Below are positions 1 to 64,000 of a stretch of DNA of 64,000 nt, piece by piece. The stretch comes from Mobula hypostoma (Eukaryota). The notes beneath the pieces are model-generated. The model made no database searches. It was not told the origin of the DNA and saw nothing but the letters and a program-made list of their open reading frames with translations. Position 1 is the stretch's first letter, and each line of letters opens with the position of its first letter. Position numbers and translations under genes: made by a program. The DNA is taken from assembly GCF_963921235.1 (NCBI RefSeq), contig NC_086097.1, positions 52,640,001-52,704,000 on the forward strand, in the 5' to 3' direction.

Positions 1-2669
1 CCACCCTAACACATTGCTGATTATACTCTGCCGCTGAGAAATGTTTCCATATCATTTGAATAAAAATCACTATTTTGAAACATACAAAGTCCACTTATGC
101 TCTATCTAAAGCTTGGAGGAAATAGCATCTTGACAAACTAATCCAAGGGAGGAGGGGTATATAAATATTTGGTGTAATAGAAGAGAATTCTCAGACAGAA
201 CAAATCAGTACTTTGAAAAAAAACTATAGTCAAATACTAACTGTTGACCACTGCAGCTCATCTGGAAGGAACTTTAAAGTTTCATTGGAGCTATTCAGGG
301 TGTGTTTACAACGACAATACAGATAATCTAATTGAGCATTTGTAATTGGAATGGGACAGCTCTACTCACTTTATACTTACGACTGTGAGGCTAAGTTCAG
401 CTCCAATGCCATATTTAAGTTATCTGACAACACCTCTGTTGTTGGCTGAATCGAAGGTGGTGACAAATCAGATTATGGGTGGGAGAATGAAAGTCTGGCT
501 GAAGGTACCAGAACAACAACCTCCCACTCACTGCCAGCAAAACCAAAGAGCTGATATTGACTCAGTTTGTCCAGCAGTTTTTTTTGCTCTAAACTTCAAT
601 ATCTACTGTCTCTTGTGACTTTATTTTTCTCATACCTCTCTCAATTATTGTTATAGGAGAAGTGGATGTTTTCAGGATTTTTCCTTTTATTAGTGGGCGA
701 ATGGAAATTCAAGGGAATTGGGCTGAAGAGGTCTTCCCATGAATCCTCATCTTTAAATATAACTATCAACAAATTTCACTGCCCACCTGATGCATATAAA
801 TATCATCTGACTTGTCATGTTTTTTCCCTGAAGAAATTGGAACACATATACTGTTTGGGTGTGACCAGGATATATAATCATTTTAGACACATTGCTGTTC
901 CAGTTAAAATATTGTGGTGATCCAATTCTTATGTCAGAATTGAAAAGGAATGAGTAATTTTATATGAATCAAAAATACAAAAGCAATATGGAGAACAGCA
1001 ATATCATGAGCCAATGATGTGCTTAGTTCTCATTTTAAATGTACATTGTACCGGCAATATTGCAAGTTTACACATCACTGTGCAACCTCCTTGACTGAGG
1101 TCACATCAGGATTCAGTTATGTGCAGTCCAGAGCCTAGAGAATAATTCTGTGCTGAACTAGAATAGAGAAAGGTGCAGGGACGTTCAGCAAAAAATCTTC
1201 AAAGTACGGAGGAGGTTCAATGAAATAATTTGCTGTCATTGTTGCTAGCTTGAACAAAGCAAAATTTTTTGGACCAATGCCATTTTACTTGAATTCACTT
1301 CTCCCAGAATTGTCACCTTTCATGAAAACTTTGTTTGCTACAGTTACAATGTAATATCACTTCATTGAACATATTGTAATAGCAGACTTTCTCGTGTTTC
1401 AGCTTTATATAAACTACTGTTCAGACTTAGGCATAGAAGGATGTAGAACAGTACAGCACAGTACAGGCGATTTATGTGCAAACCTATGTCAACCTACTCC
1501 ATGGTCAATCTAACCATTTGCTCCTACCCTGCCCATAGCCCTCCATTTTTTCTTATGGCTATGTCTCTCTAATGTATCAGCCTCTACCACCACCCCTGGC
1601 AGTGCAATCCAGGCACTGTGCACTTGCTGTGTAAAAAAAACAAAACTTTGACATCCCCCCTAAACTTTCCTCCACTCACCTTAAACAGATCTTCTCTGGT
1701 AATCACCATTGTCATCCAGAGACCAAGGTGCTGGCTGGCCACTCTATCTACGGTTCTCATAAACTTATACACCTCTACTAAGATGCCTCTTATCCTCTGT
1801 CGCTCCAAAGAAAACAGCTCGAGTTCACTCAACCTTTCCTTAAGTCTTTCCTATCTATGTGTCATTCATTGTAGGTTTAATTCTTACTTTCCTAAGTTAC
1901 TGTGTGTTATGTATGTGTAATGTTTACTTCTGTGCTTTACACCTAAGGACCAGAGAAACATTGTCTTGTTTGGTGGTACACATATATGTAGTTAAATGAC
2001 AATAAACTTGACGACTTGATGTACCTTATATGTTCTGTAATCCAGGCCTAATCCTGCTAAATCTTCTCTAAATTGCAACCCCCTCTAAAGCTTCATCGTG
2101 TTTCCTTATATGAGACATCCAGTCTACTCAGAAATTCCCAGGCCTATTTTGTTTAGTCTTCACTCAAAAAGATTTGTGCCACTCCTACTGTCTGTTCAAA
2201 TTACAAACATTGAAGTGCGAAGAAGTATTTACAATTGAAACCCCACCCAGCCCCACAATCTTGTATTTTACCTAGCTCACATCCACCTTACTCTTTTGAA
2301 ATTGACAGAAGATCAGATTGTAAACATAGCCTGTAACTAAAGCGAGCTGCAAGTTTAGAAACAAATTCTCATGTATAGCAGGAGCACTGTAAACTTAGTC
2401 TCAGCTGAATTTTTAAGCTGTAAGTAGTGTGCCTGAAAACTTAACATGGTATTTCTGTTTCTGTGGGTTTGAATAAATTAACAGTATAATATTACAGATC
2501 AAAACAAAGCACCAAATAAATTGCTTTCAGTTTGAAACTGGTTTTTCCAGTATGAAATCATTGATAAAAGTTTGCTATGTGCAGCATATCTAAGCAAAGG
2601 TATTCTAAGATAAAATAAAGAAGTCAGAGCTATTTTTGCATGAGCACACAGCAACTGGTATCATAGAAA

Positions 2670-2813
2670 CGCAAACACGAGGAAATCTGCAGATGCTGGA
2701 ATTTCAAGCAACACACATCAAAGTTGCTGGTGAATGCAGCAGGCCAGGCAGCATCTCTAGGAAGAGGTATAGTCGACATTTCAGGCCGAGACCCTTTGTC
2801 AGGACTAGAAAGT
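2670..2813 (-). mobile_element. Short PLE terminus in the intron of the upstream receptor gene
   Basis: Same terminus sequence. TSD tcatagaaa at 2661-2669 and 2814-2822. Confidence 0.8.
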
Positions 2814-3576
2814 TCATAGAAAGTTTATTTCCCTGGTTTTGATTGTGTGATATTGGTGATGTTGTTTAGAATAGGAGAACAGGAGAATAACCTAAAATGT
2901 TTAAGTTAAAAATCATGGTTGATAAATTTTGCTGTGATCTGCAATGAGTTAATTAACATGAATTACTCCTGGACTTCAGTTTCATTGCATTTTTAAATCA
3001 ATTTTTCAATTGACTAAATACATAAATAGCTTTTAACAATGAAAATTCTCAATGCAAAAGGATGAAAGAAGTTGAAAATTTTCTGCAAGCAAGGTAATTG
3101 ATTCAGGTTAGCAGTTTATATTAAGCCCACAAAGGGCAGAATTTTTGTGAACCTAAGGTATTAAGGGGTCTGGAGCTAAGTACAGCTAATGAGGATGGTC
3201 GTGGTATCATTGAAGATGAAACTCTTGGCTGACTTCTTTGCTCAGATAAAACAGAGGAAAACACAAATATAACACCATGGTGGAAGAAAAATATTGTTCT
3301 GAGATGAGGATGCATAATAGTTAATGTACCAAAACCCTTTTAATACTATGGAATGAAGATTTATTTCATTTTAGCAAGATTGAAAGTAAACTAAAACACT
3401 GCAAACATGTTTGGAATCCACGGTGTTTACAACCATGCATTTTGTTTAGTTATTTCTATTAACATGTTGCAGAATCCTTTTCTACCACATCTGATAAATA
3501 GCATTCTCTTTAAGACATTTCTTCTTGCATAATATTGTGAATGTCTAAAATCTATCAATCTTCTTAAATATTTTAG

Positions 3577-3783
3577 ATTCGTGCATATATTGGTGCATTT
3601 GCTCCTGATGGCAAAGATGAAGAAGATTTGATTGCCCTAAAGTGTGCTTCGGTGAATTCGATCGTTGATCCATGGGTTTTCATAATTTTCAGAACATCTG
3701 TTTTCCGGAAACTACTTTTTGTATGTTTCAAAGATTCTTCCACAAGGATGAACTTACAGTCAGTGCCTGCTGTTGAAAATTAA
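3577..3783 (+). CDS. PTGDR: Terminal coding exon (end of TM6, ECL3, TM7, C-tail) of a prostanoid GPCR, most similar to prostaglandin D2 receptor DP1; exon 1 lies upstream of the window
   Basis: Acceptor tattttag ends at 3576. The phase-0 frame reads [68 protein letters not shown] (TAA 3781-3783). It has the prostanoid TM7 DPW motif. [15 protein letters not shown] resembles mammalian DP1 (SIVDPWIFIIFRSPVFR, from memory). Its position upstream of, and co-oriented with, an EP2-like gene matches the mammalian PTGDR-PTGER2 tandem. The symbol is tentative. Confidence 0.75.
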
Positions 3784-4949
3784 AACACTGTTCTTGATAG
3801 TGGAATTATTTTATTGCCTTGCTATTTCTTTGATTTTTCAAGTTAAAATAAAAATGGAGGCTCTTCAAAAGTGGAAGAACAAGGAATACTCAACAAAATT
3901 CCATAGTAATGGGCATTGCTTTTAAAGTTGGTAAAGACATTCCCAGTAATTTTAAAGCTCTTAAAGTTGTGAAAGGCATTACTCAAACTGGAGCAGAGAA
4001 AACTAAGATTAATTTATGCAGTTGTAACCTTCTATCTGTAAGTTGCAACCTATTATTATTATGTTTCTATGTACGTATATATTCATAATGTTTGCATGCT
4101 TGTTAATGATTGTCTCTGGCTAAAGTATGAATCTATACAACTTCAATAATAATATGTTTAATGGACAATTTTTGTCTGTGTTCCAACTTGTCAGAATTGC
4201 TTTAAATCTGGATAAATCCCAATTTCAATTTGTCTAGTTCTGTTTGCTGACTTAATAATACACCTGAGATAGATATTTCATTCTATTTGGAGTTTTCACA
4301 GGACTCTAAAGACATTTAGTGGGCACTAAAAATAATGTAAGTGCACCAGCAATGTTCTGCAAGATTTTTCAGATTTGAATCTTGTGATAGTGGGCTTAAA
4401 ACTAAACATTAATGTGGTGTTCACGAGCATTAACATCACCATAATATGTCAACTCATGGTCTGGCACATGTATTGATATCAAGCCAGTGTATCATTCCAG
4501 CCTCAATGAACACACAGGCATGCTTGGAGCAGTACCATAAACACCTAAAAATGAGGTTGCAGTACAGGACCTCATACATGCTAAGCTGCAAACACAGCAT
4601 GCAAAAGACAGAGATAACCAAATGATCAGATCAAACTCTGCAATCCTGCCACATCTAATCATGAAACACGATGAACAATTAAACACCTAAAAGGAGAAGG
4701 AGCATCTAAAAACACTCCTATTCTCTGTGATGGCGTGGCCCTCCCTCTGAATGCTAAAGTGAAGGCTGCAATATTCACAATCACTTTTCGCTGGAAGAGC
4801 TGTGGAAACTTGACCAGCTGTGTCCTGTTCACGGAAGCAGAACTAATCAAAGCTGACTATTTATATTTAAACCTATGCCTGTGCTTATTCCAATGAAAAG
4901 GCGGATTTGTAAGTTCACAGGCAATGGAGGCATTGTGAATATTGCTCTT

Positions 4950-5125
4950 GCCACTGTATGTAAAGAGTTTGTACGTTCTGTCAGTGACCTCGTGCATTTC
5001 CTCTGCATGCTCTGATTTCCTCCACATCCCAAAGATGTACAGATTAGCAAGCTAATTGATCATATGGGTGAAATTGGCAACGTTGGCTCATTGGGCTGGA
5101 AGGGCCTATTACTGTGTTGCGTCCC
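4950..5125 (+). repeat. V-SINE/HE1-like SINE remnant; similar copies at about 20985-21300, 38293-38600 and 62700-63190 (-)
   Basis: tttcctc..tgctc..tttcctcc.ac.tcccaaaga core typical of the V domain. Confidence 0.6.
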
Positions 5126-5149
5126 TAAAATAATAAAAAAAAACTAAAA

Positions 5150-5885
5150 ATAGATCACTTGGATGAAGAAATGACAAACAGAGTTTGATCCAATCAAGGT
5201 GAGTGTGAGGTGTTGCACTTTGGAAGATCAATTGTAAAGGGACAGTACAGAGTTAATGGCAGGGTCCTTAACAACGTTGATGTACAGAGGATCTAGTAAG
5301 CAGTCAATAGCTCCCTGAAAGTAGCTGCACAGGCTTATGGGCTGGTAAAGAAAGGCATTAGTCAGGCATTGAGTTCAAGAATCAGGATGTTATGTTGCAA
5401 CTGCTTAGGTTATATTTGGTGTATTGCAATCGATTCTAGCTTCCCCTTTACTGGGAGTTGTTGGAGAAAGTGCAGAAGCAGTTCACCAGAATGCTGCCTG
5501 GATTCAAGGGAATGTGCTCCAAGAAGAGATTGGACAATGCTGGGTTGTTTTCACTGGAGCAAGAGGTTGAGAACCTGATAGAAGGTGTAGGTAGACAGCC
5601 AGTAACTTTTTTCCAAGAGTCAAAATGTCTACTATTAAGCTGCATGTATTTAGGTTGAGAGGGGATCAGTTCAGAGGAGGTGTGCAGGGGCAAGATTTTT
5701 AATATAGAATGTAGTAGGCACCTTGAATGCACTGCCACAGGTGCTGGTAGAGATGAATACAACAGAGGCATCTTAGATGGGATACATGAATATGCAGAGA
5801 ATGGAAGGATATGGACACTGTGAAGACAGAAGAAATTAGTTACTTATTTAGTTTCGAGTTCAATTAGTTTGGCACAATATTTGGC
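5150..5885 (+). mobile_element. Degraded CR1 3' fragment
   Basis: LEKVQKQFTRMLPG..GLFSLE. Confidence 0.7.
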
Positions 5886-7134
5886 AGATTAATTGGTGAC
5901 AAGATGAGGGGTAATGTCTTTGATCTTCCTTATTTTTAACCATGTTATTGACTTATCCAGGAAGATGCCAGACAAGTAATCTGGTAACAAGTAGTCAGTG
6001 GAGAAGACAAAACAAAAACTAGCTGATATAAATATTAGTGCTAAGAGAGTTGAATAAGGTCAGTTTGAATCTGAAACATGTCCAACCACTGGATCAACTT
6101 CTCATATAATTAGACTCTGTTATTTGACCATAATCATTTAAAATACTTCTAAGGAATATTTTAAAGATCATCATCTCTACCGGTACATTTCCCCATTAAT
6201 ATCATAAATAAGATTTCCCTGACCATCAATCTGAGAATCATTTGGAATTTTGAAGTTCCCAAATATAAAATCCAGAATAAACTATATCACATTGTAACAC
6301 ATTATAATTACATCATACATTATAATTACATTACATATTATAACCATTTGGTTATGAATTTTAGAAATTAATGTAAACTTGGTGTAAAAGAATTGCTTTT
6401 ATTTTGCAAAACCGGACCTTATTTACCTATTCCAAAAAATGGCTCCAAATGCTAATGTTAACCTCTAGGGGGTGCAGAAGAATTAATTTACGTTAACATT
6501 TCTTTCATCCTCAATCTGACGAACATGCTGTTGGCTGCATGCTTTCATCTTCCAAATTCAAGTATTTTACCATGAACAACGTAATAAATATACAATAAAT
6601 TATAAAATAACAGTGGATTTTTCATGAAATTATTTTATATGATCTCTTGATTGTTTCAGCTGCAGTTAAGAAAGCCATAATATTTGTGTGAGAAGTGTTT
6701 GATCTCTCATTTGCTCTGGATTTTAATAAATCTGGTTTCATTCTCTGTACACTTTTGAAAATGTTTAGTTTCATTGGTGGCAAAAATGTGAGATTATCTA
6801 TTTTGGTAAATAAAATATAACTTCAGTTATGAATATTTTTTTTCCAATTTTCAGTATCCATACCCCTGTTTCTTTCTCTTCCACCAATCCAGCCAGATTC
6901 ATCTTTTCAATTGCTTTCCTTCACTTCCCCTCCATCACCAAGTTACCAAGACTCATTACAGTTACCTATCTGCCATATTTGGTTCCACCTATTACTTCCC
7001 AGTTTCTATCTCTATCTTTTCACTACCATCTCCCGCGATGCTCCATGTGCCTCTGCTTTTTCTTCAATTGGTATTTGATTCTTTTCAACAACAGTTTTCA
7101 TTTCAACATCAACCCATCCATAGCATTTGGCAGC

Positions 7135-7560
7135 TTTGGGCCCGTACTCACTGGAATTTAGAAGAATGCAGGGGGATTTCATTGAAACCTACTGAATGTT
7201 GAAAGGACTAGATAATGTGGATGTGGAAAGCATGTTTCCTATGGTGGGAGTATCCAGAACTAGAGGGCACAGCCTCAAAATTGAGGGATGACCTTTCAGA
7301 ACAGAGGTAAGGAGGAATTTTTTTTTTAGCCAGAGAGTAGTGAATCTGCGGAATGCTCTGTCACAGACTGCGGTGGAGACCAAGTCCATGGGTATATTTA
7401 AGACAGAGCTTGATAGTTTCCTGATCGGTCAGGGCATCAAAGGATATGGTGAGAAGGCAGGTGTATGGGGTTGAGTGGGATCTGGGTTCAGTCATGATGA
7501 AATGGCAGAACAGACTCGACAGGCTGAATGGCCTAATTCTGCCCCTATGTTTTATGGTCC
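7135..7560 (+). mobile_element. CR1 3' end
   Basis: Homologous to 51490-51900 and to 28140-28560 (reverse complement). Confidence 0.75.
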
Positions 7561-8039
7561 TGCTTCCCCATTTGGCTCCATGTGCCCATCCATGCGCCCC
7601 AACTGGTTCCACCATTTACCTTCCAGCCTGTATCTCACTGCTTCTTCACACTTCTGTACACTGCTTATCTTCCCTTTGCATTCTGACTGATAAGGTCAGC
7701 GTGCTGAATACCACCCTGGCTCGATAATATGAAGCAGGGGGTGATGTTTGAAGACTGATTCTCTCATTGGAGATCTATGACTTGTAGGCACCCAGGGGTT
7801 AATAGTTCAACAGTTCCATTTAATATCAGAGAAATGTATACAATATACATCCTGAAATTCTTCATCATGAATACTGTGTACGTCTGGACACTCTGCCTAA
7901 GGAAGGATTACAGGTGTAATTGACAAAGTGCAGCAAGGGTTCTCCAGACTTGAGATTATGGATTTGTTACCTGAAGAGATATGAATCAAATTGGGCCTAT
8001 ACTCTCTTGACCTAAATGAATGAGAGGTGAACTCTTCGA

Positions 8040-8480
8040 GATGTTTTATTTCAAAAGCTTCCTTTACCAGGTGATCCCAGAAGCCATTGGCACAGCATAG
8101 TAGTTTTGTACCTTCAAAGTCAATCCTATGGCCACTGCGAATGCAGTGTTCTGCTACTGCTGATTTCTCCGGGTATCCCAAATGGATACACCTCCTGTGC
8201 TCCTTGATGTGGGTTTCCACTGAGCATCTCGCCTGGCCAATATACACTGCTCTGCTTTCGCAGAGAATCCTGTAAGCGCTAATTGTCCTGAGTCCCAGGT
8301 CATCTTTGACCTGCATAAGCTGTGATTTGAATTTCCTTATGAGTTTGTGGATGGTATTAAGCTGGTATCCCCTCTGGATGCTGATGATCTTGCCAGAAAC
8401 TATGGAAACGTAGGAAAGACAGGCAGTAGTGATGGGTTCCTCCGCGTTGTTAGGTTTCCTGGTTTTAATATCGGCCCTTT
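8040..8480 (-). mobile_element. Degraded Poseidon-type PLE fragment (GIY-YIG)
   Basis: AYRILCE..VYIGQ..HIKEH..KSAVAEH..GHRIDF; no Cys-rich linker. Confidence 0.7.
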
Positions 8481-9007
8481 ATTAGCAAGTTTATTAGTGA
8501 AGAAGTGACTTGAGGAGGTGTGTGCATTTAGAGTTGGACTTCAGTTAGGACTCTCAGTCTTTCTCCAGGCATTTCCATGATTTCACCCCCCCCCCCAACG
8601 CAAATCTCCACTGATAACTGAATAGTTTTAAGGATATTCAGCAGATTTCAATGCCAGGTCTTCACCATTCACCTTGCTCCCTCAAACTCACCTCCTGATG
8701 CCGAGCAGGCTGTCTCAGCAGAAGCCTCACCTTTATATCCCTGTGCCCTCTCCTCATGGAGTTCCAAGCCTATCATGATGTTGAGCTCTTCTTCAGTTGC
8801 CTCTGCCTCTGTGTCTATTTCTTTGGCAAGGGGTCTCACCCCGCCCCCACCATCACAACCTTTCCTTCATCACCGGATCCCAATCACCAACACTGTTTGC
8901 ATGAATTTTGAAAATAATCTTATTTTGACCATTTTTAACATTGTTAACAGCACTGTGATTTGCAGTAACAACTTACATCAAGTTTAAATTGTAATTACTC
9001 AAAATTC

Positions 9008-9318
9008 CCCCTCCCTCTTTCTTTCTCCCTAGGCCTCCCATCCCATGATCCTCTCATATCCCTTTTGCCAATCACCTGTCCAAATCTTGGCTCCATCCCT
9101 CCCTCCTCCTGTCTTCTCCTATCATTTCGGATCTCCCCCTCCCCCTCCCACTTTCAAATCTCTTACTAGCTCTTCTTTCAGTTCGTCCTGACGAAGGGTC
9201 TCAGCCCGAAACGTCGACTGTACCTCTTCCTAGAGATGCTGCCTGGCCTGCTGCGTTCACCAGCAACTTTGATGTGTGTTGCTTGAATTTCCGGCATCTG
9301 CAGAATTCCTGTCGTTTG
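9008..9318 (+). mobile_element. PLE terminus followed by a copy of the flank of the 16.3-17.7 kb element
   Basis: Similar to 17400-17713 and followed by 9319-9497, which matches 17714-17891. Confidence 0.8.
9184..9219 (+). ncRNA. Minimal hammerhead ribozyme
   Basis: GUC-CUGACGA-AGGGUCUCAGCCC-GAAAC-GUC-GAC. Confidence 0.65.
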
Positions 9319-9593
9319 CATTTCTTCAGAGAATAAGGTTGTACATTGGTAGGTCTGACAGAAAACGCACCTGCATTGTCAAAGAGTGTGCAAAATTTTG
9401 GCAAGAACCTTAACAGCTTAGAGCCTCTTTAAATCAGAATAGTTGGTAAACCTGATTTAAACTTTGGATTCAAATATGTGGCCAACATTTTAGGAGAACG
9501 TTGCAAAATGTTGGAGGAACTCAGCAAGCCAGGTAGCACCTATGGAGAGGAACAAACGGCTGATGCTTTGCGCCAAGACCTTTCATCAGGCCT

Positions 9594-10675
9594 TTCAATA
9601 TTTGATAGGTTTCAATGAGAATCCACACCCCACCCCCCAGCTCTTCTAACCTTCAGAGAGTACAGATCTAGAGCCTTCAAACACTCCTCATACATTAACC
9701 CTTTCATTCCCAGGATCATTCTAGTGATCATTGTCAATGCCATCATGTTCTTTGTTAGATGTAGGGCCCAAAATTGCTCACAATATTGCACAGGTGGTCT
9801 GACCAATGCTTTACAAAGCCTTAGCATTACATCCTTACTTTTATATTCCATTCCTCCTGAAATGAATGCTAACATTATATTTGCCTTCCTTACTACTGAC
9901 TCAACCTATGAGTTAATGCATTCGGAGTCCTAAGTCCTTTGCATTTCCAATTTCTGAATTTGCTCCCCATTTAAAAAATAGTCTATGCCTTTATTCCTTC
10001 TACTAAAGTTCATGACCATACATTTCCCTACATTGCCACTTCTTTGTCTATTCTGTTAATTTGTCCATCCTTCCATAGATTTCCTGCTTCCTCAAAAATA
10101 CCTGCCCCTATCTTTGTATCATCCACAAACTTGGCCTCAAGTCCATCAGTTCAGTCACCTATCTCATTAACATATAATGTGAAGTGGACCCAACACCAAC
10201 CCCTGTAGTTGCTCCATTGGTCATTAACAGCTGACCAGAAAAGGTCCCGTTTATTCCCATTCTTTGCCTTCTGACAGTCAGCCAATCTTCTCTCCATGTT
10301 GGTATCTTTTCTATAATACTTTGGGCTCTTTTATTTATTAGCAGCTTCTAGTCCAACACTTTGTCAAAGATCTTCTGAAATCCAAGTAAACAAGATCCAT
10401 TGACTCTTTTGTCTATCCTGCTTGTTATTTCCTCAAAGGATTCTGACATTTTTGCCAGGCAGGATTTCCCCTTAAGGAAACCATGCCAACTTCAACCTAT
10501 TTTATCATGTGCCCCATACCTCCAAACTTCATCCTTAATAATGAACTCTAACAGCTTGCCAACCAATAGTTTCCTGTTTTTGCCTCCTTCCCTTCTTAAA
10601 GCATGGAGTGACATTTGCAATTTTCCAGAACAATGGAACCATTGCAGAAGCAAGAATCGAATGATTCTGGAAAGA
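9594..10675 (-). mobile_element. Degraded CR1 fragment
   Basis: MLAFISGGMEYKSKDVMLRLCKALVRP. Confidence 0.75.
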
Positions 10676-10778
10676 TCAGAATCAGAATCAGGTTTCATAT
10701 GTTGTGAAATTTGTTGTTTTTGCAACAGCAGTACAATGCAATACATAATAATAGCGAGAAAACCAGAAAACATGCATT

Positions 10779-12435
<1,657 letters not shown>

Positions 12436-12716
12436 TATATAACAGTTAAATTAAGTAAGTAGTGCAAAAATAAAAAAAAGTAGTGAGGCACTGTTCATGG
12501 GTTCAATGTCCATTCAGAAATCAGATGGCATAGGGGAAGAATCTGTTCCTGAATCATTAAGTGTGTGTCATGTACCTCCTTCCTGATGGTGACAATGAGA
12601 AGAGGGCACGTTCTGAGTGATGGGGGTCATTAATGATGGATGCTGCCTTTCTGAGGCATCACTCCTTGGTTATGTCCTGGATACTACAGAGGCTAATGCC
12701 CATTATGGAGCTGACT

Positions 12717-12925
12717 AATTCCTGATATTTAATCCTAGAAAACATTCCCTGTCTTAGGTCAATTAGGGTCACTATCTTAAGAATCCGAAATGTCAGTATA
12801 ATAGTAGAGAGAATGATTTATTTCAGCTTTTATTTCTTTCATCACTTTCCCAGTGGGTTAGAAGTTTACATACACTTTGTTAGTATTTGGTAGTATTGCC
12901 TTTAAATTGTTTAACTTGGATCAAG
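12717..12925 (-). repeat. Third, partial, inverted copy of the transposon right IR
   Basis: Reverse complement of about 12178-12375, sharing its private variants. Confidence 0.8.
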
Positions 12926-12947
12926 TTAAAAAACAATATGATTATAC

Positions 12948-13890
12948 TGTGACGGGGTCCTGAATTACCCCCATGAACTGTGCTCGTTTACCCCTATTAA
13001 CTGTGGTTTTGAAAAGAGAGACAGACAAAGACTAACTGTTGGACGGTCACTTTAAGGAACGAGAAAGAACTGGTTAACTTTTGGATTTCTGCTGAGTTGG
13101 AGATGGCACCGAGCAGCTCTTAAGTTGCTATGGTGACCGAAGGCAGTGTTATTTAATGGACACTCGATGTTATGATTTTCCAACAGGTTGTTGATATTTC
13201 TCAAGGACTTTTGCCTGCTTGCATTTCTTCACAGAGAGAGGAAGGAGGAGTTATTTGAATGACAGTTGATGCTCAGCACGGGAAGATAAAATAGGAGGTC
13301 AGAAGATAGACCTCAGACACATGTTTTGGACACTGAATGAGCATTGTGGTGCCCACAGAAAAAGTGGGTTTTGGAGGATCAATCAGGCGGATCGATCAGT
13401 CGCTCTTGCAGTGGAAAGAGAAAAGGGTGGGGAGTTGTCCATGTGTCCACCCTCACCTGGGGGATAGCTCCACCACAGAAAACCAGTCCCCTTTGTTAAA
13501 GTCACAGTCACAGACTTTTAAAGGAGTTCGAAGGACAACGAGAAGGTCGATGACGTCAGCTCACCTGAAGATTCAAATCTCTCCCTCTCTCTCTCCATCA
13601 CTACTCAACTCAATACCACGAACTGAACTGAACTGAACTTTACTCATCATCGTAAGACTGTATCTTTTTACCCCTAGACTTAAAGAAGCTTGGTTTTTCA
13701 TACATATATTTCCACACTTACTGATATACATATACATATATATAATCATTGTTAACCTGTTTGATGTATCTACATTTATATTACTGTATTGCGTAGTTAC
13801 TAATAAATATTATTAGTTTATAGCAATACTGGACTCCAAAGTGTTTTCCATCTCTGCTGGTTCTTTATTCCCGTCACTGAGTTTGTGACA
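12948..13890 (+). mobile_element. Solo LTR (about 943 bp), probably Gypsy/Metaviridae-type
   Basis: TGT...ACA ends; 4-bp TSD ATAC at 12944-12947 and 13891-13894; AATAAA at 13802. Confidence 0.8.
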
Positions 13891-13959
13891 ATACAAAGTA
13901 AACAAGTACTTCATAAAAGATCATAAATATTCAAAATTAGGTTTGTGGTAGGAAGCGAA

Positions 13960-15760
13960 ACTGACAGTCAAAGATGGCTTTTGCAACTGCAAGCAAGGGC
14001 CAGCAGTGTTTCACAGGAATCAGTGGTGGGTAGCTTGCTGTTTGAGTTCACATTAATTATTTATATGTGAATTTAGGAGGTGTAATTCTTAAGTTTGCAT
14101 ATGACATTAAAACTGGTGGTGCTGTTTATAGTGGGAGTTGCTCTCATTAGTTGTAGAAATTAATGAAGTCGAGCTGTGGATGTTGTCTATGTGGATTTTA
14201 GAAAGGTATTCGACAAGCTATCTTGTGGGAAGCTCAGCCAGAGGATTGAAATCCACAGTGGGCTAACCATTTGGATTTATAACTGGCTTGCACATAGAAC
14301 TTGGAGAATTGTGGTTAATGGCATTTATTCTGGCTGGGAGGTTTATGACTATTAGTGTTCCACAGTGATCTGTTCTAGGACCTTTTCTGTTTGTGATATA
14401 TACCAATGACCTGGATGAAAATGTAAATAAGTGGGTTACTAGGTTTAACGATACAAAGGCTGATGGTGGTGTGGATAGCAAATAAGACTGCCAAAGGATA
14501 CAGCAGGAAATAGTTCAGGTGCAATTATGTGCAGAGAGAGGGTATATAGTCCGTAACCTGGCTGAATGTTAGGTGTTGCACTTTGTGAGATCAAATGTAA
14601 AGAGACAAACACTCATAAAATTACACTATTCATGGCCTTAACAGGAACAGACTGGACAAACAATGTATTATCCAAAATAGGTATTTGCAACCATCTAAAT
14701 TATCGTGGGTGGAATATTTGGAACCAAGCTTTGACAGCTTGCAAAGAACCTGTGAATGGACTTGATTACTTGTATAAGTAAGAATAAACTCCTCAGTGAT
14801 TGCTAACATTAAGGTGGATAGCTCCCCAGGGCCTGATGGAATATAAGCCAGGTCATTGATAGATGCAACAGATGGGGTTGCTGGGGTCCTTGACTGTGCC
14901 CTCCCTAGCCAGAGGCGAGGTCCTGGAGTACTGATGCGTAGCAATCTGCAATGAATGGCTGTTTGATGAGTAGAAAGATTTTGGGGGTCCAAGTCCCTAG
15001 CCATAGGTGAGGTCCTGGAGGATTGACGAGTAACAATCCATAATGAATTGGCTGTTGGAATTGAGAATTGGCTTGCCCTAGAAGACAGAGGTTAGATGTT
15101 GACAGCACTTATTTTGGAGGGATCCTTAACAGTGTTGATGTGCAGAAGGATCTTGGGGGTCCAAGTCCATAACCACCTGAAAATGGCTACACAGGTTGAA
15201 AGGTTGGTAAAGAATGCATGTAACCTTTATTAGTTGAGCAATTGAGTTCAAGAGTCAGGAGGTTATGTTGCAGCTTATGGAACTCAAGTTAGGACAGATT
15301 TGGGATTTCTGCATTCGATTCTTGCACCCCATTATATGAAGGATGTCAAGGCTTTGGAGAGGGTGCAGAAGATGTTTACTAAGATGCTGTCTGGATTAGA
15401 GAGCACGTGTTATAAGGAGAGGTTAGACAGACTTGACTGTTTCCTCTGGAGCAGCAGAGGCTGAGGCAAAATGTGATAGAAGTTTATAAGATTATGAGAG
15501 GCATGGAGTAGGCAGTGTTGAGATGTCTGATACCAGAGGACGTACATTAAAGTGAGGCGTCTAAATTCAAAGGAGATGTGTGTTCTTTTTTCACACAGAG
15601 AGCAGCAGATACCTAGAATGCACTGCCAGGGGGTGTTGGTGGAGGCAAATACCACAGAGGCATTCATGAGGCTCTTAGATAGGTACAGAACTTAGAGGGA
15701 TATGGATAGTGTGCAGGCAGAAGGGATTAGTTTAGTTTAACATTTGATTACTAACTTAGT
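13960..15760 (+). mobile_element. Cluster of degraded CR1 fragments
   Basis: CR1 RT-like and 3' UTR sequence similar to 5150-5885 and 54060-55600. Confidence 0.7.
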
Positions 15761-16286
15761 TAATGCACTCCTCTACGTTCTATGTTAATCTCATTTTACA
15801 AATTGCACACAATTGCAACAAAGCAATCGCAACAGACATGCTACACAATAAAGGTTCCGTAACACTCACTAACATGTTCTCGCTTGTAAGTTGTGTCAGC
15901 CCAAAGCTGCTGACAGCAGCACAAGCTGACACTTTGTTGGAAGCAGTAACACCTCATTTTCCAGAAATGAAACAGACTTGCCATAATGGGAATGACCGTG
16001 GAAAAGTTCTACAGAGTTGTTATTATCCTCATAGCTAATTCTCCATCCCACATTCCACAATGTCCCTCATCGTTAAACCTCATGAATTTCAAGCTAAGGT
16101 TTCCATCTGAACTGAGCCTAGCTTAGCATTACCTGAACAGTAACGGAACAAAATTGAACTGTAATTTAGCGCTTACATCTGGCTGCCGAAGATCTGACAC
16201 TTTGTTAACTTGTGAATCACTACACGACTCATCAATCATATGGCCTGCAGCTGCAAACTGTGCCCAGACAGCCATTTCTCCAGAGA

Positions 16287-17713
16287 GCACACATCAAAGT
16301 TGCTGGTGAACGCAGCAGGCCAGGCAGCATCTCTAGGAAGAGGTGCAGTCGACGTTTCGGGCCGAGACCCTTCGTCAGAACTAACTGAAGGAAGAGTTAG
16401 TAAGAAATTTGAAAGTGGGAGGGGGAGGGGGAGATCCAAAATGATAGGAGGAGGGGGAGGGATGGAGCCAAGAGCTGGACAGTTGATTGGCAAAGGGGAT
16501 AAGAGAGGATCATGGGACAGGAGGCCCAGGGAGAAAGACGGGGGTGAGGCAAACCCAGAGGATGGACAAGGGGTATAGTCAGAGGGACAGAGGGAGAAAA
16601 AGGAGAGTGAGAGAAAGAATGTGTGTATAAAAATAAATAACGGATGGGGTACGAGTGGGAGGTGGGGCATTAGCAGAAGTTAGAGAAGTCAATGTTCATG
16701 CCATCAGGTTGGAGGCTACCCAGACGGAATATAAGGTGTTGTTCCTCCAACCTGAGTGTGGCTTCATCTTTACAGTAGAGGAGGCCGTGGATAGACATAT
16801 CAGAATGGGAATGGGATGTGGAATTAAAATGTGTGGCCACTGGGAGATCCTGCTTTCTCTGGCGGACAGAGCGTAGGTGTTCAGCAAAACGATCTCCCAG
16901 TCTGCGTCGAGTCTCGCCAATATATAGAAGACCACATCGGGAGCACCAGACGCAGTATATCACCTCAGTCGACTCACAGGTGAAGTGTTGCCTCACCTGG
17001 AAGGACTGTCTGGGGCCCTGAATGGTGGTAAGGGAGGAAGTGTAAGGGCATGTGTAGCACTTGTTCCGCTTACAAGGATAAGTGCCAGGAGGGAGATCAG
17101 TGGGGAGGGATGGGGGGGGACGAATGGACAAGGGAGTCGCGAGGGAGCGATCCCTGCGGAAAGCGGGGGTGGGGAGGAAAAGATGTGCTTAGTGGTTGGA
17201 TCCCGTTAGAGGTGGCGGACATTTTACTTCCACATCCCATTCCCATTCTGACATGTCTACCCATGGCCTCTTCTACTGTAAAGATGAAGCCACACTCAGG
17301 TTGGAGGAACAACACTTTATATTCCGTCTGGGTAGCCTCCAACCTGATCATTCACTTCTCCAACTTCCGCTAATGCCCCACCCCATCTGTTATTTGTCCC
17401 GTCCCCCCCCCCCGTCTTTCTCCCCGGACCTCCTGTCCCATGATCCTCTCGTATCCCTTTTGCCAATCACCTGTCCAGCTCTTGGCTCCATTCCTCTCCC
17501 TCCTGTTTTCTCCTATCATTTTGGATCTCCCCCTCCCCCCTTCCACTTTCAAATCTCTTACTAACTCTTCCTTCAGTTAGTCCTGACAAAGGGTCTCGGC
17601 CTGAAACGTCGACTGTACCTCTTCCTAGAGATGCTGCCTGGCCTGCTGCTTTCACCAGCAACTTTGATGTATGTTGTTTGAATTTCCAGCATCTGCAGAC
17701 TTCCTGTTGTTTG
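16287..17713. mobile_element. Second inverted-repeat PLE insertion (GIY-YIG end plus termini)
   Basis: The - arm 16287-17219 contains the GIY-YIG ORF (16670-17131); the + arm spans 17220-17713. 14-bp TSD catttctccagaga at 16273-16286 and 17714-17727. Confidence 0.9.
16347..16382 (-). ncRNA. Minimal hammerhead ribozyme
   Basis: AGUU-CUGACGA-AGGGUCUCGGCCC-GAAAC-GUC-GACU on the - strand. Confidence 0.7.
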
Positions 17714-20159
17714 CATTTCTCCAGAGAATAAGTTGTACATTGGTAGGTCTGACAGAAAACACACCTGCATTGTCAAAGAGTGTGCAAAATTTTGGCAAGA
17801 ACCTTAACAGCTTAGAGCCTATTTAAATCAGAATAGTCGGTAAATCTGATTTACACTTTGGATTCAAATATGTGGCCAACATTTTAGGAGACGGGAACAA
17901 CCAAGCCGTGTTTCTAATGAGAGTAGGTGTTGTGGGACGTGATAGTGAGGGTTATATCAAAAGGCACACCTTCAATTGGTGAATCAGAAGAGAACGTGGA
18001 TGAGTGAAAAATGGGGTGTGAGAAGGGTTATTTGTAATGTCGTTATTAGCATCTTCATGGATTCAGTCTTGCAATTGACCGCAGACTGACCACTGGCTGC
18101 AGTAATTATTGTAAGCACGATACTCCCAATCTAGGTAAAAGAAGCGGCCACAACATTAAACACTCACCTTGCAAGGTAGAGATATAAGCACATGAGTAAG
18201 TATTGTTTGGTGTTTGCATCGTGTGCCTATCAAATGCAAGCTGTGAGATGTTTGTGAGAGGATTATAGCAATGCTCTATTTGAGAGACTGTAGTGAAACA
18301 AGAGAAAATTCAGTGCAAAGCTGATTGAAATACGTTATTTGTAGGAAAATGAAGGGGATGAAGTGTTTTGAGCAATGGCTGAATGTGGATTAGCATTTTA
18401 TATAATTCTTTATTTAACATGCTAGTAGAAGAATTGAGGGTGTTGGCACTATTTAAAAGACGCAAAATAAATATCTCCCAATTTAGAGAAATGAGCTATA
18501 ATCAGAAGTGGTGGACAGTATGGAGAAGCTGCTTGAAAATCAGTGATTATTTTGACAGAGAACAGATGTTCTGTTTCCTGACATTTCTCTTAACTTATTA
18601 GGAGTTAAATCTTTTTAATGATGAAGAAAATTTAAATTAGATTCTTAGGTTTATCAATGAAGAAAGGCATTGTCTCTTTCAACATTGAATAACACCTAAT
18701 TAAATGTTAGTCACTGTATATCATTTATATTGTTTGTTACTGATTTGCAGTACAAAGCACTTGTCATAACAATGTGGTTTAGAAAGTTTACAGACAGATA
18801 TTCTAAGAAAACATTACAAATCAATTCATTAACCTGCAACAGAAGTAAAGAAACTTTAACTTTACTAAACTTTAGAAGTCAGCTTTCTCACATTTCCATT
18901 CCATGACACCCTTTGAAGAGAAACATTTTTTTTCCCTAAAGATGTTTACATTACTACCCTCTTTTGTATGATTAAAGTCATGGTCTGGTCTTTATCAAAT
19001 TACGGTATTGCTTTGCACTGTTGTAACTATATGTTATAATTATGTGGTTTTTGTCAGTTTTTGTCAGTTTTAGTCTTGGTCTGTCCTGTGTTTCTGTGAT
19101 ATACTGGAGGAACATTGTATCATTTCTTAATGCATGCATTTCTAAATGACAATAAATGAGAACTGAGCGTCCTCATGAGTGTCCTCATAATCTAATTTTC
19201 ATATTTTACAATTTCGCCTTTCCCTCCAAATCAAAGAGGCAGCTAAGGAAAACCATGTGAATCAAAACTGTATTTGCCTCTTCATGGGATAGATCCTTTT
19301 GTCTGCCCTATTCAGCAACTCCCTAATATATTGACAATATCACAGGGGCTGCTTCCTGCTCTTGAACAAAGGTTAGAGGTTTCATTGCCATCTCTGCAAG
19401 TCTCCATTCGGTTCTCAATTTCACGTGATCCATGCCTGACTCTTCCTTTCCCTTTCTTGGCATCTCTGTCTCCAGTGACCATTACCCAAATGCAAACCTG
19501 GATATCTGGTGCAACCTGCTTTCTATGAGAACTCCATTCCTTTCACCTTCCACATCGTTGCCTCTGTGGTGCCTTTCTTTTCCCTAAATGCAATTTCCCA
19601 TCATTTCCCACACTTCTGCTCTCATCTCCTCTCCTCACATTCAGAGCCAGCACCAAGCTCATCTTGTTATACTCCCCCTTAAGCATTCAATCCATTTGCA
19701 TTGCAATTCCTTCAACTCCTGTAAAACTAACGCTCTGTTCCAAAATGGCTTCCCATTCAATCAGTGAAGGTGCAAAACTTGACAATTTACCTGCTGGGAC
19801 CCAAATATTCCTTCCAACTAAAACAGAGGGTCTATTGTATTTCTTCTACTTTATTATAGAACATTGGTGAAATCAAACCCAGACTGGATATCTGCTCTGC
19901 AAAGCACTTCTTTTTTGTTTGTATGAGTGAATCTAAGATTCCAGTTGACTGTCTCTATCACTGTCCTTTCCACTCTTTTCTGATTTGATCTTTTGCACGT
20001 TAAATTCAAGGAATAGCAACTTCTGTCCGTACTGGTTTCAATAAAGTCCTCAGGACTCAACATGGAATTCAGCGATTCCAAATAATCTGCTTTTTTAATT
20101 TGCATCAGATCTGGTGCTGTGTTGATGAAAGGTCAGCAACTTAGAATGTTTTGCAGCCT

Positions 20160-20900
20160 CACTGCCACAAGCTGCCCACTCCCTCACCTCCATTCAGGGC
20201 TCAAAACATCCTTCCAGGTGAAGCAACACTTCACCTGTGAATCTGCTCTGGTCATCTATGGTGTCCAGTTCTTCTGATGTGGCCTTCTCTACATTGGTGA
20301 GACCTATTGTAAATTGGGGAACCGTAAATTGGTGCATCGAGCATCTCCTCTCCTTCTGCCACAAGCAGAATGTCCTGGTTGCCAAACATTTTAATTTCCT
20401 ATTCCAACATGTCTGTCCATGACCTCCTCTTGTGCAAGAGAAGAGGCCACCCTCGGATCAATACCTTATATTCTGTCTGGATAGCCTCCAACCTGATGAC
20501 ATGAATATCGATTTCTCCCTCTGATAAAAAAAAATTCCCCCCTTTTCTCTATTCCCCACTCTGACCTTTTACCTCTTCGCATGTGCCTATTAATTCCCCC
20601 TGGGTCCCCTCCTCCTTCCCTTTCTTCTATGATCCATTCTCCTCTCTGATCCGATTCCTTCTTCTCTAGCCCTTGACCCACCTGGCTTCACCTATCACCT
20701 TCCAGCTAGCCTCCATCCCCTCCACCACCTTTTTATTCTGTTGTCTTCCCCCTTTCTTTTCAGTCCTGAAGAGGGGTCTCAGCCCGAAATGGCGACAGTT
20801 TATACATTTCCATTGCTGCTGCCTGGCCAGCTGGGTTCCTCCGGCATTCTGTGCGTGTTGCTTTGGGTTTCCAGCATCTGCAGACTTTCTTGTGTTTATG
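20160..20900 (+). mobile_element. Old degraded Neptune-type PLE 3' fragment
   Basis: Diverged homolog of 33120-33888 with a degenerate hammerhead near 20762-20797. Confidence 0.7.
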
Positions 20901-21504
20901 TTTATTCCATCGTTGGCTCACCACCTCTGATGCATATCTGGCTGAGCTTTGCCAGCAGTCTACAATTTTATTTTAGATTCAACAGTCTCACAGCACCAGA
21001 GGCAGTTCAATCCTGACTTTGGGTTCTGCACAGAGCTAGCACATTCACAATGGGGCGAGATGGGTTTCCTCAGGATGCTCTAGTTCCCTCTCAAATTCCA
21101 AAAATGCGCAAGTTGGTAGCATAGCGGGCCGTTGTAAATTACATAGAAGCTGCAGGTAACTGACAGAATGGGTGGGGGGAGTCGGTCAATGAGAATGAAG
21201 GAAGAACATTAAAACTAAAATGGGCTGCATTAAGATTAGTATAAACAAGTGACTCACAGTGTCAACAGGTGGAAGTGCCTGCTTCTGTGTTGTATCTCTT
21301 TGAATTTAGAGACACAATGCTGATACTTCCTAGAAGACAAATATAATTCAGGGCACACCTTTTTAAGGTGATTGGAAGAACACCTAGGGGAAATGTTAGA
21401 GTGGAGAGTACCTGGAATGCCTGGCTTGTAAGTTTTTTTTACACAGAGAGTGGAGGGTAGCTGGAATTCTATGCTTTATCTCCCCATGAATCAAAATCAA
21501 ACAT

Positions 21505-22430
21505 ACTGTCCCTTTGCCATCTCCAAAGAGATCCTACCACTAAGCACATCTTTACTTCCCTCACTCCCCACTGTCTGCTTTCTGCAAGGATCGCTCTCTC
21601 TGTAATTCCTTCAGCAATTCATCCCTCCCACTAATCTCCCTCCGGCACTTAGCCCTGCAAGCTGACAAAGTGCTATACCTGCCCATTCACCTCCTCTTTC
21701 ACCTACATTCAGGGCCCCAACCAACCTTCCAGGTGAGGCAATATTCTCCCAGGTGAACCTGCTGGGGTCGTCTACTGTATCTGGTGCTCCCAATATGGCT
21801 TCCCCTATAGTGTTGAGACCTGGGACCACTTCGTTAAGCACCTCTGCTCAATCTGCCAAAAGCGGAACTTGCCGGTGGCCGAACATTTCAATTCCCATTC
21901 CCATTCTGACATGTCATGTCGGTCCATGGCCTCCTCTTGTGCCATGATGAGGCCACCCTTGGGTGGAGGAGCACCTCCTTATATTCCATCTGGGTAGCCT
22001 CCAACCCGAAGGCATGAACATTGATTTTTCCTTTTGGTAAAAAAAAATTCCCCCCCTTCCCCTGTTCTTCTATTTCCCACTCTGGCCTCTTACCTATTCT
22101 CACCTGGCTATCGCCTCCCTCCTGGTGCCCCTCCTTCTTTTCTTTCTCCCATGGTCCACTCTCCTCTCCTATCAGATTCCTTTCATGCCCATCCCTTTAT
22201 CTTTCACACCCACCTAGCTTCATCCGTCACCTTCTAGTTAGCTCTCTCCCCAACCCCCACCATTTTATTCTGGTTTCTTCCCCCTTCCGTTCCAGTCACG
22301 AAAAAAGGGCCCAGCCAGAAAAGTCAGCTGTTCGTTTCCATGGATGCTCTTTGCCCTGCTGAGTTCCTCCAGCATTTTGTGTGTGGTGCTTTGGATTTCC
22401 AGCATCTTCAGAATTTCTTGTGCTTATGAT
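21505..22430 (+). mobile_element. Old degraded Neptune-type PLE 3' fragment
   Basis: Diverged homolog of 32930-33888. Confidence 0.7.
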
Positions 22431-22699
22431 TCTGTTCTTTAATCAGTGAAGGAAAAGTACTTATAAACAAGAAGTCTGAAGTCCACTTTTGAAATCTCTG
22501 ATGATAGGATCTCTTGACCAACAGAGCTGTTATGCCTTTTCAGGAATAATCTCAGTCCCGAACTCATAACCACATAAATGTGCTCACCAAGCGCCACCAT
22601 TGGTTTTGGTTCTGCCATTTCCCCATCTTCATAGGCTGCCTCTCCAGGCTGAGAATGATTTGTTTCTATTCTAGGTATTTGATATTTAACAAGAAAAAA

Positions 22700-25510
22700 G
22701 TGAAATCCACAGATGCTCCCACTTCTCCCATTGATGACCGGCGCACCACCAAGAAGCTCCGACCTAAACCATCAAACACTCCCGTTTCAGTCTGCTACAT
22801 CTAAGGTAGGTACAGTTGGTAACATTGTGTTTTAATACGATTAAAAATTAATCGCTACTTAAATCGACAGAACTCGAACGGATTCTGGTCACGGTTCCCC
22901 TTTAAGAAAGCGGAAGCGGGGATGCCGAGTTGGTTTATAAATTTATCTGAGGAAACGGGGCTTCCGAACAGGGCTTGCTGGCAAATGTAGTCTCTGATAA
23001 ATAAAATCGAAGATCTCAGGGCTAGAGCGCTGTGCCAGAGGGACATTAGGACCAGTTGCAGCTTTCTGTTTCACGGAATCTTATTTAACCCCTTCCATTC
23101 CGAAGGCAGCGATTCAACTTGATGGGTTCACAATACACCAAGATAGGACTGCCGAGGCAGAGGAAGTGGAGTATGCTTCATGATCAGTTCCTCGTGGTTA
23201 CAAACGTGGCGATTCTGCCCCAATCCTGGAACACCTCGCGGTCAAGTGCCGTCCATTCTATCTGCCGCGGGAGATTTTGGCCATCATCTTGGTAGCGGTG
23301 TACGTTACACCTCAGGCTGGTGTCAAACAGGCTCCAGACGAACTGAGTGATGTAATCAACCGGCATGAAACAGCGCATCCCGACGCCTTCCCCTTCATTT
23401 TGGGGGACTTGAACCAGGGCAGCTTGAAGAAGACTCTAAATAATTATTATAAGCAAATCACTTTTAGTACCAGAGGGAACAACATAGTGGACTACTGTTA
23501 CTATACTATGCCGTTTATCGTGCTGTGCCTCGTCCACACTTTGGTAAGTCTGATCACCTAGCTGTACTTCTACTCCCTGAGTATAGACAGAGACTGAAGA
23601 CTGCAGCACCTGTAGTGAGGACCAAGCAGGCATGGACAAGGAAGCCCTATCACAAGCAAGAGGGAGTCCGGAGATGCTGGAAAACCAAGCAACACATATA
23701 AGATGCTGGAGGAAATCAGCAGACCAGGCAGCACCTATGGAAAAGAGTATAGTCGACATCTGGGGCCAAAATTATACTCTTTTCCTTAGCTACTGCCTGG
23801 TCTGAAGGATAAAGGAGGCACAGGAGTGCCTGCCGGTCTGCTTAGAATCAGGTGAACTGGACTGATTTCAGGGAATCATCCTCGAGTTTGAATGAGTATG
23901 CCTCAGCTGACAGACTTCATTAAAACTTGTGTGGATGAGTGTGTGCCTACGAGAACTTACTGTATACCGTATACCCAAATCAAAAGCTGTGGATGAACCA
24001 GGAGGTTCGTATTCTGCTGGGGACTAGATTTGTGGCATTTAAGTCTGGTGACCCAGGTCTGCAAAACCAGGTATGACATGCAGAGGGCTATTTCAAAATT
24101 TATGGAACAATTCTGATCGAGGTTGGAGGCGACATTGGATGCATGTCAACTCTGGCAGAGTTTACAGGCCATTAATTACTACAAGGTGAAAGCTAACACC
24201 ATAAATGGCCATGATGCTTCACTCCCAGATGAGCTCATTGCCTTTTATGCTCGCTTTGAAAGGGAGAAGAAAACTACAGCTATGAGGTTCCCTGCAGCAC
24301 CTGGTGACCCTGTGATCTCTGTCTCAGAGACTGACGTCAGGCTGCCTTTCAAGAAGATGAGCCCCCACAAGGCGACAGGCCCCAATGGAATACCTGGTAA
24401 GGCTCTGAAAACTTGTGTCAACCAAATGGCAGAGGGTGTTCTAAGGTATTTTCAATGTCTCATTGCTACAGTTGGAAGTTCTCACCTGCTTCAAAAGGGC
24501 AACAATTATACAAGTGTCCAAGAAGAGCAGGGTGACCTTCCTTAATTGACTATCATCCAGCAGCCCTTGTATCAATGATGATGAAGCGCTTTGAGAGGTC
24601 CATTATGGCTAGAATTAACTCCTGTCCCATCAAGACTGGACCCAATTTGCCTATCACCACAACAGATCAACAGTGGACACGATCTCATTGGCTTTTCATG
24701 CGGCCTTGGATCACCTGGACAATACTAATACCTATGTCAGGATGCTGTTTATTGACCACAGCTTGGTGTTTAACACAATCATTTGTACAATTCTGATTGA
24801 AAAGCTCCAGAACCTAGGCCTATGTACCTCCCTCTGCAACTGCATCCTTAACTTCCCAAATGGAAGATCACAATCTGTACGGATCAGAAACAACATCTCC
24901 ACCTTACCGACAATCAACACTGGCACATCACTGCTCTACTCTCTCTACACACATGACTGCGTGGCTAGGCAGAGATCAAATGCCATTTATAAACTTGCTG
25001 ACGATACAACTATTGTTGGCAGAATTTCAGATGGTGAAATGGGGCCGGGGGTGGGCTACTGCACAGCATGGAAGTAAACTGCAGAGAGTTGTAAGCTTCC
25101 AGCTCCATCATGGGCACTAGCCCCCATAGTATCCAGAACGTTCTTCAAGGAGCGATACCTCAAAAAGGCAGCGTCCATCATGAAGGATATCCACCCCAAG
25201 GAAATGCCCTTTTCTCATTGCTACCATCAGCAAGGAGGTACAGAAGCCTTAAGGTACACACTCAATGATTCAGGAACAGCTTCTTCCCCTCTGACATCTG
25301 ATTTCTGAATGGACATTGAACCCATGAACACTATCTCACTTTTTAAAAATTTCTTTTTTTGCACTATTTAACTAACTTAATGTACTGTATATATGCTCAC
25401 TGTAATTCACATTTTTTCCTATTGTTATGGTTTGCATTGTACTGCTGCCACAAAGTTAACAGATTTCATGACATATGCTGGTGACATAAAAGCCGATTCT
25501 GATTCTAATT
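22700..25510 (+). mobile_element. Degraded Rex1/Babar-like LINE (AP endonuclease + RT), interrupted by a short repeat at about 23650-23810
   Basis: Remnants [67 protein letters not shown]; 3' tail gattctgattct. Confidence 0.8.
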
Positions 25511-26931
25511 TCCAACACTCTCCTTATCTTCGTGGATAGTGCCCAGTCATCCATCAGTTTGTATTTTGTAGAAGCACTAAAACTGAACCTTTGCAATTAC
25601 CTGTTCTTTATCTTCTACCCTTCTTGAATAATGGGACACATTTGAGGTTTCTTTTTAATCCACTGTGTCCTTTCTGGAACACTTCCAGGAAGCCAAGGTT
25701 CTCTGCAATCCAGTGGACCATGAGCTCATTGGGACAAGTCCTTGCTGGAAGGAGCACTTTGAAAAAGGCGTCAGCAGATTCTCTATATTTAACTTAAGTG
25801 TTCCACTTCGAACTAACTATAAAACAACGAAGTAGGAACAATCCCCTATTAGGTTCTTCAACATGATGGAAAAGTGCTCGAGTCCATAATTTCTTTATCT
25901 TCATTCAGTAAGCATGTCATCTAGTTATCTTGATTATCGTCAAGGAAGTTTCGAAGTGCCCCTCCCAGAGGTGCAATGCTGATTCTGTTACAAAACACAA
26001 TGAACATTTATTTCACAGTGCAACGAAGTCCCAGGAAAATGCCAGAAGCATTGCAAGTCACTGCCCAAAGCCCTTTTTGACTTCACAAAAGCCTTGGACA
26101 TCATTAACCAAAAAAGTGGAGAATCGTTAAGATCGTTGCAACTCATTGCAAGCTTCTCTATGCAGATCGACACATTACTTTTGTTATAACTGTTCTACTC
26201 TTTTAAATATAAATTCTGTGTCTATCTCAATGCACTGTTGCAATGAATTACTTTTTTATGAACTGTATGCAGAACAAACCTTTCTCTATACCCCAGTACA
26301 CATGACAATAATAAGCAATTTACCAACTTACATTCTTATGGGATAGAAAATTCCAAAGATTCATCAATTTGGGAGTGAAGGTATTTCTCCTTTTCTCAGT
26401 CCAATTCTGAAACTCTATCTACATCCCTGGTCCTAGATTTCTCAGTCATGGGAAATGTCTTTCCTCCCTGTGGCCAAAGTCCTTTAACAATTTTCTCCTG
26501 TCAATAGAATCTCTTCTCATTCTTTTAAACTCAGAAAAATACAGTCCCAATCTATTTTCATGGAGCAAACATCCCATTCCAGGAACATCTACTGATTTTT
26601 TTTTCCATACTATGTTTCTCAAAACTATCTGCAATATCCACGTGCTATTTTTACAGATTTAATTACAAAAAGCCTTATTGAAACCTTTTCACAATAAAGG
26701 CAAACATTCCATTTACGTTCCTCATCTTCATCCCTTACTGCTCCTGCACATTGGTCCTGGATTTAACTCTCTTTCAATCTCAAGACAATTTCTCATCATT
26801 TAACAAATACTCATTTTTTCTGTTATGTGCACCTAAATGGCTGACTGCCTTATATTTTTATATTGTTCCATTTACCACGCTCTCAATCACTCACTCAGCT
26901 TGCATCTTCTTGGAGCCTCTTTTACTATATC

Positions 26932-27760
26932 CAAAGTTCAAAGTAAAATTTATTATCAGAGTACATACATGTTAAAACATACGACCCCGAAATTCTTTTT
27001 CTCTGGGCATACTTAGCAAATCTAGAAAATAGTAACTGAAAACAATGGACAGCAAACTGTGCAAATGGAGAAATAAATGAAGAGCAATAAATAGCAAGCA
27101 TGAAATTACGAATGAAAAGAGTCCTTAAGTGAGTGTAGTTATCCCTTTTTGTTCAGGAGCCCGATGGCTGAGGGGGTAGTAACTGTTCTTGAACCTGATG
27201 GTGCGAGTCCTGAGGCACCTGTATCTTCGACCTGATGGCAGTAGTGAGTAAACCCTGTGTGGTGAGGATGATGGATGCTGCTTTCCTACAGCAACATTTC
27301 ATGTAGATGAACTCAGTGGTTGGGAGGGTTTTACCTGTGATGTACTGGGCCGAATCCACTACCTATTGTAGGATTTTACACAAAGATTTTGGCATTCCCA
27401 TCCAGGCCATAATGCAGCCAATCAGCACACTTTCCACCACATATCTATCGAAGTTTGCCAAGGTTTTTGATGGCATGCCAAATCTCTGCATGTTCCTGAG
27501 GAAGTAGAGGCACTGTTCTGTTTTCTTCACAATTATATTTATATGATGGGTCCAGGACAGGTCCTCTGAGATAGTGACACCCAGGAATGTAAAGTTACTG
27601 ACCCTCTCCACCTCTGATCCCCCAATGATTACTGGCTCATAGACCTCTGCTTTCCCTCTCCTGAAGTCGACAATCAGTTTCTTGGTCTTTGTTATTACAC
27701 CACTCAGCCACATTTTCAATCTCCTTTCTATACTTCTGATATAGTAATCCTCTTGCTTAC
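26932..27760 (-). mobile_element. Rex1/Babar-like LINE 3' fragment
   Basis: KTKKLIVDFRR..ERVSNFTFLGVTISEDLSW. Confidence 0.75.
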
Positions 27761-28142
27761 TCACTAATAGTTCACTATCATCAGCAAATTGGATTTTGAA
27801 ATTTTGTTTCTCGAAACAAATTATTGATACTACTGTGAAAAGCTGGAGCCCAAGCACTGAACTATGCAGTACCCTATTAGACTAGTCTGCCAACCTGACA
27901 ATGATCCATTTATTCCAACTTTTTGAAGTTACCAAAAGCATTATGGAGCAAATCCATTTAGTAAGAAGAAACAATCTGAGTTTCCAGTTGACTGCTTTTA
28001 AAATTCTCTATTCTAAACTTAATCTGAACTGTCTGCATCAATTGGAGCCTTCAGCACTCAATAATGAATTCAACAATTTCAGGTATGTCCTTTCTCTATT
28101 TATATTAGAATTACCCAGTCTTGTCCAACTATCCATCTGTAT

Positions 28143-28900
28143 TATAAGATATGGGAGCAAAATTAGGCCATTTGGCCCATCGGGTCTGCTCTAACATTTC
28201 ATCACGGCTGATCCATTTTTCCTTTCAGTCCCAATTTCCTGCCTTCCCCCCATATTCCCTTTGTGCCATGACCAATCAAGAATCTATCAACCTTTGCCTT
28301 AAATACACATATGGACTTGGCCTCCACGGCCACCTGTGGCACTGGATTCCACAGATTCACCACTCTCTGGATAAAGAAATTCCTCCTCATCTCTGTTCTA
28401 AAAGTACACCCTTCTATTTTGAGGCTGTGTCCTCTATTCCTAGACTCTCCCACCATAGGAAAGGTTCTCTCCACATCCACTCTACAAAGGCCTTTCAACA
28501 TTTGATAGGTTTCAATTCAGTCACTCCTCATTCTTCTGAATTCTAATGAATACAGACCCAGAGCCATCAAACACTCTCCGTAAGATAAGCTATTCAATTG
28601 TGCAATTATTTTTGTGAACCTTCTTTGCACCCGCTCCAACATCAGCACATCCTTTCTCAGATAAGGGGTTCAAAACTGCTCACAATACTCCAAGTGAGGC
28701 CTCACCAGTGCTTTATAAGGCTTCAATATTGCATCCTTGCTTTTATATTCTAGTCTTCTTGAAATGAATGCCATATTTGCCTTCCTCACCACAGACTCAA
28801 CCTGCCAATTAAGCTTTAGGAAATTCTACACAAGGACTCCCAAGTCCCTCTGTACCTCAGATTTTTTGAATTTTCTCTCTATTTAGAAAATAGTCTACCC
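28143..28900 (-). mobile_element. CR1 3' fragment
   Basis: RVDVERTFPMVGESRNRGHSLKI..RRNFFIQRVVNLWN. Confidence 0.8.
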
Positions 28901-30043
28901 TAACTAAAACTATTAAAACTTTAATCGTTAGTAACAGACATGGTGATCAGATTGTCAGAAAATCTTCGCTAAATTTTCTTTCTACACATACACTGCCTGA
29001 TCTTCTCTACAATAGTTCTAATCTATATTTCACAGCTTTTATGTCTCTTCATTGATTGTTTCTCTAAATGAACCTGTTATCCATCAACTAGATGGTTTTA
29101 CAAACAGCGTATCGCATTGATAATCCTGACCTCACCTTATCAGAAACACTCCTTTTGTTCAATCAAACTTTCTCCCACCCTCTCAGTGACTTAAAGCCAA
29201 TTTGTTTCTTACTTTTCTAGTTCAGACAAAGTGACTTCAACCTGAAACTTTAACTGTGCCGCCTTTTCACAAATGCTGCCTGGTCAGCTGAGAGTTCCAA
29301 CCATTTTCTGCTCTTGTTGCACTGTATGCCGGGCCATTCCGACATTCATATGCTGGACAGAGTGTTCCATTGTTGCTGGAGATCAGGAAGCCCAACTGAT
29401 TTTGGACTTTCTCATCAAAGCTCAAGTACAGGCCACTGAAATAATTCCTCCTCTAAGCAGGAGGTCTGGATTTCTGGATACTTTGTCATTGACACAACTT
29501 CTTGGATGTTTTTTTAAAATTTCAGAGGTATTCAAGAATCAACCACATTAGTGTGGTACTAGAGTTATTTATATGAGACATGTTGTAAGGTCAGCTAATT
29601 CCTTTTTTTTCCCCAAGGGATTTAGATAAGATTTTCTATTTTAGAAAATGGTATTTCAGATAAGAAATATCTGAAATATATTGTATTAATATATGTATTT
29701 TTGTCACAAGCTTTAAAACTCAGTTTTAGTTATTTCATTGAATTCAAATCTTCAGATGGCAGTAATGTGATTTGTATATTAATATGAGCCTCTGGCTTCT
29801 GCCTACTAATGTGTTTCAGTTCTCCTGTTCCCATGTAGTATTCATTAACTATGCTGACAAAAAAAAACTTATGTTTAATGTATTTCATTTCCCTAATTTA
29901 TCGCAGTAGCTGGGAAATGCATGTGCCACAAAAAGAAATTGCAGTAGGTTCATCAGACTTTTCAGGAGGGTATGCTGCTCGTTCCTTGGTTGAGTCTTCC
30001 TGAAAAAGCCATCCTCTCGAACTGGCATACAAACTGTTCAGTT

Positions 30044-30330
30044 CAACACACTCAAAATGCTGGAGGAATTCAGCAGGCCAGGCAGCATCTATGGAAAAGA
30101 ATACATAATCGACGTTTCGGGCTGAGACACTCATCAGGATGTAAGACCTATTGACAAAACAACTGAATGGTTTCACAAACACAAGAATGAATTGTCTCTT
30201 CCTGATGAAGGGTGTCGATGAAACGATCACTGTTCACTCTTTTCCATAGATGCTGCCTGGCCTGCTGAATTCCTCCAGCATTTTGTGTGTGTTGCTTTGG
30301 ATTTCCAGCATCTGCAGATTTTCTCCTGTT
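30044..30330. mobile_element. Older short inverted pair of PLE-type termini
   Basis: The - copy (30044-30140) has a CUGAUGA..GAAACGUC core at 30108-30140; the + copy spans 30200-30330. No TSD seen. Confidence 0.65.
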
Positions 30331-30530
30331 TATGACTCATATCCTATGAATGCATTAAAAAAAAACAAGATACAGTAGGTGAAGACAGCCGTTGGTAGGT
30401 GAATACTTATTGCCAACTTAAAATTTAATCGCAAACAACAGGAATTCTGCAGATGCTGGAAATTCAAGCAACATACATCAAAGTTGCTGGTGAACGCAGC
30501 AGGCCAGGCAGCATCTATAGGAAGAGGCGC

Positions 30531-30566
30531 AGTCGACGTTTCAGGCCGAGACCCTTCGTCAGGACT
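30531..30566 (-). ncRNA. Minimal hammerhead ribozyme (PLE left arm)
   Basis: Reverse complement of the 33788-33823 motif. Confidence 0.75.
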
Positions 30567-30860
30567 AACTGAAGGAAGAGTGAGTAAGGGATTTGAAAGC
30601 TGGAGGGGGAGGGGGAGATGCAAAATGATAGGAGAAGACAGGAGGGGGAGGGATGGAGCCGAGAGCTGGACAGGTGATAGGCAGAAGGGGATACGAGAGG
30701 ATCATGGGACAGGAGGTCCGGGAAGAAAGACGGGGGGGGGGGTGACCCAGAGGATGGGCAAGAGGTATATTCAGAGGGACAGAGGGAGAAAAAGGAGAGT
30801 GAGAGAAAGAATGTGTGCATAAAAAAGAGTAACAGATGGGGTACAAGGGGGAGGTGGGGC

Positions 30861-32591
30861 CTAGCGGAAGTTAGAGAAGTCAATGTTCATGCCATCAGGT
30901 TGGAGGCTACCCAGACGGAATATAAGGTGTTGTTCCTCCAACCTGAGTGTGGCTTCATCTTTACAGTAGAGGAGGCCGTGGATAGACATGTCAGAATGGG
31001 AATGGGATGTGGAATTAAAATGTGTGGCCACTGGGAGATCCTGCTTTCTCTGGCGGACAGAGCGTAGATGTTCAGCAAAGCGGTCTCCCAGTCTGCGTGG
31101 GGTCTCACCAATATATAAAAGGCCACATCGGGAGCACCGGACGCAGTATATCACCCCAGTCGACTCACAGGTGAAGTGATGCCTCACCTGGAAGGACTGT
31201 TTGGGGCCCTGAATGGTGGTAAGGGAGGAAGTGTAAGGGCATGTGTAGCACTTGTTCCGCTTACACGGATAAGTGCCAGGAGGGAGATCAGTGGGGAGGG
31301 ATGGGGGGGACGAATGGACAAGGGAGTTGTGTAGGGAGCGATCCCTGCGGAATGCAGAGAGAGGGGGGGAGGGAAAGATATGCTTAGTGGTGGGATCCCG
31401 TTGGAGGTGGCGGAAGTTACGGAGAATAATATGTTGCTCCCGGAGGCTGGTGGGGTGGTAGGTGAGGACCAGGGGAACCCTATTCCTAGTGGGGTGGTGG
31501 GAGGATGGAGTGAGAGCAGATGTACGTGAAATGGGGGAGATGCGTTTAAGAGCAGAGTTGATAGTGGAGGAAGGGAAGCCCCTTTCTTTAAAAAATGAAG
31601 ACATCTCCCTCGTCCTAGAATGAAAAGCCTCATCCTGAGAGCAGATGCGGCGGAGACGGAGGAATTGCGAGAAGGGGATGGCGTTTTTGCAAGAGACAGG
31701 GTGAGAAGAGGAATAGTCCAGATAGCTGTGAGAGTCAGTAGGCTTATAGTAGACATCAGTGGATAAGCTGTCTCCAGAGACAGAGACAGAAAGATCTAGA
31801 AAGGGGAGGGAGGTGTCGGAAATGGACCAGGTAAACTTGAGGGCAGGGTGAAAGTTGGAGGCAAAGTTAATAAAGTCAACGAGTTCTGCATGCGTGCAGG
31901 AAGCAGCGCCAATGCAGTCGTCGATGTAGCGAAGGAAAAGTGGGGGACAGATACCAGAATAGGCACGGAACATAGATTGTTCCACAAACCCAACAAAAAG
32001 GCAGGCATAGCTAGGACCCATACGGGTGCCCATAGCTACACCTTTAGTTTGGAGGAAATGGGAGGAGCAAAAGGAGAAATTATTTAGAGTAAGGACTAAT
32101 TCCGCTAGATGGAGCAGAGTGGTGGTAGAGGGGAACTGATTAGGTCTGGAATCCAAAAAGAAGCGTAGAGCTTTGAGACCTTCCTGATGGGGGATGGAAG
32201 TATATAAGGACTGGACATCCATGGTGAAAATAAAGCGGTGGGGGCCAGGGAACTTAAAATCATCGAAAAGTTTAAGAGCGTGAGAAGTGTCACGAACATA
32301 GGTCGGAAGGGATTGAACAAGGGGTGATAAAACAGTGTCGATGTATGCAGAAACGAGTTCGGTGGGGCAGGAGCAAGCTGAGACAATAGGTCGGCCAGGA
32401 CAGGCAGGTTTGTGGATCTTGGGTAGGAGGTAGAAACGGGAAGTGCGGGGTGTGGGAACTATAAGGTTGGTAGCAGTGGATGGGAGATCCCCTGAGCGGA
32501 TAAAGTCGTTGATAGTGTGGGAGACAATGGCCTGATGCTCCTTGGTGGGGTCACGATCGAGGGGTAAATAAGAGGAGGTATCCGCGAGTTG
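30861..32591 (-). CDS. PLE reverse transcriptase + Cys-rich linker + GIY-YIG endonuclease (open frame, N-terminus missing)
   Basis: RT motifs LPKIHK, FTMDVQSLYTSIP, QTKGVAMG and LRYIDD; linker CKRNKCYTC; endonuclease VIYCVRCSRCGLLYIGET..RFAEH. No stops from the inversion junction to the TAG. Confidence 0.9.
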   Translation of the reverse strand, partial: QLADTSSYLPLDRDPTKEHQAIVSHTINDFIRSGDLPSTATNLIVPTPRTSRFYLLPKIHKPACPGRPIVSACSCPTELVSAYIDTVLSPLVQSLPTYVRDTSHALKLFDDFKFPGPHRFIFTMDVQSLYTSIPHQEGLKALRFFLDSRPNQFPSTTTLLHLAELVLTLNNFSFCSSHFLQTKGVAMGTRMGPSYACLFVGFVEQSMFRAYSGICPPLFLRYIDDCIGAASCTHAELVDFINFASNFHPALKFTWSISDTSLPFLDLSVSVSGDSLSTDVYYKPTDSHSYLDYSSSHPVSCKNAIPFSQFLRLRRICSQDEAFHSRTREMSSFFKERGFPSSTINSALKRISPISRTSALTPSSHHPTRNRVPLVLTYHPTSLREQHIILRNFRHLQRDPTTKHIFPSPPLSAFRRDRSLHNSLVHSSPPSLPTDLPPGTYPCKRNKCYTCPYTSSLTTIQGPKQSFQVRHHFTCESTGVIYCVRCSRCGLLYIGETPRRLGDRFAEHLRSVRQRKQDLPVATHFNSTSHSHSDMSIHGLLYCKDEATLRLEEQHLIFRLGSLQPDGMNIDFSNFR

Positions 32592-33494
32592 TCCACTGAT
32601 GTCTACTATAAGCCTACTGACTCTCACAGCTATCTGGACTATTCCTCTTCTCACCCTGTCTCTTGCAAAAACGCCATCCCCTTCTCGCAATTCCTCCGTC
32701 TCCGCCGCATCTGCTCTCAGGATGAGGCTTTTCATTCTAGGACGAGGGAGATGTCTTCATTTTTTAAAGAAAGGGGCTTCCCTTCCTCCACTATCAACTC
32801 TGCTCTTAAACGCATCTCCCCCATTTCACGTACATCTGCTCTCACTCCATCCTCCCACCACCCCACTAGGAATAGGGTTCCCCTGGTCCTCACCTACCAC
32901 CCCACCAGCCTCCGGGTCCAACATATTATTCTCCGTAACTTCCGCCACCTCCAACGGGATCCCACCACTAAGCATATCTTTCCCTCCCCCCCTCTCTCTG
33001 CATTCCGCAGGGATCGCTCCCTACACAACTCCCTTGTCCATTTGTCCCCCCCATGCCTCCCCACTGATCTCCCTCCTGGCACTTATCCGTGTAAGCGGAA
33101 CAAGTGCTACACATGCCCTTACACTTCCTCCCTTACCACCATTCAGGGCCCCAAACAGTCCTTCCAGGTGAGGCATCACTTCACCTGTGAGTCGACTGGG
33201 GTGATATACTGCGTCCGGTGCTCCCGATGTGGCCTTTTATATATTGGTGAGACCCCACGCAGACTGGGAGACCGCTTTGCTGAACATCTACGCTCTGTCC
33301 GCCAGAGAAAGCAGGATCTCCCAGTGGCCACACATTTTAATTCCACATCCCATTCCCATTCTGACATGTCTATCCACGGCCTCCTCTACTGTAAAGATGA
33401 AGCCACAATCAGGTTGGAGGAACAACACCTTATATTCCGTCTGGGTAGCCTCCAACCTGATGGCATGAACATTGACTTCTCTAACTTCCGCTAG
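32592..33494 (+). pseudogene. Inverted duplicate of the PLE C-terminal RT/GIY-YIG region
   Basis: Same peptide as the - strand ORF C-terminus with a few substitutions (REQH/RVQH, HSSPPS/HLSPPC, TLRL/TIRL). Confidence 0.85.
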
Positions 33495-33787
33495 GCCCCA
33501 CCTCCCCCTCGTACCCCATCTGTTACTTATTTTTATGCACACATTCTTTCTCTCACTCTCCTTTTTCTCCCTCTGTCCCTCTGAATATACCTCTTGCCCA
33601 TCCTTTGGGTCACCCCCCCCTTGTCTTTCTTCCCGGACCTCCTGTCCCATGATCCTCTCGTATTCCCTTTTGCCTATCACCTGTCCAGCTCTCGGCTCCA
33701 TCCCTCCCCCTCCTGTCTTCTCCTATCATTTTGCATCTCCCCCTCCCCCTCCAGCTTTCAAATCCCTTACTCACTCTTCCTTCAGTT

Positions 33788-33823
33788 AGTCCTGACGAAG
33801 GGTCTCGGCCTGAAACGTCGACT
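33788..33823 (+). ncRNA. Minimal type I hammerhead ribozyme in the PLE terminus
   Basis: AGUC-CUGACGA-AGGGUCUCGGCCU-GAAAC-GUC-GACU: stem I AGUC/GACU, intact core, hairpin stem II, palindromic ACGU stem III. Predicted cleavage after 33819. Confidence 0.75.
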
Positions 33824-34039
33824 GCGCCTCTTCCTATAGATGCTGCCTGGCCTGCTGCGTTCACCAGCAACTTTGATGTATGTTGCTTAAAATTTAATCA
33901 TTTGGTCCCAAATACTGCAACAGTATCTGTTTTCTTCAGGAACCGGTTGTTACTCACACCAACCTCGTTTGCTGCAAGTTTCATCCTAGCAACGAAACAG
34001 AAATGGTGTTTCTCATTGAAATTCTGAAAACCTAGTGGG

Positions 34040-34585
34040 GACGCGGGACAGGCAGATGTCAGGCGGGGCAGCGACCACATAGAGGGGGATAAAGGTGGAT
34101 GTGGCCGGTAAAGGGGAATGGTGCTGGCGAGATGGACGAGCATTTAGTGCGTGGTGGGACTGGGGCAGTTGCTGGGCGATGAGAAGGGGTAGATGTCGGG
34201 AGCCGAATGGTGACCAAGTAGAGGGCAGTGGGCAGGTGATTACAGGGAGTGGGGTAAATGCCGGGAGGGGGCGGGGTAAATGCCTGGGGCGGGGCGGGGC
34301 GAGGCGAGTGTGGGAGTTAGCGGGACGGCTGTTTACTCATTAGGGTAGTTCTCCGGGACAGGGAGATCTGACGTCAGCGAGTTTTCCGCCCTGGGCTCGG
34401 GTATTCTGGAGTCACACGTGGTCCCGTTTGAAACGGTTCGCATCCAGAGCGCCCGAGCTCCCGGTTTATCCCGCAGTTACCTCAGGGAAGGTGCGTTAGA
34501 GACACCCAAGCCGCCTGGGCATCGGTGAGCGACTGTTCGGTCCTTCTCCTTCCCGAGTGGGTGAAGCAGGGATCGCGCCGCGGCC
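34040..34585 (+). promoter_or_regulatory. CpG-island/GC-box promoter and 5' UTR of the EP2-like gene
   Basis: Sharp rise in GC and CpG content. GGGGCGGGG boxes at about 34268-34300, TGTTTAC at 34330-34336, perfect CRE TGACGTCA at 34369-34376, E-box CACGTG at 34415-34420. Confidence 0.75.
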
Positions 34586-35368
34586 ATGATCAATGAATCT
34601 TGCGAGAACAGGACAGATATTACCCAAGATGCGGGGCCCTTCGTCAGCGCCGCGATGTTCGCTACTGGGGTGCTGGGCAACGTACTGGCGCTCGTCATCC
34701 TCGCAATGCACAAGCGAGACCTCAAGAGCAAAATGTCGCTCTTCCACATCCTCGTGAGCAGCCTAATTATTACCGACCTGGTGGGAACTCTGATCATCAG
34801 TCCGATGGTACTGACCGCCTACGCCCGGCGCCGCACACTGCTGACTCTGAGCTTATGCAGCTGTTGTGCCTTCGCCATGGCTTTCTTCGGGCTCTGTTCC
34901 ATGTTCATCCTGTTTGCTATGGCGGTAGAGCGCTGTCTCTCCCTCAGTTGTCCCTACTTCTACCGACGGCACGCCAGCAACCGCTGCGGGCTGATCACCA
35001 TTCCGGCTATCTATATTTTCTGCCTTATCTTCTGTTCCCTACCCCTGCTGAAGTTTGGCATCAACGCGCAGTATTGCCCGGGCACCTGGTGTTTCATCAA
35101 GATGGAAGTTTGGAATCTGGAGGTGAAGCACCGCGTCTATTCCCTGTCCTACGCGGTTCTGATGAAGGTGCTGATCATCTCCATTCTACTGTGTAACATC
35201 TCCGTAATAGTCAACCTCTGCCGAATGTACCAAAGGCAAAAGACCCGCCGGCACTCGAGTGCGCACCGAACAAGAAAGCATCGGCATTCCCAGTCCGAAG
35301 AAGTTGATCATCTCGTTCTTTTAGCCATAATGACAACAACGTTTGTTATTTGTTCTGTGCCTCTCACG
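34586..35368 (+). CDS. PTGER2: Prostaglandin E2 receptor EP2-like, coding exon 1 (N-terminus to TM6, 261 codons)
   Basis: Kozak gccATG at 34586. Motifs GVLGN (TM1), TDLVGTLIISP (TM2), MAVERCLSL (TM3), QYCPGTWCF (ECL2) and EEVDHLVLLAIMT (TM6). Donor ACG|gtgagt at 35368/35369, the conserved TM6 intron position of prostanoid receptors. Confidence 0.9.
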
Positions 35369-35774
35369 GTGAGTGTTAATATTGTCTAATACAGTGCAGA
35401 ACTTTTCCCAAAGGGGGATGTAAATATAAACATATTGTCACCCTGCCTACTTCCAGATTTTGTGCAGATGCAAGAATTCTAGATGCAAGAAAAATGGTGA
35501 GTAAAATTAGGAAAAAGAGGCCAGTCATTTGTAAGGGCTGTGAAGTTGTATGTGTGTATGTATATATGTAACATTTTTAATCTTCACTGATTCAACTTGA
35601 GAAAGAAAACTTCAGAATTGCTTATCCATAGAAATTAATTCATTTGAAATTGGAGGTTGGAAAGTTAATTTATAGGGATATGCCATCAATAAGGATCGTA
35701 ATGAGAGGTCAGGAGACATAAAGGGCTAATGTGAATTTAGTATCATCATATATCATCTACTAATAAATTGGATT

Positions 35775-35906
35775 TTCAAATCCCTTACTCACTCTTCCTT
35801 CAGTTAGTCCTGACGAAGGGTCTCGGCCTGAAACGTCGACTGCGCCTCTTCCTATAGATGCTGCTTGGCCTGCTGCATTCACCAGCAACTTTGATGTATG
35901 TTGCTT
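35775..35906 (+). mobile_element. Short PLE terminus inserted in the EP2 intron
   Basis: Near-identical to 33757-33888. 14-bp TSD taataaattggatt at 35761-35774 and 35907-35920. Confidence 0.88.
35806..35841 (+). ncRNA. Minimal hammerhead ribozyme, sense strand of the EP2 intron
   Basis: Identical to 33788-33823. Confidence 0.75.
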
Positions 35907-36470
35907 TAATAAATTGGATTGCTCATTTTTGCATTGTTTCAGATTAGTTAAAACTTAAACTACTTGGTGATTTAACCAACTGAGAAATGTAAATATAAGC
36001 ATATTTCCAATAATCACAAAGTATGAGTCATCATCATGGCTTTGCCAATGATGGCCAGTCCTGATTCAGGACTTCAGTCTGAAACACTGACAATCCCTAT
36101 CATCTCCACCTGCTTGACCTGCTGAGTTCCTCCAGAACTTTGTTTTTTTCTACTGGATTACAGCATCTACAGTCTCTTGTATCTCCATGACCAGATCTAA
36201 TGTATGAATATATAAATGTATATATTTTTATTGTTATGCAATTATCTACACAAATTATAGTAACTTGTATTGCATTTTATAAAATGGTATTTAAAGGCTA
36301 TCTAAAAGTTTCCTAATGATTAAAGTACTTTTTGAGCAAAAATGCACCTTAATGGTCTTATATTTGATTGCTTAAATCAGATTCAAAATGTGAGACATCA
36401 TAATAGAACTGTAATATTTAGACTTTTCTTTGAAACTGATACAAATATTTGACCTTATATTTTTCCTTAG

Positions 36471-36695
36471 ATTCGTGCATACATTGGAGCATTTCACAAT
36501 GTCGAAAACGATGGAAATGATCTTGTGGCTCTCCGTTGCCTGTCTTTTAATTCAATTATTGATCCATGGGTTTTTATTATTCTCAATACAACTGTGTTTA
36601 GAAAGATATTGTCCAGGATATTATGCTGTAAAATTACTTCTAAAAGAAAACAATTACATTGCAACACTGATAAAAGTATTGAAATACTCACATGA
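36471..36695 (+). CDS. PTGER2: Prostaglandin E2 receptor EP2-like, coding exon 2 (74 aa + stop; full protein 335 aa)
   Basis: Acceptor ttttccttag ends at 36470, phase 0, matching exon 1. Reads [74 protein letters not shown] (TGA 36693-36695). NSIIDPWVF and LCC resemble EP2. Confidence 0.88.
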   Translation: MRAYIGAFHNVENDGNDLVALRCLSFNSIIDPWVFIILNTTVFRKILSRILCCKITSKRKQLHCNTDKSIEILT

Positions 36696-37177
36696 AGTCA
36701 CTTTGGGACAGGCATTCCTGATACTTGAATTTACTGAAAGTTTTTTCCAAAACTTATTTACAACCAAACCATCATTTTGAGAGAAAGATGCACTTGATAT
36801 CATGTGGGATTTGGCACATGAATTTGCTTTTTTGTATTTTCATCGAGTAAGAAGAAAGTTACCAATAAATCAACAGATAAGGGACATGCACAGAGGTTTT
36901 TGACCTGTTGAGAGTCTGGCTGACATAAGCTATGAAGCATCATTATTTTTCTCTCTGTGATTCTTCAAATATTTGAGAAAATATTGTAATTTTGTAATTT
37001 TATTTTAAACCATGTACTCACTTTCAAGCTTTATTTTATAAATTTAATTTTTGCATTCCTCTGTTTAAAGGATAGCTTATATAGGTTGAATTAGCTTTCA
37101 AATTATTAAAACAAAATATAGTGAATGGGTCTATTTATATAAAGCCAATACTGGTTTTATAATCTATTTAAATTACA

Positions 37178-37646
37178 CAAACAACAGGAATTCTGCAGAT
37201 GCTGGAAATTCAAGCAACACACATAAAAGTTGCTGGTGAATGCAGCAGGCCAGGCAGCATCTCTAGGAAGAGGTGCAGTCGACGTTTCAGGCCGAGACCC
37301 TTCGTCAGGACTAACAGAAGGAAGAGTGAGTAAGAGATTTGAAAGTTGGAGGGGGAAGGGGAGATCCAAAATGGTAGGAGAAGACAGGAGGGGGAGGGAT
37401 GGAACCCTTGGTTTACAGCATCTACAGTCTCTTGTATCTCCATGACCAGATCTAATGTATGAATATATAAATGTATATATTTTTATTGTTATGCAATTAT
37501 CTACACAAATTATAGTAACTTGTATTGCATTTTATAAAATGGTATTTAAAGGCTATCTAAAAGTTTCCTAATGAGGGATGGAACCCATCTTCCTAGAGAT
37601 GCTGCCTGGCCTGCCTGCGTTCACCAGCAACTTTTATGTGTGTTAC
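37178..37646. mobile_element. Short inverted PLE insertion enclosing a 162-bp copy of EP2 intron DNA
   Basis: The - terminus spans 37178-37407, the captured segment 37413-37574 and the + terminus 37588-37646. 10-bp TSD ttaaattaca at 37168-37177 and 37647-37656. Confidence 0.88.
37277..37312 (-). ncRNA. Minimal hammerhead ribozyme downstream of the EP2 stop codon (antisense)
   Basis: Reverse complement of the same motif, core intact. Confidence 0.72.
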
Positions 37647-40600
37647 TTAAATTACAGTTTGTTTGATAATAATATGGACTGCCCTACCAAGGAACCAAAT
37701 TTTGTTTAGTATTTTTGAGGGGAATAGATTGTTGGCTATCAGTTGCTCTCTGTAGCTATGTAGAAATATATGAATTATCAGAAGCCTGCCTTTCACTCAA
37801 ACCATGACCCTATTGTTCCTCTCAGGTGGATATAGGGCGACACCAGAAGGCAAGTCAGTATTTCCTGCGACCTGTCTTATATTTTTAAAGCAATAAAATA
37901 AGACAGATAATCTCTTATTATTTTGTTCCCTTTTTGTGTGTTACACAAAAGCTGGCAGCCTCATTTCCAGTACTACTATAGTTAATACACTTCAAGAAAC
38001 CTCACTGGTGATAAAACTTTATTTGAATGTTCTGAGATTTATCAAAAACACTATCTAAATGCAGGCCTTCTTTTATTAGATGATCCTCTGGATTTTAAAT
38101 TGCGCTAAACCTTGAGATATCATTTCCTGTTGGAATTTTACAAAATTGTACTCACAGGCACATTTTTCCATAGCTGTTTAAACTAGAATGTTAGGAAACA
38201 CTTTATGTACTTTTATGGCAAAGAATTATTTTCTGCACCTCAAGTTGTCACTTCAGCTAATACAAAGAAAGTTCTACAGTCCAAGTCCTTCGGTGACAGT
38301 AGTGCTATAACTGGAGGGACAGTGTCACAACTCCAGTGAGCTGGATTCAAGCATGACATCCAGTGTCCTCTGTGGAGTTCTCCCTGTCATGGTGCAGGTT
38401 TTTTCCAGATGTTCCATTTCCTCCCATGTCCCAGAAATGTGGCAATCAGTATGTTAATTAGTTACTATGAATTGCCTTAACGTGTAAGTGAGTAACAAAA
38501 GCTAGGGAGAGTTGATTGAAATGTGGGTAGAATAAAATGGGTAGTTGATGGTCAGCTTATACTTGGTGGGCCAAAGACTCACTTCTGTGCTTTATCTCTA
38601 TGGCCCCAGCTCAATCATCACCAAGCCTGGATATGGTCAAGACCCAAGTGCTCTTATCAGTTCCCAATAGTTTGTTGTTGATTACAAAGTCTTCAAAACT
38701 TGTAAAGAATTCCTCCACTGACAGAGTCTTGCATGATTTTTGATCTTACTGGATCTGTTCTGTTATTGCAGAATTATTTGCGATGCCTTTGACTTCTACT
38801 TCCCCATCTAAGAAGCCGATCATTTAGCAACATTGTCCCTGACTTCTGGAATTTTTTTGTACTTAACTTCCAACTTGCATCAGTACCAAAAAGAACCTGT
38901 TAAAAAACACTCTTACGCATCTTAGATTTTCCTCAGTCATGGCTTTTCCGCTCAGTGCTGGTGTCTACAGGTTTTTGGTCTTTGAGGAATGAAGAGCAGG
39001 AAGCAAGTTTTGTTATTGACAGATAGATGTGTTTCCCAAAATAGAAAACAAAATTGAATTTGTTACTTTATTAGATCTCATAGAAAATTTTCATGTTATT
39101 TCATCTGTATTCAATAGATCTTTAAACCACTTGATAAATTCATTTCCAAGCAATGTTATGTTGAAAAGCTGAGATCACAGTATATGTATATGATCATAAC
39201 CTGTTATTCATTATTTTGATTTCATAATTCTTGTTAAATAGTTTATAGTATCTTAATAAATATATTCTTTTGTAACTGAGCACTTATAATTCAAGTTTTA
39301 AACAAAGTTTTAATCTTGGCTTTTATACATTTTATTGTAACCCTGCAAATATCTAGTTTTTCTTTTATATTTTGCACAGTGTGCACTGGTTCATTTTGGT
39401 TGGAGTAATATGTACAAATACTCAAGTTAAATCCTATCCTATATTTCCTATACTTGATAAATAATATGAAATAAATATTCTATACATTTTAAATTAATGG
39501 CACACATGAACCAACTTCTGCCAGCCTTACCAAATGATGTATTTAAGTTTGAAGCACAAAGTGATAGTAATTTTGATTCATTATTAATTGATGAAAGTTT
39601 ATCTGATTGTACAGAATGTATAATGTATTATGAATTAGGGACCGAATGAACAGTTTGTAATGATCATTTCCAGTATTTGAAATAAAACTGGTAAATGCCA
39701 TCAGATCACTTAAGTTCTGTTTTAAAAGGACTTCTACTCAAGGTACATCTGTGTTTAATGTAAATTCCTTCTCTTGTCCTGTAGTTAAAATTTCTCTCAA
39801 TTCTTGATCAATAATTGATGTACAGTACATAGTGTATTTTTAAATGAAAAACTGTTACTGTTAAGTTGTACAAAAGTTTAACATGTTTCCTTTCGAAACT
39901 GTAATTTTGCAAATATATCTTGGAACTTCGTCTGCGATATAACAAGGTACAAATGAAAAACCAAGGTCTTTTCAAATGATTCTGCTTAGTTTTGTAAACT
40001 AATTGTAAAACAGAAAACCTACTTTATGATTAGATATTTTCTGGAGCCAGGCTGATATCAGCCTGATGAAATTACGTATTGCATATGCATTTCATAAGTT
40101 AAATATGAACTATGCAGTAAATTATAATTACTGGAATGTATGTACTCATAACATATATTGGAGGTTCATCTGTTGTACAGACGAAGTATGAATGATATTG
40201 TTTTAACAAACAAAGTCTATTGTTCCATAGATTTATGTGGTTAAAACCACACACAGGATATTTATGTATTTCCAACATGTTATTTTTATATAATATTGCA
40301 CTTCAAACAACTTTTCTAATAAATGTACAGGACTTTGGGTTTCTTCTCTTGTCACTAACTTCTCCAGGGTACTAGAGGGATTGATCTCTGGGAATGGATT
40401 TTTTTTTTGTAAAGCAGAGATTAAGCTATCTGAATTTCTATTAGTAGAGTTTAGGAGAATGAGAGATGATCTTATTGAAGCAAAGCAAGTTCATACAGGG
40501 GCTTGACAAAGTAGGTGCATGGATTATGCTATCAGTGGTTGGCTTCCTTGAACTAGGAGCCAGAGCCACAAAATATAGAATCAGCTATTAATAGGAAAAG

Positions 40601-40804
40601 GCATTGCCTCTCCCAGAAGAACCTTTGGAATTCTTCACTCCTTAGGATTGAAGGCTTAGACACTGGAATTTTAGATGTTAGAAAATCAATATAGGAGCAG
40701 AAAGTAAGTTTTGTTTCCAACGGGTGTTTTCCTAAAACAGGTAAAAACATGACTTACATCACACAAGAAAATTCTCACTTTTATTGGCTCTCACAGACAT
40801 GATA

Positions 40805-43370
40805 TAGTATAGTCATACTTTATTGATCCCAGGGGAAATTGGTTTTCGTTCCAGTTGCACCATGAATAATAAATAGTAATAAAACCATAAATAGTTAAAT
40901 AGTAATATGTAAATTGTAAATTATGCCAGTAAATTATGAAATAAGTCTAGGACTAGCCTATTGGCTCAGGGCGTCTGATCCTCCAAGGGAGGAGTTGTGA
41001 AGTTTGATGGCCACAGGTGGGAATGACTTCCTGTGACGCTCTGTGTCGCATCTCGGTGGAATGAGTCTCTGGCTGAACGTACTCCTGTGCCCATCCAGTA
41101 CATTATGTAGTGGATGGGAGACATTGTCCAAGATGGCATGCAACTTAGACAGCATCCTCTTTTCAGACACCACCGTCAGACAGTCCAGTTCCATCCCCAC
41201 AACATCACTGGCCTTACGAATGAGTTTGTTGATTCTGTTGGTGGCTGCTACCCTCAGCCTGCTGCCCCAGCACACAACAGCAAACATGATCGCACTGGCC
41301 ACCACAGACTCTTGTAGAAAATCCTCAGCATCGTCTAGCAGATGTTAAAGGACCTCAGTCTCCTCAGGAAATAGAGACGGCTCTGACCCTTCTTGTAGAC
41401 AGCCTCAGTGTTCTTTGACCAGTCCAGTTTATTGTCAATTCATATCCCCAGGTATTTGTATTCCTCCACCACGTCCACACTGACCCCCTGGATGGAAACA
41501 GGGGTCACCGGTACCTTAGCTCTCCTCAGGTCTACCACCAGCTCCTTAGTCTTTTTCACATTAAGCTGCAGATAATTCTGCTCACACCATGTGACAAAGT
41601 TTCCCTCCGTAGCCCTGTACTCAGCCTCAACTCCCTTGCTGATGCAACCAACTATGGCAGAGTCATCCGAAAACTTCTGAAGAGGACAAGACTCTGTGCA
41701 GTAGTTGAAGTCTGAGGTGTAAATGGTGAAGAGAAAGGGAGACAAGACAGTTCCCTGTGGAGCCCCAGTGCTGCTGATCACTCTGTCGGACACACAGTGT
41801 TGCAAGCACACGTACTGTGGTTTGCCAGTCAGGTAATCAAGAATCCATGATACCAGGGAAGCATCCACCTGCATCGCTGTTAGCTTCTCCCCCAGCAGAG
41901 CAGGGCGGATGGTGTTGAACGCACTGGAGAAGTCAAAAAAACATGACCCTCACAGTGCTGGCTGGCTTGTCCAGGTGGGCGTAGACACGGTTCAGCAGGT
42001 AGAGGATGGCATCCTCAACTCCTAGTCGGGGCTGGTAGGCAAACTGGAGGGGATCTAAGTGTGGCCTGACCATAGGCCGGAGCAGCTCCAGAACAAGTCT
42101 GTCCAGGGTCTTCATGATGTGGGAGGTCAATGCCACCGGGCTGTAGTCATTGAGACCACTGGGGCACGGCGTCTTCGGCACAGGGACGAGGCAGGACATC
42201 TTTCACAGTACAGGAATCCTGCAGAGCCCCAGGCTCAGGTTGAATACATGGCGAAGTACTCCACATAGCTGAGGGGCACAGGCTTTGAGCACCCTGGTAC
42301 TGGTACCATCCGGTCCTGCAGCCTTGCTTGGGTTGAGACGTTTTAGCTGTCTTCTCACCTGTTCAGCTGTGAAGCCCACTGTGGTGGTTTCGTGCGGTGA
42401 AGGGGTATAGTCATGAGAGCAGGGTGGGGGACTGTGAGGAGGGGTAGGAGGGGAGAGTGGAATATGTGTTGGTTGGGGGCCGACAACAGATGGCTCATGT
42501 GGGGGATGGGCTGGGGTCACAACGTCAAATCTGTTAAAGAACAGGTTAAGTTCATTGGCCCTGTCCACACTGCCTTCAGCTCCTCTGTTACTAGTTTGCC
42601 GGAACCCAGTGATGGTCCTCATCCCCCTCCAGACCTCTCTCATGTTGTTCTGCTGGAGTTTCCACTCAAGCTTTCTCCTGTACCTGTCTTTAGCCTCCCT
42701 GATCCTGGCTTTCAGGTCCCTCTGTATTGCCCTCAGCTCCTCCCTGTTTCCATCTCTAAATGCCCTCTCTTTGGCGTTCAGGATGTCCTTAATATCCTTT
42801 GTCACCCATGGCTTTTTATTTGAATAACAAAGGATAGTGCTTGTCAGAACATTGCAGTCCACACAGAAGTTGATGTAATCAGTGATGCATTCTGTGAGCC
42901 CATCAATATCCTCTCCATGTGGCTCACAGAGTGCCTGCCAGTTTGTCACCTCAAAACAACCCTGGAGCGCCTCATAAGCCTCCTCCGACCATTTCCTCAC
43001 TGTCCTCGAGGTTGCAGGTTTACTCTTCACCAGAGGCACGTAGCAGGGTTTTAGATGCATCAGGTTGTGATCTGACCTTCCCAGTGGGGGGAGGAGAGAG
43101 GAGCTGTATGCATCCTTAATGTTAGCGTACATCAAATCCAGAATCCTCTCCCCTCTGGTTGTACAGCTCACATACTGCATGAAGTTGGGCAGTGTTCTAG
43201 CCATGATAACATGGTTGAAGTCACCCAAGATGGTAATAAGGGCACTCGGGTGCTGGGTTTGTAATCTGGCTATGACAGTGTAAATGATGTTACACGCTGA
43301 CGTCGGGTTGGCAGAGGGAGGGATGTACACAAAAACCACAATTGCATGCGAGATTTCCCTTGGCAAATAT
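40805..43370 (-). mobile_element. Rex1/Babar-like LINE, 5'-truncated, fairly young
   Basis: ORF pieces 42203-43399, 41933-42199, 41440-41874 and 40958-41305 with ILGDFNH, GRSDH, KAAGPDG, GAPQGTVLSP, KFSDD, YKYLG. Confidence 0.9.
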
Positions 43371-45435
43371 AATTGAGTTGTGGAGCAAATATGAGACATT
43401 TATTGGCCTACTCCTGTTTCTACATATGTAATATTTTTATTAGACAGATGTAAGATGGGATTGGAGGAGGCCAGGATACTCTGGTCCTCATGGTACTGTG
43501 AAAGCTGATAAATTGATCTTTTCATCTTGGCCATTTTGATAGAGTAAAACATCACAAATTATCAAAGCAGTGGGAATCTCTTACGATACAATTTAAATGA
43601 TCCAAAACAGAACTAAAATGAGGAAGCTTTGTAATTTCCACAGAAACTACCTTACAGGTTTAATTGTTTATCCAAAAGAATGATGAAAATTAATTTCTCC
43701 AGCAGAAAATGCCATTGAATCCTCTCCAAAAATACTTGTTAATTTGTATTTGGAGACTAGTAAATGTAATTATTGATTTCAGACCAATAGATGTACTTTG
43801 TGTGAAATCACACACCGTCCCTATTTCTGAAATGTGCCCTGGAACTACTTTATTTGAATTTCATTTCCAGCTTTGTGTCTTAAAGCTGAATCTTAGCAAT
43901 GGAAGTACTGATCTCCCAATATGCTTGTCTCAAACTTGTCTGGATAAACTTCTATTTGTTATTGCCTCACCCAAGTTTTCAGCTGATCTATAATCCTGTT
44001 GTATCTTTTTAACAACCTTTCTCACATCTACAATTTCACCATGTTGCCTGCAAATTTGCTAATCAATCTGCATAAATTTTCATCCAGAGCATTTGTGCAC
44101 GTTTACCTCAAACAACAGATGATGGTAAAGCACTGATTCTTGCAGAAGATCACTAGCTCAGACCCCCATTTACAGCAACACCCCTTCATTATTACCCTCT
44201 TCTATGACAGTATTCAGCCCACCATGGATTCACTTTTTGTTCTTAATTGGAACAATTAGCCATTCTGATCCAGAAAGTAAATAGCAACTAAGAAAGTCAA
44301 ATTAAGTTTAACAAAACATTAGAGAACTTTATACTCTGGATTCAATGAATTCTAATTGTTAACCAACAAATGCCTTTTGAAATCTGTAGTTCACTTATTT
44401 GTTAAAAAAACAAGACATGGTCACTATTTGTGTTTGTGTAAATAGTTCCCTGACTTTAGTTCCAAGTTTATATTTTTTTTGCCTGATTTATCTACTTCTT
44501 GTTCTTCAACTTAAAGCATTGTTTCGCATGTTCCACAATGAGTTATTTCCTCCTTCAGACAGCTTAAAATCTCACTTTCTTGGTGTATTTTCAGTAACTA
44601 AATTACATTAAAGAATAATCCATTGTTCTTTTGTGCATTACATCCAAGTATTCTACCAAACTAGTAAGTGTTGGATTTTGTACAACAAAAGGAATGTATC
44701 AGCTTCATTAATCTTGGAAATCTGCAGCAGCTGTATAGTAGCAAACAGTCTAGAGAAATCAATTAATGACAGTGGTGATTCTAAAATTTCAAAATTAATT
44801 ATGTTATGTACATATTACTAACTCACCACTTATAAAATAAACAATGGTTCCTCTGCCAGAATGGGGATTTAAATAAAATATTAAGAGTAAAGCAGTTTCA
44901 ATTTGAAAATTGAAAATAGAAGTAGAACATGCTGGAGATACTAGCAAGATAGTCATCGTACTTGAAGGCAGAAACAAATTAACATTCCAGATTGATAAAC
45001 TGGAAATGAAAGTAAACATCTGAGTTTTAGTCACAAGGAGGTGTGCAGAGCAAACAAATCAAATGCTAATGATAGTTTGGAGAACATGAAAACACAAATA
45101 ATAGATAAACTATTCCGGTCATCCAAGAGAAGGTTATGAAGGGTTATTAATAGAAATTCATCTGTCTGCTGGAGGGGTAAATAGAGGGATATGTGTGAGA
45201 TCAGAAGTGAGAAATCAAACTGCCAAAACTTTGGGATGCAGGACACATCTGTTGCTACAAATCTGAAAAAGGCAATCCTGATTAAGGGTGTTGGCACGAA
45301 ACATGGACTGCTTAACATGGGCTGGTTATTCCCCTCTATAGATGCTGCCTGACCAGCTGAGTTCTTCCAACATTTTGTGTGTTGCTCTGGATTTTCAGCA
45401 AATGCAGAAATACTTGTGTGTAAAAGACACTCTTA

Positions 45436-46037
45436 GTCATAGCCATAGTCATAGTCATACGTCATTGATCCTGGGGGAAATTGGTTTTCGTTGCAGTTGC
45501 ACCACAAATAATAAATAGTAATAGAACCATAAATAGTTAAATAGTAATATGTAAATTATGCCAGTAAATTATGAAATAAGTCCAGGACCAGCCTATTGGC
45601 TCAGGGTGTCTGACCCTCCAATGGAGCAGTTGTAAAGTTTGATGGCCACAGGCGGGAATGACTTCCTATGACGCTCAGTGCTGCATCTCGGTGGGATGAG
45701 TCTCCGGCTGAATGTACTCCTGTGCCTACCCAGTACATTATGTAGTGATGGGAGACATTATCCAAGATGGCATGCAACTTCAGACACCACCGTCAGACAG
45801 TCCAGTTCCATCCCCACAACATCACTGGCCTTACGAATGAGTTTGTTGTTTCTGTTGGTGTCTGCTACCCTCAGCCTGCTGCCCCAGCACACAACAGCAA
45901 ACATGATAGCACTGGCCACCACAGACTCGTAGAACATCCTCAGCATCGTCCGGCAGATGTTAAAGGACCTCAGTCTCCTCAGGAAATAGAGACAGCTCTG
46001 ACCCTTCTTGTAGACAGCCTCAGTGTTCTTTGACCAG
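45436..46037 (-). mobile_element. 3' fragment of the same Rex1/Babar-like LINE family
   Basis: High similarity to 40805-41422. Confidence 0.85.
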
Positions 46038-46649
46038 TGTTCTTGATACCATCTGTGGAGTAAAGAACTGTGGGTTTATGATGTTACATCGGAACTGATC
46101 AGTTTTAACATAATCAGGAAAGGCTGATTTTCTCAATTCAATTGATTAATTATTAAGTCCTGAGGATCAAGGTGTCTAGACAAAAGATGTGATGCTATTC
46201 TTCAACCTCACGTTGGGCTTCATTGGAAAACAGTGCAGGAGGCCAAACATTGAGAAATCAGAGTTGAATTGGGATATAAAATTAAAGTGATAGGTAACTG
46301 GAAACTCAGGGTTATCTTCATGAATTGAACAGAGGTGATCTTCAAAGTCCTCAGCCTTTCTGAGTTTTTTCTCCAATGTAGAGGAGACACATCTTGTGTA
46401 CAAAGTGCAATGCGCTAAATTCAAAGAAGTGCTTCACCTGAATCTCGGACAGTGAAAAGATAAAAGAGCAGATTTGTATTCCCTGGAGTTGTCTGGGGAA
46501 AGTGTGCAGTCATGGGAAATGGAGATGGGAGAACTGGGTGTTGCATTAGGAATGGCTGCTTTATATTACCACAAGGGTTGGGGAGTAGATACCTTCTCAG
46601 TGAAGGTGGGAGAACCACTAAGAATAACCTGTTGCATATGGAGGCTGGA

Positions 46650-48805
46650 AAAGTAAGGGAACCCTTGGGAGGGAGTAATCATGATATGATCGAATTCACC
46701 CTGCAGCTTAAGAAGAAGAAGCTAAAAATTGATGTATCATTAGTACAGTGGAGTAAAGGAAATTACAGAGGCACGAGAGAGGAGCTGGCCAAAGTTGATT
46801 GGAAAGGGACACTAGCAGGGATGAAGGCAGCACACATAAAATTTCCAGCATCTGCAGATTTACTCTTGTTTGTGGTGGGATGAAGGCAGAACAGCAGTGG
46901 CTGGTGTTTCTGGGGGAAATTTGGAAGGCGCTGGAAAGATACATTCCAAAGATGAATAAGTATTCTAAAGGGAGGATGAGGCAACCATGGCTGACAAGGG
47001 AAGTCAAAGATAGCAAAAAGCAAACTGTAGAGCACATAATATAGTAAAAGTTCATGGGAAATTAAAAGATTGGAAAGCTTTTAAAACCGTCAGAAGGCAA
47101 CTAAAAAATACCATAAGGATATAAAAGATGAAAATACGAAGGTAAGCTAGCCAAAAATATCAAAGAGGATACCAAAAGTTTTTCAGATATATTAAAAGTA
47201 AAAAGAGGTGAGAGTGGATATTCGACCACCGGAAAATTACGCTGGAGAGGTAGTAATGGGGCAAATAAATGGTGGGAAAACTTCTTAAGTATTTTACATC
47301 AGTATTCACTGTAGAAGACTCTAGCAGTATGCCAGAAATTGGAGAGTGTCGGGGAGCAGAAGTGAGTGTAGCTGCTATTACTAAGGAGAAGGTGTTTGGA
47401 AAGCAGAAGGGTCTGAGGTAGGTAAGTCACCTGGCACCAGGGTTCTGAAAGAGGTATGCAGTTGAAGAGATTGTGGAGGCATTAGTAATGATCTTTGAAT
47501 ATTACTATATTCTGGAATGGTTCTAGAGGACTGGAAAATTGCAAATGTAACTCCACTCTTTAAGAAGGGAGGGAGGCCAAAGAAAGGAAATTATAGATCA
47601 GTTAGCTTGACTTCAAGTGGTTGGGGTCAACATGGTTTCCATAAAGAGAAATCTTGCCAGACAAATCTTTTGGAATTCTTTGAGGAAATAACAGGCAGGA
47701 TAGCCAAAGGAAGAGTCAATGGATGTTGTTTATTTGAATTTTCAGAAGGCCTTCGAAAAGGTACCACACATGAGGATACTTAACAAGATAACAGCCCATG
47801 ATATTACAGGAAATATACTAGCATGGATAGAAGACTGGCTGAAGGGCATGAGGCAAAGAGTCAGAATAAAGGGGCTATATTCTGTTTGGCTGCCAGTAGT
47901 GTGGTGTTCCACAGGTCAGTACTGGGACCACTTCTTTTCAATGATTTGGATGATGGAATCGATGGCTTTGTGGCCAAGTTTGCAGATGATACAAATACTG
48001 GTGACGAGGCAGGCAATGTTATGGAAGCAGGGAGTATGTAGAAAGACTTGGACAGATTGTTAGAATAGGCACAGAAGTGACAGATGGAATATAGTGTAAG
48101 GTCATGTATTTTGTAGAAGGAATAAAGGCACAGGCTGTTTCCTAAACAGGGAGAAAATTTAAAATTCAGAAGTGCAAAGGGACCTGGGAGTCCATGTCCA
48201 AGACTCCTTGCAGGTTAACTTGCAGGTTGAGTGGCTGGTAAGGGCAAATGCAATGTTAACATTCATTTTGTGAAGGCTAGAATGTAAGAGTAAGGATGTA
48301 ATGCTGAGGTTTTATAAGGCATTGGACAGACCATACTTGGAGTATTGTGAGCAACTTTGGGCCCTTTATCTAGGAAAAGACATGCTGGCATTGGAAATGC
48401 TGGAGCTTAGAAGAATGAGGGAAGATCTCATTGAAACCTATCAAATATTGCAAGGCCTAGACAGAGTGGATGTGGAGAGGTTGTTTCCTATAGTGGATGA
48501 GTCTAGGACCTGAGGGCACAGCCTCAGACTAGAGCGATGTCCATTTAGAACAGAGATGAAGAATTTCTTTAGCTAGAGAGTGGTGAATCTGTGGAATTTA
48601 TTGCTACAGATAGCTGTGCAGGCCAAATCGTTGAGTATATTTAAAGCAGAGTTTGATAGCTTCTTGTCTAGTCAGGACTTCAAAGGCTATGGGGAGAAAG
48701 CATGCTAATGGGAGTTAGATAATAAATCAGCCATGAAGAAATGGCAGAGCAGACTCGATATACCAAGTGGCCCAACTCTGCTCCTATATCATAATGGGCT
48801 TATGG
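46650..48805 (+). mobile_element. Degraded CR1 LINE
   Basis: [33 protein letters not shown] fragments. Confidence 0.85.
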
Positions 48806-49780
48806 TGGGGCAAAAGGTGTGGAGATCCCTGTCCTTGAGCCAAGTGGCAGAGAAGAGCAGGAATTGGAACATTAAAGAGCCTCGTCAGTAGAAAACATTC
48901 AGAAGTACTGGTGTTAAAAAGCCTCACTTTCAGAATGGATATAAGAGAGGAAGGGTTGGAGAAAGCACCTCTATGTGAGTCTGTTGTATTCCATTGTTTA
49001 TTAATCCATTCCATGAGATGAAGATGAGACAAGTTGTGTGTGGACTGTGAAAGTGAGACCTTGTGGAAAGATAATGGAACATAAGGTTCTGTATAAATGC
49101 AGAAAGCAGTATTAATATGGTCATCAATGAAATGGAAAGAGAGTCGAGGGAGGGCTTGTTTAAGAATGAAACAAGAACCTTCTCTTGGGCCTATTACATT
49201 ACAGATAGGACTGACATAGTTTCGTCATTGTACAGCAAGGAATTGTTCGTCCATGAAGATGAACAATTGCCTTAGCAACCTCATAACATGCACTGCCATT
49301 AGGCAAACACTCATTAAGAAGAATGCAAATTTACTAAACATGAACACATTTATAAAAAAGAGTAATGCTTCGAAGAGATTCTCTGCTATCAATTGTTGGA
49401 TGTGGCATATCTTCTTCCATTCATCTATTTGGATCAGTTCTTGCTCTCTATGGCATGGATTATGATAACAGAAAAATATATGTATGAAATATTGTAAGCA
49501 ATAATTGTGGGAACAAGAAATTGTTGCCTATTCCTGCTGAGATTTGTTGTAACAGATGATGGAAGCACATGATGGAAGGAAATAGATGCTTTTTTTTGGT
49601 TTAACCACTTAGTTGTTTTCGACAGCAGACCAAAATTTTGTCCAATATGCTGATAATTCAGTAGGTCCGATGGCAGTGTGGATCTAATGTAACAAAATCT
49701 ATTTTCTGTGGGATATGTAACTTATCATTCACATTAAATGAGTGGGTCAGTTAATTTTTAAAATCAAGACAATTTCTTCT

Positions 49781-51917
49781 CAGCGTGGCAAGCATTTAAA
49801 GATCGCATGGATGAACTACAACAATTGTTCATCCCAGTTTGGCAAAAGAATAAACCGGGGAAGGTAGTGCACCCGTGGCTGACAAGGGAAATTAGGGATC
49901 GTATCAATTCCAAAGAAGAAACATACAAATTAGCCAGAAAAAAAGCGGCACACCTGAGGACTGGGAGAAATTCAGAATCCAGCAGAGGAGGACAAAGGGT
50001 TCAATTAGGAAAGGGAAAAGAGATTATGAGAGAAAGCTGGCAGGGAACATAAAAAACTGACTGTAAAAGCTTTTATAGATATGTGAAAAGAAAAAGATTG
50101 GTTAAGACAAATGTAGGTCCCTTACAGTCAGAAACAGGTGAATTGATCATGGGGAACAAGGACATGGCAGACCAATTGAATAACTACTTTGTTTCTGTCT
50201 TCACTAAGGAGGAGATAAATAATCTTCCGGAAATAGTAGGGGACCGTGGGTCTAGTGAGATGGAGGAACTGAGGGAAATACATGTTAGTAGGGAAATGGT
50301 GTTAGGTAAATTGAAGGGATTGAAGGCAGATAAATCCCCAGGACCGGATGGTCTGCATCCCAGAGTGCTTAAGGAAGTAGCCCAAGAAATAGTGGACGCA
50401 TTAGTGATAATTTTTCAAAACTCTTGAGATTCTGGACTAGTTCCTGAGGATTGGAGGGTGGCTAATGTAACTCCGCTTTTTAAAAAAGGAGGGAGAGAGA
50501 AACCAGAGAATGATAGACTGGTAAGCCTGACATGGGTGGTGGGGAAAATGCTAGAGTCAGTTATCAAAGATGTGATAACAGCACATTTAGAAAGTGGTGA
50601 AATCATCAGACAAAGTCAGCATGGATTTGTGAAAGGAAAATCACGTCTGACGAATCTCATAGAATTTTTTGAGGATGTAACTAGTAGAGTGGATAGGGGA
50701 GAACCAGTGGATGTGGTATATTTGGATTTTCAAAAGGCTTTTGACAAGGTCCCACACAGGAGATTAGTGTGCAAACTTAAAGCACACGGTATTGGGGGTA
50801 TGGTATTGATGTGGATAGAGAATTGGTTGGCAGACAGGAAGCAAAGAGTGGCAATAAACGGGACCTTTTCAGAATGGCAGGCAGTGACTAGTGGGGTACT
50901 GCAAGGCTCAGTGCTGGGACCCCAGTTGTTTACAATATATATTAATGACTTAGACGAGGGATTAAATGCAGCATCTCCAAGTTTGCGGATGACACGAAGC
51001 TAGGCGGCAGTGTTAGCTGTGAGGAGGATGCTAAGAGGATGCAGGGTGACTTGGATAGGTTAGGTGAGTGGGCAAATTCATGGCAGAGGCAATTTAATGT
51101 GGATAAATGTGAGGTTATCCACTTTGGTGGCAAGAACAGGAAAACAGATTATTATCTGAATGGTGGCCGATTAGGAAAAGGGGAGGTGCAACGAGACCTG
51201 GGTGTCATTGTACACCACTCATTGAAAGTGGGCATGCAGGTACAGCAGGCGGTGAAAAAGGCAAATGGTATGCTGGCATTCATAGCAAGAGGATTTGAGT
51301 ACAGGAGCAGGGAGGTACTACTGCAGTTGTACAAGGCCTTGGTGAGACCACACCTGGAGTATTGTGTGCAGTTTTGGTCCCCTAATCTGAGGAAAGACAT
51401 TCTTGCCATAGAGGGGGTACAAAGAAGGTTCACCAGATTGATTCCTGGGATGGCAGGACTTTCACATGATGAAAGACTGGATCGACTAGGCTTATACTCT
51501 CTGGAATTTAGAAGATTGAGGGGGGGATCTGATGGAAACGTATAAAATTCTAAAGGGATTGGACAGGCTAGATGCAGGAAGATTGTCCCGATGTTGGGGA
51601 AGTCCAGAACGAGGGGTCACAGTTTGAGGATAAAGGGGAAGCCTTTTAGGACCGAGATGAGGAAAAACTACTTCACACAGAGAGTGGTGAATCTGTGAAA
51701 TTCTCTGCCTCAGGAAACAGTTGAGGCCAGTTCATTGGCTATATTTAAGAGGGAGTTAGATAAGGCTCTTGTGGCTAAAGGGATCGGGGGTATGGAGAGA
51801 AGGCAGGTATAGGGTTCTGAGTTGGATGATCAGCCATGATCGTACTGTATGGCCATGCAGGCTCGAAAGGATGAATGGCCTGCTCCTGCACCTATTTTCT
51901 ATGTTTCTATGTTTCTA
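49781..51917 (+). mobile_element. CR1 LINE, 5'-truncated, young
   Basis: [46 protein letters not shown]; (ttctatgt)n tail then (TA)n. Possible TSD ttcttct at 49774-49780 and 51936-51942. Confidence 0.9.
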
Positions 51918-52029
51918 TATATATATATATAGATATTCTTCTATGAAGACTATTTATTAGTTCATGCATTGTAAATGTAAATGTAATTCATGCAGCCTCT
52001 CCGGTGAATGATATCTGTCAAGTACGGGA

Positions 52030-52625
52030 CCGTGCACAATTCTGATTTGTTGGAGATGGACGTGAGAGTACGGAGGAACATCTGGAAAACTTCTGAAATG
52101 CCACTTCGCTGCCGCTGTTACTGTGTGGTCCGGAATCTCCAGAGCAGAAGGCCCCAAATCCTCGGCTTTGCTTGTTTCAGCGGCTGGGGCTAGGCCGAAG
52201 GTGCTCAGCAGAGGATGGCGCTCGGGAGGCTGTATTGGAGGGGATGGTCTGATGCTCGAAGTTTTCGGATGGACGGACTCGGTGTCGGCCGTGGTCGGCT
52301 GCTTCCAATGCATCGGCAAGTTGACGGTGCCTAGTGGTTTATGGCAGGGAGTTTCTCCCTTTTGCCACCTGCTATCAGGGACTCAGGAGTCGATCGGGAC
52401 TTGAGACTTCTTTTTTACCGTGCCCATGCTCTGTTCTTTATCAAATTATGGTATTGCTTTGCACTGTTGTAACTAAATGTTATAATTATGTGGTTCTGTC
52501 AGTATTAGTCTTTGGTTTGGCCTGTTTTCTGTGATATCACTCTGGAGGAACATTGTATCATTTCTTAATGCATGTATGCATTTCTAAATGACAATAAAAG
52601 AGGACTGAGTGTTCTCATAATCTAA
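52030..52625 (+). repeat. Non-coding interspersed repeat; second partial copy at 18990-19195
   Basis: About 200 bp shared (ctttatcaaatta.ggtattgc...ctcataatctaa) with AATAAA near the end, like a retroposon 3' end. Confidence 0.7.
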
Positions 52626-53198
52626 ATAAGTTTACAGAATAAGATTGAGATTCAGGTTTATTATCACTGACATTTGGTGTGATGTTTGTTGTTTTGCAAC
52701 AGCAGTACAGCACAGCGCAAAGACATAAAAATCTATGAATTACAAAAATAAACAAGTTGTGCGATTAGAAGGAATAATGAGTTGGTGTTATTGATTCATG
52801 GGCCAGAAAATAAAAAGCTGTTCCTGAATCCTTGCATAGTGGTCTTCAGGGTCCATTACCTTCTTGCTGATGGTAGTAATGTGAACAAGGCATGTCCTGG
52901 ATGGTTAGGGTCTTTCATCATAGATGCCACATTCTTGAGGCACTGCATCTTGAAAATGTCCTTGAAGATGATTGTGCCATGATGGAGCTTGCTTAGTCTA
53001 TAACCTCCGCAGCCTCTCGTGATCCTGTGCATTGGAGGCTCCATACTAGGCTGGTTACTCACCACTGTACAGCTATAGAAATTTGCAAGTCTTTGGTGAC
53101 ATACCAAATCTCCTCAAATGCTGAACAGTCTAGAGCTGCCAGAAAGCCTTCCTGATTGCATCAATCTGCTCCGATTTGTTGAACTTAAAGCTGCTTGC

Positions 53199-54055
53199 CC
53201 TTTCCACCACTGACCCCTCAGTGAGAACTTTTCACTGCTGACCCCTCAGTGAGAACTTCCCACTGCTGACCCCTCAGTAAGAACTTTCCACCGCTGACCC
53301 CTCAGTGAGAACTTCCCACCACTGACCCCTCAGTGAGAACTTTCCACGCTGACCCCTCAGTGAGAACTTCCCACTGCTGACCCCTCAATGAGGACTTTCC
53401 ACCACTGACCCCTAAGTGAGAACTTCCCACTGCTGACCCCTCAGTGAGGACTTTCCACAGCTGACCCCTCAGTGAGGACTTTCCACTGCTGACCCCTCAG
53501 TGAGAACTTTCCACCACTGACCCCTCAGTGAGAACTTTCCACCACTGACCCCTCAGTGAGAACTTCCCACCGCTGACCCCTCAGTGAGGACTTTCCACCA
53601 CTGACCCCTCAGTGAGAACTTCCCACCGCTGACCCCTCAGTGAGGACTTTCCACCACTGACCCCTCAGTGAGAACTTCCCACAGCTGACCCTTCAGTGTG
53701 GACTTTTCACTGCTGACCCTTCAGTGTGGACTTTCCACCACTGACCCCTCAGTGAGAACTTTTCACTGCTGACCCCTCAGTGAGGACTTTCCACCACTGA
53801 CCCCTCAGTGAGGACTTTTCACTGCTGACCCCTCAGTGAGGACTTTCCACCACTGACCCCTCAGTGAGGACTTTTCACTGCTGACCCCTCAGTGAGGACT
53901 TTCCACCACTGACCCCTCAGTGAGGACTTTTCACCGCTGACCCCTCAGTGAGGACTTTTCACTGCTGACCCCTCAGTGAGGACTTTTCACCGCTGACCCC
54001 TCAGTGTGGACTTTCCACTGCTGACCCCTCAGTGAGAACTTCCCACCGCTGACTT
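53199..54055. repeat. 28-bp minisatellite, about 30 copies
   Basis: Unit ctttccaccactgacccctcagtgag(a/g)a; tgacccctca recurs at 53211, 53239, 53267 and onward. Confidence 0.95.
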
Positions 54056-54059
54056 CTCA

Positions 54060-55600
54060 CTGGCTACTGTGGAAGGCAAGGGAGGAGATTGCTGAGTCTC
54101 TGGCAATGATCTTTGCATCATCAATGGGACGGGAGAAGTTCTAGAAGGTTGGAGAGTTGCGGATGTTATTCCCTTATTCAAGAAAGGCAGTAGAGATAGC
54201 CCAGGAAATTATAGACCAGTGAGTCTTATTTCAGTGGTTGGTAAGTTGTTGGAGAAGATCCTGAGAGGCAAGATTTATGAACATTTGGAGAGGCATAATA
54301 TGATTAGGAATAGTCAGCATGGCTTTGTCAAAGGCAGGTCATGCTTTGCAAGTCTGATTGAATTTTTTGAGGATGGGACTAAACACACTGATGAAGATAG
54401 AGCAGTAGATGTAATGTATATGGATTTCAGCAAGGCATTTGATAAGGTACCCCAAGCCAAGCTTATTGAGAAAGTAAGGAGGCATGGGATCCATGGGGAC
54501 CTTGCTTTGCGGATCCAGAACTGGCTTGCTCACACAAGGTAAAGAGAGGTTGTAGACAGGTCATATTCTGCATGGAGGTCGGTGACCAGTGGTGTGCCTC
54601 AGGGATCTGTTCTGGGACCCCTTCTCTTCGTGAACTTTATAAATGACCTGGATAAGGAAGTGGAGGGATGGATAGTAAATTTACTGATGACGCAAAGATT
54701 GGGGGTGTTGTGGATAGTGTGGAGGGCTGTCAGAAGTTACAGCGGGACATTGATAGGATGCAAAACTGGGCTGAGAAGTGGCAGATGGAGCTCAAACCAG
54801 GTAAGTGTGAGGTGGTTCATTTTTGTAGGTCAAATATGATGGCAGAATATAGTACTAATGGTAAGACTCTTGGCAGTGTGGAAGATCAGAGGGATCTTGG
54901 GGTCAGAGTCCATAGGATATTCAAAGCTGCTGCACAGGTTGACTCTGTGGTTAAGAAAGCATACGGTGCATTGACCTTCATCAACCATGGGATTCAGTTC
55001 AAGAGCTGAGGGGTAATGTTGCAGCTATATAGGACCCTGGTCAGACCCCACTTGGAGTACTGTGCTCAGTTCTGGTCAGCTCACTACAGGAAGGATGTGG
55101 AAACTATAGAAAGGGTGCAGAGGAGATTTACAAGGACGTTGCCTGGATTGGGAAGCATGCCTTATGAGAATAGGTTTAGTGAATGGCCTTTTCTCCTTGG
55201 AGCGATGGAGGATGAGAGGTGACCTGATAGAGGTGTATAAGATGATGAGAGGCATTGATCGTGTGAACAGTCAGAGGCTTTTTCCCAGGGCTGAAACAGC
55301 TAACATGAGAGGGCACAGTTTTAAGGTGCTTGGAAGCAGGTACAGAGGAGATGTCAGGGGTAAGTTTATTACGCAGAGAGTGGCGAGTACGTGGAATGGG
55401 CTGCCGGTGATGGTGGTGGACGCAGATACAATAGAGTCTTTTAAGAGACTCTTGGATAGGTACATGGAGCTTAGAAAAATAGAGGGATAGAGGGCTATGG
55501 GTAACCCTTGGTAATTTCTAAAGTAAGTACATGTTTGGCACAGCATTGTGGGCCAAAGGGCCTGTATTGTGCTGCAGGTTTCTATGTTTCTCTGTTTCCA
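54060..55600 (+). mobile_element. CR1 LINE, 5'-truncated, inserted within the minisatellite
   Basis: [30 protein letters not shown]; tttctatgtttc tail. Confidence 0.88.
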
Positions 55601-57719
55601 TGACCCCTCGGTGAAGACTTTCCACCACTGACCCTTCAGTAAGGACTATGCTAGCTCTGCCTTTACCTGAAGGTGCCAAATAGTCCATGTAGTAGATGGT
55701 TAAGCCTTCGGGATGATTCAGATTCAGATTCATTTATCACATGTACATCAAAACATACAGTGAAAAGCATTATTTGCCTTAACAACCAACACACCTACGG
55801 ATGTCCGGGGCAGCCCACAAGTGGTTGTCACACATTCTGGCACCAACATAGAATGCCCACACTGTTCAGCAGAACAACACAAACACAAGCGACAATGCCC
55901 CTTCCACACTCTCCCACTTACCTACCTGCTCACCTACTCACACACCCACAGAGAGGCCTCCAAACCGAGAAAGACTGCTAGATTCTCAGACTTGTAGACA
56001 CTGGGCCTGCAACCTCCAGTTCCAGGCTCAGACTCAAAGAGATTGGGTCTCAGACCTCTGGACAAGCCCACCCGGGGGTTTCAGTCTTAAACCTTCAAGC
56101 TTCTGCCTCTGCAGTCACCAAGCAGTGGGATTCAACCTTTGGCTTTTCCCTCTTGACTTTGCTGACCTCTGGGCCTCTGCCCTCAGAGTTGTTTTGGCCT
56201 CCAGCCCAGTAACCACCAACCTTGGAATCACTGGTCTCCTCAGCACCTGCTGACCTGACCTCTGAGATCACTGGTCTTCAACCGTGGGGTGCTCTGACCT
56301 GGACTCCAAACATCAGCTCCTGCCCCAACTCTTCATTCATTGTTCCTGCCCCTAAATCCTAACCTGGCCCCGGACTCCCTGTGCTATCTCCAAAACTATC
56401 CCAACTGATTCTGACCCACGGCTTTGACGGACATCACAGCTTGGCACTATCTTTACTGGAAGTGACTGAAGTGCTGTGTCCAGAGCTCTGGCTTTGATAT
56501 GCGGAATTGTCAGAAATTGTAAAATGCAATATTATGAGAAAAAAACCCGTTCCCTTTTCTCCTGTGCAAAAAAACACACTGCCCCGAAATAAAGCATTTA
56601 TTTAGTGGACAACAGCCGTGTGTACAGCAGTGCCCAAATATGAAAATACCGATTCAGAATCAGTTTTATTATCACGGATTTCGGTGCTAGAAATCATATT
56701 GCTACATTAATTTCACTTAAACAAGATGGTTAGTTATCATAATGTTCTTTACATTAGTCACATGAAGAGTGAGAATTTGACATGTGCAGTTGACATTGTG
56801 GTCAGGTCTTCCTGTATAACACTGTGCAATGTGGCATTTTGATTTTCACAGAAAAATTTCAATTGATATGTTCTACATTCTTGCTGCTGGTAGCATAGAG
56901 CCGAGCAAATGCAGTCTGTGTGGTCAGCTCTCACACTGACATGCAATGATACAAGCTACAGCCAGAAAGTTACTTATGAATCAATGGATCATGCAATGAG
57001 GAGAGTGCTCCCTGCAGTTCAGAAGAACCTGGACATGCTTTCAATGGTAAACTGTACCTAAAGGAAGCATGGCCTCGCAAGGAGCAATGAAAATCTTCCA
57101 GCGTTCAGCATAAACAAAAAATTGCTGGAAATACTCAGCAGTTCAGGCAGCATCTGTGGAAGAAGAAGCTGACCTTTTGTTGGGCCTTTGACCTGAAATT
57201 GTTTGGCCCACTGTGTCTGGGCTGACCATGAATCACCAACATACACTAATCCATTACTCCACTTTTATTCTCTCCATATTCCCATCAGTTCCTCCCAGGT
57301 TCTATCACTGCACTTAGGGATGACTAATAGTGACAATTAACAGAGTGGAGTTATTCAGATATCCATCATCTGCAGTTATTCATTTTCACATTCAGGCTTA
57401 AGGTCAGGAATGCTGGCAGGAGGTTGCCGGGAATTGTCTGTAAGGAATTTGCTCACTTTTGGGGAGCAAATTCTCACGTACACTCAGTTTACTTCAGTAT
57501 GGAGGTTGGAATAATTCCACGGCAAGGAAATTAGGAATGATTCTGACCTTGAACTCCATGGGAAAATAGTTAAGACACAAATGGGAATCTGTGCTTGAGA
57601 TAATGGATCTTGGGAGGACAAAGAATGCAGCTTAAATGTTGACCCTTTTGGGAAAACAGTTAGTAGAGCTGAGCAGTTCTGTGGTAAAACCCAAAGTATC
57701 ATTTTTCAGAGTAGTCAAG

Positions 57720-59420
57720 GATCTAGGATCAATTTTATTTGCCACATACATCAACATGTATTAAGAATTTGCTGTGGTGTTTGGTCAGGGTGTGACAAGC
57801 GACAGAAAACAATAATTCAACAATTATAGAGAATATATTATTATATAAAATATAAAGTTTGAGGTTAAAGTACAGATATGGAATAAAATGTGTATAAATA
57901 CATAAATAGCAGCATGCATTTACAATGCATTATAAAAAGTGGTTTAAAGTGTTGACTGCAATGCTGTGATGGACATTATAGCTAGAAGGGTGTGGGGTGG
58001 GGGCTCATTAGAATGGTTGATCAGATTAACTGCCTCGGGGAAGAAACCTTAAAGGTGATGTGCAATTTTTGGTTTAAAAGCCTTATAGTACTTTCCAAAA
58101 GGGAACTATTGAAAAAGGCAGTTTGCAGGGTGGGTAGTGCCTGCACTAATTTTTGCTACCCACTGCTTTGTAGGATACAAACAAGTTCTACAGTGATGAT
58201 GGACTGCAGCCAATGACCTTTTCTGCTAACACGACAGTCTACTGTAGTTTTCAGATACTGTGAGAGACTGCTACACCAATCCAGACAGCAATGACTGATG
58301 TGAGGTTGCTCTTTATGACGGCAGTTTAGAAATCCACCAGTTCAGGAAAAGATGGAATTTTACCAACTGCTGCAAGACGTACACCCTTGACTGAGCCTTT
58401 TTGTTAATGAAGGAAATACAGTTCTCTCACATGAGGTCCTGCAAAATAATGATGTCTGGGTATCTGAACATTGAAACAATGCTAACTGTAGAGTTGTTAA
58501 TGATGAGTGGGTGGAGAAGAGAGACATTTTTCACGAAGTCAATATGAATCTCCATGTTTTCAAGGGTATTCAACACCAAGTTGTTGTGATTGCACCAGGA
58601 CACTAACTTGTTTACTTCCTGGTGCTACTTTGATTCATCACCTCTGGTGACTGGTCCAATGACAGTGGTGGCGTCCACAAGCTTTATCAGTTTATTGATG
58701 TGTCATTGATGTAGAGAGAAAGTAGGAGAGGGGGGAGAATGCACCCCTGAGTCACACCAGTGCTGAGAGAGTGAGATGTGGAGATGTGCTTGCCTGGTCT
58801 CACATACTGTCTCCTGTCAGTATGTGATCCATCTGCAGGTGGGACCTGGTATGTTAAGCCTGGAGAGTTTTTTCTTGCAGAAGCTCCGGGGTGATGGGAT
58901 TGAAGGCAGAACTGAAATCAACAAAGAGAATCCCGGCATAGGTGCCAGGGGAATAGAAGCACTACAATATGAAGTCCAGACAAATGGTAACTGCATCATC
59001 TGCAGATCTTTTGGCTTTGTAGGTGAACTGCAGTAGACCTAGAAAATTTTGTGCTATGGATTTGAGAAATGACGTGACCAGCCTTACGTGAGTTTTCATT
59101 GTGACCGACGTGAGTGCAACTATTCTGTAGTACAGTATTGAGTCCAGTGATTTTGAATTTTTGGGACTGGAATAAATACATATTGCTTCCAACATGCTGG
59201 AACAGTGCACAGTTTGAGAGAGTGGTTGAAAATGTGTGAAGACTGTAGACAGTTTGTGTTCAGCACAGAGGAGACCGAGCTGGATGGAAAATCTAATTGC
59301 AATTGAATATTGCCTGTCACATTGCTTTTGACATAATCCTAAGGGATTTAACGTCTCTTTTGGGAAAAGGCACCAAAGCAAACAGACAGTTCTGCCAAAG
59401 AGTCTGGCAATACATTTCTC
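57720..59420 (-). mobile_element. Highly degraded LINE (Rex1/L2-like)
   Basis: YRIVALTSVTMK..LQFTYKAKRSADDAV remnants. Confidence 0.6.
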
Positions 59421-61654
59421 AAAATGTGACACGATACCAAAGAATGTATGCAGAATTACTAAGCCAATATTTAACTGCACAGCGTACTTTTGAAGTAGTG
59501 TGACTGGAATATTAGACCAGTGTTGTTTTCCTGACATATGCCTTTATTCAAATCTCTTGTATGAAGCCTACAATTAAGTAATAGAAGTGCTGTTATAGAT
59601 TGCCAGTAATCAAAGATTTGCATTATATATTGCTTTGCATAGAACATCAAATATCATCTAAACTTTATTTAAAGTTCTTCTAACAATTCACTGTAATTCC
59701 TGTTATGAAGCCATAAAACAACTGGGATACAAGCTTTTTACTTGTTTCCTGGTAATGAAATAGAAGACAGTTGAGAGTCCCCTGTGGAAATTAATGGCAT
59801 TGATTTTCTGCCAGTAAAGAATCAATCCATATAAATTTTACATGTATAAGGTGAAAGAACACATTCTTCCTATATATTTGTAAGCTAATTTAAGTTTGTG
59901 TCCAAAAATGCTGAATATCCTGAAAGGATCCTCAATATTTTGTCAGTGGAACAATATATGTCCGTGTTTAACAAGTTGCTTCAAAAAGCAATCAAGTTTA
60001 AATTGTTTCCTGCTCTAATCTAGTTATACTTTATTGTCACCAAACAATTGATACTAGAATGTACAATCATCACAGCGATATTTGATTCTGTGCTTCCCGC
60101 TCCCTGGATTACAAATCAATAGTAAATATTAAAAATGTAATTTATAAATCATAAATAGAAAATAGAAAAATGGAAGGTAAGGTATTTAAAAAAAAACGAG
60201 AAGCAGGTCTGGATATTTGGAGGGTACGGCTCAGATCCAGGTCAGGATCCGTTCAGCTGTCTTATCACAGTTGGAAAGAAGCTGTTCCCAAATTCAGTGA
60301 AAATTCAGTTTTCACTGAATAGTTGAGGTTATGTCATCAGTATTATCAGCCAGACCAAAGAAAGTACTTTTAGTGGAAGCTAGCCACAAGAAAAGCTCAG
60401 GTGCAAATAACCAACAGAAATGTAATAACCTGAGGTACATGCAAGAACCTCAGTTTGAGCTATATGCTGAACTGTATAGATTGCAGGTCCCTGGTCTGGA
60501 AGGTGATATGAATTGCATCTTCTGTTGCCAATAAGTATGAATGACTGGTGATGTGCAGATAAATATAGTAATGTTTGTCACGGTGTCCATGTTTTGGGAT
60601 GAAGACTTTTTCAAAACAGCGTACACAGGTGCTGGAATGGAAATGATGCTTTTTGTTCGGTAAAATTAAACTCTTTGACTGATTAAAAATTTCAAATGTC
60701 TTAACTTAATAGTTCTTTTTATGGTTTCCAACCCAGTACCTTAGATGTTCATAAGTACCAGGTTGTTGCTTTTCATTAATAAACTGCTGTATAATAAAAC
60801 ATTATCTCTGATGGACTTGAACTTTCCCTCTTTTTCTGTCTTTGCTGAAGTGATTTCAGTTTAGGTTTCTATGCAGAAATACTTTGCTCAACACTCTGAA
60901 CGTATGCAGAACTAAGGTAAACAATTCCAGTTTTTCCAAGACTATTCATGAGAATCCTCTTCTCCAGGTCCATTCTGACAAATTCTATTCAGACTCTTCA
61001 AATAACATTTTAATAATTGCATACTTTGTTTTAGCAGAATTGTGAGACATTGAGATGATCAATAGAACTAGTTTTGCAGTATAAGATATTTTATGAATAA
61101 AATGCTTTCAGCTATTAACTGATTTTAGTTACACAGGCAGATGTGACACTATTCAATCAACTGTTGTATGTGGAGCATGTGGTCTTCAGATGAATGAGTC
61201 CTTGTTCAAATCTTTGAAACGTGCTGGCAAAGCTCTAGATCTAAAATACCAACATTATACTGCACATCAAAACTCTCACAATCCTGTGGTGAGGGACACA
61301 GTGAAGGCGGATATCCTGTTCTGTATGTGAGAATCTGTAAGAACCTTGTTACTGGCAGTCACAAAATATAAGGAGTTTCCTGATACTGAAATAAAAATAT
61401 GAATGCCGAACAATTAGTCATGATTGGCATTATATATTTATAAGCAGGAAATGAGTAGCAAATTACACACGGCAGAGGATCTAGATAAATAAGTGGGGAA
61501 TAAGGAAACAGCTCAAACTTCAAATAAGTATTTATGTCTTTCCCCACTGTAGAAGATACAGTAATTATGCCAAAATAATGCAGAATATCCTGCAAAGTAA
61601 TTAATGATAGTACAGAAAAGCTACTGAATAACTTAACAGAATTGTACATCAATT

Positions 61655-62430
61655 TATAGAATTGTTGAGTTATACAGCACAGAAGCAGGCTCTTTGGACC
61701 AATTCATCCATGCCGACAAAGTTGTCTAACTGAGTTAGTCTCGTTTAAATGTGTTTGGTCCATGTAGGCTTTTTCTATCCAAGTATCTATCCAAATATCT
61801 TTCAAATATTGCAATTGTACCTACCTCTACTACTTCTACTGGCAGCTCATTCTACATACCTGCCACCTTCTGTGTGAAAAGTTTGCTCCTCAAATATCCT
61901 TTAAATCTTTCCCCTCTTAAATCTATGGCCACTAATTTTAAACTCCTCTATCCCGGGAAACAGACTGTGATCATTCATCTAACCTATGCCCCGCATGATT
62001 TTATATACCTCTGTAAGGTCACACCTCAGTCTCCTACACTCCAAAGAAAACAGCCCCAGCCTCTTCCATCTTTCCTGATACCTCACACTCTCCAGTCCCA
62101 TCAACATCCTATGGATCGTTGCTGCACCTTTTCCTTCTTAAAGACATCCTTCCTACAGCTAAGCAAGCAGAACTATACACAATGATCCAAGTGTGCTCTC
62201 ACCAATGTAACATTACAACATAACTCTTATGCTCAGTGCCCTGAACAATAAAGGCAAGCATGCTAACCACACTCTTCAACACCCAGTCTATTGGTGTCAC
62301 CACTTTCAGGAAACTATTCACTTTTACCTCCAGAACTCTCTGCTCTACAATAGCACTGCCATGGTTTAACTTGCCAAAATGCAACATTTTGCACTTGCCT
62401 GAACTAACTTCCATCTAACATTTGTCAGTT
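61655..62430 (-). mobile_element. Degraded CR1 3' fragment
   Basis: KCKMLHFGK..SMLAFI; similar to 1430-2120, another - strand CR1 end. Confidence 0.7.
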
Positions 62431-62891
62431 GATCTCGATCCTTTTTCAACAGAATCATAGAGTCAAAAGGAAAAAAGCATGGGGGAAAAGAAAATGGCAT
62501 TGGCCCAACTAGCCCACGCCAACCATGATCCCAGCAAGTTAATTCCAGTTATCAGCACATGGCCCACATCCCTCTAAACCCCTCCAAATGTCTTTTAAAT
62601 GCTATTTTACTTGCCCCATCTGCTTTCTCTAGTTTTTAGTTTCCCTTCCCTGGGTAAGTATGCATTTCCCCTGTAGATAGGCCTCATGATTTTTTTTATT
62701 TAGAGATACAGCGCGGAGCAGGCCCGCCAAGCTGCACAGCCCAGCATCCCACTGATTCAACCCCTGGCATAATCACAGGACAACTTACAGTGACCAGTTA
62801 ACCTACGTACTAGCTGGAATGTCTTTGGACTGTGAGAGGAAACCGGTGCACCAGGAGGAACCACATGGGAAAAATGTTTACAAACTTGAAC

Positions 62892-63837
62892 CTTTTGGAC
62901 ATTGCTTTTTTTGTCCGTCTTGTTGTTTGTGGTTTTTCTGTTTTGTTCCTTTGTACATATTTACAGTGAATGTCCACAAGAAATAGAAACTCAGGATATA
63001 TGGTGCCATATGTATAGATTGATAATAAATTTACTTTGAATTTTGAACTTAGATATTGCACCACTTAGCATGGGACGGGTAGTGCATCACTTGGCCTGAG
63101 AGGAGAAGGGGTTGGTGGTGGTGGAATTGACCCCCAAACTCTGATACCCCAAGCTGTAATAGTGCCTGGATAACTGCTACACTGCTGTGGCCAAATTCAA
63201 AAGCATTAGCACCTTCATCTCATCTCAGGGGATAAGTTTCATTACAGGCCTACAGACTCCAATAGTATTTGACTACACTTCCTCCCACCCTGCCCCCAGT
63301 AAGGATTCCAATCCTTACCTCTCTCAATTCTACAAGCTTCACAGAGGCATCTCTTTACTATGACTTCCCTCTCCCATTATTGATTTTGATCTCACCTGTT
63401 TTTCACACATCAGCTCTCAAACCGTCCCTGCCAGACAGGGTAAAGGCAGAGTTCCCCTGGGCTACACCCTCCACCCCACCAGCCTCCACATTCAGCAGAT
63501 CAGGCTTTACAATTTATACCATATTCAATGAAATCCACCCTTTCTCTTCCACTGTCAACATTTAGAAGGGTCTACTACCCTTGCCATTCCCTAGCCCGCT
63601 TGTCCACCACCACCAACCCCTTCTCCTCTCAGGCTAAGTGATGCACTACCTGTCCCATGCTAAGTGGTGCAACATCGAAGTTCAAAATTCAAAGTAAATC
63701 TATTATCAATCTATACACATGGCACCATATATCCTGAGTTTCTATTTCTTGTGGGCATTCACTGTAAATATGTACAAAGGCACAAGATAGAAAAACCACA
63801 AACAACAAGATGGATAAAAAAAAGCAATGTCCAAAAG
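62892..63837. repeat. Local inverted duplication with arms of about 234 bp
   Basis: 62892-63125 is the reverse complement of 63603-63837. Confidence 0.88.
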
Positions 63838-64000
63838 ATGCAAATACAAAAAGAGAAAAACAAACAAAATAATAGCAATAAATAAGCAATGAAGATGAAG
63901 TGTCCTTCAAAGTGAGACCATAGGTTGTGGAAACAGCTCAGTGTTGGGGTTAGTGAATTTGAATGAAGTTATCCCCACTGGTTCAAGAGCTTGATAGTTG

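What the first reader, a model, noticed from the sequence alone, without database searches (positions are those of the whole stretch)
2771..37312. PLE termini distribute a minimal, probably dimer-dependent hammerhead ribozyme across the locus
Seen: the motif AGUC-CUGANGA-(stem II)-GAAAC-GUC-GACU with an intact core at 9184, 16347, 30108, 30531, 33788, 35806 and 37277, and core-mutated copies at 2771, 17579 and about 20762. Stem I varies compatibly (AGUC/GACU, AGUU/GACU, AUC/GAU). Stem III has no loop, only the palindrome ACGU. Known: PLE termini encode minimal type I hammerheads that cleave as dimers through palindromic stem III. Inference: cleavage needs two same-strand copies, so tandem templates would be processed while single or inverted genomic copies would be quiet.
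Basis: partly seen in the sequence, partly recalled or inferred. Interest (0 to 1): 0.7.

Follow-up and report, generated by a model that had tools for sequence, protein, structure and literature searches.

The report
Penelope retrotransposon minimal hammerhead copies
The repeated motif is real, but it is the already described small "needs-a-partner" self-cutting RNA that Penelope-like jumping genes carry near their ends, scattered here as shortened, decaying copies around a prostaglandin-type receptor gene in a ray-like fish.

Summary
Observation confirmed: 7 intact cores CUGANGA...GAAACGUC lie at the stated places (0 in 100 shuffles), on both strands. The three mutated copies are real, and about 8 further decayed copies were missed. 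All sit in the 3' terminal repeat of a Penelope-like element (RT, Cys linker, GIY-YIG) whose protein is 95% identical to a Mobula protein. This is the min-HHR of Cervera and De la Pena 2014. The tandem-dimer idea is already in print (PMC6765202). The scan has noted this motif before, in this genome and others.

- Stem covariation is not shown (0 double changes among 8 young copies; 3 of 72 cells in 8 old copies against 1.6 by shuffling, P=0.19).
- Core mutants are mostly CpG decay.
- The window holds no tandem unit, only 5'-truncated single or inverted insertions with target-site duplications.
- All 8 young copies run 63-107 nt past the cut site, so their templates were uncut or rejoined there.
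- Nearest-neighbour folding favours a locked, inactive rod over the active dimer.

Verdict: new member of a known kind, low interest.

The parts
33788..33823 (+). Intact min-HHR, youngest subfamily; predicted cut after 33819; right arm of the inverted insertion 30431-33887
30531..30566 (-). Intact min-HHR, identical to 33788; C17 at 30535; left arm of the same insertion, 3' of the long ORF
35806..35841 (+). Intact min-HHR, identical to 33788, on a ~130-bp insertion (35775-35906) in the receptor intron, sense orientation; cut after 35837
   Evidence: 14-bp duplication at 35761 and 35907
37277..37312 (-). Intact min-HHR on composite insertion 37178-37647
   Evidence: 10-bp duplication at 37168 and 37647
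16347..16382 (-). Intact core; stem I C2.1>U (U-G wobble), stem II G10.1-C11.1; left arm of inverted insertion 16287-17714
   Evidence: 14-bp duplication at 16273 and 17714
17579..17614 (+). Core mutant G8>A at a CpG; right arm of the same insertion
9184..9219 (+). Intact core; A2.4>C breaks a stem I pair; lies in a local duplicate (9008-9497) of 17403-17891
2771..2806 (-). Core mutant G8>A and C15.2>U, both at CpG; ~140-bp insertion beginning at the 5' border of the hammerhead
   Evidence: 9-bp duplication at 2661 and 2814
30108..30140 (-). Old-subfamily copy: intact core and ACGU, 3-bp stem I (AUC/GAU), damaged stem II
20762..20797 (+). Old-subfamily copy, dead core (C15.2>U, U16.1>G), 3' of a decayed endonuclease fragment (20179-20903)
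22289..22431 (+).
23649..23795 (-). Decayed old copy, hammerhead 5' half lost (missed)
29214..29299 (+). Decayed old copy (missed)
30193..30335 (+). Decayed old copy, inverted to 30108 (missed)
36052..36177 (+). Decayed old copy in the receptor intron, stem II with one double change (missed)
9498..9598 (-). Decayed old copy (missed)
45269..45423 (+). Decayed old copy (missed)
37584..37650 (+). Tail-only piece starting about 7-10 nt 3' of the cut site; no hammerhead
30861..32591 (-). 5'-truncated but open PLE ORF, 576 codons: RT (YIDD), CX4CXXC linker, GIY-YIG with CCHH
32586..33494 (+). Inverted, shorter ORF arm (thumb, linker, GIY-YIG); the two arms are 98.7% identical over 1,307 bp
30417..33899 (.). 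Whole young inverted insertion with 14-bp target-site duplication (30417-30430 and 33886-33899); left end carries the tail, right end does not
34586..36697 (+). Host gene: two-exon prostanoid receptor (IP/EP2-like, 335 aa); exon 1 34586-35368, intron to 36470

Best explanation
The motifs are passengers: each is the minimal type I hammerhead in the 3' terminal repeat (pLTR) of a very abundant Penelope-like element (Neptune-type linker) of a myliobatiform-like ray. Shown: every copy lies in a 5'-truncated PLE end; 5 insertions are bounded by 9-14-bp target duplications; two are head-to-head twins; 3' ends fall in two classes, 63-69 and 103-107 nt past the cut site. Inferred, by analogy with the Anolis PLE: the element's protein nicks the target and starts reverse transcription at one of two internal RNA sites downstream of the hammerhead, on RNA that is uncut (or rejoined) at the hammerhead, so even the shortest insertion usually contains the motif; priming on both target strands gives the inverted twins. 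Inferred: the hammerhead cannot close stem III alone and by itself folds into a rod that pairs the core G5-A6-C7-G8 with C15.2-G16.2-U16.1-C17; cleavage would need a second copy and probably the PLE protein or another chaperone, in transcripts of tandem source elements that lie elsewhere. After insertion the copies decay, fastest at the four CpGs, three of which sit on G8, the palindrome and the cut site. The dispersed copies have no function at this locus.
For: Motif far above chance. PLE domains and ray homologues. Target duplications of 14, 14, 14, 10 and 9 bp in 5 of 13 boundary pairs tried; a shared string of 14 or more in 4 of 3000 and of 9 or more in 15 of 3000 random pairs. Two end classes about 35-40 nt apart, one per end in both twins, matching the 30-40-bp tail of PMC8557442 and the two RT starts of PMC11167929. 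Differences among young copies: 26 of 153 cells at CpG columns against 66 of 1816 elsewhere; all 3 core changes in young copies are CpG transitions. Folding: rod -11.9 kcal/mol, P(G5-C17)=0.98; active double hammerhead -11.1 to -12.9 against -23.8 for two monomers. Literature: low activity of min-HHR dimers, protein-assisted cleavage that is dispensable for insertion, 8 of 9 Xenopus dimers inactive in vitro. Motif kept by the element lineage: 2 of 208 non-CpG cells differ in the hammerhead against 64 of 1608 in the flanks (P=0.03, cells not independent); in contigs of 4 runs (3 studies) loose ends pile up at the stem I borders 33788 and 33823-33824.
Against: No cleavage was measured. Nearest-neighbour energies ignore the non-canonical core contacts and Mg2+, and no known-active control was folded, so the lock may be overstated. 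An intact junction in DNA cannot tell an uncut template from a cut and re-ligated circle. A CM-fitted alignment gave strong apparent covariation (14 cells, 0 of 500 shuffles), which I discount because it forces spurious rows into pairs. End positions were placed by eye from alignments. An unchecked scan note (e1-7790562) reports one insertion starting exactly at the cut. No full-length or tandem element was available; the genome is not held.
Confidence: 0.8

Rival explanations
1. One reading: RNA alone folds as a double hammerhead in tandem transcripts, both sites are cut, and the unit-length RNA is circularised and used as template; insertions read through the re-ligated junction.
For: Loop-less ACGU palindrome and perfect stems in the young family (76 of 77 cells paired); motif conserved more than its flanks; dimers of other min-HHRs cleave weakly and one Xenopus dimer strongly. 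A circle would also give DNA copies that run through the junction.
Against: Active dimer is 11-13 kcal/mol above two locked monomers; in the Anolis PLE cleavage needs protein, is not needed for insertion, and no RNA-seq ends were found at the cut; none of 9 young pieces here starts at the cut.
Confidence: 0.3
2. The motif is a non-catalytic remnant: kept as an RNA hairpin that helps protein binding or RT positioning, and never cleaves.
For: The locked rod is the predicted ground state; catalytic mutants of the Anolis hammerhead still insert; Naiad PLEs thrive without hammerheads.
Against: All catalytic core positions are kept in the young family, and 75 of 88 core cells even in old decayed copies; among the 40 best-supported variants in other runs, those in the motif fall on N7, 11.1, 16.2 (CpG) and 1.4, none on an invariant core base (79 rows not shown).
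Confidence: 0.12
3. Some copies act on the host gene: 33788 and 35806 bracket the promoter and exon 1 of the prostanoid receptor on the same strand and could cut a read-through transcript.
For: Identical intact motifs, same strand, 2,018 nt apart; 35806 is sense-oriented in the intron.
Against: Both are recent insertions (98.5% identical to the youngest family); the upstream arm has no promoter of its own in view; co-folding their 70-nt contexts did not give the active form; 33788 also has a 98.7% inverted partner that would sequester it in a long transcript.
Confidence: 0.04

Closest known systems
Minimal hammerheads (min-HHR) in pLTRs of metazoan Penelope-like elements (Cervera and De la Pena 2014, PMC4209133; read: parts 1-2 of 4 of the text, parts 1-2 of 3 of supplementary file 2)
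   Same: Type I layout, CUGANGA-H-G..C-GAAA, extra base after A9, short stem I, loop-less palindromic 15.2-16.2, position 3' of RT-EN, mostly on truncated single copies and near opposite-strand pairs. The Acropora Neptune example in Fig. S3 has the same CUGACGA core, a 4-bp stem II and C-G-U-C at the cut.
   Different: No cartilaginous fish in its Table S1 or Fig. S3. Stem II is 4 bp (7-8 in Schistosoma) and 6 of 8 young copies here have G10.1-U11.1 instead of the usual G-C.
Poseidon element of Anolis carolinensis (Frangieh et al. 2024, PMC11167929; read: parts 1-2 of 4)
   Same: Hammerhead upstream of two RT start sites that define an optional tail; AT-rich targets (3 of the 5 duplications here are AT-rich); genomic copies run through the cut site.
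   Different: Different PLE clade (this ORF has a Cys linker); there the ORF starts inside stem II and the RT starts lie 111-118 nt into the ORF; no biochemistry exists for the ray element.
Neptune/Nematis EN+ PLEs (Craig et al. 2021, PMC8557442; read: 12 passages)
   Same: RT, CX2-5CxxC linker, C-terminal GIY-YIG with CCHH; 5' truncation, inverted partner, 30-40-bp tail at one end only, hammerhead near the 3' end.
   Different: No partial tandem (true pLTR pair) in this window; Neptune versus Nematis was not resolved by a tree.
Non-LTR retrozymes of vertebrates (bioRxiv 10.64898/2026.07.22.740005; read: parts 1-3 of 5, supplements closed)
   Same: PLE-derived type I hammerheads; reported from one chondrichthyan genome.
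   Different: Retrozymes are tandem arrays of hammerhead units; none of the 8 tandem repeats in this window contains the motif.

Membership tests
PLE min-HHR (Cervera 2014) | Core CUGANGA and GAAA with NUH cleavage triplet | tested here: met
   7 intact matches, 0 in 100 shuffles
PLE min-HHR (Cervera 2014) | Type I topology, short stem I (about 2-5 bp) and a stem II | tested here: met
   76 of 77 cells paired in 7 distinct young rows, 11-46% when slid
PLE min-HHR (Cervera 2014) | No loop III; palindromic 15.2-16.2 | tested here: met
   ACGU in 7 of 8 young copies
PLE min-HHR (Cervera 2014) | Extra nucleotide between 9 and 10.1; G10.1-C11.1 | tested here: met
   Extra A in 8 of 8 young copies; G-C in 2 of 8, G-U wobble in 6 of 8; C at 11.1 carries 19-62% of contig depth in 4 runs
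PLE min-HHR (Cervera 2014) | Located in the terminal repeat of a PLE | tested here: met
   About 300 nt 3' of the RT-EN stop codon in the long copies
PLE min-HHR (Cervera 2014) | Compensatory changes across family members | tested here: inconclusive
   0 double changes in young copies; 3 of 72 cells vs 1.6 expected in 8 old copies, P=0.19; CM-fitted alignment positive but unreliable
PLE min-HHR (Cervera 2014) | No cleavage as monomer, some cleavage as dimer | not testable with these tools
   Only folding energies, which disfavour the active dimer
EN+ Penelope-like element | Single ORF with RT and C-terminal GIY-YIG | tested here: met
   Pfam RVT_1 and GIY-YIG hits, both below the curated cut-offs; 1290 homologues; YIDD, YIG and CCHH motifs
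EN+ Penelope-like element | 5' truncation, inverted partner, optional 30-40-bp tail | tested here: met
EN+ Penelope-like element | Partial-tandem full-length copy with two direct pLTRs | tested here: inconclusive
   None in these 64 kb; genome not held
Neptune clade | CX2-5CxxC linker between RT and EN | tested here: met
   CX4CXXC at residue 443 of the truncated ORF; shared with Nematis
Neptune clade | RT phylogeny | not tested
   No named reference set was held
Non-LTR retrozyme | Tandem array of short hammerhead-bearing units | tested here: not met
   No such array in the window

The most novel reading that the evidence does not exclude
The ray hammerhead is a protein-gated switch: it rests in a rod in which its own core masks the palindrome and the cut site, and opens only with the element's protein. 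Two recent, identical, same-strand copies (33788 and 35806) happen to bracket the promoter and first exon of a prostanoid receptor, so a read-through RNA could form a double hammerhead across 2 kb and cut that exon out whenever the element is active, making thousands of dispersed copies conditional cutters of host RNA.
Probability: 0.04. Interest if true: 0.55.

Novelty: new member of a known kind. Interest (0 to 1): 0.13.

Why it matters
As found, it adds a ray family to a class described in 2014 and gives nothing that a PLE specialist would not expect. Its modest value is practical: whether PLE hammerheads cut in vivo is still open, and this family has young, near-identical copies with clean target duplications, so genome-wide counts of 5' ends at the cut site and a monomer/dimer/protein assay are easy to set up. 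It would matter more if dispersed copies were shown to cut host transcripts.

Tried and rejected
Whole genome: not held, so no genome-wide model or copy count of my own. Rfam: no hit on the motif. Relatives in public collections: a 19-nt tail pattern gave 1 viral and 66 metagenome loci; none extends beyond the seed in a profile search (best 17 bits against 31-164 for true copies), so all 67 were rejected as chance. PLE protein in viral contigs: 6 pattern hits, 0 confirmed. Hammerhead pattern in prokaryote genomes: 0. Expression: no RNA holder listed on record; the 4 runs laid are contigs, which cannot show ends, strand or level, so the empty table of begin/end places says nothing on cleavage. 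CM-fitted covariation rejected: row 37561 has no hammerhead and rows 45269, 57126, 4117, 50595 are forced into pairs; for the hand-anchored count I kept 8 of the 13 non-young rows and dropped 37561, 23708, 57126, 4117 and 50595. The MAFFT alignment A1 misplaced 30108 by one column and was not used for counts. Idea that the 177 bp after copies 9184 and 17579 are a longer PLE 5' UTR: rejected, they begin with the target duplication of the 17579 insertion. Idea that the locked fold is special to this family: rejected, several motifs in Fig. S3 of PMC4209133 (Acropora, Ixodes 1, Strongylocentrotus 1 and 2) have the same C7 and CGUC. Two other CTGA..GAAA regex hits (8381, 20053 and similar) lack stems and the GUC and were dropped. 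Lunse et al. 2017 is not held; only its title was seen in a reference list. Literature searches for a chondrichthyan PLE hammerhead and for CpG decay of the motif listed nothing on point; the library lacks most subscription papers.
Full report
1. Observation. Three are on the + strand (9184, 33788, 35806) and four on the - strand (16347, 30108, 30531, 37277). The mutants are as stated: 17579 (G8>A), 2771 (G8>A, C15.2>U), 20762 (C15.2>U, U16.1>G). A covariance model built from the 8 young copies found 21 hits at E<=0.05: the 8 young copies, 20762, 30108, about 8 further decayed copies, one tail-only piece and two doubtful hits. Rfam has no match to the motif.

2. What carries it. The long copies continue upstream into an ORF with RT and GIY-YIG similarity (Pfam hits below the curated cut-offs), with YIDD, a CX4CXXC linker and CCHH. 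Its best homologues are from Mobula hypostoma (95%), Hypanus, Rhincodon and Chiloscyllium; full-length invertebrate relatives are 800-950 aa, so the 576-codon frame at 30861-32591 lacks its N-terminal part. The host is therefore a ray-like cartilaginous fish (inference). The linker marks Neptune or Nematis PLEs (PMC8557442 passages); I did not build a tree.

3. Insertion anatomy. Target-site duplications bound 5 of the 13 boundary pairs that I tried: 14 bp at 30417/33886, 16273/17714 and 35761/35907, 10 bp at 37168/37647, 9 bp at 2661/2814; random pairs reach 14 or more in 4 of 3000. So 30531+33788 are one head-to-head insertion (arms 98.7% identical over 1,307 bp), and 16347+17579 are another, older one (93% in the terminal repeat). 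No head-to-tail unit exists in the window. All 8 young hammerhead-bearing copies continue past the predicted cut: by 63, 68, 69 or by 103, 104, 104, 104, 107 nt (ends placed by eye). Each twin has one short and one long end. This is the optional 30-40-bp tail (PMC8557442), which Frangieh et al. traced to two internal RT start sites (PMC11167929, parts 1-2 read). One further piece starts 7-10 nt after the cut (37584); none starts at it. The DNA therefore records templates that were uncut, or cut and rejoined, at the hammerhead.

4. Covariation. Among young copies 76 of 77 cells pair, but none changes on both sides. AUC/GAU at 30108 is one true double change, in a copy whose next two pairs are broken; 9184 breaks a pair. 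In 8 hand-anchored old copies (8 of 13 non-young rows kept) 3 of 72 cells show a double change against 1.6 by shuffling (P=0.19), 25 are broken, and pairing (47) equals the shuffled mean (47.4). Against this, the model-fitted alignment of all 21 rows gave 14 such cells and 0 of 500 shuffles; inspection shows forced pairs in rows without a proper motif, so I do not accept it. Covariation is not shown here; it is also not the right test on single dead copies.

5. Decay and conservation. The 36-nt motif holds 4 CpGs in a window with CpG observed/expected 0.3. CpG columns differ in 26 of 153 cells, others in 66 of 1816, and all 3 core changes in young copies are CpG transitions. The motif is nevertheless better kept than its flanks at non-CpG columns (2 of 208 against 64 of 1608, P=0.03, cells not independent). 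In contigs of 4 public runs from 3 studies and 3 coded organisms (877-8,430 contigs laid per run; RNA status only guessed), the listed variants within the motif are at N7 (7-31% of depth), 11.1 U>C (19-62%), 16.2 G>A (3-27%) and 1.4 (56% in one organism, where it breaks a pair); 40 rows were shown and 79 not. Loose ends pile up at 33788 (45-92 contigs per run) and 33823-33824, the borders of stem I. I read this as selection on the motif in the transposing lineage, not on the inserted copies (inference).

6. Folding. A monomer cannot close a loop-less stem III (established: hairpin loops need 3 or more bases). ViennaRNA predicts instead a rod in which G5-A6-C7-G8 pairs with C15.2-G16.2-U16.1-C17 (-11.9 kcal/mol, P=0.98; open form -7.7). 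The strand-swapped double hammerhead scores -11.1 to -12.9, against -23.8 for two rods and -32.1 for the best duplex. These energies omit core tertiary contacts and no active control was run, so they only say that dimer formation is not automatic. They fit the low activity of min-HHR dimers (PMC4209133), protein-assisted cleavage in Anolis and 8 of 9 inactive Xenopus dimers (bioRxiv 10.64898/2026.07.22.740005). The same pairing is possible in several published motifs (Fig. S3), so it is not special to rays.

7. Mechanism. Shown: motif, PLE context, truncation, twins, duplications, two end classes, CpG bias. Inferred: target-primed RT from two sites downstream of the hammerhead on uncut or rejoined RNA; two-strand priming for twins; cleavage, if any, only in transcripts of tandem source elements, with a partner copy and probably protein help (confidence 0.8 for the passenger reading as a whole). 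It cannot be tested in this window, and geometry does not secure it: 33788 and 35806 are identical, on one strand and 2,018 nt apart; 30531 and 30108 are 424 nt apart and could form one of the two swapped stems I.

8. Surroundings. A two-exon prostanoid receptor (IP/EP2-like) lies at 34586-36697. The young twin ends about 700 bp upstream of its start codon, copy 35806 is sense in its intron and 37277 is antisense downstream. Nothing indicates co-option.

9. Novelty. The class, the dimer model and the tandem argument are in print (PMC4209133; PMC6765202 passages; Lunse et al. 2017 seen as a title only). No cartilaginous fish is in Table S1 or Fig. S3 of PMC4209133 (supplementary file 1 could not be searched), and searches for a shark or cartilaginous-fish case listed nothing on point; the 2026 preprint includes one chondrichthyan, and its closed supplements may hold this family. 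The scan's own notes report the same motif in at least 9 other windows of this genome (44 notes fit the look-up) and in other genomes (unchecked AI notes, not support). Verdict: new member of a known kind; interest 0.13.

Noticed in passing
window 37409-37574 and 36154-36319: A 166-bp piece of the receptor intron (99.4% identical) is copied into the middle of the PLE insertion 37178-37647, bounded by a 14-bp direct repeat; it starts in the tail of an old PLE remnant. Looks like a recent templated local insertion.
   Followed up: partly
window 9008-9497 and 17403-17891: PLE 3' end plus 177 bp of the unique flank of copy 17579 are duplicated 8.4 kb away without a target duplication. Flank 171 of 177 identical, PLE part 90.7%; the gap is not significant once CpG columns are removed (P=0.21). 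Local duplication or 3' transduction; copy 9184 is probably not an independent insertion.
   Followed up: partly
window 34586-36697: Two-exon prostanoid receptor gene (335 aa; best PDB hits prostacyclin receptor and EP2) with a GC-rich promoter, and a young 3.5-kb inverted PLE about 700 bp upstream that may be polymorphic.
   Followed up: partly
window 36061-36090 and 29223-29250: Two old copies share a different stem II (GGAC-UUCA-GUCU type), perhaps an older subfamily with a UUCG-like loop lost to CpG decay.
   Followed up: no
window 2810, 30145, 30195, 45270, 9596: Several short copies seem to begin right at the 5' border of the hammerhead, as if RT often stops just after copying the hairpin; for old copies a diverged upstream region is an alternative.
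   Followed up: partly
window 7897-8478: 193-codon frame resembling a GIY-YIG-type endonuclease end of another PLE family (by eye; no Pfam hit at E<=0.001).
   Followed up: no
window 53200-54053: Minisatellite, period 28, 30.5 copies, 88% matches; no hammerhead.
   Followed up: no
window 24619-25077, 27363-27881, 41440-43399, 50428-51545: Fragments of other LINE-type reverse transcriptases (Pfam RVT_1 for 24619 and 50428).
   Followed up: no
P0002, P0004: Public ray proteins named after host genes (a divergent kinase domain protein, a chitinase domain protein) consist largely of this PLE's ORF, probably annotation of repeat sequence as exons.
   Followed up: no

Follow-up and report, generated by a model that had tools for sequence, protein, structure and literature searches.

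The locus described here raises the question of when, and by which route, a piece of host DNA came to lie inside a mobile element. At the centre of an inverted Penelope (PLE) insertion framed by one target duplication (TSD), the window (the whole 64-kb stretch of DNA under analysis) carries a copy of nearby intron sequence, which could have been taken up while the element integrated or added to an element already in place. We argue, with a probability of about 0.62, that the 162-bp intron copy was added later to a shared inverted PLE, in the lineage of this genome, by break repair that copied DNA 1.3 kb upstream.

Sequencing runs

The contigs of 4 runs, among 23, were placed on positions 36330-38400 of the window; these are de Bruijn contigs, which branch at k = 31. 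Run X1 derives from organism A and is possibly the source sample of the window, hence it is not independent of that individual. Run X9 derives from one individual of a relative, organism B, and 84% of the run was read. Over 1,679 aligned flank bases, A and B differ at 40 (2.4%).

Structure of the insertion

The insertion at 37168-37656 consists of the following features:

37168..37177, + strand: left copy of the PLE TSD TTAAATTACA, exact over 10 bp
37178..37406, - strand: inverted antisense PLE arm with its tail at 37178-37210, 94.8% identical to the long PLE copy 30432-32756
37394..37407, + strand: first copy of a 14-bp duplication; 12 of 14 bases fit the family and 2 are private to the junction
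37408..37412, + strand: left junction bases, 5 nt, 3 of which also match the donor at 36154-36156
37413..37574, + strand: filler, identical to the donor at 162/162 positions; its last 2 nt are microhomology with the second 14-mer
37573..37586, + strand: second copy of the 14-bp duplication
37588..37646, + strand: short sense PLE arm without tail; 54/56 columns match the left arm
37647..37656, + strand: right copy of the PLE TSD TTAAATTACA, exact over 10 bp

The arms lie head-to-head, are 5'-truncated and carry a tail on one arm only, and the outer TSD, exact over 10 bp, reaches 13 bp if one mismatch is allowed. With the duplication at 37168-37177 and 37647-37656 around one antisense and one sense arm, the single TSD-bounded inverted PLE insertion of the original prediction was borne out. 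The arms differ from each other in 2 of 56 columns and are, over 37178-37646, 91-95% identical to a long sibling copy in the window.

The filler had also been said to be bracketed by a repeated 14-mer of PLE sequence. The bracket is there, and its two copies, starting at 37394 and 37573, are the only exact ones in the 64-kb window; the 14-mer is not pure PLE, as positions 37403 and 37407 deviate from the family, with the same two bases in both copies. The family continuation at 37403 was present in loose ends of all 4 runs. As both copies have two non-family bases, they were copied from one junction sequence. The duplication would thus have copied the finished junction and not two stretches of PLE RNA, and a variant source element could also explain the two bases.

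The source of the filler lies in an intron upstream of the insertion, in these features:

36060..36186, + strand: old PLE 3' terminus remnant in the intron, with a tail-equivalent at 36154-36186; 71-85% identical to other PLE ends in the window
36158..36319, + strand: donor, reaching back to 36154 if one mismatch is allowed and the 3 matching bases beyond it are included; GA|TTA at either end

The predicted identity of 37413-37574 to 36158-36319 was found at all 162 positions; extended leftward, the match becomes 165/166 between 37409-37574 and 36154-36319, with the sole mismatch at 37412/36157. The donor does start, as had been read, in the tail of the older PLE terminus, whose tail-equivalent matches the tail of the young family in 22 of 36 alignment columns, and the first ~30 bp of the filler are therefore old PLE tail. 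The remaining 128 bp that are not PLE (37445-37572) have one strong match in the window, the donor, in agreement with a filler templated from local intron sequence. The gap between donor end and filler is 1,090 bp, which places the copy ~1.3 kb from its donor in the same, gene-sense orientation; the donor has 25% GC and no CpG. At the filler junctions there are 2 nt of microhomology on the right, 1-5 junction bases on the left and the 14-bp duplication, and no poly(A). Small snap-back hairpins at the two inner junctions were not significant (z 0.59 and -0.32). A similarity between the PLE target site and the left edge of the donor was rejected as chance, with 18 matches at 3 edits or fewer in the ~5 kb on each side, counting both strands and the target copies themselves.

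The PLE family in the window

The long sibling copy at 30432-33894 holds an ORF of 631 aa (30861-32756) with the RT followed by a C-terminal GIY-YIG domain, a CxxC between GIY and YIG, and, between RT and EN, a visible C-x4-C-x2-C linker. Pfam gave RVT_1 at 1.7e-5 and GIY-YIG at 5.9e-4 on this ORF, both under Pfam's curated cut-offs. According to the accessible text of PMC8557442, a CX2-5CxxC linker between RT and EN defines the Neptune/Nematis type; by this definition the family would be an EN+ PLE of that type, the clade name resting on the linker motif and not on a tree. The sibling is itself a young inverted PLE, with arms 99% alike and a 14-bp TSD; its end lies ~690 bp upstream of the receptor start codon, and its inversion junction near 32589 has no filler.

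Exact flanking duplications of at least 7 bp were found around 5 of the 14 other PLE pieces examined (14, 14, 14, 13 and 9 bp), which makes 14 bp the modal TSD length of the family. Two of the four clean duplications in the window are not AT-rich; the flank consensus in the run contigs is AT-rich. A minimal inverted PLE at 46818-46889, of ~45 bp (a 10-nt antisense piece plus tail) within a 13-bp purine-rich TSD, shows that the family also uses sites that are not AT-rich.

Near 37278-37313 of the left arm stands what we take, from its letters, to be a hammerhead-like motif, to which Rfam gave no match; over 30000-42000 Rfam returned nothing relevant (2 chance matches). At 37312, the edge of this motif, 273 records of X1 and 224 of X9 depart from the family sequence, and the boundary is common to many PLE copies in both organisms A and B.

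A second local duplication touches a PLE end, 9008-9497 against 17403-17891, 7.9 kb apart. It comprises 311 bp of PLE 3' end, the 14-bp TSD of the insertion at 16288-17713 and ~165 bp of unique flank, with 96% identity in the flank part (172/179) and 90% in the PLE part (281/312), and the copy at 9008-9497 is not framed by any TSD of at least 7 bp. It could represent a resident PLE that copied the flank of the other copy via tail homology, or a 3' transduction. Elsewhere in the window, 53183-54077 is an array of ~31 copies of a 28-bp unit.

The receptor gene around the donor

The donor lies in the intron of a two-exon gene:

34586..35368, + strand: coding exon 1 of a prostanoid receptor (IP/EP2/DP group); 7tm_1 E 4e-23, PDB matches
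36471..36695, + strand: coding exon 2 including the stop codon; translation, DP/EP2 matches, X5 contig 17

The gene had been called EP2. Among solved structures, exon 1 comes closest to IP and EP2 (best PDB matches 3.9e-71 and 1.9e-69, bit scores 242.8 vs 237.3) and exon 2 to DP and EP2 (scores 33.5 vs 31.6). Because exon 1 favours IP over EP2 and exon 2 favours DP over EP2, we did not retain that name and assign the gene to the IP/EP2/DP group only.

The PLE insertion lies ~470 bp 3' of the receptor stop codon. In X5, a presumed RNA run of organism A, contig 17 has 998 other bases and then fits from 36470, like a spliced transcript; one contig of this run goes from the splice acceptor into the left arm and another exits the right arm, and for this reason the insertion site is probably the receptor 3' UTR. 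The arms (37207-37271 and 37588-37653) fold into a long RNA stem of -192.5 kcal/mol (z -10). Such a predicted hairpin in a probable 3' UTR is a candidate for A-to-I editing, with a loop that the filler enlarges.

The receptor intron also contains a sense PLE of 137 bp at 35774-35910 with a 14-bp TSD. Its 98% identity to the copy 2 kb upstream may reflect a local hop, or no more than shared membership of one young subfamily. With the left arm it is 94% complementary over 37208-37344, and pairing between the two in the pre-mRNA could loop over the donor.

Copy number of the filler in organism A

A mis-join would produce just such a perfect 162-bp identity beside a high-copy repeat, and X1 may be the sample behind the window assembly; the filler might then be an assembly artefact or else a multicopy part of the PLE family, which were named beforehand as the readings that would undo the original prediction. 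The independently assembled contigs of X1 branch exactly at 37413 and 37574: one contig of 162 nt falls exactly on this interval with zero differences, and the left flank contig, of 911 nt, begins 30 nt inside the right end of the donor, as a branch at k = 31 requires. The filler contig has a depth of 24.9 vs 15.6 and 13.1 for the flanks, i.e. ~1.7x flank depth, which lies between the heterozygous (~22) and homozygous (~29) expectations and fits two copies at most, whereas the PLE bins next to the filler have depths in the millions. With only a single match of 37445-37572 in the window in addition, neither the artefact nor the multicopy origin seems credible to us.

For the presumed RNA runs, four in number, 0.66-0.69 of the words were present, with 0.70 expected without the filler and 0.84 with it. 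X5 has no cover at 37522, which is a hole and not a bridge; we rejected it as evidence of an A allele lacking the filler, as a strong hairpin or a filter could cause such a hole.

The same locus in organism B

As in X1, both arms are reached by X9 contigs: one stops at 37200, 23 nt into the left arm, and another starts at 37623, within the right arm. Precisely, contig 25 fits 36330-37200 and, contiguous in record coordinates, the donor, and contig 30 starts at 37623. Since X9 contigs enter the left arm and leave the right arm, the PLE is shared and older than the split of A and B.

The donor presents itself differently. One X9 contig of 1,084 nt crosses the entire donor unbranched at a depth of 45.6, the other flanks having 45.5 and 44.8; its record positions 882-1047 fit the filler coordinates, ten bases after record 871, and it is the sole contig over 37522. 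X1 breaks exactly at both filler ends, hence the same assembly method registers the duplication when it is present. What is in view in B is therefore both outer PLE junctions together with a single-copy donor, the inner junction being absent among the 15 joints listed of 171. The original prediction had taken the filler as a direct record of host-sequence capture during integration; with both PLE junctions in B, a single-copy unbranched donor there and 0/162 filler-donor differences, we do not uphold this claim. The filler likely postdates the PLE insertion, unless B deleted it.

The filler sequence points the same way with less force. Had it been as old as the split, ~3.9 differences from A's donor would be expected and 0/162 were found (P 0.021 at the flank rate, 0.095 if 37412 is counted as a substitution); the likelihood ratio of a young over an old filler is 13.8 with the flank rate and falls to 5.2 and 3.2 if that rate is halved or quartered. 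This dating is weak because the donor is AT-rich, lacks CpG and differs between A and B at only 1/162 sites, and a lower substitution rate in the donor is plausible from its composition. The G/A difference at 37522, which corresponds to donor position 36267, has no polarity, because organism D equals B at all 4 sites shared. In run X18 (organism D) contigs cross the right edge of the donor unbranched, a result that we set aside as too weak (depth 5, PLE junctions not in view).

Discussion

The directly observed elements are the identity and the boundaries of the copy, the two-copy depth in A, and the outer PLE junctions and unbranched donor in B. The steps that we propose to account for them begin with a staggered break, or a centre break followed by end processing, next to the arm-to-arm junction. 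One 3' end would then anneal to the intron (through 2 nt of microhomology on the right, or through a 5/6 match or 5 junction bases on the left), a repair polymerase would copy 162-166 nt in the same orientation, and the strand would return, with fill-in leaving the 14-mer on both sides. The PLE endonuclease would be the leading candidate for the source of the break, as 14 bp is the family's usual duplication length.

Repair-mediated duplications of this sort were catalogued by Pace, Sen, Batzer and Feschotte (2009, PMC2671141; 824 in human, 80 in zebrafish), as inserts of at least 50 bp that interrupt a TE and have one donor, at a distance of more than 50 bp but within 5 kb. Here 162-166 bp interrupt a PLE without being a TE copy (128 bp have no repeat match in the window), and the one donor lies 1,090 bp away, the X1 depth fitting two copies at most; poly(A/T) is absent, and microhomology, filler and a TSD are present. 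In the accessible part of that paper the donor is within 5 kb for 824/1,136 human inserts in TEs, the mean insert length is 162 bp, equal to the length found here, and the distances show an apparent peak near 1,200 bp. Among its 39 inspected proximal cases, poly(A) was seen in 0/39, a TSD in 6/39 (class range 4-21 nt, which includes ours) and microhomology, TSD and filler together in 2/39. With both outer junctions and a single-copy donor in B, the present one would, like those duplications, be lineage-specific with respect to a relative. By analogy with the breakpoint signatures used in PMC2671141, SDSA-like DNA synthesis at a double-strand break may have made the filler. The survey covered mammals, chicken and zebrafish, and its screen, as far as its accessible text describes it, needed TE halves in the same orientation, so that it would have passed over a copy lying centrally in an inverted insertion. 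Two features are unlike the catalogued cases: the TSD has the duplication length of the host element itself, and the edge of the donor meets an old PLE tail.

Two points weigh against later repair. Most proximal cases of PMC2671141 (33/39, in its accessible part) have no TSD, and the filler lies within 1-2 nt of the arm junction, where a random event in a 310-bp element would fall ~5% of the time by a rough estimate. A centre-specific break must consequently be assumed. Breakage at the centres of inverted repeats is known and would explain the central position of the filler. If the interior of B were a longer palindrome, the present-day junction would itself be a repair scar.

The exact placement at the arm junction is in turn the attraction of capture at integration, by which one cDNA end would have copied the last 14 nt of the other, switched to the intron (as DNA or pre-mRNA) and returned, with B losing the filler afterwards. 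The donor begins 1-4 nt from where the family's sense arms stop (query 2295-2297; nominal post-hoc P 0.007), host DNA between PLE ends has been published for rotifers (PMC3846280) and local rearrangements at L1 integration sites have been published as well (bioRxiv 2024.12.14.628481). Capture needs, however, a second event, a loss in B between the 14-mers, and precise losses between duplicated ends are rare, at 0.003% per lineage for whale SINEs in the accessible part of PMC10531181; moreover, no difference separates the filler from its donor, even though the PLE dates back at least to a split of 2.4% divergence. We hold this account to be unlikely. Still less probable, in our judgement, is a later trans-mobilisation: the resident copy would have been cut again by the PLE endonuclease, with its 14-nt stagger, and the RT would have primed on the 2-nt microhomology and reverse-transcribed 162-166 nt of the unspliced receptor transcript. 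The 14-bp duplication has the modal length of the family, the filler is in the sense orientation of the gene, and a PLE protein cuts and extends both strands in vitro (PMC11167929, accessible part). On the other hand poly(A) is absent, and this route gives no reason for a donor 1.3 kb away, which repair copying does (PMC2671141, same reservation). Published PLE initiation is internal to the PLE RNA and copies upstream of the tail, whereas the filler extends downstream from the tail. The 14-mer is also purine-rich against an AT-rich flank consensus, yet the two clean window duplications that are not AT-rich soften this point.

Returning to later repair, three features hint at an involvement of the PLE endonuclease; they were noticed post hoc, their figures are uncorrected for the number of features examined, and two other junction features failed similar tests. 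The flanking duplication of the filler, 14 bp, is the usual target duplication of the family. The start of the donor is 1-4 nt from the position in the remnant at which young sense arms stop and the tail begins (nominal chance 0.007). Both ends of the donor read GA|TTA, and 0.9% of random segments have a 5-mer in common, in register, between their ends; TTAAA after the right donor end occurs in 1.5% of random cases. The accessible text of PMC11167929 places RT initiation at tail edges, has both strands cut at ATT and notes that the tail is needed for endonuclease recognition in D. virilis Penelope. The endonuclease may thus have re-cut the settled inverted copy with a 14-nt stagger and nicked the donor at two GA|TTA sites bounding the copied stretch, one of which would be the tail boundary of a still older PLE; we regard this as a tentative proposal, with the odds against it. 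The same three hints are also the best support for capture at integration.

The insertion itself resembles canonical inverted insertions of EN+ PLEs, as these appear in the accessible parts of PMC8557442, PMC11167929 and PMC3846280, in its head-to-head 5'-truncated arms, its one TSD, a 30-40-bp tail on one arm only, and the RT and GIY-YIG ORF with CX2-5CxxC in the sibling. It is unlike them in that their usual junction, and that of the long sibling here too, is without local host filler. Host intron-derived DNA between PLE termini inside one TSD recalls the pLTR capture of Adineta vaga (PMC3846280); in the part of that paper that could be consulted the cargo is kilobases long and moved with the element, whereas here it is 162 bp, local and framed by a duplication of its own, and a relative with the element apparently lacks it. 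A cargo as old as its element, which capture of the A. vaga type would require, is not what we see, since in B the PLE is present and the cargo copy was undetected, with a later loss possible. TSIPs (PMC5110952) are likewise short templated inserts, with a TSD in class 1 and microhomology and junction bases in class 2; as described in the accessible text, their donors lie far away, poly(A) and an L1 site are requirements of class 1, and TSDs are missing in class 2. At the filler junctions we found neither the poly(A) tail nor the TTTT/A site of class 1. In the literature searched, with most subscription journals outside it, we found no published local templated filler at a PLE inversion junction.

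Conclusions

The event is real and small. Most probably it is a repair-mediated duplication of the ordinary kind, younger than the Penelope insertion that encloses it. A single TSD around host DNA does not prove that this DNA was captured at integration, and comparison with a relative can tell the two events apart. If the endonuclease proposal is true, the PLE endonuclease would be an ongoing source of short local duplications in a PLE-saturated genome, recognisable by flanking duplications of 13-15 bp and by donors that end at PLE cut motifs. The source of the breaks behind repair-mediated duplications is a matter of speculation in the accessible part of PMC2671141, and if the 14-bp signature holds genome-wide, the finding would bear on it.
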